Of a stretch of DNA of 64,000 bases, positions 1-64,000 are shown in pieces. Both the position numbers and the translations under genes were made by a program. The notes below the pieces were generated by a model that did not search any database, was not told the origin of the DNA, and saw nothing but the letters and a program-made list of their open reading frames with translations. This stretch comes from Macrostomum lignano (taxonomy: Eukaryota), in contig NIVC01000244.1 in the NCBI GenBank assembly GCA_002269645.1, positions 266,484 through 330,483 on the forward strand, read 5' to 3'. Each line of letters opens with the position of its first letter. The first letter of the stretch is position 1.

Positions 1-3000
1 CGGGTCCGAGCTGCCGGCTTTGTTCACCGCGATCACCCGGAACTCGTACTCCTGGCCCTCTTTCAGGCCTTCGACTTTTGCTTTCAGATCTTTCGGACCA
101 ACCTCCTTGGCAACGGTCCAAGTGGTTGATGTCTTGCTGCGACTCTCAATCACATATTTTAACACTGGCGAACCGTTGTCGTTCTTTGGAGCAGTCCAAT
201 CCAGCTCGGCAAAGTTCTTGTCCCAGTCCAGCAGTTTGCACGGACCGGGAGGATCTGGCGGATCCCAGGGATCTCGAGCTAAGGTGGCTTTCGTGGTCTC
301 CAACCAGTCCGAGTGACCCTCTGCGTTAACCGCCCTCACACGAAACTTGTACTTGTTGCCCTCCACTAGACCCGTCACCCGGCACTCCTCTTTTTTCACA
401 GACTTAAACGGCTTCCACTGTCCATCGGCAACGTCCATGAGCTCGACATCGTATGCAGTGATTGGCGAGCCGCCATCGTCTTCTGGCGGGTCCCACATCA
501 GGGTGCAGCCGTCGTGAGCCAGCTCCATTACGTCCAGTGGCTCACCTGGCTTATCTGGACGATCTAGTACCTCGAATTCGAATGGCACGTACTCCTCGCC
601 GGCACTGTTGAACAGCTTCAGCTGGTACTTGCCCCGATCTGCTCTTGTCGCGCCCCGTGCGTCGTCCAGCACCAGTTGCACCTGGCCGGGACCGGGGATG
701 GCTTTTAGCTGCACCGTCTCCGGCACAGGTTCACCGTTGCGGATCAAGGCGACATTCGGTATGGGAAAGCCCTTGACCGGGATGGAGCAAGAGAACGGCT
801 GGCCCTTCTTGACGCGCATCATCTGGGCCAGCTTGCCGGCCAGACAGGGCGGCTTCTCGCATTCCTCAACCTGCATATTGCACTTGCAGCCGTGTTTGCC
901 AACCTTGACCGAGTACTCGGCCTCGTCATCCAGTTCGAGACTGTTGAATATTAGATAGTAATCGTCTTTGTTCTGTTTGACCTCGATCCGCTCGTTCGGT
1001 TGAATTGGTTCGCCGTTCTTGAACCAATATACCTCGTGCTGCTTTGGATTGCGCAACGACACCATGAGCTCCTTTTTGCGCAGCTCGATGCCCTTAGTGT
1101 CGTATAGGCTCTTCTTGAACTCGACGTCGGCTATGAAGGACGAATTAAGCGGAGGCAATTGTGTTAATAGGTTTCATACCAAGGAATATTTGATTATAGT
1201 AAATGGCTCACGTTTTACGGTCAATTTTGCTACTGTAGTCTTCTTCGCTGTGCGACAGATAATTACGCCATGCCAGTCCATGTCCAGATTGAAGACTGTC
1301 AGCTTTCGCTTGGTCCTCTGAAGAGACTCCATCTTGTACTGTGTCTCATCCTTCTCTTCCAGTTTCTGAATAAATTTCGGGGCGTTAATTTAATCAATAA
1401 TGCATCCTGTAAACAGTCCCTAAACTAGTAGAAAAGGCTATGAAATTTTTAAGATACGAGTACACCAGGTAGCAATGCTGGTCTCACCTGCAGCTTGGAT
1501 ACGTCCATCGGATTTACATCCGGGTTTGAGCAGAAGAACCACTTCACCACAGCGTCCTTCTCGTTCACTTCGCATTCGAATACCACCTCTTTGTCACCTT
1601 CGAAACATTCTTGAGGCCGAAGGTTGCGGTTGAAAAACCAATTAGGATCATCCACGATGATGTCAGTGTAGGTCTCGTCGCCCTCCACCAAGCAGGCGAA
1701 CTCAGTCTCGTCTTCGTCGCGAGCTTTGACTATGCGAAGGATGCAGCGATTCTCGCGTCGCTTCATCTCGTATCGATTCGCTGTGTACTGAAGTTTGATT
1801 AGATCAGAGCGAATGCGGATGCTACAGTGTGGGTTAATGTACTGAAGTTTGATTAGATCAGAGCGAATGCGGATGCTACAGTGTGGGTTAATGTACTGAA
1901 GTTTGATTAGATCAGAGCGAATGCGGATGCTACAGTGTGGGTTAATGTACTGAAGTTTGATTAGATCAGAGCGAATGTGGATGCTACTTGTGGGTTAATG
2001 TACTGAAGTTTGATTAGATCAGAGCGAATGCGGATGCTACAGTGTGGGTTAATGTTCTGAAGTTTGATTAGATCAGAGCGAATGCGGATGCTACAGTGTG
2101 GGTTAATGTTCTGAAGTTTAGATCAGAGCGAATGCGAGATCAGAGCGAATGCGGATGCTACAGTGTGGGTTAATGTACTGAAGTTTGATTAGATCAGAGC
2201 GAATGCGGATGCTACAGTGTGGGTTAATGTACTGAAGTTTGATTAGATCAGAGCGAATGCGGATGCTACAGTGTGGGTTAATGTACTGAAGTTTGATTAG
2301 ATCAGAGCGAATGCGAATGCTACAGTGTGTACCACTGCGCGAAGTATCTGTCTGGCGCCTATATTTAAATACGCAAGTCCGATTCGCTAAATTTGGAGCT
2401 TGCGCACGTTAATCAGCCTGGAGCTTGACCTTGTTCATGAGGGCCAACCCCCAAGGCACAGAGTGTCTCGTGTACATACATGTACATGATCCTGACGTTG
2501 GGAGACCGGACCGCTGTGCACTCTGTTTGTGCGTGCCGGTGCCCGTACATCTCCGTGTGCGTGCTCGGGGGTCAACGGAATGAGCAGGACTGCTTACGTC
2601 ATCGCTTGCTGCGAGTCGGCTGTTTGCCTGTGATTTGCTGTAATCCCCCCCCTCCCAGAAAACGACGTAACTAATGCACCCTGGCTGGTGAGTGCTGACA
2701 CCACACAGTCAGCGTACAAGTCCTACATTTGGTACCCTACCATGACTAGTACGTTTTGATACCATATATCCCAGTGCACGAGTAACCATTCCCCTACAAT
2801 AAATTTAATTCAAATTCTGTGCAAATGCATCACCAAGAGCTTCACTTTTCTAAACTTTTCCAGTCAGCCGTATAAAATTAGTCGTAATTAAATTTGCCTG
2901 GCTATCAAGATTGACTAGCAGATTGGCTGCGGATTGGCAAGCAAAATGCCCCGAAGCATGCCGAAATTGGTGCGGCCCGCAAAGCCCAGATTGATATTTC

Positions 3001-6000
3001 CTGCAGCTTCAGCGCACAGAAACTGCAACAACTTGGGACTCTGCAGCTAGCTATGCATCGCAGCTGACGGGGGGGACAACACGGATGGATAATGGCGTCC
3101 CAACTATTTCTAGTCTTTTCCAAACCATTCGGAACGCAATTCGGCTCAGGGTACGCCAGATTCGACCTACAGCGACATGCACCGCAAGAGGAGTGACGGC
3201 CGATTGGCCAGCGGCTTTGTCTGGCTCGGACAGTCCAAAGTGAAGCAGCAACCGCCCTAAAGAAAGCTCCCCGTCCAGAACGAAAGAAAAGAGGAGAAGC
3301 AAAAGGAGGCTGGTCTTTAGATCGAACTAGCTATTTGGGAGTCTTCTTGAAGGTTTGGCGCGGAGGACAGAAAAGTAACGGAGAGGGAGGGGAAGGAAAT
3401 GCTATTTACCTTGCAAATGGTTTTCCAAAGTTCTAGCATTTCCTGTCGAGCTGTGCCTCCCACCTCCGCCTCTTCGCTTCGAGCGCGGAAGGCAAGCAAA
3501 TTCCACCTCCTTGGCCCGGAGGTGATAGTGGGAAGAAAAGTGCATCATGCCCCCAGCAAGACAGCCGTAAGCGAGCGCAACGCTCTGCGCCAGCATTCAT
3601 TGGTAGCCCCGACGAAGCAAATCATTCCGCTGCGGCAGTTGCGCCGCTCTCCCATTCAGCTGCTGCACAATGCGCCGACCCCCCCCCCGACCGCAGTATT
3701 TCGCAACCCCCAGCTCGACCTCGTCCGCTGCTTTCCAGCACCCCACTCATCCTCCTGGCCGACTATTGCCTGCTACACTGTGTAACATTCCAGAGTGTGG
3801 GGAGGCGGGCGGAGACGGATGGGAAGCTAGAATAGACCTTATGGGCAAAGTGCGGTCACCACTGGTTTGTGCGAAGCGCGCAGGCCGAGACGCCCCTCCG
3901 GCGCGGGACAAGTTCTTTCGCTGCTCCTCGGGGCTATCTATCTAGCAACTTTCAAAGGTTGATTGCTGGGAATGAGCGGACGTGAGGGGGTGTGGCCCTC
4001 CCTCCGTTTGCTGTTTGGGAAGGCGAGGGTTAGAGGGAATGCGGGTAACGGCATCGATCACGATTCTCTTCACTACCCGCGACCCTCTTGGTCTTCCAAT
4101 CTCGGTTCAGCGGTAGGTTTGACCAGGCCCCGAAGTCCACCCCTATCAGACTACAGTCGCTTGTAGTCCGCTCACCTCCAGCTTTTCTCCGCTGCGGTAC
4201 CAGTTCACGTGCGCTCTTGGGTCGTTGACAGAGCACTCCAGGTTTAGGTCTTTGCCTCGAACGACGTGAACGGTTTCGGGCAACTTCTGATTGAAGTTGT
4301 ACTTCTTCTGCTGTTCAACAACGTCTAGGGCCGCTGTAGTCGAGACCTCATCGTTTATTTTGCATGTGTAGAGCCCTGCGTCCTCCATTTTCACTTTCTT
4401 GATCTCCAAAATGTACTCGCATCCGTTGCTGGGGGAGGGGCGAAATTAAAATAAATTGGAGCTCTGCCAATCAAAATAATAATGAAAAATCGATGGCTCA
4501 CTTGATAAAGTTGTACTTATGCCCCTGGAAGATCTCCAGCTTGTTCTTCATCCAACGGTATCGGGTCGAAGGCTTGGAAAACACGCAGCGAAATTTGCCA
4601 ATTGGCGAGCCCTCTGTCACCTTTGTGTCGACCAGCTCCTCCTTGAATTCGTCCTTCTCCTAATTTAAACGGAAAATGAAAAAAATGGCTCAACTGTTTG
4701 ATAGCGTTCTAAGCAGCTGCCTGGCATGGTCTGGCAGGAACCGGAGTGCTCACCACTTTCTTCTTCTCGGTGGCTCTGAGCTGCGGGAAGCCGGGAATCA
4801 GCTCCACCAGCGACTGTCGCCGATTCATCTGGGACATCCGCCTGGTGTCCAGCATGTGCTGCATCTCCTGGATCTCGTTTGCCATCTTGTCGCGTAGGCC
4901 GGATCCCGAAGCCCGGCGTCCGGGACTCTCGGCACCGTCCTGCTGCTTTCGGAGCAGAAAGATGCAAGCAGTTTGATTGGCTTATTCAGATTATGAAGTG
5001 CTTAAATCTTACTTCAAAAATGGGAAACTAGACGAAGCTCTTACTCCGTCATCCTCGGCCTTGTCCACGGTGATGTTGGGTCCCTGCTGGGCGGAGGTCC
5101 GCCTCGAGCTGTCCCGATCCGACATCCTCAGGTCGGGCAGCTCGTCCGCTTCCTCTTCTGAGTAGCTGTCAAAGGCGGCGGCTGGATTTCAGCTTCTGAG
5201 CTCAACGGGAGGGGAACTAGAAAGCCAGGGCGATTAGCAGCAGCGAAAGCAATCAGAAAAAATTGCACAGCAAACTGACTGGATGGAAGCTGGAAGAAGA
5301 GAAATAATAAAAAGATCTGCGGAGGTCAGATCCGAGAGCGGCGAAGGAGGCGGTCGGCCAAACTCCGGGGTGCCATCGGCGGGGCGCTAGGTGGGTGGCT
5401 TCATTTGGCTTTTATCAGCCTCTAGCGGGGTGGAAGGGGGATTCGTTGGGACCAACGGCTTGGGGGATCAGGCAGAGGGGGGCAGAGACGGGCGGGCGCA
5501 GTTTCAGTCGAGGGTGCACGCAAACTCTGCAAGCCGCCCGGGTGCGGCAGGCAGTCTACGGAGGGTGGGAAAGATCAAGCCCGTAGCTAGCGGGGCGGGG
5601 CATTGGAAGAGGTCGAGCGTACTTGCTGCCGGCACTCGACGCGACTGCAAACATGTTCGCATGGCCCCCGCAGCCACGGCTGGCGAGCCGAAGCCAACGG
5701 AGTGGCTGCGATTAGGGGACCTGGACGAGAGGGGGAGGTCTGATGGGGAAATCGGGGTGCTGGAATCACGATTAGGGGCGGGCGCCATGGCGGCAGTACC
5801 GATCCCTATCCGGCGCTCCCTCGATCAGCGAAAGCGGTGCCTCCGAAGCCTGCGTAGTCTCTGTCCTAAGCTTGATGGTGTGGCTACTACGAGGCGATAG
5901 GCTACCGTTGGGAGGGCTGGTGTGAGGGGATTTTTTCATCAATGTGACAAAGTGTGCTACTGCTGTTGCTGCTACTGCTTACGGTGCGAGGTATCTGTCT

Positions 6001-6455
6001 GTAGCGTGCAAGGGTAACGCGCACGATGCCATGGATGAATCCGCTTTGTGCAGAGGCAGCGGCAACAGCACAGGTGGGAAAAAAGCTCCTTAACCCCCGG
6101 CAAGGTGCCATGAAGAATTATACGCGATCGCCGATCGCAGTTCAACTGCGGCCAAAAACAGTTCCAGCCGACCCCAGCCTCGCTTCGTATCTGACTGTGG
6201 CTAAGGAAATGAAATGTCAGAGAGTATTTCGGTCCCGGGAGGGCTATAGGAAAAGGGCAGCATTAGCTGCGGAAACAAAAATTCAGCGTAGATTGTTGGG
6301 AAAAGCCAACCTCATGGCCCTTAAGTGGTAACCAAAGCGGTCTGGGGAATCGGGGGGGATAACAGCTTGAAGAGACAGGAGATTCTCTAGAGGGTTTAGA
6401 CCACGTCCATTCAGCATCAAGCTCATTGTTTATACTTACTTGTCTTCATCCATGC
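1..6455 (-). CDS. unc-22: Twitchin/projectin-like giant Ig/FnIII muscle protein (partial; continues off the left edge)
   Basis: Manually spliced GT-AG exons in consistent phase: 6440-6455 (16-nt microexon, tentative), 5045-5165, 4754-~4943, 4502-4659, 4176-4428, 1488-1787, 1212-1365, <1-1130. Translation gives Ig domains (FRCVFSKPSTRYRWMKN...EDAGLYTC; VYWFKNG...DDEAEYS), then FnIII domains (LMWDPPEDDGGSPITAY...YKFRVRAVNAEG; LDWTAPKNDNGSPVLKY...YEFRVIAVNKAG). The linker RRQSLVELIPGFP resembles the molluscan twitchin D1 site. Confidence 0.85.
1785..2330. repeat. 54-bp minisatellite, ~10 copies, each containing the twitchin 3' splice site
   Basis: Unit GTACTGAAGTTTGATTAGATCAGAGCGAATGCGGATGCTACAGTGTGGGTTAAT, with starts at 1785, 1839, 1893, 1947, 2000 and onward. 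Confidence 0.95.
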
Positions 6456-7623
6456 CTGAAGAACAAAGACTCCGCCAGGCCTACCGCAGTGGCACTGGAA
6501 CGGCTACGAACGAATAAAAGAATTCAGCCTCCTCCGCTGCTGAAAAAAAGGAACACAAAACAGACAGTCTAGAGAAATGCGAAGACAGAGCAAGGGCCGG
6601 GAGAAGACGACGCGGAACTGGCCTTCGACTTCCAATTTAGTAGCGTCCATCGGTGCCCCCCTCTCTTTTTAACCTGCGTGACGGCTCCGACGGCCGCCTG
6701 TCCATGGCGTTGACTTCCCCAGCCCTGCCAGACGGGCCACTCCGCTTTCAGAGGGGGGCATTCTGTGCCTCTCCTTGTGCAAAAAATGGATAGACGAATT
6801 CTCCCCTTTTCGTCGTTTTCTTCCCTCTCTTGTCTCTTGCCGCAGGTAAAGAGAAACTGGGAGTCTAGCCGGGATAGGGATAACTAGCTTGTCCCCTCTC
6901 ATTTATCCTCCCCTGTGTTGGCCCCTACGGCCTGTTCGGCTGCCCCAGCGTCTTTAACTAAAACGCCAACACCCACCCCACCCCACAGGCCGCAAGATTC
7001 TGGAGTCTGAACACGCGCCGCCACCAGCTTCGCCTGTTACTTATTTTACTACCTGCACCGCCCACCCCTTCCTCATCGCCCCCCACCCACCATCAGACCA
7101 GCCGCAACATTGTGAATGTCACAGGGAGAAAAGTTAAGCCAGTTCCGATGTGAGAGAAAGAGAGAGAGAGAGAGAGAGAGGCGGCACCACAAAGAAGATG
7201 TCCCGGAGTGAGTGGAGTCGTCAAGTCTCGAGGTTAAAGAGCGAGCTCCTGCTGCTGGCCGCGACACCCCTGCACGAAATAAACCGCAGCCAGCCGCAGG
7301 CATAGCAGGGAGAATTGCTTTCGCAGCCCATCAAACACTCTCTCTCTCTCTCCTTGGTTTAGCTGGCCGCTGCCACGCCGCTTTCCCCCATTCAAGTCTT
7401 GTCCCGTCTTCTTACGGTCTTTGCCGCACCTTCTCCACACCTTGGTCCGCCATCCCGCAGCGGCTGTGGGCCAACCCGCCAAAGCAGTTTTCGCTCTCAG
7501 CAATTCCTCTCTTCCTTTTTTCTCTATCGCAATTCGCCTATACAGCATAAGCTGGTTTTCCTTGTGAAAGACGTTTTTCCTCGAAACTGTTTTTTCCTTT
7601 TCCCACTTTTGGCCGTCTTCTAG

Positions 7624-7625
7624 GT

Positions 7626-7661
<36 letters not shown>
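7624..7661. repeat. (CT)n microsatellite; an (AG)n tract also lies at ~7156-7180
   Basis: Seen directly in the sequence. Confidence 0.9.
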
Positions 7662-7663
<2 letters not shown>

Positions 7664-9284
7664 GCTTCTTCTGCTTTTCCATCTCGGCTTGCATTTTCTG
7701 ACATTTCTGCGCCATTGCCTGAAAACTCTGGGAGGGTAGCGAAATTGGAGACGGAGGTAGGAGGGGAGCGAGAGCGTGAAGAATGCTGCCGCCTGCTTGG
7801 CTAAATTGACTTGCGGGGAGCTCTCGACCTTCGAGTGGGAGGGAGGGGCAAAGAAAGTCCCCAGTTGCCAGGCAGAGGGGCGCGGCTGGGTTTGACTTGC
7901 CAGCTGCGCTGATCTGATGCACTGGCGAGATCGCTAGAATGTGTGGAATGCGCCAGGCAAAACGGTTTTATGTCCAATAGGACCAATACACCCAAATGCT
8001 TTGCTTGACTTCAATATCTCAAAATCGAGCTTAATCTATGACTCAGAGAGGGCGGCTGGACAATGCGCAATTGGTTTACTGGTGACGAACTAGAAAGCCT
8101 CTCCCAGTGAAACAGTTGGGCTCGGCAGACATCCGACAAATCCTCTGTCTGAGAATGTGAGACCAGTTACAGTATTTGACACTGGTTTTGGGTTCGAGGT
8201 AGAGCTACTGCTAAAGAAAGGGCTAGGGTTAGGGCTAGGGCTGAGACTAGGGTTAAAGGAGTAAGGGTTTCAAGCTTTTAGGTTTAGGTTCAAGCCTTTT
8301 TGATTTATAAGGTTTGAAAGTTTTGATGCGCATTGTTAAAGTCGACTCGGCTGTCCAAAAATGAGGCAAATGTGTTTTGCGCCACAGCCACAGACGCAGT
8401 TGGACTTCCTCTCCTCCATCTGTAGCTGCGAAATTGATCAAAATATAAACTCCCGACTGCGCCAATAAGCTACCTAGCGTGATCAATCAGTCGAAATAGA
8501 GAGCGGTTTTCTTTAAAAAAAGAAGACAATTCACGACTGACTTTTAGGCGACTGTCAGGCCGCTCTGCAGGCAGCGGGGCAAGAGTAAAAGCTGTTAGGA
8601 AAACTAGCGACGTTTTCTCTAACCGTGCCCAAACAATTTTATGTGGCAGTGAAAAACTTTTTACAGAGAAATTTAAACAGACCAGAAAATTCGATTGTTA
8701 GCTCGTACAACGCGTTTTACATGCCGCTTACAACCCGGCCTTTCTAAATAAGGTTTTTCGCTCGTATTGAAGGTCCAATTCCAGTTACAGAAAAATTGAT
8801 TGGTGTACATGCAATTATTCGGCTCGTACCTAGCGTACCATGGACTTTTTACCCAGGCACAATAGCACTTATTATTAGCCAATATCGACAGCTGCTCCTC
8901 AATGTACATTCACCGCATGTACAAATTTCATCACGTGACTGCTCTATTGCTCTCCCACCTTAATTATCTATCCAGCTCTTCTTATCTTTGAATTAGAGTG
9001 AAATAAATATGGAATAATGACATCTGCGCTGGGCGGAATACATGTACAATGCACTTGCTCAGTACGTAGCTAAGCCTGGTTATTATTGAACTCAGGTGTA
9101 TAATGAAAAATTAAGTATATTAATGACTCAATCACTGCACTCACCAAACTCACCTATTTGTGAACCGTTGCTCAGCGAAATATCAAAGGCTTTACTCAGG
9201 GGAACTCGCTCAAGTTCGTGTGACAAAAAATAAAAGAATTTCAGCTTAAGTCAAGCTCTGGACTAAAGCGTCTAAAATATTAGA

Positions 9285-9432
9285 GTACTAAAGTACTAGA
9301 TTACTAGAGTACTGAAGTACTAGAGTACTTAAAGTTCCAGAGTACTAAAGTACTAGAGTACTTAAAGTTCCAGAGTACTAAAGTACTAGAGTACTAAAGT
9401 ACTAGAGTACTAAAGTACTACAGAATACTAAA
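9285..9432. repeat. Short tandem repeat built on the AGTACT palindrome (16-17 bp units)
   Basis: Repeated AGAGTACTAAAGTACT variants. Confidence 0.85.
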
Positions 9433-9544
9433 GTAGGAAAGGCCAGAAGCTGAACTTCTGTCTCCATTCTATCGCAAAAGTTAACATCATCTTTTTGAAA
9501 AAAACTCAGAAATTTGTTAAAAACTTAATTCACTAAAATCTTAC

Positions 9545-13628
<4,084 letters not shown>

Positions 13629-14512
13629 GCTAAAAATCAAGACTATTAGAATGCTGAAAGAAGGGGCACAGTCAATTTGACAACTTACTCACAGAGGGAG
13701 AAAAGCAAAGGTGATAATGAAAATTGCGCGAACCAGGGTATATAAACTCTACGAGTATAAGGTGAACAGATTGGGCGGTTAAAGGTTGACAAATACTCCT
13801 TTGTTTCTAAGCCTTCGCTACCTTTGTTCGCAACTTTCATCGTCTGATTTTTCAAAGCCAGGTTTTTCGGCTCCAGCTTCCTGCATCTGTGAAGCCGTAA
13901 ATTTGATGAAAAAAGCAAAAGCACAAAAAACCAGATGCATGCAACATCCGCAAAGCCTCTGTGCATGCGAACTAAATGCACTTGGAAAAAGCCCAGTCTT
14001 GCACTGATCGATGCAGCTGTGAATTCATCAAAAGATTGATTTTTTCAGCGCCTAAATCAATATTCAGTTCTCATAAATCACCGTGGATAAAAGAAAAGCA
14101 GATTTTTCTCGTCGCCAAACTTTCGTCAAAAAATGAAAGCTTTGATTAAAAATAAAAATAAAAATAGCCAAGGTATAAAGCAGTGCTGCTTTTTGCTTTT
14201 ATACAGCTCCTTTCATTGCTTCTGCACTGACAAAAAGATTCATATCTGATCTATCGATTTGAGACAATCAATAACGAGCTCCTAATTTAGAGCATTCGGG
14301 AGTTGCATGTTTTATTTTCAAATCGACCAACACTGAAAGCAAACTCGAGCCAGAAAACACAATACACAAGACATCAGCAAAAAGTATTGGTGTGAAAAAA
14401 TCTACCATTGGCTGCCGACTAAGGACAAATACAAAAATTCACACCTACGCAAGCACAGCGCTAGCTGCCTCTGACCGACTGCTTGCAAGCTTCCAAGCAG
14501 AGGGCAACAGAC

Positions 14513-15573
14513 ATGAATTCAACTACGACTCCATGGTTCTTCGATGAGTCGTGGAACTGGGTGACGTGGCACATCTTCGTGTGGCTGTTTCCGCTGCTTA
14601 TGTGGGCTCGGCGCGATCGTCAATGCTGGGGCCTTCTTCGTCATTGCGTCCAACCGCAAAGTGTTTCCGTACGTCACCCGACAGTACATGCTCGTCATCA
14701 CGATGAACGACTTTCTTATTCTCACATTTAAAGCTGCTACTCACTACTTTGGGTACATGTCAGCTTATGTAAAAGAGAACGCTTGGACGTGGTACAGGAC
14801 TCCTAGAAACGTCAGCTTTCCTCTGTGCATTGTCTACGACTTCCTGACGTATTATGCGCTGTCTGGGACGCAGTTTTATCAGCTCGGCCTCACAATCGAC
14901 CGTTTGGTTGCCGTAGCGGCGCCTCTGAAAGCGAAGCAAATTTTGACCCGCAAGAGAAGTTGGTTCCTAGCCCTCATCACCGCCATGGCTTTGCTTTTGC
15001 CAATACTGCGCGTCAGCAACCGAGACTGGAATGCGGATAGTCAAGTGTGCACCATTCAATCTAGGAGCTTTATTCTAAATTCTACAATCCTATTGAGCTC
15101 TACTTTGGTCGAGTGTTTCTTCTTAGCGCCCTCATCATCGGCACAGCGGCCATCTGCCTGCTGCTGGCGTGGAACAACCGCTCGGCCAAGAGAATGCAAA
15201 TTGAGGCTGGGACTGACACCGGTAAGGGACGGCACCGGTCGCTGATTCGTATCACCCTGATCCTCGTGTTCCTCAACGTCACCTTCTTGGTGACGGCCCT
15301 CCCGTGGAGCGCAGGTCTGGTTTTCCAGTTGGAATTGGCGTCGCGGCTTGGAGAAAAGAGCTTCATAATAATGATGCGCCATTTCAACACTCTGACTACT
15401 TCAACAACGCTTTGAATTGGCCTGTCTATTTTTTGGGTCGCAACTTCAGGGCCGCTTTTGGCCGGCAGTTCGCTCGGCCGTGTATGCGACACTTTGCTGC
15501 ACCCAGCGTCAGCTATCGCAGCCGCAGCGATGCTGGACAGGCCACGGAGCACCTGGAGATGGCTCAGGCGTAA
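14513..15573 (+). pseudogene. Intronless rhodopsin-class (class A) GPCR, copy 1, with 3 single-base frameshifts (pseudogene or assembly errors)
   Basis: Seven hydrophobic segments after correction; TM3 LTIDRLVAV (DRY-like); TM7 NNALNWPVY (NPxxY-like). Indels at ~14598 (+1), ~15079 (-1) and ~15395 (-1), identified by alignment with copy 2. Confidence 0.8.
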
Positions 15574-17116
15574 CTGGCCGTGATTTATAGTGCAAAGGCA
15601 TGTACCAATGGAAGACGTTCGCTAATTGAATTTTACTCGTTGCTTTTTTCAGAGAAAAACAGAACGCAGTTAGAAAGCACATACGGAGGGGGTCAGGGAA
15701 TGCGGCCCCACTCCCGAAAATAATGACAGAAGCTAAACTTATGCCACATTGGATGCGTTATACTAGGAATTGGGTGCGTCAACCGGTCTAGGAGATGGGG
15801 TTGGGGAGCCCACCAAGTGACAGGGACGCCCAACTAGTAGAAAGGGGCAGCAACGAGGACACCGAATATTGACGCCCCTCCAATTAAAACTTGTGCGTAC
15901 GCCACTTGCCCAAGCAGTATAGCAGATAGACACGAGTGCCTACGCCACGCTAAAGCTTCAAGAATCTTACCGCTCCTTACATTAAGATTACTTAAGAAAT
16001 GCATTCATACAATTCTGATGGGTGTTATCTATCCTATCCACCAGCGTAGTGCTGTGCTTCATACCGCGGGTACTTATACTCACAGGAGTTGGTCCTGCTA
16101 ATAGCTATAGTCTAAAGGTAGGTACAGAGTATTACTAGTATAATAAAATTTGATCTTACATACTACTTTACTTCTGCTACACAAGTTTTTATGTCGCGCT
16201 CTGTCTCGTTTAGGATGGACGTTAATCTCGATACTGAGCACTTGGAGTTGACAAGGCACAATCTGCATCAGATGCAAAATTGACTGTTCTGTTTTTCGTT
16301 CAAATAGCGCATTGTTTACTCGCTAATTTTACCGAGTCGCAAGAAACAGATGCTATGCGAGACACCTACAAACAGTTTATAAGTTTAGTTGCCTTCGGAG
16401 GAAGGGTGATGCGTTGATGAGCACAATATTACTCCAATTAGAATTCCAACTCTTCACAGGAGCAAGCAAATACCTTGTGTATAATAATATTAGGTTTATA
16501 TTTCCCACACGAATGTCTACCATGGAAATGTTTAGCATGCAAAGTTAATTAACAAAAGTGCACGAAAGTGTTATGAATTTTTCGTTACTTGCATATCGGC
16601 ACATTTTTAACAATATTTGTTCACTTTCCTAACTTACGTAGTGGTAGTGGTAAGGTAGTTGTAGATCCCACAACCGCAAATAAACGTGAAACAATGGTGA
16701 ATAATTAAAAAGTTTCACTAAAAAATCCAATATTGAACTTGGACTTTGTCAGATAATCAGGACTTGCAGAAGGCGCAATGAACGCTCAACTAAAATTTAG
16801 CATTCGATTGGTTAGGATGAAGACGAGTTTCGGCACACACGGATATTGATTGGCTTGCCAGAACAATATTGAAGTGAGTTCGAATAGATATAATGACCAA
16901 CCGACTTGGCCAAAACCTGATTCTTATTAATCTCAAGAAGACAACAACCGTATTACAGTCATATTTAGCGGTTACAAAATCTGACTAAATTGCCTTCTAC
17001 AGGTGCCAGCAACAGGTTAGTTACTATATTCGCGTATTTAATACGTAAACAGTGCCAACAAAAGATTGAGAAGCAGTACGCGGCGTCAACTTTGTTTCAG
17101 ATAATTGTCGGCACCT

Positions 17117-18246
17117 ATGACAAACGGGTCTTCAGTAGTGAAGGATTCCTATCCGACTCCATGGTTCTTCGATGAGTCGTGGAACTGGGTGACGTGGCAC
17201 ATCTTCGTGTGGCTGTTTCCGCTGCTATGTGGGCTCGGCGCGATCGTCAATGCTGGCGCCTTCTTCGTCATTGCGACCAACCGCAAAGTGTTTCCGTACG
17301 TCACCCGACAGTACATGCTCGTCATCACGATGAACGACTTTCTTATTCTCACATTTAAAGCTGCTACTCACTACTTTGGGTACATGTCACTTATGTAAGA
17401 GAGAACGCTTGGACGTGGTACAGGACTCCTAGAAACGTCAGCTTTCCTCTGTGCATTGTCTACGACTTCCTGACGTATTATGCGCTGTCTGGGACGCAGT
17501 TTTATCAGCTCGGCCTCACAATCGACCGTTTGGTTGCCGTAGCGGCGCCTCTGAAAGCGAAGCAAATTTTGACCCGCAAGAGAAGTTGGTGGCTCCTAGC
17601 CCTCATCACCGCCATGGCTTTGCTTTTGCCAATTTTGTACGTCAGCAACCGAGACTGGAATGCGGAGTTTAATGTCTGCGATATTAAATCTTTAAATTAC
17701 GTGCTGAACATTTACAACCCATTCGATCTCTATTTTGGTCGAGTGTTTCTTCTGAGCGCCCTCATCATAGGCACAGCGGCCATCTGCCTGCTGCTGGTGT
17801 GGAACAACCGCTCGACCAAGAGAATGCAACTTGAGGCTGGGACTGACACCGGTAAGGGTCGGCACCGATCGCTGATTCGCATCACCCTGATCCTCGTGTT
17901 CCTCAACGTCACCTTCTTGGTGACGGCCCTGCCGTGGAGCATAGTGTCCCAGCTGCATGTTCACCTAGAAAAGTCAATGGGCCGGGATCCGTACATGATC
18001 TTGCTGCGCCACCTGAACACTGTGGTGTACGCCAATAACGCATTGAATTGGCCAATATACTTTATGGGCCGCAACTTTAGAGCTGCATTTGCCAGCAGCT
18101 TCCTGCCCAAGTGGCTAGGCAAGGCCGGGATTACGGCACGCTGCAGATTGTGCTGCGACAAGAACAAGAGCGATTCTATGGAGAAGCCTTCTCAAAGCAG
18201 CGCCAACAATGGCAATGGGAACGGTAAAGCGTCGAATACCAGCTAA
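17117..18246 (+). CDS. Intronless class A GPCR, copy 2, with one -1 frameshift at ~17390
   Basis: Paralogue of 14513-15573; IDRLVAV, NNALNWPIYFMGRNFR, Cys-containing C-tail. Restoring one G (as in copy 1, TCAGCTTAT) gives a single ORF. Confidence 0.8.
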
Positions 18247-18529
18247 ACAAACGGCAAACATTGATGAAGACAATGCCTGACTGATTTCTGAAAATTCCTT
18301 TGCTGACATGGATGAATAGGAATTATTTGTCTGACATTGTTACGCCACTGTTCATTGTTGACAATGCAAAAATTACAATGCAACAGCAGAGCGGTTCGGC
18401 AGACACACCCAGATGGCAAACATCGGACGGAGAATTCTATTTGATTCTTAAGCCTCTCGAAAGCTTTGGCAGCCATTCACATTCCACGGTCTTTCAAACG
18501 TCTTTTTTATACACCTAGACAGGCAGCTA

Positions 18530-18733
18530 CACTCTTCCGTTCGGTTTCAACAAAACTCGCATTCTATTTCCGACATTCATATTGGTCATTCGGTATCTGG
18601 CTACTTCAACCGTCATTCAGCAATTCAGCATTGGCCCATTCAATTTCGGCAATTGATATCCAATTTATCCAACATTGAATATCCAATTGCCGAAATTGAA
18701 TGCGAGTTCTGTTGAAACTGAACGGAAAAAGTG
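18530..18733. mobile_element. MITE-like foldback element
   Basis: Imperfect inverted repeats of ~40 bp (TTCCGTTCGGTTTCAACAAAACTCGCATTC at 18535 vs its complement ending at 18727) plus an internal perfect 18-bp inverted repeat. TSD not clear. Confidence 0.5.
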
Positions 18734-19113
18734 CAGTGAAATCAACACTATTTGTCCACTGCAAATGAAAAACTAGAAGCAGTAGATAAAATTTCAAAAC
18801 ACAAACTAGTTTGACAGGCTATATTTTAAATTGCGATAATTTGATCGGATTAAGGTGAGAAACCTTTAATTAAACCACAAAGCAAGCGAACTATTGATTT
18901 CAAATAGCCAAAAGGTGATTGCACTTTTAGCTACAAGTTTATTGTTTAAGCAAAAAAGAACACAAGCACCATATGAGAATTGGAACTAACAAGATTATTT
19001 ATAGTTTGAATATTGAATATTCTAGATAAATGAAAAAGAAGCTCGTTAGTGACCTATAATGTCCCGCGTCTAAAAATCCAATTAGATCTTTTAATAACAA
19101 AACAATACGATAG

Positions 19114-22100
19114 TCACACACTACTGACGCTGCTTCCATTAGCGCCATTCTCGGCCGGTGCCATCGCGTGATCCTCTTCGCGGGTCCATCTGGCCAGCAG
19201 TTCCGGCATCTTCTCGGCCGAGTAGCGGCAGGCCTCAGACAGGCAACGGCAGGCCATCTGGCGGCCTTTCACTCGCCAGTAGCCTTCGCCGTAGTCGAAG
19301 CAGAGCTCCTCGCCAGGCGCCACGGGGGCGCAGGTGAAGAAGCACAAGCTGGGATAGCGCAGGTCCTGATGACTGCCTGGGAAGACGCGCACAGGCCGCA
19401 TGTTCGGCTCGCAGGCGTGGTTAATAAACCTGGCTCCCGTGCCGATTCTCAGCGCGTCGATGCAGGCGCCTGGCGCGGGCGCTCCGCCAACAAGGACGAC
19501 CACCCGATCGCCGGCTTCGCTGGTGGTAGTCTGCAGGTGAGATTCGACGTCGAACAGGTAAGAATCGTCGGCCCGAGAGTCGGCCTCGGTGTCGGTGATC
19601 AACTCGCCCGAGTAGGTGCACACGTAGCCGCCGGTGGGGATGAACTCCCGGGCCCGGAGGCCCCAGCCGCGGCCGTTGTCGGTGAGGAACACGGAGCAGT
19701 TGAAGCGGACTCCGCGCTGCACAACCTGGAGAGCGGAGAGGTTGGTGGTTCGATTTAGAATTCAGTTAGAATTACTCAGAATCGGATTGAGAATTTAAGA
19801 TACAAGCTTTGCACTTGGAGTTTTAGCTTCATGTTCACGATTCATAGTTCAGTATCCCAAAACTTCAGGATTCATAGTTCAGTATCCGAAAACTTCAGGA
19901 TTCATAGTTCAGTATCCGAAAACTTCAGGATTCATAGTTCAGTATCCGAAAACTTCAGGATTCATAGTTCAGTATCCCAAAACTTCAGGATTCGTATTTT
20001 CAGTATCCCAAAACTTCAGGATTCATAGTTCAGTATCCCAAAACTTCAGGATTCATAGTTCAGTATCCCAAAACTTCAGGATTCATAGTTCAGTATCCCA
20101 AAACTTCAGGATTCATAGTTCAGTATCCCAAAACTTCAGGATTCATAGTTCAGTATCCCAAAACTTCAGGATTCATAGTTCAGTATCCGAAAACTTCAGG
20201 ATTCATAGTTCAGTATCCCAAAACTTCAGGATTCATAGTTTAGGATCCGAAAACTTCAGGATTCATAGTTCAGTATCCGAAAACTTCAGGATTCATAGTT
20301 CAGTATCCCAAAACTTCAGGATTCATAGTTTAGGATCCACTACTTCAGGATTCATAGTTCAGGATCCACAACTTTGGGATTTATAGTTCAGGATCCAAAA
20401 CTTCAGGATTCATAGTTCAGTATCCGAAAACTTCAGGATTCATAGTTCAGTATCCGAAAACTTCAGGATTCATAGTTCAGTATCCCAAAACTTCAGGATT
20501 CATAGTTTAGGATCCACTACTTCAGGATTCATAGTTCAGGATCCACAACTTTGGGATTTATAGTTCAGGATCCAAAACTTCAGGATTCATAGTTCAGTAT
20601 CCGAAAACTTCAGGATTCATAGTTCAGTATCCGAAAACTTCAGGATTCATAGTTCAGTATCCGAAAACTTCAGGATTCATAGTTCAGTATCCGAAAACTT
20701 CAGGATTCATAGTTCAGTATCCGAAAACTTCAGGATTCATATTCAGTATCCGAAAACTTCAGGACTCATAGTTCAGTATCCCAAAACTTCAGGATTCATA
20801 GTTCAGTATCCGAAAACTTCAGGATTCATAGTTCAGTATCCCAAAACTTCAGGATTCATAGTTTAGGATCCAGAACTTCAGGATTCATAGTTCAGGATCC
20901 ACAACTTTGGGATTTATAGTTCAGGATCCAAAACTTCAGGATTCAAGACTTCAGGATTCATAGTTCAGGATCCAGAACTTTGGGATTCATAGTTCAGGAT
21001 CCCAAAACTTCAGGATTATTAGTTCAGGATCCAGAACTTCAGGATTCATAGTTCAGGATCCAGAACTTCAGGATTCATAGTTCAGGATCCAGAACTTCAG
21101 GATTCATAGTTCAGGATCCAGAACTTCAGGATTCATAGTTCAGGATCCAGAACTTTGGGATTTATAGTTCAGGATCCAGAACTTAAGGGCTCATAGTTCT
21201 GGATCCCAAAACTTCAGGATTATTAGTTCAGGATCCCAAAACTTCAGGATTATTAGTTCAGGATCCCAAAACTTCAGGATTATTAGTTCAGGATCCAGAA
21301 CTTCAGCATTTTAAAATTTGCGATCAGCCAAGGTAAAAACTCATCCAACTCGTACCCGATTCTTGCAGTTAGCCCAGCAGGAGCACAGCGGGCTGCACTC
21401 GAAGATGCAGGCCTCACTTGAGTGGCAGTCAAGAAAGTCTTCGGTCAGGCAGCCGGCGCTATCATAGGCGGCGCATTTGGACATTCGAACGCAGGGACAT
21501 CCGTCGGCGCTGTCGCATCGGCCATCGCGACAGTCGCAGGTGACAATGGTGGCCGATCGGTCCACGGGCAGGTGAGGCGATTCTCGAAGCTCTTTACAAT
21601 AGAAAAACTCAGGCGGCTCAACATCTGGATTGTGCGAGTAGAGCGGCAGCGGCAGGGCCTCGGTGCCGCGGGACAGGTCGCGGTGGAGCAGAGTCTCCGG
21701 CGTAGGCAGGTTGTCCGCTTCAGCTGCTCCGTTGGCTGGCGAACCTGAGGCGCCAGCGACCGCGGCAGCGGCGGCTGCGGCGGCGGCCGCCTCCATGCGT
21801 TGACGAAGTTGAAGGTCGCGGCAAAGTTCTACGGGCGTTTCGCGCTTCTTATTTACGGCGGTGGGATCGGCGCCGGCCAGGCAGAGGGCGAATGCGGCCC
21901 GATGGTGGCCGTGGGCGCAGGCCAGATGGAGGGCCGTGTCGCCGCACAGGTCGGGCTGGTTCGGGTTGCAGCTGCAATTGTTCGGCATCAGCATCGGGTA
22001 TTATTGGCTCAAGGCTATGGATTTATGGCTAAAGGATGCTTGCTAATTTATTCAAAACGGGAGGACTGCGAGCTTCTTGACGCAACGAAATCATGCTACG

Positions 22101-23798
22101 CCTTGGAGTTTTGGTATTTACGCCGGTCGTGGACATTAATCAGAGTTACCCTGATTAATTAATACATCGCCCCAGAATCGCATCAGATGACACAGGTAAA
22201 ATAGGAAAGATGTGACTCTGAACGACTTTAAAACCAAGTATAAGTCGTCAAAGAGTCAAATTGAAGCATTTTATTGCAGTCTGCAACTCTGAAACGACCC
22301 TGGGAGCCGTATAGTCGTACTTGAGGCGTGCGCTAGAGTCGCTTTAGAGTCACTGAGTTCTGTTTGAAGCGCAGTTGCGTCGCTTGATGAATCAGGGTCA
22401 TCAGCGCCATCACAATGATTCTTGGGACGACTCTTTAGAGATTCTACAACTCACGTGACGCACTTATGACGCAACAGTCGCTTTTTCGTTGCATTAGACG
22501 CGTTTAAGCTGAAGCTGCTCTACCAAATAGCTACAGATCGCGGTCCAGCCTCACCCTTTCGCTAGCAGAGCAGTGACCAGCCCGGGCTTGTCAAACCGCA
22601 GCGCCGCCAGGTGCAACAGCGACCGGCCGTCCCGGTCAACCCGGTGCGGACTGGCGCCCCAGTCCAGCAGGCGGACCAGGCAGTCGGCCTGGCCGCTCTC
22701 CGCCGCGCACATTGCCGGAGTCCAGCCGCCGAGATCCGGCCGGTCCAGTAGGCCCGGCCAGGCGTCGAACAGGCTGCGCAGGAAGCTGCACCAGCCGTGC
22801 ACGGCGGCCATGTGCGCCGGCGTGTGTCCGCCCAAATCGGCAGCGTTGGCGTCGGCGCCGGCCGACAGCAGCAGCCGGGCAACAGACTGGCTGCCCTTCC
22901 TTGTGGCCAGCAGCAGCGGAGAGCGCCGGCTGTAGTCGAGACAGTCGGCATCGACCCTGGCGGCCAGGAGCAGCTGGGCCAGGGGCACGCAGTCGGACAG
23001 TGCGCAGGCGTGCAGCAGACAGCGGCCTTTGCGCTTCGGATAGCGCTGGTGCGGGCTGGCTCCGCTGTGCAGCAGCAGGCGGGTCGCTTTGCGGAAATTA
23101 CCGGCGCTGGCGGCCCGCCAAAGGCGCTCGGCGGCGTCAGGCGGCGGCCGACGGGCCGGCATGGCGGAGGCCAGCAGGCCGGCGTGGGAGCCGTCCAAGA
23201 CTTGGTCTGCCAGCTGCTGCTCGCCGTCAGAGGATTGATCGTCGTTGTCGTCGGCGCTGACGCGGCTGCTGTTGTTGAGCTCTGTGGATCTCACTGCTTC
23301 CGACTGCTCGCTGCCGCTGGCTTTGAACTGCACCACCTGGCACGGGGTGGGGCCCTCCTGGCCGCAGTGGGGGCAGAACACCTGAAAAATGATATGAAGC
23401 TATAATAAACACCGAACCGAAATTCCCATACTTAAATCTGATTAGTTACAGTCTCATGACTCCATCACCTGTTGAGTAGACTCGCACCTGGGCGCGCACT
23501 CTAAATGGCACAGGTGGCTAACTCCGTTAGAACCGGCCTGGCACAGGTAGAACCGGCCAGTATGGCAGAACTGTCCGCAAGCCGGACAGACCAGGTGCTG
23601 GCGCCAGGCGGCCAGGTGCTCTCGGCACAGCAGAGCGGGCGCTGCGGCCGCCTCCTGGCAGGTGAGCAGCTGGTCCAGCTGGCAGACTGCAGCCAGACAG
23701 ATGGCGGGCTCGGCGCCAGCCGCCACACTCGACTTGCCGGGCAGCAGCTGCGGATGCCAGCACAGGCAGGTGCAGAGCGGGAAGTCAGCCGTGTCCAT
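19114..23798 (-). CDS. EHMT1/2: G9a/GLP-type histone H3K9 methyltransferase (Cys-rich region, ankyrin repeats, pre-SET, SET, post-SET)
   Basis: Exons 23469-23798, 22555-23381, 21356-21971 and 19114-19725 splice in phase. Motifs: FPLCTC...CREH..W.QHLVCPACGQFC..G...VFCPHCG; ankyrins; IFECSPLCSCWANCKNR|VVQRG; GWGLRA; YSGELITDTEADSRADDSYLFD; RFINHACEPN; ELCFDYG; CRCLSEAC. Confidence 0.93.
19835..21305. repeat. 29-30-bp minisatellite (AAAACTTCAGGATTCATAGTTCAGTATCCG), ~1.5 kb
   Basis: Fills the intron between the pre-SET and SET exons; variant blocks recur as a higher-order pattern. Confidence 0.95.
22188..22500. mobile_element. Interspersed repeat rich in ACGACT/AGTCGT motifs; related copy at ~34905-35340
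   Basis: Both copies begin CACAGGTAAAATAGGAA and share GAGGCGTG and GAGTCACT motifs. The second copy has an inverted pair CAGGTAAAATAG (34910) / CTATTTTACCTG (35024). Confidence 0.45.
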
Positions 23799-23996
23799 TG
23801 TAATTCAGCTGCTTATAATAGATAGATTGTCTGTGCCACAATCTACCTGCTGTTTCAGCTGCAAAACAGGCTAAAAGCCAGGTCTGTTTTAGGAATAACA
23901 CTGAGCATCAAGGATAGCAACAACGATTTAGTTTTTTTAGTATTCCCGTAAGTAAGAAATACGCTTAAAAATTAGATAAACATATTCATATTCATA

Positions 23997-24872
23997 GGAG
24001 AGGATTGTAGCCTATAGTGGTTAGAGCGTCGGACTTTCGACTTGAAGGTCGCGGGTTGGATTCCCGATCTCACTCGTGGACACGCGTGGTACCTCGCGGT
24101 TAGGGCTACTGGTTTTGCTAAGGATTTACTAGTGGATTTATTAGTTTACTGCTTGGTAGAATCGCTGCCACCAGGTTCCTGCTTTCTCTAATTCTGGTAT
24201 TTAGATTTAAAGAATTGAGTCAGGACACCAAAGATTATAGTTAACAGTAAAAAAAAGTATTTAATAATAAGAGAACTGCGTACAAAAGGTTATTTTACAT
24301 TGTCTACCTCCAAAACCATATACACAATCTATCATTACGTTAATTCCTAACTTTATTCCCCGTTATTGTGCTTTGGGCAAGACTCCCAGTTAATTCAGAG
24401 GCAAGACTCCTCTTGTGCAATCCCTATTTAGTTTTCCCCTTTCTTTTCCTTTTCTTACCGAATTCCTTGTTATTCGCAAGACGCGCAAGCAGGAGATGCT
24501 TTTCCAAGAGCCCAACTGCTCTGTATTTCTAAAGGATCCCGAAAACTAGCGATCTACCCCCGCACCAATTATTTCCCCGGGTTAAAACTACTCGTACTGA
24601 TAGTAGGCAAAAAGCATATTTCCCCGCAACTAATTCTCGTTCCTAAAATAATGCCCTACTACACTCGGAACAATTTGTGTTCTTGAGCAAGACACTTAAC
24701 TCTGCATTGCTTCAGTTCACCCAGCTGTAAAATGGGTGCCAGCATTAGCTGGGGTAATTGAGGGTGTGTGCGGCGGCCCCCCAGTCCTTGGACTGAACAG
24801 CCGTACGCAGCCTTCAGATGCGCCGCGCAAAAGCTGCGGCTGAGCTTTCGGTTGCACATCTGCCCAATCGAT
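23997..24872 (+). mobile_element. tRNA-derived CORE-type SINE, interrupted by a solo LTR
   Basis: A-box TAGTGGTTAGAGC and B-box-like GGTTGGATTCC; after the insert, TTCTTGAGCAAGACACTTAACTC...CAGTT...CTGTAAAATGGG closely resembles the CORE domain of MIR-type SINEs. Matches copies at 47055-47333 and 49855-50020. Confidence 0.8.
24077..24663. mobile_element. Solo LTR (587 bp) nested in the SINE
   Basis: TG...CA termini flanked by the 4-bp direct repeat CTCG (24073-76 and 24664-67). Removing it restores colinearity with the uninterrupted SINE copy. Confidence 0.75.
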
Positions 24873-25598
24873 TTAAATTAATTGGCCGGGGGTAGCCGTG
24901 CGATGCACACCTATGAGGGCCAACCCATAGAGGCACAGAGAGAGTGTACATGCCTGGCGATTAAAAAGTCAAAGTACACCCGGTGTGAGCTTGTGTATGA
25001 GTGCGTGACTGTGTACAGCATTAGCGCGCTTGCATGTCAGGCTCAGGAGTCAGCGGAATGGGCAGACGTTGTCGCCGAAGGCGTTGCACCAGAGTTCCCG
25101 CAGCCCTCCTGCATTGATTAGGTACTCAGCAAACCTATGATGACTGATAACAGGCTACTGATAAATGAAAAGATTAGCACAGAAGAGACAGTTACTGCAA
25201 CAAGGCGAAAAATTGCATGGCTATTCATACATCAATATTTAATAACTACACTCTAGTAGACGAAATGCGGCATGATATGAAGGCATACACAGACGGATTT
25301 TTAATAAAGGTTTTATTAACAACAACATTTACGTAAGAGTTAATCACACAAAATGACAGATGAATATTATTTTTATTCGTAAACTGAACTAATTTTTGTA
25401 CAATTAGATGACCTACTAGTCATTTTTTGCTCAAAAATGCTACTGAAAATAAACATTATTACACTATCGCAGCAGAATAAAATGGAAGTTTAAGCTGCGT
25501 ACTAACCGCGGCCAGCCATGCTTAACTTATGTGAACTTTCATGTTAGAAGTTCAAGGGTTGGAGAGCATGAGAACCACAATGGAGAGAGCAATCAATT

Positions 25599-27104
25599 CT
25601 AATCCTGCGGTTGCCGCAGTCTCCGCAGCGCCTCGGCCACCACTGCTCGACACTCCTCGGAGCCGCTGCTCAGCCTGGCGTAGTCCTCGGCCGAGCGGCC
25701 CCTGGCGTCCAGCTGGCTCGGATCGGCGCCTCCGCCGCCCTCCGACCGCGGCAGGAGCAGCAGCTGCACTAGCTCTGACTGGCCCTCGCGACAGGCCAGC
25801 TGCAGCGGCGTCACCCGATCGCGGGTGCCGCCAGTCGAGTCCGCAGCGCCGGCGTCAGGAAGCAACCTCAGCAGGTAGCGGCACAGCTCGGTTTGGCCAC
25901 AAACGGCCGCGTGATGCAGGCAGGTGTAACCGGCCGAATCCCAGCGATCGGCGCCAACTCCGCCGACAATGTCAAGAATGACGCGCAGACAGGCCAGGCT
26001 GCCGGCTTTGCAGGCCTCCATAGCCGGGGTGCAGCCGCACGAGTCGGCTGCGTTGGCCAGCTCCGGCCGGCCGGACAGCAGCTCGGACAGTAGGCCGGCG
26101 TGTCCGTGCAGAGCCAGAGTGTGTGCCGGGGTCCGACCGTTGCGAGCCGGCCGATCAGCCTGTCCGGGATCGGCGGCCAGCAGGAGCCGAACGCAGGCGG
26201 GCTGGCCGACACGGCAGGCCAGGTGCAGCGGTGTCCAGCCGTCCTTATTGACCAGGCCGGGCCGGGCCCCGTGCGACAGCAGCAGGCGCAGCATCGGCTC
26301 AAACGGCTTGGCGCTGGCCAGCATCAGCGGAGTCCAGTCGGCCCGTTTTAACGGGTCAACTGGCACCCTGCGGCACGCGGGTAGGTGGGATGTGTCTGGT
26401 TAGTAAGATTCTCTAACATTTGTGTCCGAAAGTGAGATTCGAACTCAATTAACATGGCTTCAATCGCTGAGTGGCACTGATCGATGACAGGAGTGATCCA
26501 TAGGGAGTCCTCAGTGACTGACCGGCGAATAAGGTTCACTGACCCCCGAGCACGCACACGCGCTCACACAGGTGCACATCGTCAAGCACGTAATGTACAC
26601 ACTGTGTGAATCACAGGCAACCCCAGGCCGATTTACGTGCGCAAGCCCCAAATGAATGCGGCCTGAGAAAGGAATCGAACAACTGGTACATGTACTTTTG
26701 TCCCGCTCTAATTTAGAGTCAATTTTCACCCTTAATTCAACAATGCTCAACAAGCAGCACCTGGCAACCCGTAGCAGCCAATCAGCGGCGGCCAGGGCGT
26801 CGGCCTGCGCCGCTTCGTGTAGCGCCCGTTTGCCGTCAAAATTCGACTGTCCGGCAAAGTCGGCGCCCCTGGCCAGCAGGTAGTCAAGCAACCGGACACT
26901 GTCCGACCGGCCAGACAGGGTAACGACGGTGTCGCCGGATCCGGGATGGTGCTCCGACAGCCACCAGGCGGACTGGCAGCTGTCAGCTTCGGTGGATTCG
27001 CCGGCAACTCGATCCTCAACGACGAAGGCGTCGAAATCGCCCTGCTGAGCCAGACGGAGCAGCCGCTCCAGCTGACGGCCGCGACTGTCGCGTTGCTTGC
27101 GCGG
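25599..27104 (-). CDS. ANKRD16: Ankyrin repeat domain-containing protein 16 orthologue (no genomic ATG found)
   Basis: Exons 26761-27104 and 25599-26367 splice in phase (VAR|VPVD). SGDTVV...DGKRALHEAA, VDPLKRADWTPLMLA, NKDGWTPLHLA and DSCGCTPAMEA match my recollection of human ANKRD16 (GDTLLH, YKRPLHEAA, VDCLKKADWTPLMMA, KNKDGWNSFHIA). Confidence 0.85.
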
Positions 27105-27121
27105 CTGGAATAGGGCGGGAT

Positions 27122-27972
27122 TGGGACTGATGGGATCGATGAGGGACTGGTGATGGGATTGATGAGAGGCTGGTGATGGGATTGATGAGAGGCTGGTGAT
27201 GGGATTGATGAGGGGCTGGTGATGGGATCGATGAGGGACTGGTGATGGGATTGATGAGAGGCTGGTGATGGGATTGATGAGAGGCTGGTGATGGGATCGA
27301 TGAGGGACTGGTGATTGGATTGATGAGAGGCTGGTGATGGGATTGATGAGGGGCTGTTGGTGGGATTGATGAGGGGCTCGTGGTGGGATTGATGTAGGGC
27401 TGATGGTGGGATTGATGAGGGGCTGATGGTGGGATTGATGAGGGGCTGGTGATGAGATTGATGAGGGGCTGGTGATGGGATTGATGAGGGGCTGGTGATG
27501 GGATTGATGAGGGGCTGGTGATGGGATTGATGAGGGGCTGGTGATGGGATTGATGAGGGGCTGGTGATGGGATTGATGAGGGGCTGATGGTGGGATTGAT
27601 GAGTGGCTGGTGGTGGGATTGATGAGGGGCTCGTGGTGGGATTGATGAGGGGCTGATGGTGGGATTGATGAGGGGCTGGTGATGGGATTGATGAGGGGCT
27701 GGTGATGGGATTGATGAGGGGCTGGTGATGGGATTGATGAGGGGCTGGTGATGGGATTGATGAGGGGCTGGTGATGGGATTGATGAGGGGCTGGTGATGG
27801 GATTGATGAGGGGCTGGTGATGGGATTGATGAGGGGCTGGTGATGGGATTGATGAGGGGCTGGTGATGGGATTGATGAGGGGCTGATGGTGGGATTGATG
27901 AGGGGCTGATGGTGGGATTGATGAGGGGCTGGTGATGGGATTGATGAGGGGCTGGTGATGGGATTGATGAGT
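27122..27972. repeat. 23-bp minisatellite (GATGGGATTGATGAGGGGCTGGT), ~37 copies
   Basis: Ends ~18 nt before the ANKRD16 acceptor and explains the spurious 489-aa ORF. Confidence 0.95.
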
Positions 27973-28747
27973 AAATGCATAATCCAGATAAAAAGATGGA
28001 AACTGAAATTAATAAATGGACAATTTAAGCTGCTCCTGCTAGTTAAATTGACATTTCATATTGGTTAGTAAAAGCTGTAATTTTTTATGGTGATGCAAAT
28101 GCTAGCATCTTTACACCCTATGCACATAAAAAATAATATATTTAACGTATTCAAGCAAAAATGAATAGCAATGAACAGTGCAGATAAATCCATTTTCAGA
28201 ACGATCAGCAAACAAACAGAAAAGACAGTTAGCGGTCGGTGAAATTGGAATTCAAAAGCCAAAAAATGAACACTATATCATATAGTTATCGCACAGTTCC
28301 TTATATGATAATGAGAATGCAATAAGTTTAACTTGCGATTCACAGAGCCTACTATGAGTAGGCTATAGTTGTCTACAAAAGAAATAGGCTGTACACGATT
28401 TAGCGAGCCTGAACCCGGCCTAGCAACACATGTTTACCATAGAAACAACACTTATATGATGTTATTAGCAGCGTAGAATATTTTTGTTACCATCTAAAAA
28501 CGCTTCACAATACAGTTTTGAAGGCATAATACCGGCAAATTCTCCAGACTTTAATCCCATTGTATCATGCGAAAATTTAAAAAGTTTAATTGAAACTTTA
28601 TCTAAAACTTTTTTACTAAAATGGACTATTAATTTGCAGTATTGCTGATCAATCAACTCTGCACATTAAGACTGTTGCTTTCTGGTCTACGTGGTCATAC
28701 GAGTATATGGGCTTTATTAATATTTAGAATGCCTTGTGCTATCAACA

Positions 28748-29179
28748 GATACTAGAAAAACTAGACGGGCCACTCAGCACATTTGCGTGTAAGCTACTTT
28801 CAGTTCAGTAGTAGGTTAGACAGAAGCATTTTAATGTATTTTTAAATCCAAGGCTCATTTATTGGCTCTTACCCCCCCCCGCTAAGCCCCCCAACCGCGC
28901 CTTTCCACACTTCCTCAATTTTTATTGCCTTTCTCTCGGAATTCTAGCCTAAAGCTGCCATGTACATTTCAGTGGACTGGCTAATGTACATTATTGCTGA
29001 ACCAATTAGCAAGCTGTTTACGCCTGCAAGCTTTGGGCTTCTAAACTTATCAAAGTCATTTCAGCTGCCTTTATTTTTATGAAATAGCTTATGTATTCTT
29101 CTTTGCTACTGAACTGTAAGTAGAAAGCTGTTTTACTTAGTATATGTGCCTGAGTGGCCCATCAAGTTATTTTAGTATC
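28748..29179. mobile_element. MITE with ~65-bp imperfect TIRs
   Basis: Left GATACTAGAAAAACTAGACGGGCCACTCAG...CTACTTTCAGTTCAGTAG; reverse complement of right GATACTAAAATAACTTGATGGGCCACTCAG...CTACTTACAGTTCAGTAG. Related copies at ~47768 and ~55006. Confidence 0.7.
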
Positions 29180-29365
29180 CAATTATTCACTTTAAATTTC
29201 AGTACAGTAGATAAAAATGTAGACCGATCAGGTAGACGGCGAGAGTAACCATGATTTATATAGTAATAAAACAACCTCGTCATCTAATTAGTAATAAAAA
29301 ATTCCAAACATTAGAATATTAATTAATGAGTTTAAATACAGAGAGTAGAGGGCATATCTCGGACA

Positions 29366-32300
29366 CTATTTGGGCCAGCCGCCGGCATCTCCGGACATCA
29401 TGGCCATAGAGTTGGCTGTCTCCAACGCGTACTGCGTCCCGTACAGCCCGCGGCATCGCAAGCCAAAATTGAGAATCTCCTGCTTGACCATTTTCTTACT
29501 GCCGCGATGCCGAATGATGCCGTTAAGGAAGGCGGACTTCTCGGTCTCGGTGACGCGAGGAGTCGGATAGTCCGGCCCGGCCAGCAGCTCGGACAGGCAG
29601 CGGCGCGCCTCGGCCGGGAAGCTGCGCACCAGGCAGAGCAGGACGGTGGCCAGGTGGTCGACAGCGAATCTGGGCGAGTCGCCGCCGATTGCTCGAACTA
29701 TTCGATGGCAAAGGGCGCGCATATGGTCCATTAGTACGGATTGGCCATTGTACCTGTCGCAGTGGGTGATGAACTCAACCAGGAGTAGACAGGCCGTTTT
29801 TAGCGTGCTCAGCTCGGGCAGGCTGAGGCCGCATAGAGCCACCTGATTGGGCGGCAGCGGGGAGGAGAGATGAAGCCGGATCTTTCGTTAATTGCTAAAT
29901 AAGGAAACAGGGCCAGCAGTGAAACTTGTAGTAGATAATAGTACTATAACCTGGTGCCGAGATATATCCGAGAATTGGGATGTAGGAGTGCAATCTGGGT
30001 GTGCAGATCGGAAGACTTTGCAGTGGGAGCAGAATGAGTGACCTATAGGAGTATAAAAGAGGAGGTCCCAGATTTTGAGCAGTATGCAAGTCAGGAATCG
30101 GGCAAACTCAAGCCTGCAAAGCCTCTCTATCCGGCCCTCGGGCCCTTTGAAACTTCACAAAAGCAATCCACCCGGCCCGATCAAGGTTTGGGTCTCTTCT
30201 CTGGCGCGCAGTCATGCGCTAGGTTCTCTATTTGGCCCCTAGAGATAAAAGTTTGCCAACCACTGATGCAAGCAAGCAGACAGAAATCCCACCTTGAAGA
30301 CGGAGTTCATATCCACCAGCTGGTGCAGCTGCATTGAACCGGAGGCCCGCCTAATCGCGTGGTACATCAAGCTGAGAAAGCTTTCAATAATGTCGGTACT
30401 CTGCCCGATACAGTTCTGCGCCTCGGCCTCGCGCAGATGCTGCACAGTCCGGCTAGCCATCGCGGTCAGCAGGCCGCTGACTGTGTCGCTGTGCGGAGCG
30501 CTGGAGTGAAAGCAGATAAGAATCTGTTTGGCCAAGTCCAGCAGCACACTCTGCGGCATCTCAGCGTAAGCCTGTACAACAAAGCTAGTCAGGGTGCCGA
30601 TGAGCGGCTCGAACTCCAGCTGGGTGGCTCGCAGCGCCCATTTGAACAGGTCGAACACGGCCTCCATGAGCTCGCGGTCGCCAACATAGACTCTAGTGAC
30701 CCGTTCAATAGGCCTGAGCAGCTTGTCCAGCAGCCACAGCACGCCAACATGCGGAGCGGCCAGCTGCGGCAGGTCGGCATCTGAGGAGCTCTCGTTAACG
30801 TCGTCATCGTCGTCGATGAGATGCGGCACGTCGCTGTTGCGTCGGGCGGCGCTGCCGGGAGAGACAGGCGGCGGCGCCGGGTTGCTCTTCTGCATGGCGG
30901 TAAACAGCCAGCCGAACAGCTTTAGCTTGGTGAGGATCAGCGCCTTCAGGGCTGGCTGGCTGGCCGAGTCCCGCTGCTGCTGCTGCAGGTCGGCAGATTC
31001 GGCTCCGCTAGAGTCCAGGCCGCAGGCTTCGCACAGCTGCAACAGCTGGGGAGTGCAGATCTTGTCCAGGTAGGCAATCATGGTGTCCCTGGGCAGCATG
31101 GACACAGTGTAGCCAACGCAGCACATAAGCCTGTTGGCGTCCGCTGGCGGCAACTGCTGTGTGGACAGTACGCCGGACAGGCAGTCAAGAATGGCCGAGC
31201 CGTGCGGCAGCATCTGGGCGTTGGAGAGTTCGGAGAGGGCGGCAGTGAGTATTAAAATTATCAAAGTATCGATTTCTTGTCTTCAGGTCAATGTACATAC
31301 CCTGTGCCTTGGGCATAATTGGCCCGTTTGGTTGTGAATAGCACGACAAGGCCCAGTTTTTGTGAAGGCCCTTTTAACAAGACCTTTGCGCGTGTTAAAA
31401 GTTTAATAAGTGTTGTTTGTGGTGTTGGAGTGAGCCCGATCTAAATACAGTGGCCAATGGAAAAACTAACTTCATTTGTTCAAAAAAATACAATTTCAAG
31501 CTACGATCCAATCCTGCGATGGTAACATGACTTGATAACATGACTGTCAGTATAACATCTCTGTGATTGTGACCGTCAAATACAGCAGACTGTCAGTATA
31601 ACATCTCTGTGATTGTGACCATCAAATACAGCAGACTGTCAGTATAACATCTCTGTGATTGTGACCGTCAAATACAGCAGACTGTCAGTATAACATCTCT
31701 GTGATTGTGACCATCAAATACAGCAGACTGTCAGTATAACATCTCTGTGATTGTGACCGTCAAATACAGCAGACTGTCAGTATAACATCTCTGTGATTGT
31801 GACCGTCAAATACAGCAGACTGTCAGTATAACATCTCTGTGATTGTGACCATCAAATACAGCAGACTGTCAGTATAACATCTCTGTGATTGTGACCGTCA
31901 AATACAGCAGACTGTCAGTATAACATCTCTGTGATTGTGACCGTCAAATACAGCAGACTGTCAGTATAACATCTGTGATTGTGACCGTCAAATACAGCAG
32001 ACTGTCAGTATAACATCTCTGTGATTGTGACCGTCAAATACAGCAGACTGTCAGTATAACATCTCTGTGATTGTGAGCGTCAAACACAGCAGACTGTCAG
32101 TATAACATCTCTGTGATTGTGACTATCAAACACAATAGACTGTCAGTATAACATCTCTGTGATTGTGACTATCAAACACAGCAGACTGTCAGTATAACAT
32201 CTCTGTGATTGTGACTATCAAACACAGCAGACTGTCAGTATAACATCTCTGTGATTGTGAGCGTCAAACACAGCAGACTGTCAGTATAACATCTCTGTAA

Positions 32301-35300
32301 TTGTGACCGTCAAATACAGCAGACTGTCAGTATAACATCTGTGATTGTGACCGTCAAATACAGCAGACTGTCAGTATAACATCTCTGTGATTGTGACCGT
32401 CAAATACAGCAGACTGTCAGTATAACATCTCTGTGATTGTGACCGTCAAATACAGCAGACTGTCAGTATAACATCTGTGATTGTGACCGTCAAATACAGC
32501 AGACTGTCAGTATAACATCTCTGTGATTGTGACCATCAAATACAGCAGACTGTCAGTATAACATCTCTGTGATTGTGAGCGTCAAATACAGCATAAGAAT
32601 GAAAACATTCGCATCTTGCAAATGGCATATGTTTTCAACTAAAAAACGGAGACTGGCACGGCAACCTCACCTGAAGCTGGTTAATCTGGCAGATATTGCG
32701 CAACGCTTTGCCAGCGCTGGCCCCGAGCTCGCCGCCCAACTGCATACAGCGCAGCACAGTTGGCAGCACATTATTCAACACGTAGGGATTGTCGCTCATC
32801 CACTCCTGATAGGCGCTGATCATGTCTAGAGCGGCCTGGATGCAGCGAACATTGGAGCTGAGCGGTAGCCTTGGCAACAATGAGAAAATATCGCGCAGCT
32901 CGGCATCGTGAGTGTCATTGTCAACAACATTCTCTGCGATGGCCTGCACTAGGAACAACACAGACTCAACGTGCTGCCAAGGCGGGGTGTAGTCAGCGGT
33001 GCAGAAGCTGTACAGCAGGCTGTACACCCACTGGAACAGGTTGGCCTTCAGTATGTTATAGGCGTACATGAATGTGTCGCCAATGTCTTCGCGGTAGCAG
33101 CGAAATTTTTCGCGATCGTCTTCGCCGAGTTCGGCTTCGGCTGCTTCGTCTGGCAGCTGGCATTTGCGCAGCAGCACCACCACAAGGCGCATGTACGCGT
33201 CCTGGCACCGGCGGGAAGGGGGCGGAAAGATTTAACCAACATCTCCATGGCAACGGAAACTATAACAATATGCCAAAAGTTATTAGCGGTGAAGGACTAC
33301 CAGGGGAGGAGGCGAACAATACCCACTGACAATTTCTGTCGCGCATCGAACGAGAGGAGAGCTGCAGGCACGTAAAAGACAATTTACTAAACATTATTTA
33401 TTAAAACCGCGTATTAGGCTAAAAAGTTGAAGCCGATTTTCGAGCCAACAACCCACTTTATCCTCTTACCGAGTTTTGTTTTTTATTTCTATTTAGCAGG
33501 GGCCAGAAATCTCCGGCCCGCGAAGCCTCGGGTTTTTTGAAATTCACATCAGGCCCTCTCTCCCCTCATCTCTCCCCTCATCTCTTCTCTCCCCTCATCT
33601 CTTCTCCCTTCTCTCCTATGTACCCTCTCTTTTCTCTTCTCTTATCTCCTCTCTCGACTGTCCCCTCATTTCTCATTTTTTATTTCTTTTTCCTCACTCA
33701 TCTGGCCCGCAGTCAGGAGCTGGATTATTTATCTGGCTTTTGAGATAAAAAAGTTTTTGTACATAAACTTAGTCTGAAGTTAGTCATTGATAGATACTTA
33801 ACTTTATGATTTTTTTTTGGAAGTACTTTGTGTACTAGCGTGAGCCTGCACTGCTCTCCAATTCGGGGGCCACTAAGAAAATTGCCAGAGGGTAAAATTC
33901 TCCTCCATATTTAGCACAAATAAAGTGCCTATTTACCGAACAATACACTATAGAGCAACTACAGCTTTGAAAGTGTCGCAGGCCCCCTTGTCTGGCTGGC
34001 TCGCACGCGCCATGGAACGTTGCTACCGGCGTTGCTGCCGAATACGCAAGGCGAGATGGTGACGATGATGATTCGAAATCGATGGAGCGACTACCGGATA
34101 TTGCGCGCGGTGCACCGCCATTCATGCACCTGAAAGTGCATCCTTTATTCATTGCATTTTTGGCTGTACACACACAATTTACAGCAAAACGCTATTCACT
34201 TAACCTTATAAACGTTAGCGCATGGTTCTGGAAGCTAAACAGATAATAGTCTATGGCCCAAAATCGGCACCGATTCAAATTATAGAAAACGAATAAAAAC
34301 TTTCTGATTTACACCCTAAAATAGCAACTTTTTAAGCAATAAATTTTGCACCTTCACCCAAGCGCCTTACCTGGAACAGGCCAACCAGATGGCTCCATTT
34401 GGTCTCGTCGCACGAGGTCAGCTCGTCCTGCAGCAGATACCAAAAGTACAAAGCGGAATCGGAGACCTGCTCGTCAGTTGGAAATCGGCCGGGCGCATCT
34501 GTGCAGCGCAGCACCATGGCTAACAGCTTGTGGGTGAGCTCCGTGTCGCCATGGTAACAAGTATCCAGCAACAGTCGGCACTGACTCTCGCACACAGTAG
34601 TTACTAAGCGGCAGAGACCCTGGGCGGTGTCCGAGCCGTCAGTGAGGGCTTTATCAAGACACTCGTCAAGGCTCACAATATAGGGCAGTAGGGAGCTGAC
34701 TGTGCCGGGAAACTTGTGCACACTTGGATGGGAGAAGATGTTGCACAGGCATTCTACAGCCTCCTCGAATAGGTCGGCATCGTGCAGGGCCTGCAGTTTA
34801 GCGAAGGATTTCACACCGTCTTAGCATTAATCCCCGATTAAAAGGGTACCTCAGGCCAAGAAGCGACCCAAAGTCAGTTGCGTCGCGCCCAGAGTCTGTG
34901 CAGGTGGCACAGGTAAAATAGGAAGAATTAAAGGAAAGACTCAAACGACGAGACCACGACGGTACAAGTCGCAAAAAAGTTGCCAAGAGTCGCCGGAGTC
35001 AATCTGAGACGTTTTATTGTTGTCTATTTTACCTGGGGGCTGGGACTGTAAAACGACTCCAGAGTCGTGTCTGAGGCGTGCTGGAGAGTAACTAAGTTGC
35101 GCATAAAGCGTATCTGCGGCACTTTATGAATTAGAATAGCATTTCACATTTATTACAACTCTACTTGAGTCTACCGGAGATAATACCAAGTTACCAAAAC
35201 GACCCTTAGACGACTTTTTCGCAATTTAATAGTCGCCTCTCCGTTGAACAACAGTCGTATGAGTCGTTAAAAAGACATGAGAGTCACTAGAGTCACTAGT

Positions 35301-37266
35301 GATTTGTTTGCAATGACTCTAAAGCATTTTTGTGTCTCGGTAGCGTTTTCAACAGTATCATTGACACAATATAACACTGCTAAGGAAAATTGCCCAGGAA
35401 AAAATAGTGTTAATCGAAAAATATAGCCTATTGTCCGACTTATCGAGCAAACAATTAAGAACTCTCCAGTTTAAACAGTGTTCGTTACCAAATAACTTCT
35501 GGCCGTAGCGCGCTCGCTGATTCGCTGACTTCAGGGTCGTCAATAACCCTCTAACCCCTGGGGCCTGGGCGCTCACTGATTCGCTGACTTCAGGGTCATC
35601 AATAACCCTCTAACCCCTGGGGCCTGGCCGCTCACTGATTCGCTGACTTCAGGGTCATTAATAACCCTCTAATCCCTGGAGCCTGGGCGCTCGCTGATTC
35701 GCTGACTTCAGGGTCATTAATAACCCTCTAACCCCTGGGCCTGGGCGCTCGCTCATTCGCTGACTTCAGGGTCATTAATAACCCTCTAACCCCTGGGGCC
35801 TGGGCGCTCGCTGATTCGCTGACTTCAGGGTCATCAATAACCCTTTAACCCCTGGGGCCTGGGCGCTCACTGATTCGCTGACTTCAGGGTCATCAATAAC
35901 CCTCTAACCCCTGGGGCCTGGGCGCTCACTGATTCGCTGACTTCAGGGTCATTAATAACCCTCTAACGCCTGGGGCCTGGGCGCTCACTGATTCGCTGAC
36001 TTCAGGGTCATCAATAACCCTCTAACCCCTGGGCCTGGGCGCTCGCTCATTCGCTGACTTCAGGGTCATCAATAACCCTCTAACCCCTGGGGCCTGGGCG
36101 CTCGCTGATTCGCTGACTTCAGGGTCATCAATAACCCTCTAACCCCTGGGCCTGGGCGCTCGCTCATTCGCTGACTTCAGGGTCATTAATAACCCTCTAA
36201 CCCCTGGGGCCTGGACGCTCGCTGATTCGCTGACTTCAGGGTCATCAATAACCCTCTAACCCCTGGAGCCTGGGCGCTCGCTGATTCGCTGACTTCGGGG
36301 TCATTAATAACCCTCTAACCCCTGGGGCCTGGCCGCTCGCTGATTTGCTGACTTCAGGGTCATCATCAAGCATCTATACTTATATACCTGTAACCACTGA
36401 TTCGTTAAACTATCAATTTCAGATAGAATTTAGTAATTAAAATTTAGTACGTTATCTAGATATACCTTTGTAAATTTATATTCGCTAATGAAATAGATTG
36501 ATAATTTGATACTACTCTCCGATGGCAAAACGTGACAGATCATCTATAGACAAAGTAAATGTGTAAGGTTCACCTGAAACACAATCAGCACCAGATCTAC
36601 GCTATTATCAATAGGCACTGAGAACTGCAGCCAAGCCGACAGGGCATTGATGCCGCTGCAGTACACCTGTTTCGGACAATGACCAGTGCTGAGAATCTCT
36701 CGGAAATATGCCATAATCCGCGGTACGCCTGCCTCGAGGTCCTCCTTGACGGCTGCCCGTTTCTGCGCCGGCAGCAGAACGGCGCAGAACTCCTCCGGTA
36801 TGATGCGCAACAGTTCCGTCAGGGCGCAAATTGCTTTCACGTTAGCCTCTTGCGATTTACCACGACTGCCGGCTTGGATATAATCCACTATGGACTCGAC
36901 AACTCCGGGCCAATGGTCCGGGCTCATGTAGAAGGCCAGATGGGCAACGGCTATGCACAGTTTCGACACTACAGCATGATTAGCGTACTCGCTACATTCC
37001 AACAGCTTGCCTAGCAGGGAAGTTCGCAATTCCACAGCTTTATCTAATGGCAAGGCCCGGCCACTGTGTATGATTTTAGTGCACAAAGTGCATGCTCCAA
37101 AGAACTGCACATAATCTGGCTTGTCATGCTGCAAAAATTTCCATGAAAATTCCCAGCCACTGTCAGAGATCTGAGCCGACATTAGCCATTGGTTGGCGTC
37201 TACAGTGTAGCCGGAGTTGTAGAAGCTGTGCAGCACAGACTCAACTTGTTCCTCACTGTACTCCAT
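29366..37266 (-). CDS. IPO13: Importin-13, 5 exons, ~1013 aa
   Basis: Exons 36574-37266, 34371-34790, 32671-33201, 30293-31213 and 29366-29842, all phase 0 with GT-AG. N-terminus ANQWLMSAQIS..GWEFSWKFLQ.DK..VQFFGA; acidic loop WYLLQDEL; FRCYREDIGDTFMY; C-terminus NFGLRCRGLYGTQYA. Confidence 0.93.
31550..32590. repeat. 46-bp minisatellite (GACTGTCAGTATAACATCTCTGTGATTGTGACCGTCAAATACAGCA), ~22 copies
   Basis: Contiguous copies with no spacers, in IPO13 intron 3. Confidence 0.95.
35510..36360. repeat. 58-59-bp minisatellite (CGCTGATTCGCTGACTTCAGGGTCATCAATAACCCTCTAACCCCTGGGGCCTGGGCGCT), ~14 copies
   Basis: Contiguous copies in IPO13 intron 1. Confidence 0.95.
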
Positions 37267-39815
37267 TCTTCATTAAGGCATAATAGTTTTCTATTGTAGT
37301 TTTTGTCTGCAAGCAGCAATGTATAAGGATATCTATTGTTTGATACTACAAAAATACTTTTTAAACAGGCCTATTCAATATAAGCAGAAGTATGTGAGTA
37401 ATTAATATAATAATAAGGCATGGAATAACTAATCTATTTCTAATGGCAACACACAAGTGGCTAAAGGCAGTATAAACTGTTTTACCTAATAGTTATGTAC
37501 ATGTTTTATGACATGCCAAATAGGCACTATTATACAGTAGTTAGATGATGCTTTAGAATAATGTGAGTATAAGACATTAAAAAATATACAAGCTATAATG
37601 TAGCAAAAAAAGAAGAACCTTAGAAATGGGTTGCTTACTACTGGCTTGGCATGCTTGAAATTTGCCTTTTAAACTTAAATTAGAAAAGACACTCTAGTCT
37701 ATAGCTATATTGCATAATATCTAATACATTTAATCTTTGACTTAATTTTATAGCTATCTATAATTGAAATTGACTTTTCCAATGCAAGATATTTTTTCTT
37801 TTGGAATATTTAATAAATCTAATCAAATCAATCAAATCTAATAACTAGTAACTATTGCCTAGGCCTATGACTATGAGTACCATAGGCCTACTTTAAATAA
37901 TTTTAAGTGCATATTGGAATTTATATTAGAATTTAGATTCTAGTATGAATGAGATCTTCTAAAGTAAAAATGCCTAATACCTAAATACCTAGTTTCTTCT
38001 AAATATTAGGCTTTTTGTTCTATTTAGGACTAATATTTAGATAGAAACCAATATAGACCCAAAATAAATTTGTTAGTTAATAATAATATATTATAATACC
38101 AAATAAGTCCATTTTGCATATAATGTATATATTAAACATAAAATATGCTTATACTTATCTAAGAAACTATAATAATTGTTTTCTATAAAAAATCAAACTT
38201 GATAAGGGAGGTATATGCAACATACCTAGTTACCTAGTGATCATTCTTGGGCGCAACCTTGGGATTCACTCGGACGTTTCTATTGGCAACACACACATGT
38301 AAGTCGCTATTGGACGGAAAAGTAGTCACGTGACTGGTATCAGCCTTTTAAAAATATTTTTAAAAATACAAATGTATGGACTTAAGTTCTCAAATTGCAC
38401 AAATTTAACATTAGTTAGAAATAGTAATTAGAATTAATTAGATTAGTTATATAAGAATTAAGTTCAATTTAAACTTTTTACTCTTTACTAAGTTTTAATT
38501 CTTGCAATTTCACTTGAATTTCACTTGAAGAGTAAACTATTTGCTTGCTTAGATCCCATAGTTTGGAAAGCAACATATACGGTATTATATGCCAAGATTT
38601 CCCAGCATATAACAAGGGTCTTATCATTTTTAGCGTACATCAAGGTATATCCCGCATATATGACACAATACTGTCAATAGATACTTTGTGTCAAATGACA
38701 ATTTTTGTATTGGCAAACAAAGCCGGTGTATAAACGAGGCTTTTGTCATTTTTGTGGCATTAAACCTGGCATATACTAATATACAATCTGAACTATGGCT
38801 AAGGTCTATTTAGATCACTAATAAGATGATGAGACATTTTTGTAACTTAAAAGTGTCATAATTACTTCCATTATTTACTTTTTACTTTTGCTTATATTTA
38901 GATATTTAGATTTAGATTTAGATTGGACATTTTTTGTATATTTAGATTTGGTTTTAGAAACTTGCAAAAATCTACATTTGGTTTATCATAAAGCATGCCT
39001 TCTGCACTTCTCTTCTAAATATGTCATTGGCCTAGTTGGTAACTTGGCATTGGTTAAAAATTTAGATTTAGTTATATATATAGATTTCAGAATCATAAAG
39101 TACTAGGCCTAATATTTTGACTTTACTCTTAGTCTTTATCTAATGTTATCTATATATAGCCTATATTGTTATCTCTTAAAAACTTAAGTTAAAGCTATAG
39201 AAGTTACAAAATTCCATAGATAAACTAAAAATCATTCAATTGTCATAGGGGTTTGCTTCCCTCTTTTAGCTATTCCACTAATGCTATCAAGTTGTAATAG
39301 GCTAAAGCTTTTCTCTATTAAAAATCCTACTGATTTCACCAAAGTTGTAACAGGGCTTAACTTCTATCTTTATAAATGTTGGTAGCTGTCACCAAGACTA
39401 ATCTACATGTATTAATAAATTATAAGTTTATTATTCTTAGAATAAGTCTGAGAAATGTTTCTTAGAATTAGTCTGAGTAGGCCCTATATATCTAAGTAGT
39501 TGTCTGAATATTATTCTTAGTATACAAGTTGTGTTTTACTGTTATTAGCCTATGGTAGTATTCTACTATTATTCTGGCCTAAGCAATGTATTGGCTTACT
39601 GGTAGATGTATTGCATGTACTTTCAGTCCTAGACATTACCAAGATCAGGTCATAGCCTCCAGTTATTCTTGCATGTATTGATTTAGGATCTACTTTGTAT
39701 TCTCCTACTACTTAACATTTTTGCATCTTAGCAGTAGTATATACCATATATGCTTCAGTCTATTTCAATTTACTTTACAAAAAATTAACTTGGAAAACAA
39801 TTTTCAACTTCAATA

Positions 39816-40403
39816 CCACACTCAGGAAGGTGTACATTATGGCGGAAAATTCTGGCGCATATCAATGAAAAATATGCGCAAAGTGGCACACACGGCGTAT
39901 AACAAAGGCTTAGTAGAAGTTTTTAGTGCACAGTGGCGCATAGTAAAACCTGATCAGAAAAATTTAGCTCACAATGAGTCATCTAAATGTATAATCTGCA
40001 TATGCAGTGTGTAAAATATGCTTTAAGATTACATTTTTTCCAAGCATATCAATAAAAAATTGTTGTTTCTTGGTAAGTGAAACGAATAATAAAATTCAAA
40101 ATGGGATTTTACCATAAAGTTAAAGCTATTTCTTTTAAGAATTTTCTATATAAGCTAAAAAAGCAAAAGTTTTGAGTTAAAAAAGCCTATATAAGGTACG
40201 AAAATTTATCCGTTTTTTAATTTTTTTTAATTGGACTTTTACCAAGTTTTTAGTACTACGGCGCATTAGTTAGCTATGTATTTGTCAATAAACGAATGTA
40301 CACCTTGGCGCACAAATTCATATTTTAGCTTCGCGCACAGCGCACACTCCAAAAATACGCTGAAATATGTTCCCGCATACACGTGACACCTTCCTGAGTA
40401 TGG
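39816..40403. mobile_element. Non-autonomous DNA transposon (588 bp) with 18-bp TIRs and 8-bp TSD
   Basis: TIR CCAYACTCAGGAAGGTGT (17/18 match) at 39816-33 and 40386-403; perfect TSD CTTCAATA at 39808-15 and 40404-11. Superfamily not determined. Confidence 0.85.
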
Positions 40404-42837
40404 CTTCAATAATGTTTACTAGCTTTCTCTCTTAAAGACCCACAATGTGCGAGGTTGGTCTCTCCTCTGCCAAAAACACTTGCATTTATACTAAAATTTA
40501 CTGCTAGTTTAAGCAAAAATTAGTTTGCATAAAATATTATGAAAAATATGTGTATCATAACAAATGTGTTTTCCTAGATTCAGCACACATTCAAAATAAG
40601 TTAAACAATTATCAATTTTATAAAAGAATTGGGAGGGGCCCTGCACACTATTGAATTGACTATGGATAATAATAGAATAGGCCTATAATGTGATATAATA
40701 GATAGGCCCTAATCACTTGGTAGGCAAACTGAATAAATATTAAGCATCAGCCTAGCCTATTTCAATAAATTTAATATTTGATTAAAAATTAATTATAGGC
40801 CTAGACTCAAATTTCCTTCACTTTTGTCACAGATTCATAATCTCTAAATTTCTATCAACTTTGACTATGAAATTAGAAATTAAAACCCGAAATCATGAAG
40901 AAACACTATTTGCTATTAGGCCTACTAAAGAACTAGGGCCTACCCTGCCTGCCTGCCTGCCTCCTGCCTAGCCTAGGCCTAGCATGAGAATTTCAAAATG
41001 GATTAAGGTTAGATTAAATAAAATATAGTTAGCCTGTATTGCAAGGTTAGTTTAGACCTAGCCTAGTAATGAGGATAAATTAATTATAACAACTAATAAG
41101 TATAGGCCTAGTTAGCTTAATTTAGACCTATTGTTTTTCTTTGCAGCATTGCTGTTGCTGTTGCTGTACATATCATGCCATTCATGGCCTTGAGTTAGAA
41201 GTCGAAGGTTATAAGTTTGTTTTGTTAGGTAAATAACTTTTGAGTTTTAGACTCTAGACACGTTTTTGACCTTTAAACAAAAGTGCTTTCAGAAAAGTTT
41301 ACTAGTGCTTCGCAAGCCTGGAGCCTGGAGTCATCGGGGATTCGGTGAATTCTTCTCTTTAAATTTTATAGAACATCACGAGCGCCTAAAACCCGGAACT
41401 TTGACAGCTTTGTTTCTAAGGCTATATGGTCCATTGATTGCTGCATTGCAGCATTTTGGCTAAAAATATCATGATTTAATATCACTGTATCATGATATGT
41501 GAGACTTTTGCTGCATTTATTTGTGAGATATTTCGGCAAAACTGCATATACTGCTGTCGGTGTAGAGGATTGAGACGAAAAGCTGAATAACTTCGACAAT
41601 TCGTTGTATTGCTCAGCAATATTCCAATATTGCTGAATGATATTGGAATATCCAATAAAGCGTCAACTCAGTTTTCGGGTCTAACATGGCGTTTTAGATG
41701 TGAAAACGAATACTGGCTCAATTAGAATGAAAACGATAATCTGATGTCATTGTGCACGCTCTGGCTGAAAAGTAGAAACGATCGAGCAAATTACAGTAAA
41801 TCTTAGCAGGTCAGGAAAATATCTGTTTGCCAAGTGATTTTCGTTGAGCAGCAGCAGCAGTACATCTGCTTTTAATCAGCCCATAGATGCAATTTTAAAG
41901 GTCTGATTTACACCTTCTAAAGTTTAAAGTTGTGACTACACGGATCTAAAGTCAATGGAGCAGTCAATAAATTACTATAAAAGATGCTGTAGTCAAAGTG
42001 GTTCCGGCTCAGACTCAGCTTGATATGGTTAAATTTCTGCAAAATTAGGGGCACATGACATATTTCATTTAAAATGCACTTACCTGTCTGATTCTTCCAT
42101 GTATTCGTACATGTACATATAGGAGCGTAGTGTATTAGCAATTTAATCCCAAAACTTTAAAAACGACAAGAAAGAAGTTCAAAGGGCCATGAGATGTTAC
42201 ACTACAAAATTAGACACATATTTGTCTTAAAAAGTGCACATAAAAGTTGTTTTTTTGCAACGAAATGCATCTTAAACAGTTTTATTAATTTGATAATTTC
42301 CTAAAGGAATAATATAGTAATATTATAAATAGTTATTACAAGCTAATCAGTATCATAGCTCTTTACGTTGTAAATCTAACTGATTAACAGTGTGCAATTG
42401 AAATACAGCTTACGCACATGAATAATAATATGTTTTGTACAAGTATATACTCCGGTGCATCTCGTAATATAGAATATAACAATAATAGAATAAAACCAAA
42501 TGCAGACTGTCGATATAAATTCTATGAAAACCAAATGCGCACACACTTTATTTGGATAAAAGACTGACAAAAGCTTCAGCTAAAAATTGACCTGGAACAC
42601 TACCGCAAAATGCACTTTTATATTTATAACTATGAATACCTAAACTCCTAAATAGTTGATGAAAAATTTGAAGCTTAACATTGAATAGAAAATATACGAG
42701 CGTAGTAACTTTTAATATTTAAAATAATAGTGATAACAATAATAATAATAAACACCGGGACAATGAACGAAACAGTTAAACAATCATCCACAACAAGCTA
42801 ACAAATCAAACTCAACGATCAATCTCAGCTACCTCAG

Positions 42838-43025
42838 GTGTCAATCCTAGCTGTCAATCTCAGCTATCAATCTCAGCTGTCAATTCCAGTTATCAATTGC
42901 AGCTGTCAATCTCAACTATCGATCTTAGCTGTCAAGCGTCAATTCCAGTTATCAATCTCAGCTATCTTAGCTACCAATTCCAGTTATCAATTTATCAATC
43001 TCAGCTATCAATCTCAGCTGTATCA
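42838..43025. repeat. 13-bp degenerate tandem repeat (TCAATCTCAGCTA / TCAATTCCAGTTA) abutting the FIRRM stop codon
   Basis: Seen directly; lies in the 3' UTR. Confidence 0.85.
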
Positions 43026-43801
43026 GTTAGCTAGCTGGCAAAGCCGGTCAACCAGGCCCGCCAGTCGTTGCTTTTCAAGCAGTCCAGTCAGCAGGCCGTC
43101 GGTTCGCAGCGACTCCAGCTGATCGGTCAGCGAGTCCAGATCGTCTAGCACAGACGAAACGGCCGCGGTCCCGCCGACTAGCCGGGGCTTCTTAGCGGGC
43201 GGAGCCGGCGCGGTGCCGCTGCCAGAGGCCACACTGCTGCATGTACCACTAGCTGGGACGATCGCGCAAGCTCGGACAGACAGGCGAGTCTGACTGGGAG
43301 CGAATCGTAAATAACAGTTTGTCAGGACCTGGCCAGACATGAGCTGCTGCTGCTGCTGCTGTTGCGGTTGGTTGACCAGCTGGGCAACCAGGTCTGCTAC
43401 TGGTGAATCGCCGGCTGAGGCCAGCAGAGCGACCAGACGACCGTGCCAGTCGCTGGGTTCGGCATGACTAAGCAGAGCCGACCAGGCGTTAATCTCAATC
43501 AGCTGTAAGAGCTGCAGATACTGCTGCTGCTGCTGCTGCTGCTGATCGTGATAGAAGAAGCCTACGAAATTTAGCAACAGGAAAATATGGCTTTAAAACT
43601 CGGATAATCTTGCGGTAGTTTCCTTTGATTCCCATACTCTGAGCAGGAACAGGGTTGCTCACACTTGAGAAAATTCTCCAAGTCTGAGGACATGCCATCG
43701 GGTATATGATAAAGAAAAAGCTTGAACTTTAAGAAAAATTTCCGTAGTCAGTTATTAGCTGACTAACCAACTCATCAACTAACTGACTGACTAACTGACT
43801 G

Positions 43802-43848
<47 letters not shown>

Positions 43849-44112
43849 GACTAACTAACTACCTGCCTACCTTAACTAACTAACTAGCCAACTAACTAAC
43901 TAGCTAGCTAACTAACTAACTAACTGACTGCCTAACTAACTAACTAACTGACTAACTAACTAACTAACTAACTAGCTAACTAACTAACTAACTAGCTAAC
44001 TAACTAACTAGCTAACTAACTAGCTAACTAACTAGCTAACTAACTAGCTAACTAACTAACTAGCTAACTGACTAACTAACTAACTAACTAGCTAACTAAC
44101 ACACTATCTACG

Positions 44113-44146
<34 letters not shown>

Positions 44147-44196
44147 GCTAACTAACTATATAGCTAGCTAACTAACTAACTAACTAACTATCTACG

Positions 44197-44254
<58 letters not shown>

Positions 44255-44415
44255 GCTAACTAACTATATAGCTAGCTAACTAACTAACTAACTAGCTAAC
44301 TAACTAACTAACTAGCTGACTAGCTAACTAACTAGCTAACTAACTAACTAGCTAACTAACTAACTAGCTGACTAGCTAACAAACTAACTAGCTAACTGAC
44401 TAACTAACTAACTAG

Positions 44416-44458
<43 letters not shown>

Positions 44459-44860
44459 GCTAACTAACTATATAGCTAGCTAACTAACTAACTAACTAGC
44501 TAACTAACTAACTAACTAGCTGACTAGCTAACTAACTAGCTAACTAACTAACTAGCTAACTAACTAACTAGCTAACTAACTAACTAGCTGACTAGCTAAC
44601 TAACTAACTAGCTAACTGACTAACTAACTAACTAGCTAACTAACTAACTATCTAGGTAACTAACTAACTAACTAACTAACTAACTAGCTAACTAACTATA
44701 TAGCTAGCTAACTAACTAACTAACTAACTAGCTAACTAACTAACTAGCTAACTAACTAGCTAACTAACTAACTAGCTAACTAACTAACTAGCTGACTAGC
44801 TAACTAACTAACTAGCTAACTGACTAACTAACTAACTAGCTAACTAACTAACTATCTAGG

Positions 44861-44902
<42 letters not shown>

Positions 44903-45002
44903 GCTAACTAACTATATAGCTAGCTAACTAACTAACTAACTAACTAACTAGCTAACTAACTAACTAGCTAACTAACTAGCTAACTAACTAACTAGCTAAC
45001 TG

Positions 45003-45035
<33 letters not shown>

Positions 45036-45040
45036 CTACG

Positions 45041-45074
<34 letters not shown>

Positions 45075-45296
45075 GCTAACTAACTATATAGCTAGCTAAC
45101 TAACTAACTAACTAGCTAACTAACTAACTAGCTAACTAACTAACTAGCTAACTAACTAACTAGCTAACTAACTAACTAGCTAGCTAACTGACTAACTAAC
45201 TAGCTAACTAACTAACTAGCTAACTAACTAGCTAACTAACTAACTAGCCAACTGACTAACTAACTAACTAACTAGCTAACTAACTAACTATCTACG

Positions 45297-45346
<50 letters not shown>

Positions 45347-45552
45347 GCTAACTAACTATATAGCTAGCTAACTAACTAGCTAACTAACTAACTAACTAGC
45401 TGACTAGCTAACTAACTAGCTAACTAACTAACTAGCTAACTAACTAACTAGCTAACTAACTAACTAGCTAACTAACTAACTAGCTGACTAGCTAACTAAC
45501 TAACTAGCTAACTGACTAACTAACTAACTAGCTAACTAACTAACTATCTAGG

Positions 45553-45598
<46 letters not shown>

Positions 45599-45776
45599 GC
45601 TAACTAACTATATAGCTAGCTAACTAACTAACTAACTAACTAACTAGCTAACTAACTAACTAGCTAACTAGCTAGCTAACTAACTAACTAGCTAACTAAC
45701 TAACTAGCTGACTAGCTAACTAACTAACTAGCTAACTGACTAACTAACTAACTAGCTAACTAACTAACTATCTAGG

Positions 45777-45826
<50 letters not shown>

Positions 45827-45918
45827 GCTAACTAACTATATAGCTAGCTAACTAACTAACTAACTAGCTAACTAACTAACTAGCTAACAAACTAGCTAAC
45901 TAACTAACTAGCTAACTG

Positions 45919-45951
<33 letters not shown>

Positions 45952-46152
45952 CTACGTAACTAACTAACTAACTAACTAACTAACTAGCTAACTAACTATA
46001 TAGCTAGCTAACTAACTAACTAACTAACTAGCTAACTAACTAACTAGCTAACTAACTAACTAGCTAACTAACTAACTAGCTAGCTAACTGACTAACTAAC
46101 TAGCTAACTAACTAACTAGCTAACTAACTAGCTAACTAACTAACTATCTACG

Positions 46153-46190
<38 letters not shown>

Positions 46191-46400
46191 GCTAACTAAC
46201 TATATAGCTAGCTAACTAACTAGCTAACTAACTAACTAGCTGACTAGCTAACTAACTAGCTAACTAACTAACTAGCTAACTAACTAACTAGCTAACTAAC
46301 TAACTAACTAACTCACTAACTAACTAGCTGACTAGCTAACTAACTAACTAGCTAACTGACTAACTAACTAACTAACTAGCTAACTAACTAACTTTCTACG

Positions 46401-46454
<54 letters not shown>

Positions 46455-49400
46455 GCTAACTAACTATATAGCTAGCTAACTAACTAACTGCACCAGCAGA
46501 TGCACAAAGCTTCGCACCCTGTTGCTGCTGCGGCTGCTGCTGCTGAGACACCTGCCGCCGGTAGCAAGCCACAGCCAGCAGGCAATTGGCCAGAGCAAAT
46601 CCGATCTGCGACCCTAGCGTAGAACAGCCGGACGCCACCGCAGGCTGGGGAGCAGGACACGACAGGCGGTGCAGCAGCTGCTCAATACCGACAGCGGCCG
46701 CCTCAGCCAGCGGGCGGGCATGCGTGGCCAGAGCGAGGCTGATGCCCGAGGCTAACGCGCCGCATAGAGCGTCAACTAGGTCGCCGGCACATTGCAGTTG
46801 GCCGTTGCTGGCGTCCAAGGAGGCTGGCGCGATGCTCGGCAGGCAGCGGGCGGCGTGGGTCAGCGAGCGGGCCAAGGAGGCGGCCAGACGGTCCGGGAGA
46901 AGGCCGCCACCAGCTGGCAGGTTGGGCACAATGCGCAGCAGTGCGGACTGAGCATGAGGGGAAGTTTGGACAATTTCGATTCAAATACGACAAACTATTT
47001 TTATAAGGTAATACATGTATGTGTAAGTCGAGTTTTAACAATTCCTAATAAATAATAATAATAATTGATTACACCTGCCCCGATTGGGCCAGATGTGCAA
47101 CCGACAGCTCAGCCGCAGCTATTGCGCGGCGCATCTGAAGGCTGCTTACGGCTGTTCAGTCCAAGGACTGGGGTCGCCACACACACCCTCAATTACCCCA
47201 GCTAATGCTGGCACCCATTTTACTGAACTGAAGGAATGCAGAGTTAAGTGTCTTGCTCAAGGATACAAAATTTTCCGAGTGTGTCGAGAATCGAACCCAC
47301 GACTTTTCAGTCCCTCTAGGCTACAACCCTCTAGAAACTCCTAAGGAACTATACAGAGAGAAGTAAACGATCTGCCTAATGCGCAAAAATCATCTTAAAT
47401 GCTGTTAACCTGTCTCAAAAAACTTATTAGCTTCTTAGTACATTTTAATTCGTATTAAGCCGATGCAGAGCCAGATGTGTGCAAGTATTCTCCATCTCTC
47501 ACCAGTCTGATGCACTCTGCAGACCGGATAACGGCTCCAGCTGAGTAGTTTTCCAATCCGGCGCCAACTAAATTGTCAACAATGCTGGCTAAAATCGATT
47601 GAATCTGCGGCTGCTGCACAGCTGAGGGCGACAAGTTGTTGAAGTTGAGCCACAGATAGAGGCAGTAATGCCGCTCGGCGAACGGGTACTGCTCAACTAT
47701 GGAGAGCTGAGGGCAGAGAGAGCAGTTAATTAGTTACTTAAATAATTAATTGCTAGGCCAAACTACAGATACTACCGTAGAATAACTATAGACGGTCCAC
47801 TCAGCACATTTGCATGTAAGCTACTATTCAGCTAAGTAGTAAGTAAAAACAGAAGCATTTTAATGTATTTCAAGACAAGACTAGATTACAGGTTCTAACC
47901 CCCCCCCCCCACATCTCTGCCTTGCCTCACCGCCCAATTTTTATTGCCTTCCTTTGTGTGCCAAGCTTAAAGCTGCTGCCATGTACATTTCAGTGGCACT
48001 GGCTAATTTACATTATGGATGAACTTTGTAGCTTGGATTATTCTAAACTTATCAATTCATTTCAACTGCCTTTCTTTTCATAAAATAGCGTCTGTATTCT
48101 TCGCTACTACTGAAATGAAAGTAGGCTGAACACAATTTACTACTTACACTCAGCAGCATGTTCTGCACGCTATGTAAGCTTTTTGCGCCACACTCTATAC
48201 TTTCTACTTATCAGTAGACGAACTCTGACTACAAGAGTATAAATGCTAGTCAAAAAATATTTTGCAACAATATCGGCTTACAACATCGACATCGCTAGCG
48301 AATTTAACAATCCGAGCAAACAGTCGGCCGGCCAGTTGGCAGCGCTGCTCGGTAGCGCAGCGCCTGTAGTCGAGGCTAGCCAGGCTATTGGCCAAAAGGC
48401 CGACCCATTGTGCGCAGAATGAGGCAGACGAGTATCTAATTAAGGTAGTTTTTTGGGGGGCGATTTAACTGATATTTACTGTGTTTTCAACATTTGGAGC
48501 TGTGCTTTATAAAACAAACACAAGCATATCTACCCTATCCTTTACACTGCCTGAGGGGGCACCTCTGAAATGTCATATTTCATCTCCAAAAAGCAGCTTC
48601 TTTCACGATTCCGACACTGCATCCCCGACACTTCATATCTCAGACACTTTTTATCTCCGACACTTCATCTCTCCGACGCTTCATACCTCCGACACTATAT
48701 CTCCGACACTTTATATCTTCGACATTTAATATCTCCGATGCTTCCTACCTCCGACACTACATCTCCGACACTTTATATCTCCGACACTTCATATCTTTGA
48801 CGGTTCATACCTCCGACACTATATCTCCGACACTTAATATCTCCGACGCTTCATACCTCCGACACTATATCTCCGACGCTTCATACCTCCGACACTATAT
48901 CTCTCCAACGCTGCATACCTCCGACACTATATCTCCGACGCTTCATACCTCCGACACTGTATCTCCGACACTTCATCTCTCCGACAATATATCTCTCCAA
49001 CGCTTCATACCTCCGACACTATATCTCCGACGCTTCATACCTCCGACACTATATCTCCGACACTTCATCTCTCCGACGCTTCATACCTCCGACACTACAT
49101 CTCCGACACTTTATATTTCCGACGCTTCATACCTCCGACACTATATCTCCGACGCTTCATACCTCCGACACTATATCTCCGACGCTTCATACCTCCGACA
49201 CTATATCTCCGACGCTTCATACCTCCGACACTATATCTCCGACACTTAATATCTCCGACGCTTCATACCTCCGACACTATATCTCTGCAACGCTTCATAC
49301 CTCCGACACTATATCTCCGACGCTTCATACCTCCGACACTATATCTCCGACGCTTCATACCTCCGACACTATATCTCCGACACTTAATATCTCCGACGCT

Positions 49401-52400
49401 TCATACCCGACACTATATCTCTCCAACGCTTCATACCTCCGACAGTATATCTCCGATGCTTCATACCTCCGACACTATATCTCCGACGCTTCATACCTCC
49501 GACACTATATCTCCGACGCTTCATACCTCCGACACTATATCTCCGACGCTTCATACCTCCGACACTATCTCTCCAACGCTTCATACCTCCGACACTATAT
49601 CTCCGACGCTTCATACCTCCGACACTATATCTCCGACACTTAATATCTCCGACGCTTCATACCCGACACTATATCTCTCCAACGCTTCATACCTCCGACA
49701 CTATATCTCCGATGCTTCATACCTCCGACACTATATCTCCGATGCTTCATACCTCCGACACTTTATGTCTGAACTTCATATCTTCGACAAGCTTAAGGTT
49801 AGGGCTAGGGTTAGACTGCTAAACTGATTTATCGGAGATATGAACTGTCGATCATACTCAAAACAATTTTGTGTACCTTAAGCAAGACACTTAACTTTGC
49901 ATTGCTTCAGTTCTCCCAACTGTAAAATGAGTTACCAGCAATAGCTGAGGTAATTGAGGGCATATGGCGACCCCCCTCAGGACTGAACAGCCGTACGCAG
50001 CTTTCAGATGTGCCGCGCCACTAACCTATTTTTTACCGTTTTCAGATTTATGTTAAAACCTACCTGAGCAGAAAGCAGAGCACATCAGAAGCAATTAGGT
50101 ACAGCACAGCGGACGAATCGGGATTGAATAAGATCTTAATCACGACCTTCTCCTGCAAGAAAAAAGACCTATAATTAGTATTCTGATTACTTTCACGCAA
50201 TAGGCCGGACTATATTCTTACCAGGTAGGACACTAGACTATTAGGCAGGTGACAGGCGCTGGTAATGACGGCCAGCACGGTGCAATGGTAATAATCTAGG
50301 CCTGAATGAGCATGGCCAATGTCTAAGGCGCAGTCAAGTAGAGAAAGCTTCGGTGCTGCAATCATTGTCGATAGGGTGGCAGTTTAGTTTTCATAAACCG
50401 ACGTCACAAACATCTGAATATATTAGTACCCTAATTACCTTGCTCAAGAGTCCTGATTAACGAGTCGTAAAGGTTCGATTCTACAAGTAGGTCGCTTTTG
50501 TCCAACCAGAGGCGGCTGTCGTCCAATTCTGAGTAGTATAAAGGTAAACATATCACTTGATTGCCATTTGAACTCTGTTAACGAGCCTGGGACTATTTGC
50601 ACTAATGAGACTGGGACTACTTGCACTAATGAGACTGGGACTATTTGCACTAATGAGACTGGGACTACTTGCACTAATGAGACTGGGACTATTTGCACTA
50701 ATGAGACTGGGACTACTTGCACTAATGAGACTGGGACTATTTGCACTAATGAGACTGGGACTATTTGCACTAATGAGACTGGGACTATTTACACTAATGA
50801 GACTGGGACTATTTGCACTAATGAGACTGGGACTATTTACACTAATTAGACTGGGACTATTTACACTAATGAGACTGGGACTATTTACACTAATGAGACT
50901 GGGACTCTACTCCCTGAGACTGAGTCGGCAACTGCATATATACCAAAACAGCTCACCCGGCCGTTTAGGCAGCAGCGCGAGTACATAGCACTTGAGCTCA
51001 ATCAGCGCCAGGCACAGGGCATCGGCAGGCCAGTCGTCAGCTTGGCCAGCCTGAAAGGCCAGCCGCTGCAGTTCCGGCAGGCCGGCTGCGATAACCGCCT
51101 GAGCAAACGCGGCGCTGCCTAGCAACCGTTCGACAGCAACTAGAGGCGAACTGCGCAGCTTAGCGGACAGCAGCTCGGGATTAACAGCCTCGTCGCTAGT
51201 AGACCGATCGGCTAAGCGGCGGAACAGAACTCGAAGCATAGCTAGCGTGTAAAATAGCTGTGACAGACAGGCGGATAGCTGGCTGTGGTATTCGGTTAGC
51301 AGAGTTACCAGGCATTTCACAAAGAAGCTGAATATCTTGGCGTCCTGAGGGCTGCCCCCGGTCTACAGTTTGTAACAGACAGAATTCATTAGGCCATCCT
51401 AATTTTTACAACTATTAAAATTTTCAATACAAGGCAAACTTAATGAGAAATTACCTGAATAATCTGTCCCATCATTTGCCTAGTGATTGACAATAGTTTA
51501 GCAACGATGTCGTCAATGTTAACGGAGTCGTGCAACAGGCAGATGTGCGATTCTGAAAGTGTGCTGCGAAAGAAACAACAAGTTTCTTTTGTTAAATACA
51601 GCTAGGCATTTACACCTGGGCAATTAGCATTTGGGATCAAGCTATCAACATTTTAAGGTGGATAAATATCGCTTTATGGATGGTCATAGCTACATGACTC
51701 ATTGATGGTCATAGCTACATGACTCATTGATGGTCATAGCTACATGACTCATTGATGGTCATAGCTACATGACTCATAAATGGTCATAGCTACATGGCTC
51801 ATGAATGGTCATAGCTAAATGACTCATGGATGGTCATAGCTAAATGACTCATGGATGGTCATAGCTAAATGACTCATGGATGGTCATAGCTAAATGACTC
51901 ATTGATGGTCATAGCTAAATGACTCATGGATGGTCATAGCTACATTGTCAGTGTTTTTCTCACCGAATAAGCGACTTCCAAGCAGTCACAGTAATACGCG
52001 GTTCCAACTCGAAGACAGAAGAAGCCAGAGCTGTCAGGGCGTAGGTCACTGCAAGTAGATTAAAGTGAAAGTTGACTTAAATAATTTATGTAAGGTTAAG
52101 CGGTAATAGGAAACCGAAGAACATGAGACCTCCCCAGGCTACGCACCGGCAGAAAGGTCATCTGCTGAAAAGTAGTCACGCATCTGCTGCGAATCAATGC
52201 TGTCTAGGCACTGAATACAGGCCTGCAATACAAAGTAGAACTTGGCGTAGTTTTCTAGATATAGAATTAGCTACGATGAGGTGCCAGATGACAGGTGGAA
52301 GACAAAACTAATAACTTACCGTGAGTGCCGTATAAGTGGCCTTGAAAAGGGAGCCGAGTATTGCGGACACCTGCTGCATTTGGGAGCCGTAGATCTTCGT

Positions 52401-54236
52401 ACTTCTCTGTAATTTCGGGGTATTCTAATGTGTATTCATTGTCAGAACGTGATGGAATAACCAACGAAACTTAACATTCCAAATGGAATTTGGAAGATTC
52501 TAAATGGGACCTGCAAGATTCCGAATGGGACCTACAAGATTCCGAATGGGACCTGCAAGATTCCGAATGGGACCTACAAGATTCCGAATGGGACCTACAA
52601 GATTCCGAATGGGACCTACAAGATTCCGAATGGGACCTGCAAGATTCCGAATGGGACCTGCAAGATTCCGAATGGGACCTGCAAGATTCCGAATGGGACC
52701 TGCAAGATTCCGAATGGGACCTGCAAGATTCCGAATGGGACCTGCAAGATTCCGAATGGGACCTGCAAGATTCCGAATGGGACCTGCAAGATTCCGAATG
52801 GGACCTGCAAGATTCCGAATGGGACCAACAAGATTCCGAATGGGATCTATAAGATTCCGGATGGGATCTGCAAGATTCCGAATGGGATCTACAAAATTCT
52901 AAATGGGACCTGCAGAATTCCGAATGGGATCTACAAGATTCTAAATGGGACGTGCAGAATTCCGAATGGGATATTCCGGCCTTTGCAACGCACCTGACAG
53001 TGCAGGTAGGAGGCGACAAACAGGCGAAACGCTCTCTCCAACCCCACTAGCAGGCTGTCAGGAAGGCGGCTCAGCGCTGGCGGGCTGATCAAACTGTACA
53101 GCTTCTGCAGGCTGCCAGTGAGGTCAAGAGCGTCGCGTAGGAAGCTGGCCGCCTCGGCGCCGCACTCCGGCGAGTCCGACTCGGCCAGCATGCGCACCTC
53201 CAGGCAGGCGAAAAATTCGCCCACACCCTGGCAGACTCGGGCAACCCGGCCGGAGATGAACTGGGCCAGGCTGGCCACGTCCGAATCGGCGAAGCTGGAC
53301 TGCCGCTGCAGCAGCTCCGACTGGCGCACGTGATCTGCAGGTGGGAAAACCCAGGCTTCTTTTAAAAGCTGATTTGCTGCTTTCCCCCATTTCTTCGATA
53401 CGATTTGTCCCAGTCCATCCCTGCTGTCTACTCCACACTACCTATTCTACCTCTACTGTCTACTCTACACTGCCTATTCTACCTCTACTGTCTACTCTAC
53501 ACTACCTATTTTACCTCTACTGTCTAATCTACACTGCCTATTCTACCTCTACTGTCTACTCTACACTGCCTATTCTACCTCTACTGTCTACTCTACACTG
53601 CCTATTCTACCTCTATTGTCTACTTTACACTACCTATTCTACCTCTACTGTCTACTCTACACTCTTCATGCTACCTCTACTGTCTACTCTACACTGTCTA
53701 TTCTACACTCCCCATTCTACCTCCTACGTACGGTACGGTAGACATCTACATTCTAGTCTACTTTTCACGCTACCTCTACTATCTACTCTGCACTGTCATG
53801 CTTACCTCTATCTTCCCTAATCTTTCTGTATGCTACCCCTACATTTCATTTAGTGTCTACTCAGCAACCAAAAAGCACAAGAATATTATCTGTAACTTAT
53901 AAACATACTAAATAAAAGTACTTACCAAACAATGATTTATATGCAGGCTCGGACACCGTCATCATTCAATTATAGTTGCAAATTCATAAGCTTACTGAAA
54001 TTTAACAGGGACAATATTCCGCATTAACTTATGTGCAGTGACTGAATTGGAAGAAACATATTATTATTGTTCGTAACAATTAAAGACACGAACAAATAAG
54101 ACAACATTAATCCACCAACTTCATCTAAGGATTCCACTCGAGAGCTTGCATCATCTGTTTCGGGATTGCACGTCCATGCGCGCAGAACTAACTCAATGAG
54201 AAAAACTTTGATTTGCTTCAAAATGCTGTTCTGTCC
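43023..54236 (-). CDS. FIRRM: FIRRM / C1orf112 (FIGNL1-interacting protein, FLIP) orthologue, at least 14 exons, ~910+ aa
   Basis: In-phase GT-AG exons: 53926-53965, 52994-53334, 52320-52406, 52147-52222, 51964-52048, 51455-51563, 50957-51362, 50222-50355, 50064-50152, 48282-48435, 47503-47706, 46494-46947, 43663-43683, 43023-43561; probable further 5' exon 54116-54236. Colinear matches to recalled human C1orf112: SYLHCQRSTKIYG...LGSLFKATY ~ TFVHCKNSESVYS...LQALFKEAY; TAWKSLIR ~ NTWKFIIK; IASDVLCFLLRYSSASFCA ~ LAMDAWCFLARYGTAELCA; PPAKKPR ~ PYAKRAR. Confidence 0.85.
43765..46490. repeat. 2.7-kb compound (CTAA)n/(CTAG)n satellite with higher-order structure
   Basis: Fills the FIRRM intron starting right at the donor at 46493; recurrent marker words CTATATAGCTAG, CTATCTACGTAA and CTATCTAGGTAA. 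Confidence 0.97.
47055..47333 (-). mobile_element. tRNA-derived CORE-type SINE, near full length, with (ATT)n tail
   Basis: Minus strand: B-box GGTTCGATTC, CORE-like CCTTGAGCAAGACACTTAACTC, 3' part shared with the 24664-24872 copy, ATTATTATT tail. Confidence 0.8.
47768..48135. mobile_element. Diverged copy of the 28748-29179 MITE family
   Basis: Shares CCACTCAGCACATTTG...GTAAGCTACT, CAGAAGCATTTTAATGTATTT and GCTGCCATGTACATTTCAGTGG. Confidence 0.65.
48620..49770. repeat. 30-bp minisatellite (CTCCGACACTATATCTCCGACGCTTCATAC), ~38 copies
   Basis: FIRRM intron; dimeric unit built on CTCCGAC. Confidence 0.95.
49855..50020 (+). mobile_element. Truncated CORE-type SINE copy
   Basis: CCTTAAGCAAGACACTTAACTTTGCATTGCTTCAGTT...CTGTAAAATGAG...GGACTGAACAGCCGTACGCAGC. 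Confidence 0.75.
50585..50905. repeat. 24-bp minisatellite (GACTGGGACTATTTGCACTAATGA)
   Basis: About 13 copies, intronic. Confidence 0.95.
51678..51945. repeat. 25-bp minisatellite (GATGGTCATAGCTACATGACTCATT) containing ATGACTCAT
   Basis: About 10 copies, intronic. Confidence 0.95.
52490..52975. repeat. 21-bp minisatellite (GATTCCGAATGGGACCTGCAA)
   Basis: About 23 copies filling a FIRRM intron. Confidence 0.95.
53430..53820. repeat. 32-bp CT/CA-rich minisatellite (CTACCTCTACTGTCTACTCTACACTGCCTATT)
   Basis: Intronic; degenerates toward the right end. Confidence 0.9.
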
Positions 54237-55005
54237 CTTTATTGTTGTCAATAAAACATGAAATGAAGCCGAACGCAACAACCAATACGTAAGAAAATTC
54301 AACAGGAACAAAAACAAAGTCAACGAGAGCTATGGCGAATGGCGACAAGTGTATTTTTAGCGCCCGAAAACATATGAGGGGTCGACAACACCAAGACACC
54401 TCAAATAAATATTTTGTCTAAATTTGATTAGATAGATTAGTTCAGATCTCATCTAGTCTTTGTTCACTGGTTACCGCAAACTACTACAGTAAGCTGAGAT
54501 CCTCTAGTTTTTGTTCCCTAGTTACCAAACCGTAAAGTACTTTGTAGGAACTCCTTGCACTTGAAAAAAAAATCTTTCAGACACAAATGACTTAATAAAT
54601 AGAAAAAAACGTATTCAGCTTTTTCTCAAGCGTTCAAACATACAAAAATAATGAACTATTTCCGATGAATAAAAAACACCACTGACTGAAAGAGATAATA
54701 AAAAAATGGATCAAAGAGAAAATAATAAAATCATGGAGCAAATTAATACAATACAGAGATAGATTAAAGTTACACAATAATATAATTTTTTCAATCAAGC
54801 AACAAGTACCTTGCGGGATATCTATAGTTTCACATTTAAAATACAGTGTAAGGTATACTGTACCAATATTAATGTATTCATATAGCTAAGAACATGTTTT
54901 CAATCTGCGAATTTATTCGTCGTAGCTAGCACTTGGTCCCTGTATAGTTAAGAAAGACAACAAAAGGGAATGGAGACCGAATTTAAACTCCAGGTCAAAC
55001 CACAG

Positions 55006-55480
55006 ATACTAGAAAAACTGGAAGGTCAATCAGCAAAGCTGCGTGTAAGCTACTTTCAGTTCAGTAGTAAGTTGAACAGAAGCCCCCTAGGCTGAGTTTC
55101 GCCCATCTGACTTAACCTCTCTCCTTACTGCTCTCGTATTGGCTGAGCTAGATTGGGCCTGCCCCCTAGGCTGAGTTTCGTCTGTCTAACTTTAACCTCT
55201 CTCCTTACTGCTCTCTCATTGGCTGAGCTAGATTTGGCCTGCCCCCTAGGCTGAGTTTCACCCGTCTGACTTTAACCTCTCTCCTTACTGCTCTCTGATT
55301 GGCTGAGCTAGATTGGGCCTGCCCCCTAGGCGGGGTTTCGTCCGTCTTGCGTTCACTTGCCGCAAAACCCCCGAGGAAAAGAAATAAAATTTTAGATGCC
55401 ACATTAAATCTAAGTGGCACTGCGCAGACAAACTACTAAATAAAGTGTAGTCGTGTAGACCTTCTGCCTTTTCACAACAA
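55006..55480. mobile_element. MITE-family copy with an internal 80-bp tandem triplication (55083-55335)
   Basis: Left end matches the 28748 TIR (GATACTAGAAAAACT...GTAAGCTACTTTCAGTTCAGTAGT); unit GCCCCCTAGGCTGAGTTTC...GATTGGGCCT occurs 3 times; right end is degenerate. Confidence 0.55.
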
Positions 55481-55799
55481 TTGCGAGTGGCATATTTAGT
55501 TATTCCAGATACTGTGGTCTAGACACACCCAAAAGCATAGTACAACTACCGGTAATCACTTTCATGGAAACAGTTTAAAGCAGAACACCAGCTGGGATTT
55601 TCGGACCAACAATAGTCTTTAGACTGTAATAAATACTAAACTGGAAAATTCTTCAAGTGATATAAAGTCCAGCTTCACCCTGTTAATCTCTAGAAAACCC
55701 AACGGAAGGAACTGAATGGGATGTCTATCTATTGCATTCGGATGAAACCGGAGCCTTAATTTTTATCGTTTCCAACTAAGACACAAAAAAAGCAGTTGA

Positions 55800-56315
55800 C
55801 TAGCTCTTGCTCTGCTCCGGCTTTTCTTCTCGCGGCGACGGCGATGAAGGCGGAGACGGCGACGGCGACGCTGGCACGAGCAGCAAGCCGGGCTTGTACG
55901 ACGGCGGCGAGCGCGGCGGTAGAAGACAAAACACTTTGCCACCGCTGCCAGCTCCGGAGTCAGCGGACAGAGCGTCGTCAGCGGCGACAGTCGGACCCGG
56001 CGCTGCCTTCATCGACGACGATGAAGTTGACGCTGAACGGTGCAACTGCAACTGCGGCTGTGGCTGCTGCTGCTGTTGTTGTTTACGACGCCGACGCGAA
56101 AACGACAATCCGCCACCATTAACAAACGACGCCGGTTGACCGCCGTCAGTGAGGGCAAAGTCGTGCTGAATCCAGCGACTATCCGGCTGCTGGCATCTGC
56201 CTACCGCCGGCTGACGGTCGGTGGCCAGCACTGGGCTAGGCGGCGCCCGCTTGGTGTACGGGCTGTTTAAAAACACCAGCTGTGGCGGCTCGTTGCGCCG
56301 GCGCTTCCGGCGCAT
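55800..56315 (-). CDS. Intronless, low-complexity 171-aa protein resembling RHINO (9-1-1 clamp interactor)
   Basis: MRRKRRRNEPPQLVFLNSP ~ human RHNO1 MPPRKKRRQPSQKAPLLFHQQP; SRWIQHDF ~ TSWVSPDF; LLVPASP ~ VLVKDTP, in the same order. Motif-level similarity from memory only. Confidence 0.5.
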   Translation of the reverse strand: MRRKRRRNEPPQLVFLNSPYTKRAPPSPVLATDRQPAVGRCQQPDSRWIQHDFALTDGGQPASFVNGGGLSFSRRRRKQQQQQQPQPQLQLHRSASTSSSSMKAAPGPTVAADDALSADSGAGSGGKVFCLLPPRSPPSYKPGLLLVPASPSPSPPSSPSPREEKPEQSKS

Positions 56316-56548
56316 CTCTGCTACTGGCTGACAGGTGAAGCGAGCGGCCACGGGTTTATTCTTTGTTGATAATGAGGCTGCCGATTAGAGAATAGACAGC
56401 CGGGCTGATAAATTACAGAAAAAGGTATATGATTTTCTACTTTAATCTGGTAAGTTTAGTTCTGAGTGGAACAGACTCATCAAAATATATGGCGGTACAG
56501 ATCTTTCCAGGTTTCCGGTATCTTACTAACTAATTAGGGGCCTATGAG

Positions 56549-56850
56549 AATTTCCCGCAGGAAGTTTTCCCGCCGAGGTTTGTTTGCGCGAGCTTTTCCC
56601 GCGGTGAGTTTTTCCCGCAGTGAGATTTTCCCGCAGTGAGATTTTCCCGCGGCGAGTTTTTCCCGCAGTGAGATTTTCCCGCAGTGAGATTTTCCCGCAG
56701 TGAGATTTTCCCGCGGCGAGTTTTCCCGCAGTGAGATTTTCCCGCGGCGAGTTTTCCCGCAGTGAGATTTTCCCGCGGCGAGTTTTCCCGCAGTGAGATT
56801 TTCCCGCGGCGAGTTTTCCCGCAAGTTTTTCCCACCGAGGTTTTCCCGCA
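56549..56850. promoter_or_regulatory. Tandem array of ~18 TTTCCCGC motifs (E2F consensus TTTSSCGC), 15-16-bp units, upstream of the RHINO-like gene
   Basis: Counted directly. The array is certain; a regulatory role is inferred from motif and position. Confidence 0.5.
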
Positions 56851-57345
56851 GACTAACTAATGCCAGGGGCAAGGGGGCGGCCAGCCCCCACTATACCAGT
56901 AGACTAACTAATGCCAGGGGCGTGGCGGGGCGGCCAGCCCCCCACTATACCAGTAGACTAACTAATGCCAGGGGCGTGGCGGGGCGGCCAGCCCCCACTA
57001 TACCACTAGACTAACTAATGCCAGGGGCGTGGCGGGGCGGCCAGCCCCCCACTATACCACTAGACTAACTAATGCCAGGGGCGTGGCGGGGCGGCAAGCC
57101 CCCCCACTATACCACTAGACTAACTAATGCCAGGGGCGTGGCGGGGCGGCCAGCCCCCCACTATACCAGTAGACTAACTAAAGCCAGGGGCGTGGCGGGG
57201 CGGCAAGCCCCCCCACTATACCACTAGACTAACTAATGCCAGGGGCGTGGCGGGGCGGCCAGCCCCCCACTAGACCACTAGACTAACTAATGCCAGGGGC
57301 GTGGCGGGGCGGCCAGCCCCCTACTAGACCACTAGACTAACTAAT
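56850..57345. repeat. 54-bp GC-rich minisatellite (AGACTAACTAATGCCAGGGGCGTGGCGGGGCGGCCAGCCCCCCACTATACCAGT), ~9 copies
   Basis: Each unit has GC boxes (GGGGCGTGGC, GGGGCGG) and a GGGGC..GCCCC hairpin; most junctions read CTAG. Confidence 0.95.
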
Positions 57346-58441
57346 GCCAGGGGTGTGGGGGGGGGGGCTTTTTAGCTCTCAATTCGGGTGAAACACATAG
57401 GTCATAGCCATAAAAGATAAAAACACAATTTAACCATCGTCCCACCTTTGAAGACGACAGCGTCTTCATTCACTAGTTTTTAATCTAGTCTAGTCTAGCC
57501 TAGCCTAGTCTAGTCTATCCTATCCTAGTCTAGTTCTAATCTAGTCCAGCATTGTCTATAGACTGAATTTGACTTGAAATTCTGACTGTAAAAACCCTGC
57601 GTGAAACAAACATATCGAAACAAAAAGTGTCTCAGCTTCAGATTTTTACTAACACTGCAAAATATGAAACATGGAACTTTGTAAATTCTTGCTCTGAGGC
57701 AAGGAACTGGCTAATTAAGCTAAAAAGAAAAGCCATTAACTTGCATGTAGCCGAAACCAAGCTCAAAGTTTCCTCAACCTAGAAATTCTTAGCAAATGGA
57801 GCAGCAAACAAATTGGACCCAAACTAAATTGCGCGTCTAACTCAACTACACGGCAACAGGTATGAAGAATGAAATACGAATAAAACCACACGAAGCCAGA
57901 AGCAATTTATTGCGCGTATTAAGTTCTGTCCGCGGTCAACAGGTAATAAAATAAAAAACTACTTAGAAGTAAACATGCAATTAGGGCTTAATGAAATACC
58001 TGATACAATTCTCGATCATGTACCGAGATGCCCTCACACAAACCACAAGGTCCTGCTTCTCTCGTCAGGCACAGAGACTCGACAAGGCTTATGCCTGGCG
58101 CTGCTCCACCGAAGTGAACAAGCAAGAAATGGTGAGGAAATCTGACACCTGCGCTGCGCATGACCAATTCCAAATAACAGCAATTAGTGCCAGGGTTAGT
58201 TTTTAACACGCGCCAATTTTTTCGCTGTCTCGCTTTCACAGCTATTTCTTTCTCACTAATGCCTGCAAAGCTAAGTTTCCAGCGAAACTCGATGTAACGA
58301 ATCGAATTTTTATGCTATTTACCAATGTCGGCGTAAGAGTTGGGAGGGCCGAGAGAGGAGAGAGCGGCGAGACTTCGTACCCCCCCCCCGTTCCCTGATC
58401 TCCATAAATAGCCAGCCTGAGACGCAAGAACGAGTGGATAA

Positions 58442-58491
58442 TATAAACAAAAGTCAGCAGCGAGACAGTTAGCCCCGAACTCTTTAAGCAG
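58442..58491 (+). promoter_or_regulatory. Putative TATA box, Inr and non-coding first exon of the membrane-protein gene
   Basis: TATAAA at 58442, ACAGTT ~25 nt downstream, donor CAG|GTGAGA at 58491 and acceptor at 58569. Confidence 0.45.
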
Positions 58492-58584
58492 GTGAGATTA
58501 ACAACTGTTCGAGGAGAGAGAGATTTTTTAATATAAACAAATTATTAAAATAACTGGCATAACAAACAGGAGTCCATATCAGGC

Positions 58585-59373
58585 ATGGAGGGGGACTCGA
58601 CAGCTGAAAACGCTTTAGATGACCCGCAGTCAACCGGGTCACTAGACGAGACAACAGCTATAACATTTGATTCAACAGCGGATGTGACAGCGACAGAATC
58701 AGCCGATAGCCCCCTGTTCAGCATGGAAACTACCGCAGCGCAAATTGGCAGCACAAAAACGCCTATCAGCCTTAGTCAGCACTTGGATCAAAGCGCTATC
58801 ATAGCAGGCGTTGTTATAGGCCTACTATTAATTGCCCTCACACTGGCTGGCGTCTGTCTGGCTAGGGTGAACCGACGACGGGCCAGCCGAGACAATGGAG
58901 GCAGAGAATCGGCTTCGCGTAAAACCAACACCTCGGTGAGATAACTGTCTATATGGTCACGAGACATTGGGTTTCATGTCCATTCTCAGTTAGTTGGGAA
59001 GCAGAGCTCATTTACGATTATTAAAATTCAAATAAACTGACAGCATAAAGTATTTATTAAGTCCTAGCACAATTAACTGTACAATTTTCAGTCTTCTCGC
59101 GAGCCAAATCCTTATACAAATCCTTGCTTCAATGCAACCAAGGAGGAAATGGGCGAGAGGTCAAACAACACAGAGGAGCCAGCCAAATGTGTGACAGGTA
59201 TAGAAAAAAGATTTCTTTAAATACTTTAAAAGCAAATTAGTAACCACCACACCTATATTACCATTGCAGAGTCAGTCAACTCAGTTCGAAACAAAGAGGA
59301 TCATTGGATAATCCCAATGGAAGAGCTGAGAGAAGATGACACTGCATCAAATTATGACACAACAAGATTTTAG
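58585..59373 (+). CDS. 186-aa single-pass membrane protein: S/T/D/E-rich N-terminus, one TM helix, acidic Tyr-containing tail
   Basis: Coding exons 58585-58935, 59092-59197 and 59270-59373 splice in phase with GT-AG. TM AIIAGVVIGLLLIALTLAGVCLA is followed by RVNRRR. No signal peptide. Confidence 0.75.
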
Positions 59374-60469
59374 ATTAGTTATTACTGATCTAACAACCAA
59401 AACTGTTTAAATCTGTTATTAAAGCAATTATAATATGTAAAGTACTGTGCTTTTTTTCAAAAATACTTCCAACATACTTTTTAATATTTCTATAATTTTC
59501 TACAAAGTACCTTATTATACAGTTCTTATAGTGCAATGAAACATTATAATGCATGCAGCAATATAATGAAATTGTATTGCTTTTATAAATTAAATTAATC
59601 TGCAAATATAACTTATAAACAAATGAGTTTTCTTCTTTGACTTAATTCTAATTAATATTAGCCATTGCATGACTATACATTATAATATTGCTACAAATAT
59701 ATAGTGTCCCAAAAATACTCCATGGGAAAAGGTGCATTGAAATTAATGATATATTAGTATAACTAACAACACTATAACAATAAGGCAATTTACAATTGTG
59801 TCAATTATTGTATCAATGACTATGTCTTTTTGTCAAGATTGTTATGCTGCATAATGGCATCAAAATCATTATGCCATTTTTTATTTCAACATGCCATTGG
59901 TATAAAATGTCAAATAGCACTTGTAAGTCATGCAACTGTCATAACAAACAAGGTAATATTTGAACAAATTTAAAGGCAAAACTGAAAATTGGAATTCAGG
60001 ATTCAGTGTTGGCAATTTGGTAATGGCATAATGGCAAAAATTATTATGCTATTTTGGCATTACAGCATCAAAATCATTATGCCATTTTTAATTTCAACAT
60101 GTCATAGCATGCCTATTGTTGTATTGTGTAACCTGACAGACCAACTTAATGATAGATAATATTTTATGAATATTTCTACTATAACGTAAATGCTACCTAT
60201 ATTATTATTATTGTCTATTACTTATACTGCCACTTTAAGTAGAGTAGTTGATAAATTATCTGTATAATGTATTGTTAATCACGTGATATCTCTAGCTCTT
60301 GAATTTATCGATCGTGCAGATTTTCTAGTGTAGTTAAAATATAGATCATGTAGTTTTTCTTAAATAACGAAAATATAAATAAAGCAACTGTGCGCACCTA
60401 GCACTTTACTTTTCAACTCAACTGGAAAACTTCAAGCCGTGGCTACACAACAACTGGCGACGAGGATGG

Positions 60470-61897
60470 GATGAAGATGAGGCTCTCAACGTTAGCCCAC
60501 CTGCACAATTTCTGCCAGCAAGCAGAACACCGGCGGTCCCATGGAACAGATGGCTGGACGCATTCGACTTCTACTGTCAAGCAGCCCAAATCTGGACACC
60601 CCGACCGGCAGGCGAAGAAGCCCTGACAGATGAGGCTAGGCGACTGGCGACGGTGTGCAAGAACCATTGGCTGCACCTTCTCGGCTTCGAGGGGCAGTGG
60701 ATGGCAAGGGCCCGAAATGCGATTGCCGACGGTCATACCTTCTGGCAAACCCGCGATCAGCTGACGACGGTATTTGGCGACCGACCAAATGTGATGGTGG
60801 CGCGTCATCGATTAAGGGAGCAACAGCAGCTGCCGGGCGAAGACGCAGTCACGTTCGTCGCAGCGCTACGAGAGCTATCAGCCACGTGCAGCTACGGACC
60901 TCTGGCAGACGAAATGATCCGCGACCAGCTTGCCCAGAAGACGAGCAGCACTCGAATTCGCGAGCGTCTTCTTATGGAGGACGCCGCCAGGCTGACACTA
61001 GAGCAAGCAGATGTCATCGCGACTACGATCGAGGACGCGGCGGCAGGCAGCAAGGCGATGGCGGCGACCAGCTCCTTTGAGAGCGTCCAGACGGTGCAGC
61101 AAGCAGCGAGGCGACAGGGCCCCGGCAGCGCTCCGCCCGACAGCAGGTCGCAGCATCCGGCCAAAAGCTCCTGCACCCGATGCGGACGGAGCCACGAGGC
61201 CAAGGCGAAGTGTCCCGCGCACGGAAAGAAATGCAACAGTTGCGGGAAATTGAACCACTTCAGTCGATGCTGTCGCAGCAAGGCACTCCAAGTCAGCGCA
61301 GACGAGACGGTCACGATCTACGCGGTCGCGGTCCATGGCGGCGACGAGATCAGAGTCGAGCTGCAGCTGGGCGACTGCTTGAAGACAGTCAGCCTGATGG
61401 TCGACTGCGGCGCCAAAGTTTCTCTGCTCAACGAGGCTACGGCGAGAAGTCTGAGCGACATCGATCTAAAGCCATCGGCAGTGCAGCTACGAGCTTACGG
61501 CAGGAAGAAGATCGCCGTCGCAGGGCTCGCAACAGTCTGCGTCAAATACCGCAGCCAAGAACTGCAACACGACTTTCACATTACTAGGTCGGGCGAAAAT
61601 ATCGTCCGCCGCGATCTGATGCAGAAGCTGGGCATCCAAGTGCAACTCCACTTACTCCAGCCTCGCGATGCCAACATCGGAATTGCCAACGTGGACATCG
61701 CCAGCGAGTTCCCAGCGGTCTTCGACGGATCAATCGGTCTCTGCAGAGGAGCGGTGCACCAACCGAGAATCAACACGGCCGTGCCACCAGTGCAGCAGCC
61801 ACTGCGCCGCCTGCCTCTCGCCGAGCAGCAACAGGTCGGCGAGGAGCTCGACGTCCGGAGGCAGCAGGCATCACCGAACGGCTCAACAGGTCCCTGA
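60470..61897 (+). CDS. Gag-protease ORF of the LTR element, fused to an RT stub
   Basis: PAVPWNRWLDAFDFY; EMIRDQL; double zinc knuckle CTRCGRSH...CPAHGKKCNSCGKLNHFSRCC; protease MVDCGAKVSLL; RT start EFPAVFDG..PVQQPLRRLP. The frame is open from ~60455, but no in-frame ATG was found. Confidence 0.85.
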   Translation, partial: DEDEALNVSPPAQFLPASRTPAVPWNRWLDAFDFYCQAAQIWTPRPAGEEALTDEARRLATVCKNHWLHLLGFEGQWMARARNAIADGHTFWQTRDQLTTVFGDRPNVMVARHRLREQQQLPGEDAVTFVAALRELSATCSYGPLADEMIRDQLAQKTSSTRIRERLLMEDAARLTLEQADVIATTIEDAAAGSKAMAATSSFESVQTVQQAARRQGPGSAPPDSRSQHPAKSSCTRCGRSHEAKAKCPAHGKKCNSCGKLNHFSRCCRSKALQVSADETVTIYAVAVHGGDEIRVELQLGDCLKTVSLMVDCGAKVSLLNEATARSLSDIDLKPSAVQLRAYGRKKIAVAGLATVCVKYRSQELQHDFHITRSGENIVRRDLMQKLGIQVQLHLLQPRDANIGIANVDIASEFPAVFDGSIGLCRGAVHQPRINTAVPPVQQPLRRLPLAEQQQVGEELDVRRQQASPNGSTGP

Positions 61898-62215
61898 TGG
61901 ACAGCATTCGAGCGTCTAGAGCCGACAACGTGCCGATGCAGGACGCGCTGTTGCAGTTTCTCGAGAGCTACCGCAGCACGCCGCACACCCTGACTGGCAA
62001 GAGCCCGGCCGAACTGATGTTGGGTCGCCGCTGGCGCACGCCCATGTCGCTACTTGCTCCGGTCAAGAACGCCGCTGCTGCGCAACTTGATATCGCCAAA
62101 CGCATTCAGCAACGTCAACAGCGGACGGCAGCGTACACCGACCAACGGCGTGGAGCCCAGCAGCCGACATTACGCACCGGTGACTGGGTAAGAATCCGCC
62201 GGCCAACACTCTGGC
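61855..62215 (+). pseudogene. Integrase C-terminal remnant
   Basis: PEAAGITERLNRSLMDSIR...FLESYRSTPHTLTGKSPAELMLGR, then GDWVRIR; joined directly to the RT stub. Confidence 0.85.
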
Positions 62216-64000
62216 AGACGGCAGCACCTGGAACCAGCAAGCGCTGGTGCCGACATCTCTGCAACCAAACTACGAGGCATCTGCGTCTGGCGAGTTTGAT
62301 CCCCTCGTGGGTGTCCAAGAGTGGGCAATGCAAGATGGAGGGGGAGAGGTTCGACAACCGACTCCTGGTCCAGCCGAAGGACCACCGGCTCTGGCTTTGC
62401 GACGGTCCACTCGTCCGCGACGTCCTCTGCAGCGCTACGGCTGGTGATCAATCGGAGAGGGGGAAGATGTTGTGTCGTGTAACCTGACAGACCAACTTAA
62501 TGATGGATTATATTTTACGAATATTTCTACTATAACGTAAATGCTACCTATATTATTATTATTGTCTATTACTTATACTGCCACTTTAAGTAGAGTAGTT
62601 GATAAATTATCTGTATAATGTATTATTAATCACGTGATATCTCTAGCTCTTGAATTTATTGATCGTGCAGTTTTTCTAGTGTAGTTAAAATATCAATCAT
62701 GAAGTTTTTCTTAAATAACGAAAATATAAATAAAGCAACTGTGCGCACCTAGCACTTTACTTTTCAACTCAACTGGAAAACTTCAAGCCTTGGCTACACA
62801 ACACCTATGACAAAAAAACCTATATCAATGGGTATAATAAGGTAATTAATTATATCACTAGCATATTAAGTTTAATAGACCTTTTTCTTCTTGAGTGTTT
62901 TTAGGACATAAGTGCATCAATAGAAAAATCTAATAAATTTTTTTATAGAAAAAAGCTAGAGTTTCACAATAACCAAATATTTTTCCATATCTATATCCAT
63001 AGTTGATAGTTGTATCTTGAAAATTTTCCTATAGCCTATCCATATCCATATCTGTAGTTATATCTTGAAAGCTAGTAAACTTTCCATAACTATTGTACAA
63101 CACCAAGACCTGGACCTTGACAAATGCCTTGGAGAGGCAGCTAAATGCTGTGCTTGCCATTTGGAGAGTGCAGCAATCTAAGCAGTAAGACCAATGCCAT
63201 ACTCTACATGAGGGCATGGCTAATATAGCCTTCTTTGATAATGCAAATGCTGGATAGCTTCCCTATTAGCTTCATTCATTTTTATCTTAAGCCCCTACTA
63301 TCCTAACTACTATGCTTTAGCCCCTTTTCCTATCTTTGTTCTTCTGTCTTTATTGTTTGAGTCCCTGATTCTAGGGCCTTAAGAGCTCCTCTCATATTCC
63401 TCTTAAATTTAGGTCCTACACAATAGTCTGGATCATGCTTGATGTAGGCCTACACTAGAACAAAAATTGAATAATTACAAATGCATGCCAAAAAATTAGT
63501 GCATGCCCACATTCTCAAATCTATGCTGGTATTGCAACAATAAATGACATTTTTGCATTACAACAATGACCTTTTTTGTGTTGTATAAAGAATCTTTTTG
63601 GCAGATAATTTGGTTGCTTTTTTATATTTCTTGCTTATACTAGGCCTATCTTTAATGAAAAATGGATATACATAAAAATTTGTTTAAATGCTATGTTAAG
63701 AGCTTAAATATTAGAAAGTTCAAAATGATTTTTCTACTTATAAGTAACACTAACTCTTCCATATGATTCTATAAAGTGCATGCTACGCATGTACACATAG
63801 GCCCCTACTATTTTCTAAAGAATCTTGTACGCCTATTGTGCATGCCAATTTTTGGCATATAAGGCCAATGCAAGCTAGAATTTTTGGGCATACATTACAT
63901 GATCTGGAGTATGGCTTCTATAATCCTAACCCTATCTTAGTCCCCAACTTAGGGACTTAAGAGCTTTCCTTGAAAGTGATTCATTTTAACTTTATAGTTA

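Follow-up and report, generated by a model that had tools for sequence, protein, structure and literature searches.

Across the window analysed here, 64,000 nucleotides of the Macrostomum lignano assembly Mlig_3_7 (scaffold NIVC01000244.1; all positions are those of the window), five genes follow one another on the minus strand in the order RHINO-like, FIRRM-like, IPO13, ANKRD16-like and G9a, and on balance we regard this arrangement as a probable same-strand cluster holding one small operon resolved by spliced leader (SL) trans-splicing, not as a single five-gene operon. IPO13 and the ANKRD16-like gene very likely form a real dicistron; annotation and sequence back a two-gene, perhaps three-gene, SL operon only, the RHINO-like and FIRRM-like genes are most likely separate units, and a polycistron spanning all five genes is unlikely. 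Transcript support for these statements is second-hand and consists of locus tags and one supplementary table.

The cluster extends from the ATG of the RHINO-like gene (56315) to the stop codon of G9a (19114), the annotation contains no further coding sequence inside it, and five neighbours would be co-oriented by chance in 1 of 16 cases. For three of the genes, RHINO-like (171 aa), IPO13 (1013 aa) and G9a (794 aa), the protein predicted by the spliced model agrees exactly with an M. lignano protein in GenBank. An annotated 186-aa gene on the opposite strand (58585..59373), for which no Pfam match was obtained, lies head-to-head with the RHINO-like gene, a layout found also in paralogue B, and is the 5' limit for any minus-strand unit; at the other end, a convergent exon of a rhodopsin-type GPCR (17530..18246, plus strand; Pfam 7tm_1, E=2.9e-7) closes the cluster on its 3' side. 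Orientation and order are those of the preliminary description, and its gaps of 1.5-1.8, 5.8, 2.3 and 1.8 kb correspond to measured CDS-to-CDS distances of 1834, 5756, 2261 and 1800 bp. Its statement that the gaps are largely filled with repeats or transposable elements holds for the third and not for the others: detectable tandem and interspersed repeats account for 19%, 3%, 54% and 12% of gaps 1 to 4, respectively, all of which are lower bounds because no genome-wide repeat library was used.

IPO13 (29366..37266, minus strand; exons 37266-36574, 34790-34371, 33201-32671, 31213-30293 and 29842-29366) matches PAA87211.1 (BOX15_Mlig004038g2) exactly over its five exons and is identified by importin-13 in PDB (E=6e-110) and by the Pfam domains Xpo1 and TPR_TNPO3_IPO13. 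It shares the prefix Mlig004038 with the ANKRD16-like gene (g2 and g3, respectively), and the same pairing recurs in paralogue B (Mlig020371 g1 and g3). Such a prefix denotes a cluster of transcriptional units of at least 95% identity, which TBONE splits at SL and poly(A) signals (Wudarski et al. 2017, PMC5730564; Ustyantsev & Berezikov 2021, PMC8629364). As the two genes are unrelated, one prefix for both implies that some assembled unit holds both, and annotation supports co-transcription for this pair only, at two paralogous loci. It should also be noted that a common unit name may reflect StringTie/TACO merging of overlapping read-through instead of a productive precursor. The spacer of this best-supported dicistron (gap 3, 27105..29365, minus strand) carries a minisatellite of 37 copies of 23 bp (27128-27971) adjoining the downstream acceptor, as well as the repeat R1 (28745-29123), and its candidate poly(A) signals lie 600-795 nt from the acceptor once repeats are adjusted for. 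The pair is thereby consistent with the published operon definition, namely a trans-spliced downstream gene and an adjusted spacer of <1 kb.

Putative SL trans-splicing of the ANKRD16-like gene (25599..27110, minus strand; exons 27104-26761 and 26367-25599) is supported by a missing genomic start codon, a 5'-partial coding sequence and an in-frame acceptor. Exon 1 contains no ATG, the first genomic one occurring only at residue ~130, and the GenBank entry (PAA87210.1, BOX15_Mlig004038g3, 368 aa) is 'partial' at its 5' end, starting at 27098, 6 nt past the TTCCAG acceptor (27110-27105), and not at 27104. Joined at this acceptor, which copies B and C share unchanged, the terminal AUG of the SL would read in frame (M-PRKQRDSRGRQLERLL...). 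The minisatellite upstream is open in the same frame as far as the ATG at 27980; had the transcript been longer, its ORF would have been longer too. Alignment with human ANKRD16 is colinear, with 36% identity (E=1e-45) and the N-termini aligned. All flatworm SLs end in ATG, a codon able to initiate translation (PMC12582326), and use of the 3'-terminal AUG as initiator was demonstrated experimentally in parasitic flatworms (Cheng et al. 2006, as cited in PMC12582326); the ANKRD16-like ORF, lacking a start of its own, resembles that system, but here the initiator role is suggested by sequence and the 5'-partial GenBank CDS.

The second gene for which trans-splicing is supported is G9a/EHMT (19114..23864, minus strand; TTGCAG acceptor 23864-23859; exons 23798-23469, 23381-22555, 21971-21356 and 19725-19114), an exact match to PAA87209.1 (BOX15_Mlig013872g1), whose identity follows from the EHMT2 SET domain in PDB (E=4e-52) and precomputed Pfam matches to EHMT1-2_CRR, Ank, Pre-SET and SET. 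Mlig013872.g1 is flagged TRANSSPLICED and 'Neoblast, stringent' in the published table, which supports a trans-spliced, neoblast-enriched G9a. The v3 entry in that table (2366 nt, ANK domains only) may differ from the transcript model of the GenBank v1 gene. Gap 4 (23799..25598, minus strand), which gave no match in an Rfam search, includes the repeat R2 (24661-24870) and AATAAA at 25377 and 25317, placing the G9a acceptor at an adjusted distance of ~1.24-1.30 kb, an upper bound. G9a may belong to the operon as its third cistron, the connection having been lost during transcript assembly; alternatively, it may be trans-spliced but transcribed on its own. The SL trans-splicing proposed for the cluster is thus borne out at two genes, G9a by the table flag and the ANKRD16-like gene by its missing start. 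A functional theme linking all five genes is speculative, expression data being at hand for G9a only (stringent neoblast).

The published trans-splice motif [T/C]TNCAG, with a background rate of 0.0026 per nt, ends 30 nt upstream of the start of the FIRRM-like gene, 40 nt upstream of that of IPO13, 0 nt from that of the ANKRD16-like gene and 60 nt upstream of that of G9a, i.e. within 60 nt of four of the five starts; for independently defined starts the count is three of four (≤60 nt; binomial p ~0.01). The AG acceptors described just upstream of the coding starts thus sit in the motif at IPO13, the ANKRD16-like gene and G9a, whereas the AGs that precede the RHINO-like ATG by 0, 2, 5, 8 and 12 nt (56316-56329) do not; an SL joined there at tgtcag would nevertheless bring its AUG into frame (MPVAE-M...). 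At the IPO13 candidate site (TTGCAG, 37307..37312, minus strand), for which paralogue C has the mutated form TTGCTG, the AUG of a joined SL would open an out-of-frame uORF of 18 codons, and at that of the FIRRM-like gene (TTTCAG, 53995..54000, minus strand; kept in paralogue B) a TAA would directly follow it.

The conservation claimed for all five genes is supported for IPO13, G9a, ANKRD16 and FIRRM, while the RHINO assignment is without statistical support. The RHINO-like gene (55800..56315, minus strand), a single exon whose exact protein is found in GenBank and UniRef (paralogue PAA51870.1, BOX15_Mlig011415g1), gave no match in Pfam and PDB searches, nor in BLASTP against human RHNO1; its putative name reflects motif resemblance, namely a basic N-terminus, PxLxF, and RW-I-xx-DF against human SWVSPDF (55-61). 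The FIRRM-like (DUF4487) gene (43023..53965, minus strand), which at the present copy is without GenBank annotation, was modelled with 14 exons and 916 aa (exons 1-7: 53965-53926, 53334-52994, 52373-52320, 52222-52147, 52048-51964, 51563-51455, 51362-50957; exons 8-14: 50528-50439, 50355-50222, 50152-50064, 48435-48282, 47706-47503, 46947-46518, 43561-43023). Its start agrees with the annotated CDS start in paralogue B (12367 of that locus), and its exons 12-14 match UniRef A0A1I8H7Q6. A Pfam scan of the 916-aa model gave no match, and the paralogous products (926 and 927 aa) have a precomputed match to PF14868 (DUF4487); colinear BLASTP alignment with human FIRRM (101-558 against 85-546, E=3e-7) likewise supports the name. 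Between these two genes, gap 1 (53966..55799, minus strand) is 97.8% identical to paralogue B and contains an 80-bp tandem repeat (55082-55347), an R1 fragment (54992-55083) and a sole AATAAA at 54917, 916 nt from the FIRRM acceptor.

It is at gap 2, between FIRRM-like and IPO13 (37267..43022, minus strand; 31% GC; no ORF of ≥100 aa), that a promoter upstream of the RHINO-like gene, feeding one precursor trans-spliced at every downstream gene, becomes very improbable. The repeat-adjusted spacer of 5.2-5.4 kb is five times the published cut-off, and conservation across the three paralogous copies (A, B and C) is confined to 37307-37773, the ~0.5 kb adjoining IPO13, a pattern that argues for a promoter of IPO13's own; the remainder is copy-specific and in paralogue B exceeds 10 kb, with a full-length-looking LTR retroelement. 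Three different unit names also occur (Mlig011415g1 for the RHINO-like paralogue, Mlig004038 for IPO13 and the ANKRD16-like gene, and Mlig013872.g1 for G9a), and operons of at least four genes make up <7% of those in M. lignano (PMC5730564; PMC8629364). Co-orientation with no annotated gene in between, the motif near four of five starts and trans-splicing of G9a favour the long precursor, and, since breaks of transcriptional units within repeat-rich spacers are documented (PMC5730564; PMC8629364), separate names for G9a and the RHINO-like gene are compatible with co-transcription. Paralogues B and C keep the gene order, but being recent duplicates of 95-99% identity they do not provide independent evidence. 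UniProt A0A1I8H7Q6, an older model from the ML2 assembly, bridges several kb to join the FIRRM-like C-terminus (exons 12-14) with the N-terminus of IPO13, and counts against our preferred reading, as similar chimeras are operon evidence in parasitic flatworms even over such distances (PMC12582326); its 24-aa linker, however, maps to copy B only and the FIRRM portion to copy C, with a weak internal donor, so that an artefact of prediction or assembly seems likely. The operon of the preliminary description is therefore retained for the IPO13/ANKRD16-like pair and not for all five genes.

Two operons separated by gap 2, one of RHINO-like and FIRRM-like and one of IPO13, ANKRD16-like and G9a, are quite improbable: the 916 nt in gap 1, the trans-splicing of G9a at its upper-bound distance and the prospect of both spacers falling below 1 kb under a full repeat library speak for them, but the RHINO-like gene and G9a stand under their own unit names, and the poly(A) site of the RHINO-like gene, 880 nt past the stop, is conjectured from a motif. 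Unlikely, too, is the absence of any operon, i.e. five independent neighbours, several of them trans-spliced and monocistronic, with the IPO13/ANKRD16 unit name an artefact or unproductive read-through. Some 60% of the trans-spliced genes in M. lignano lie outside operons and the mode of operon spacers is ~100 bp (PMC5730564; PMC8629364), far below every gap here; gap 3 retains ~1 kb of AT-rich unique DNA with room for a promoter, and trans-splicing of the ANKRD16-like gene and G9a alone needs no upstream cistron. Against this stand the joint naming of the pair in two independent unit clusters and its fit to the published definition.

Under the small operon that we favour, transcription would start inside the conserved ~0.5-kb block upstream of IPO13 and run through IPO13 and the minisatellite-inflated 2.3-kb spacer into the ANKRD16-like gene. 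The IPO13 mRNA would be cleaved and polyadenylated, and the 35-nt SL would be joined at the TTCCAG acceptor (27105), capping the downstream mRNA and supplying its start codon with the 3'-terminal AUG. The RHINO-like gene would share a divergent promoter region with the 186-aa gene.

In C. elegans, the polycistronic precursors of SL2-type operons are resolved as 3' ends form and an SL is trans-spliced onto the downstream cistron. The resolution proposed here is alike, but spacers measure ~100 nt there and kilobases here, and to our knowledge M. lignano has a single SL with no SL2 specialisation. The closest system is that of M. lignano itself, in which a 35-nt SL ending in ATG is joined at [T/C]TNCAG acceptors and 75% of operons comprise two genes (Wudarski et al. 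2017, PMC5730564; Ustyantsev & Berezikov 2021, PMC8629364). The present locus shares with it the organism and SL, the acceptors, tandem-repeat-inflated spacers, two genes already placed in one named unit, and conserved trans-spliced genes including a neoblast-enriched G9a, as described for the class; it differs in a proposed five-gene extent exceeding annotation support and in spacers, three of four reaching or exceeding the adjusted cut-off of 1 kb under lower-bound masking and one being >5 kb. SL operons are already common in M. lignano, and the IPO13/ANKRD16-like operon would be an ordinary member of this known class.

The five-gene cluster as such is real. Spliced models and annotation place a RHINO-like gene, a FIRRM-like gene, IPO13, an ANKRD16-like gene and G9a on the minus strand. 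Their order and shared orientation are those of the preliminary description, whose gap sizes agree with the CDS-to-CDS spacers measured here (gaps 1 to 4: 1834, 5756, 2261 and 1800 bp). No additional CDS is annotated on either strand between the cluster genes, and all five are same-strand neighbours with no intervening opposite-strand gene. Models were built from ORFs and GT-AG junctions and then looked up exactly among deposited proteins; three agree with Mlig_3_7 proteins at every residue, namely the RHINO-like product (171 aa), IPO13 (1013 aa; PAA87211.1, BOX15_Mlig004038g2) and G9a (794 aa; PAA87209.1, BOX15_Mlig013872g1), and the ANKRD16-like protein (PAA87210.1, BOX15_Mlig004038g3) is deposited as "partial". 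The assembly has three copies of the cluster: the one in the window (A), one on NIVC01003342.1 (B) and one at the end of the same scaffold as A (C), where FIRRM, IPO13 and ANKRD16 lie at 531-552 kb of NIVC01000244.1, about 230 kb from the window copy. Reads will multi-map, and locus-specific RNA evidence needs copy-discriminating positions.

The DNA of the window is eukaryotic, of about 47% GC and rich in minisatellites. Upstream, the cluster is bounded by a divergent annotated gene of 186 aa (58585-59373, plus strand), which has no Pfam match and apparently is not a forkhead gene, and a convergent GPCR exon closes it off on the downstream side. In copies A and B, the RHINO-like gene (55800-56315, minus strand) lies head-to-head with the 186-aa gene, 2.27 kb apart; human RHNO1 is likewise head-to-head with its neighbour FOXM1 (PMC8104967). 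Retroelement remnants flank the cluster on the plus strand, one at 60653-62487 with a 414-aa ORF giving weak gag/aspartyl-protease matches, the other at 12012-13601 with an ORF containing an RNase H domain (E=7e-8). Rfam, ARAGORN and SL-sequence (spliced leader) searches gave no match; a suspected tRNA-like stretch at ~24.0-24.1 kb was not confirmed. A full-text literature search with the locus identifiers returned no paper.

That all five genes are conserved holds to a different degree for each. From homology, the identity of IPO13 can be regarded as secure: its product resembles importin-13 colinearly along its whole length, has Pfam Xpo1 and TNPO3/IPO13 TPR domains, and among PDB entries it matches importin-13 (2x19_B, E=5.9e-110) with transportin-3 far behind (E=3e-24). 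Equally secure is G9a/EHMT, a predicted H3K9 methyltransferase, in which EHMT1-2_CRR, Ank, Pre-SET and SET follow in that order (precomputed Pfam, identical protein) and whose best PDB match is the EHMT2 SET domain (E=4e-52). A homologue search leaving aside the window's own species found nothing for IPO13 exon 1 and only remote matches for the G9a SET exon. ANKRD16 is a good lead for the name of the fourth gene, since its product is colinear with an approximate human ANKRD16 sequence, the N-termini being aligned (36% identity along 330 aa, E=1e-45), but it also scores high against generic ankyrin proteins. FIRRM (C1orf112) is the probable identity of the second gene. At copy A it carries no GenBank annotation, and its 916-aa, 14-exon model comes from a codon-usage/splice dynamic-programming script; the predicted start, an ATGATG mini-exon, is the annotated start of copy B. 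PF14868 (DUF4487) is a precomputed match, at E 1e-5 or better, of the paralogous products of copies B and C (926 and 927 aa), and the model is colinear in BLASTP with an approximate human FIRRM sequence (101-558 versus 85-546, E=3e-7), but live Pfam hmmscan gave no match for the model at E up to 1. A phmmer search of its exons against 1.84 billion representative proteins returned two near-identical proteins, both from M. lignano, and Pfam and PDB searches with crude exon concatenations of the RHINO-like and FIRRM-like genes were negative.

It is the RHINO-like gene whose name lacks statistical support, with no Pfam match at E up to 1 (including PF15319), no PDB match, and a BLASTP alignment to an approximate RHNO1 sequence of E=0.31 in an unrelated segment. 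Its basic N-terminus, a PxLxF motif and an RW-I-xx-DF motif, spaced like the human 9-1-1-binding SWVSPDF (residues 55-61), provide a lead only. The older ML2-based UniProt models at the cluster are unreliable. A0A1I8FU22 is frame-shifted and its name, 'RAB3GAP2_C domain-containing', is unsupported by current Pfam. A0A1I8H7Q6 is a fusion of FIRRM-like and IPO13, of which the FIRRM portion is found in copy C and the 24-aa linker in copy B only; as its parts stem from different copies, we read it as a prediction artefact of the older assembly. Chimeric models of this kind serve as operon evidence elsewhere, in parasitic flatworms (PMC12582326).

The single strongest feature for trans-splicing is the missing ATG of the ANKRD16-like gene together with an in-frame SL AUG. 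The M. lignano SL is 35 nt long and ends in ATG at its 3' end, and trans-splice acceptors are enriched in the motif [T/C]TNCAG (PMC5730564, PMC8629364). Exon 1 of the ANKRD16-like gene has no ATG and starts directly after ctattccag| (acceptor TTCCAG, 27110-27105); joined there, the SL AUG is in frame and gives M-PRKQRDSRGRQLERLL, an N-terminus that aligns with that of human ANKRD16. The deposited, transcript-based CDS is 5'-partial in both paralogues, with its start at 27098, as would be the case if the mature 5' end lay at the acceptor and the SL donated the start codon. Directly upstream lies a minisatellite of 37 units of 23 bp (27128-27971) that is stop-free in every frame, so that ORF calling from the genome alone gives a spurious repeat-headed ORF of 489 aa (26511-27980). 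As the reading frame of the repeat is open with the ANKRD16-like gene up to an ATG at 27980, a transcript extending upstream would have given a longer ORF. The mature ANKRD16-like mRNA would thus begin at the acceptor and receive its start codon from the SL, a mechanism for which flatworms already offer a precedent (Cheng et al. 2006, cited in PMC12582326).

Acceptors had been proposed just upstream of the coding starts, and such sites are indeed found, although their use in trans is not readable from sequence. The distance from the end of a [T/C]TNCAG motif to the start is 30 nt in the FIRRM-like gene, 40 nt in IPO13, 0 nt in the ANKRD16-like gene and 60 nt in G9a; in the RHINO-like gene, four plain AGs occur no more than 12 nt from the ATG. 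Three of the four independently defined starts have the motif within 60 nt upstream (binomial p ~0.01, minus-strand background 0.0026 per nt), and this excess makes real 3' splice sites close upstream of the cluster starts likely; they are candidate trans-splice sites. In copy C the IPO13 acceptor TTGCAG has become TTGCTG (CAG to CTG; ~9965 of L004, the copy C locus, equivalent to window position 37307), so that either IPO13 can do without this acceptor or copy C is in decay. The basis for trans-splicing differs between the genes: acceptor motifs in FIRRM-like and IPO13; the lacking ATG, 5'-partial CDS and in-frame acceptor in ANKRD16-like; a publication in the case of G9a. The entry for Mlig013872.g1 (G9a) in Supplementary Table 2 of Grudniewska et al. 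2018 (PMC5816591) gives it as TRANSSPLICED and classes it as "Neoblast, stringent", irradiation-sensitive and S/G2/M-enriched; this v3 entry has 2366 nt and ANK domains only, and perhaps represents another transcript model of the same locus. G9a, then, is trans-spliced, and it may or may not be the third cistron of an operon with IPO13 and the ANKRD16-like gene.

Which of these genes are transcribed together can be approached through unit names and spacers. In Mlig_3_7, assembled transcripts define transcriptional units, units at least 95% identical share a name prefix, and polycistronic precursor units were split into genes by TBONE at SL and poly(A) signals. IPO13 and the ANKRD16-like gene, unrelated in sequence, have the prefix Mlig004038 in common and their paralogues share Mlig020371, which implies that both genes occur together in two or more assembled units; G9a (Mlig013872) and the RHINO-like gene (Mlig011415g1, from its paralogue) bear other prefixes. 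We dropped the idea that the.gN suffix gives the gene order within a unit, as suffixes number duplicate copies too. An operon in M. lignano is defined by a trans-spliced downstream gene and a repeat-adjusted distance below 1 kb (Ustyantsev and Berezikov, PMC8629364), with a spacer mode of ~100 bp and two genes in 75% and three in 18% of operons (PMC8629364). With repeats masked inside the window, a lower bound of the repeats, and distances taken between a candidate AATAAA/ATTAAA signal and the acceptor, we obtained 600-795 nt for gap 3 (IPO13 to ANKRD16-like), within the limit, a borderline 916 nt for gap 1 (RHINO-like to FIRRM-like), and values exceeding 1000 bp for gap 4 (ANKRD16-like to G9a, 1242-1302 nt) and gap 2 (FIRRM-like to IPO13, 5239-5403 nt). 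It is thus very likely that IPO13 and the ANKRD16-like gene form a true SL-resolved dicistron, already implicit in public annotation, and probable that RHINO-like and FIRRM-like are separate units. On balance we lean towards this small operon inside the cluster. That the cluster contains no operon at all is unlikely in view of the shared prefixes, even though the transcript evidence, being locus tags and one supplementary table, is second-hand. Two operons, one of RHINO-like with FIRRM-like and one of IPO13 with the ANKRD16-like gene and G9a, are improbable.

A single operon of all five genes, as originally proposed, is very improbable: the differing prefixes of G9a and RHINO-like and the distance across gap 2 speak against it. 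Nor are the gaps largely filled with repeats or TEs, except for gap 3 (54%); gaps 1, 2 and 4 have 19%, 3% and 12%, counting tandem repeats and interspersed repeats found by self-BLAST within the window, which makes these figures lower bounds. Two interspersed families, with 75-90% identity between copies, occur in gaps and FIRRM-like introns, R1 at 28745-29123, 47778-48124 and 54992-55083, and R2, SINE-like in appearance with no Rfam or tRNA match, at 24661-24870, 47081-47282 and 49856-50018. An (ACTA)n microsatellite of 2.7 kb (43762-46489, ~680 units, GC skew ~-0.58) makes up most of the last FIRRM-like intron. Gaps 1, 3 and 4 are 95-98% identical between copies A and B. Gap 2, of 31% GC, has no ORF of at least 100 aa and no LTR or TIR structure in copy A; only its last 0.5 kb before IPO13 is common to all three copies, 2.4 kb beside FIRRM are common to A and C, and the remainder is copy-specific. 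In copy B it is longer than 10 kb, with ORFs for gag, protease-RT-RNase H and integrase that belong to a same-strand LTR retroelement. This full-length-looking element, with a long extra ORF, lies between FIRRM-like and IPO13 at ~100-9400 of L003 (the copy B locus) and ends ~0.5 kb before the IPO13 ATG, its boundaries being approximate. A gap that tolerates insertions next to a conserved 0.5-kb proximal block is as expected upstream of an independent IPO13 promoter. Very improbable, too, is the view that all five genes are cistrons of one neoblast-expressed polycistron, in which transcription would need to cross 5-10 kb of spacer prone to insertions. If it were true, one promoter would set the joint dosage, in proliferating cells, of a 9-1-1/TMEJ adaptor, a RAD51-filament disassembly factor, a nuclear import receptor, ANKRD16 and the G9a H3K9 methyltransferase; the theme of a genome-maintenance "regulon" that would join checkpoint, RAD51, nuclear import and H3K9 methylation reflects adjacency alone.

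Because ~15% of M. lignano genes have already been assigned to operons, an operon in this cluster is an ordinary case of a known class, and our knowledge of flatworm operons is unchanged by it. Should the small operon prove real, it would provide a clean worked example of a minisatellite-inflated intercistronic spacer as well as of a conserved gene with an SL-supplied start codon, both features already described for M. lignano. Genome-only gene finders would truncate such genes or assign them wrong starts, and knock-ins or promoter constructs for the ANKRD16-like gene would have to use the region upstream of IPO13.

What the first reader, a model, noticed from the sequence alone, without database searches (positions are those of the whole stretch)
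26761..27125. ANKRD16 has no ATG: initiator may be donated by the spliced leader
Seen: the first coding exon starts at CCCTATTCCAG|CCG CGC AAG CAA in phase 0, with no in-frame ATG anywhere in the exon. PRKQRDSRGRQLERLLRLAQQG already aligns with the extreme N-terminus of human ANKRD16 (MAQPGDPRRLCRLVQEG). I found no convincing ATG-bearing upstream exon before IPO13. Established: flatworm spliced leaders end in AUG, which can serve as the start codon. Inference: translation is obligately dependent on trans-splicing.
Basis: partly seen in the sequence, partly recalled or inferred. Interest (0 to 1): 0.72.

Follow-up and report, generated by a model that had tools for sequence, protein, structure and literature searches.

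The report
Flatworm gene likely started by spliced leader
A conserved ankyrin-repeat gene (ANKRD16) of the flatworm Macrostomum lignano has no start codon of its own and most likely borrows the AUG at the end of the trans-spliced leader, a mechanism already described in flatworms in 2006.

Summary
On the minus strand, exon 1 (27104..26761) begins right after TTCCAG| in phase 0. It has no ATG in any frame. Spliced to exon 2 (26367..25599), it gives an intact 370-aa ANKRD16 orthologue. The species is Macrostomum lignano. Its published spliced leader ends in ATG, and TTCCAG fits its top trans-splice acceptor motif, [T/C]TNCAG. Codon bias starts at the acceptor, and the first Met of the orthologues aligns within about 11 residues of it. 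Initiation from the leader's AUG is therefore the best explanation (about 0.7).

No transcript data could be reached, so trans-splicing at this site is inferred, not shown. "Obligate" dependence is not established either.

The frame stays open upstream through a 23-nt x 36.7 minisatellite to an in-frame ATG at 27980. That stretch is open in all three frames, shows no codon bias, no excess of synonymous changes and no Pfam match, and no orthologue has such an extension. About 19% of the window is similar arrays. I read the array as outron, not coding.

The mechanism has been known since Cheng et al. 2006 in Schistosoma, and later in Echinococcus. This is an ordinary new instance of it.

The parts
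27105..27125 (-). 3' splice acceptor region: pyrimidine-rich tract ending in TTCCAG|. It is the predicted SL trans-splice acceptor, and the AG is at 27106-27105.
   Evidence: Sequence read. TTCCAG fits [T/C]TNCAG, the top motif at M. lignano SL acceptors (PMC8629364). It is one of only 5 such motifs in the 2.26 kb between the IPO13 stop and exon 1, and the only one in phase 0.
26761..27104 (-). ANKRD16 coding exon 1 (344 nt, 114 codons plus 2 nt). It starts CCG CGC AAG (P R K), has no ATG in any frame, and ends at the donor AG|GTGCTG.
   Evidence: Codon score is +0.29 bits/codon in frame 0 and negative in the other two frames. It aligns to orthologue N-termini.
26368..26760 (-). Intron 1 (393 nt), GT...CAG
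   Evidence: Joining the exons restores the frame and gives the conserved VDPLKRADWTPLMLA motif.
25599..26367 (-). ANKRD16 coding exon 2, ending at stop codon TAG (25601..25599)
   Evidence: Ankyrin repeat Pfam hits. Codon score +0.28 bits/codon.
27128..27971 (-). 23-nt minisatellite, 36.7 copies, sense-strand unit CATCAATCCCATCACCAGCCCCT (C 51%, G 5%). It is the predicted outron or intergenic spacer removed by trans-splicing.
   Evidence: It is open in all three frames. Codon score is -1.3 bits/codon in every frame. There is no synonymous excess in the ORF frame: 8 of 34 changes, against 10 and 15 in the other frames. No Pfam match.
27978..27980 (-). Only ATG in the roughly 950 nt upstream of the acceptor on this strand. 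It is in frame with exon 1 through the array and is the start of a mechanical 489-aa ORF.
   Evidence: Because all three frames are open, the chance of being in frame is 1 in 3.
25312..25377 (-). Two AATAAA hexamers (25377..25372 and 25317..25312), 220-290 nt after the stop. They are candidate poly(A) signals of ANKRD16.
   Evidence: Read directly from the sequence. Their function is inferred.
29366..29842 (-). Last coding exon of the upstream same-strand gene IPO13 (stop codon at 29368..29366), 2.26 kb upstream of the ANKRD16 acceptor
   Evidence: Pfam Importin_rep_3, E = 5e-22.

Best explanation
The ANKRD16 pre-mRNA of Macrostomum lignano is trans-spliced at TTCCAG|CCG (27105|27104). Everything upstream, including the 844-nt minisatellite, is outron and is discarded. 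The 35-nt spliced leader (...TTTATTGCATG) is joined directly to CCG. Its 3'-terminal AUG then becomes codon 1 of a 371-aa protein, M-PRKQRDSRGRQLERLL..., behind a 32-nt leader-derived 5' UTR.

Shown here: the exon structure, the lack of any ATG in exon 1, the motif and phase of the acceptor, the onset of the coding signal at the acceptor, and the agreement with orthologue N-termini. Taken from the literature: the SL sequence ending in ATG, the acceptor motif, and the in vivo use of the SL AUG in other flatworms. Inferred: that the SL is actually added at this site, and that ribosomes start at its AUG.
For: 1. Species and SL. The only close database hit is a frameshifted M. lignano model of the same gene, with long identical stretches. 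The M. lignano SL is CGGTCTCTTACTGCGAAGACTCAATTTATTGCATG. About 30% of its genes are trans-spliced, and 70% of trans-spliced genes are conserved with human.
2. Acceptor. TTCCAG matches the top SL-acceptor motif [T/C]TNCAG. Only 5 such sites lie in the 2.26 kb spacer, and this is the only one in phase 0.
3. Start codon. No ATG occurs in any frame for 387 nt of mature RNA. The first one would delete about 126 conserved residues.
4. Codon bias. It is +0.29 bits/codon in exon 1, the same as exon 2, against -1.3 in every frame immediately upstream.
5. Orthologues. The Met of 18 orthologues aligns 0-11 residues from the predicted Met, and none has a long N-terminal extension.
6. Precedent. The SL AUG is in frame in 28% of S. 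mansoni trans-spliced transcripts and is required by more than 40 cDNAs. In E. granulosus, 143 of 187 SL-bearing clusters are full length from the SL ATG. Macrostomum authors call the SL's terminal ATG a translation start codon.
7. Context. Repeat-inflated spacers between same-strand trans-spliced genes are described as typical of M. lignano operons.
Against: I obtained no SL-containing read, cDNA or annotation for this locus. The paper supplements held nothing on this gene and a full-text search returned nothing.

Sequence alone cannot tell a trans-acceptor from a cis-acceptor. An in-frame ATG at 27980 is joined to the exon by an open frame. Two ATG|GTAA candidate donors lie upstream, at 28493 and 28440. 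By vertebrate Kozak rules the SL AUG context is poor (T at -3, C at +4).
Confidence: 0.7

Rival explanations
1. The acceptor at 27105 is a cis-splice acceptor. A short upstream exon in the 27980-29366 spacer, or a donor of IPO13, carries the ATG, possibly as its last three bases, and is spliced to CCG.
For: Two sites with the form ...ATG|GTAACA (28493) and ...ATG|GTAAAC (28440) lie upstream on the same strand. In parasitic flatworms acceptors are often shared between cis- and trans-splicing. The spacer is 1.4 kb of AT-rich DNA that could hold a promoter.
Against: Two ATGGTR sites in 2.26 kb is about what chance gives (my estimate is about 1.2). No candidate with a strong GT[A/G]AG donor and an open ATG-started exon was found. 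The predicted N-terminus is already as long as or longer than those of the orthologues. The acceptor fits the trans-splice motif.
Confidence: 0.15
2. Translation starts at the ATG at 27980. The 23-nt array is coding and gives ANKRD16 a 292-aa Pro/Ser/His-rich N-terminal extension, as in the 489-aa mechanical ORF.
For: The ORF 27980..26511 is uninterrupted and in frame with exon 1. ATG 27980 is the only ATG in the roughly 950 nt upstream.
Against: The array is open in all three frames, so being in frame is a 1-in-3 accident. The codon score is equally poor (-1.3) in all frames. There is no synonymous excess in that frame: 8 of 34, against 10 and 15. The unit length is not a multiple of 3, and runs of 9, 5 and 2 identical units point to recent gain or loss of whole units, each of which would shift the frame. 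There is no Pfam match and no orthologue has such an extension. Some 19% of the window is comparable non-coding arrays, several of them inside introns.
Confidence: 0.05
3. No AUG is used upstream. Either translation starts at a near-cognate codon in exon 1 or at the first real Met (nt 387, giving a protein without its first 126 residues), or this copy is a start-less, decaying duplicate in a partly polyploid genome.
For: M. lignano carries many duplicated genes. The first ATG of the mature RNA is in frame. The UniProt model of the gene also lacks a Met.
Against: The 370-codon frame is intact. Codon bias in exon 1 equals that in exon 2, and residues 58-126 include invariant ANKRD16 positions. 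That argues the N-terminal part is translated and under selection. A leader-supplied AUG makes a non-AUG start unnecessary.
Confidence: 0.06

Closest known systems
Flatworm mRNAs that use the spliced leader's 3'-terminal AUG as initiator methionine (Cheng, Cohen, Ndegwa & Davis 2006, J Biol Chem 281:733; called slORFs in PMC9851317)
   Same: The SL ends in AUG. The acceptor lies directly at the first sense codon, in phase 0. The recipient exon has no AUG of its own. The predicted N-terminus matches conserved orthologues, which is the same criterion used for E. granulosus in PMC3510090.
   Different: The species is the free-living macrostomid M. lignano rather than Schistosoma or Echinococcus, and the gene is ANKRD16. 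SL addition and initiation are not shown here, whereas Cheng et al. tested them experimentally.
M. lignano SL trans-spliced genes and repeat-inflated operons (Ustyantsev & Berezikov 2021, PMC8629364; Wudarski et al. 2017, PMC5730564)
   Same: The acceptor motif is [T/C]TNCAG. The gene is conserved with human. The upstream gene (IPO13) and the downstream gene (EHMT-like) lie on the same strand. The spacer is largely simple repeat plus a MITE-like element, and about 986 nt remain after subtracting them, including the IPO13 3' UTR.
   Different: Whether IPO13 and ANKRD16 share one primary transcript is unknown. The poly(A) site of IPO13 and the SL status of both genes could not be checked.
ANKRD16 (ankyrin repeat domain-containing protein 16) of other metazoans
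   Same: It is 32-37% identical over nearly its full length and is collinear with the orthologues. It has the invariant KRADWTPLM and NKDGW motifs, and its length (370 aa) falls within the orthologue range of about 336-396 aa.
   Different: The orthologues aligned here all begin with their own Met. This gene has none encoded next to its first codon.

Membership tests
SL-AUG-initiated flatworm mRNA | The organism's spliced leader ends in AUG immediately before the SL donor site | tested here: met
   The published M. lignano SL is CGGTCTCTTACTGCGAAGACTCAATTTATTGCATG, followed by GTAAG (PMC8629364; PMC10468722). The species was assigned through P0001. The SL RNA gene itself is not in the window.
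SL-AUG-initiated flatworm mRNA | A 3' splice acceptor of trans-splice type lies at the 5' edge of the first coding exon | tested here: met
   TTCCAG|CCG fits [T/C]TNCAG. It is one of 5 such motifs in 2.26 kb and the only one in phase 0. The motif is enriched at SL acceptors but is not exclusive to them.
SL-AUG-initiated flatworm mRNA | The SL is actually joined to this acceptor in mature mRNA | not testable with these tools
   No M. lignano transcript data could be reached. The supplements and the full-text search gave nothing.
SL-AUG-initiated flatworm mRNA | The SL AUG is in frame with the main ORF with no intervening stop | tested here: met
   ATG|CCG CGC AAG... reads through 370 codons to TAG.
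SL-AUG-initiated flatworm mRNA | No alternative AUG lies near the 5' end of the recipient RNA | tested here: met
   Exon 1 has no ATG in any frame. The first ATG is at nt 387.
SL-AUG-initiated flatworm mRNA | The N-terminus obtained from the SL AUG corresponds to that of conserved orthologues | tested here: met
   In alignment A1, the Met of 18 orthologues lies 0-11 residues from the predicted Met.
SL-AUG-initiated flatworm mRNA | Ribosomes initiate at the SL AUG in vivo | not testable with these tools
   This needs ribosome profiling, N-terminal proteomics or reporter assays.
ANKRD16 orthologue | Ankyrin-repeat protein whose best matches over its full length are ANKRD16 proteins | tested here: met
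   The top named hits are ANKRD16 or ANKRD16-like from molluscs, arthropods, echinoderms and chordates, with E values from 1e-54 to 1e-33 and 62-96% coverage. Pfam finds Ank_2, Ank and Ank_4. The alignment is collinear with 36 invariant columns.
Downstream gene of an M. lignano operon (criterion of PMC8629364) | Same-strand neighbours with a repeat-adjusted intergenic distance under 1 kb | tested here: inconclusive
   From the IPO13 stop at 29366 to the acceptor at 27105 is 2,260 nt. Subtracting the 844-nt array and the 432-nt MITE-like inverted-repeat element leaves about 986 nt, which still includes the IPO13 3' UTR of unknown length.
Downstream gene of an M. lignano operon (criterion of PMC8629364) | Both genes are SL trans-spliced or co-transcribed | not testable with these tools
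   No RNA data. IPO13 and the EHMT-like gene each have a TTGCAG motif 40-60 nt upstream of their own ATG, which is suggestive only.

The most novel reading that the evidence does not exclude
The in-frame ATG at 27980 is not an accident. Transcripts that escape trans-splicing would be translated from it through the minisatellite into a long Pro/Ser/His-rich N-terminal extension. The choice between trans-splicing and outron retention, together with array length, which changes frame with each unit gained or lost, would then switch between two ANKRD16 isoforms or turn the long one on and off.
Probability: 0.03. Interest if true: 0.55.

Novelty: new member of a known kind. Interest (0 to 1): 0.22.

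Why it matters
The main value is for annotation. Gene finders that require an encoded ATG will go wrong at this locus in one of three ways. They may truncate the gene to Met127. They may extend it through the minisatellite to ATG 27980, producing a 292-aa artefactual extension. Or they may emit a start-less fragment, as the existing UniProt model of this gene does. Recognising SL-AUG genes gives the correct N-terminus. For biology, it adds one conserved gene in a free-living, basally branching flatworm to the set that appears to depend on the leader's AUG. That fits the view that this use of the SL is old and widespread in Platyhelminthes. It neither opens nor closes a major question.

Tried and rejected
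1. Direct transcript evidence.
- The exon-2 ORF products (GTG start and Met start) and the 489-aa ORF are not on record.
- The protein search found no Macrostomum transcript-derived protein. It found only the frameshifted, Met-less UniProt model P0001.

2. Literature.
- PMC8629364 has no held supplements.
- The supplements of PMC5730564 do not mention ANKRD16 or IPO13.
- No paper holds both 'Macrostomum' and 'ANKRD16'.
- Wasik et al. 2015 is not held under the id I tried.

3. The SL RNA gene is not in the window. There are no Rfam families and no tRNAs.

4. Coding minisatellite. I rejected this on the codon score, the synonymous/non-synonymous count, the unit length, the lack of a Pfam match and the orthologue alignment.

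5. Upstream ATG exon with a strong donor. None was found. There are only two ATG|GTAA sites, which is about the chance expectation.

6. The N-terminal 67 residues of P0001 could not be mapped convincingly to the window, so I took no information from them.

Full report
**What is there**

The feature lies on the minus strand. Reading that strand, a C-rich tandem array ends at 27128. It is followed by ...ATCAGTCCCAATCCCGCCCTATTCCAG|CCGCGCAAGCAACGC..., and the first base after the AG is 27104. From there a 344-nt exon runs to the donor AG|GTGCTG at 26761/26760. A 393-nt intron ends in CCGCAG|G. A second exon, 26367..25599, runs to a TAG stop. The joined CDS is 1113 nt and in frame, and it encodes 370 residues, PRKQRDSRGRQLERLL...RRLRQPQD.

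Exon 1 has no in-frame ATG. It also has no ATG in any frame, where 3.2 are expected from its composition. The first ATG of the spliced RNA is an in-frame Met at nt 387.

**Identity and species**

The protein search returns ANKRD16 and ANKRD16-like proteins from molluscs, arthropods, echinoderms, cnidarians and chordates, with E values of 1e-54 to 1e-33 at 29-43% identity. Pfam finds only ankyrin repeats.

The one close hit, P0001, is a UniProt model from Macrostomum lignano. It carries long stretches identical to the window's product, interrupted by stretches that match other reading frames of the same DNA. It is the same gene as predicted from an error-prone early assembly, and it has no initial Met either. 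The window is therefore M. lignano.

The upstream same-strand gene is IPO13 (first ATG at 37266, stop at 29366; Pfam Xpo1, TPR_TNPO3_IPO13_4th and Importin_rep_3). The downstream same-strand gene is an EHMT-like Ank + Pre-SET + SET methyltransferase.

**What is known about the leader**

PMC8629364 gives the following for M. lignano:
- The 35-nt SL is CGGTCTCTTACTGCGAAGACTCAATTTATTGCATG.
- About 30% of genes are trans-spliced.
- The top motif at SL acceptors is [T/C]TNCAG, placed right at the junction.
- 70% of trans-spliced genes are conserved with human.
- Repeats contribute substantially to intergenic distances in operons.

The general mechanism is established. According to PMC9851317, Cheng et al. 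2006 found the SL AUG in frame in 28% of S. mansoni trans-spliced transcripts and required by more than 40 cDNAs. PMC3510090 found 143 of 187 E. granulosus SL-bearing clusters full length from the SL ATG, and found that use of the SL AUG is conserved among Neodermata. PMC12582326 notes that all reported flatworm SLs end in ATG.

**Tests of the exon boundary**

1. Motif. TTCCAG is an exact instance of [T/C]TNCAG. Only five instances occur in the 2.26 kb between the IPO13 stop and exon 1. This is the only one in phase 0, and it gives more than 114 open codons after a leader ATG.

2. Codon signal. I used a codon table from 1927 codons of other exons in the window and scored each segment against its own base composition. 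Exon 1 scores +0.29 bits/codon in frame 0 (-0.28 and -0.77 in the other frames), the same as exon 2 at +0.28. The 876 nt upstream score -1.31, -1.31 and -1.34 in the three frames. The coding signal starts at the acceptor.

3. Orthologues. In an alignment with 18 ANKRD16 proteins, LERLLRLAQQGD aligns to the first conserved helix. The orthologues' first Met lies 0-11 residues from the predicted Met, and none has a long N-terminal extension. Residues 58-126, which would be lost if translation began at the first encoded Met, include invariant positions (G58, D59, N89, K93, H97, A99, K123, D126).

The frame does not close upstream of the acceptor. The ORF listing reports a 489-aa ORF from an ATG at 27980, in frame with exon 1. 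The intervening DNA is a 23-nt minisatellite with 36.7 copies, 94% matches and no indels. I tested whether it is coding:
- It is open in all three frames for at least 302 codons. ATG 27980 is the only ATG in that stretch, so its being in frame is a 1-in-3 event.
- There is no frame preference in the codon score.
- Of 34 substitutions relative to the consensus unit, 8 are synonymous in the ORF frame, against 10 and 15 in the other frames.
- The unit length is not a multiple of three. Runs of 9, 5 and 2 identical units point to recent whole-unit turnover, and each such change would shift the frame.
- It has no Pfam match, and no orthologue has such an extension.
- Arrays of this kind make up 19% of the window. 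There are 18 of them, including some inside IPO13 introns and in the EHMT-like gene region.

I conclude that the array is non-coding spacer or outron. It does, however, undercut the literal claim that nothing upstream could supply an ATG.

**Other routes to an AUG**

I scanned the spacer for ATG-started open exons ending at a phase-0 GT donor. This found no case with a GT[A/G]AG donor. It found only two sites where an exon could end in ...ATG|GTAA (28493 and 28440), which is about the chance expectation. These cannot be excluded without RNA data. Near-cognate initiation and a decaying duplicate copy are possible in principle, but the intact frame and the normal codon bias argue against them.

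**Operon context**

From the IPO13 stop to the acceptor is 2,260 nt. Removing the 844-nt array and a 432-nt element bounded by 30-nt inverted repeats leaves about 986 nt, which still includes the IPO13 3' UTR. That is near the 1-kb repeat-adjusted threshold used to call operons. IPO13 and the EHMT-like gene each have a TTGCAG 40-60 nt upstream of their own ATG. Co-transcription is plausible but untested.

**What could not be done**

No M. lignano transcript could be reached. Window-encoded ORFs are not on record. The supplements and full-text search returned nothing for this gene. SL addition at 27104 and initiation at the SL AUG therefore remain inferences.

**Verdict**

The word "obligately" is not justified, and the mechanism is a known and common feature of flatworm gene expression. 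The finding is a correct and useful annotation call rather than a discovery, and I score its interest at 0.22.

Noticed in passing
window 27128-27980 (-): A 23-nt x 36.7 minisatellite lies directly upstream of the ANKRD16 acceptor. It is open in all three sense-strand frames, and a single ATG (27980) is in frame with the gene, giving a mechanical 489-aa ORF that an ATG-requiring gene finder would probably call.
   Followed up: yes
whole window; e.g. 43762-46489, 19834-21310, 31542-32593, 35510-36365, 48610-49770: Eighteen separate tandem arrays cover about 19% of the 64 kb. They include a 2.7-kb (ACTA)n tract and large minisatellites inside IPO13 introns and within the EHMT-like gene region. 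Many give long spurious ORFs in several frames.
   Followed up: partly
window 28748-29179: A pair of 30-nt inverted repeats (87% complementary) 372 nt apart lies in the IPO13-ANKRD16 spacer, and the similarity seems to extend further by eye. It looks like a MITE-type insertion.
   Followed up: partly
window 37266..19117 (-): Three conserved genes lie head to tail on the minus strand: IPO13, ANKRD16 and an EHMT-like Ank+Pre-SET+SET gene. IPO13 and the EHMT-like gene have TTGCAG acceptor-like motifs (exon starts near 37306 and 23858) 40-60 nt upstream of their own ATGs. There, a leader AUG would be out of frame and would open a short upstream ORF. This may be an operon-like cluster.
   Followed up: partly
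P0001 (UniProt M. lignano model) against window 25602-27023: The public protein model of this gene is a mosaic of the correct frame and shifted frames, lacks an initial Met, and has a 67-residue N-terminal part that does not map cleanly to the window. This is probably an artefact of an error-prone early assembly.
   Followed up: partly
window 12422-13387 (+) and 11955-12758 (+): These ORFs have an RNase H domain hit (E = 8e-8) and are flanked by 30-nt tandem repeats at 11686-11970 and 13367-13523. This is probably a retroelement fragment.
   Followed up: no
window 14565-15242 (+) and 17105-18243 (+): Two neighbouring rhodopsin-family GPCR-like ORFs (7tm_1) share sequence, e.g. LCGLGAIVNA. This looks like a local tandem duplication.
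   Followed up: no
window 1-1173 (-) and 4149-4445 (-): Exons encode I-set immunoglobulin and fibronectin type III domains of a large Ig/FN3 protein (DSCAM-like or titin-like) that runs off the window edge.
   Followed up: no
window 24700-24850 (-) and 47069-47341 (+): The same translated motif (AHLKAAYGCSVQGLG...) appears in both places. There is also a tRNA-like stretch near 24000-24120 that ARAGORN does not call. This is probably a dispersed SINE-like repeat.
   Followed up: no
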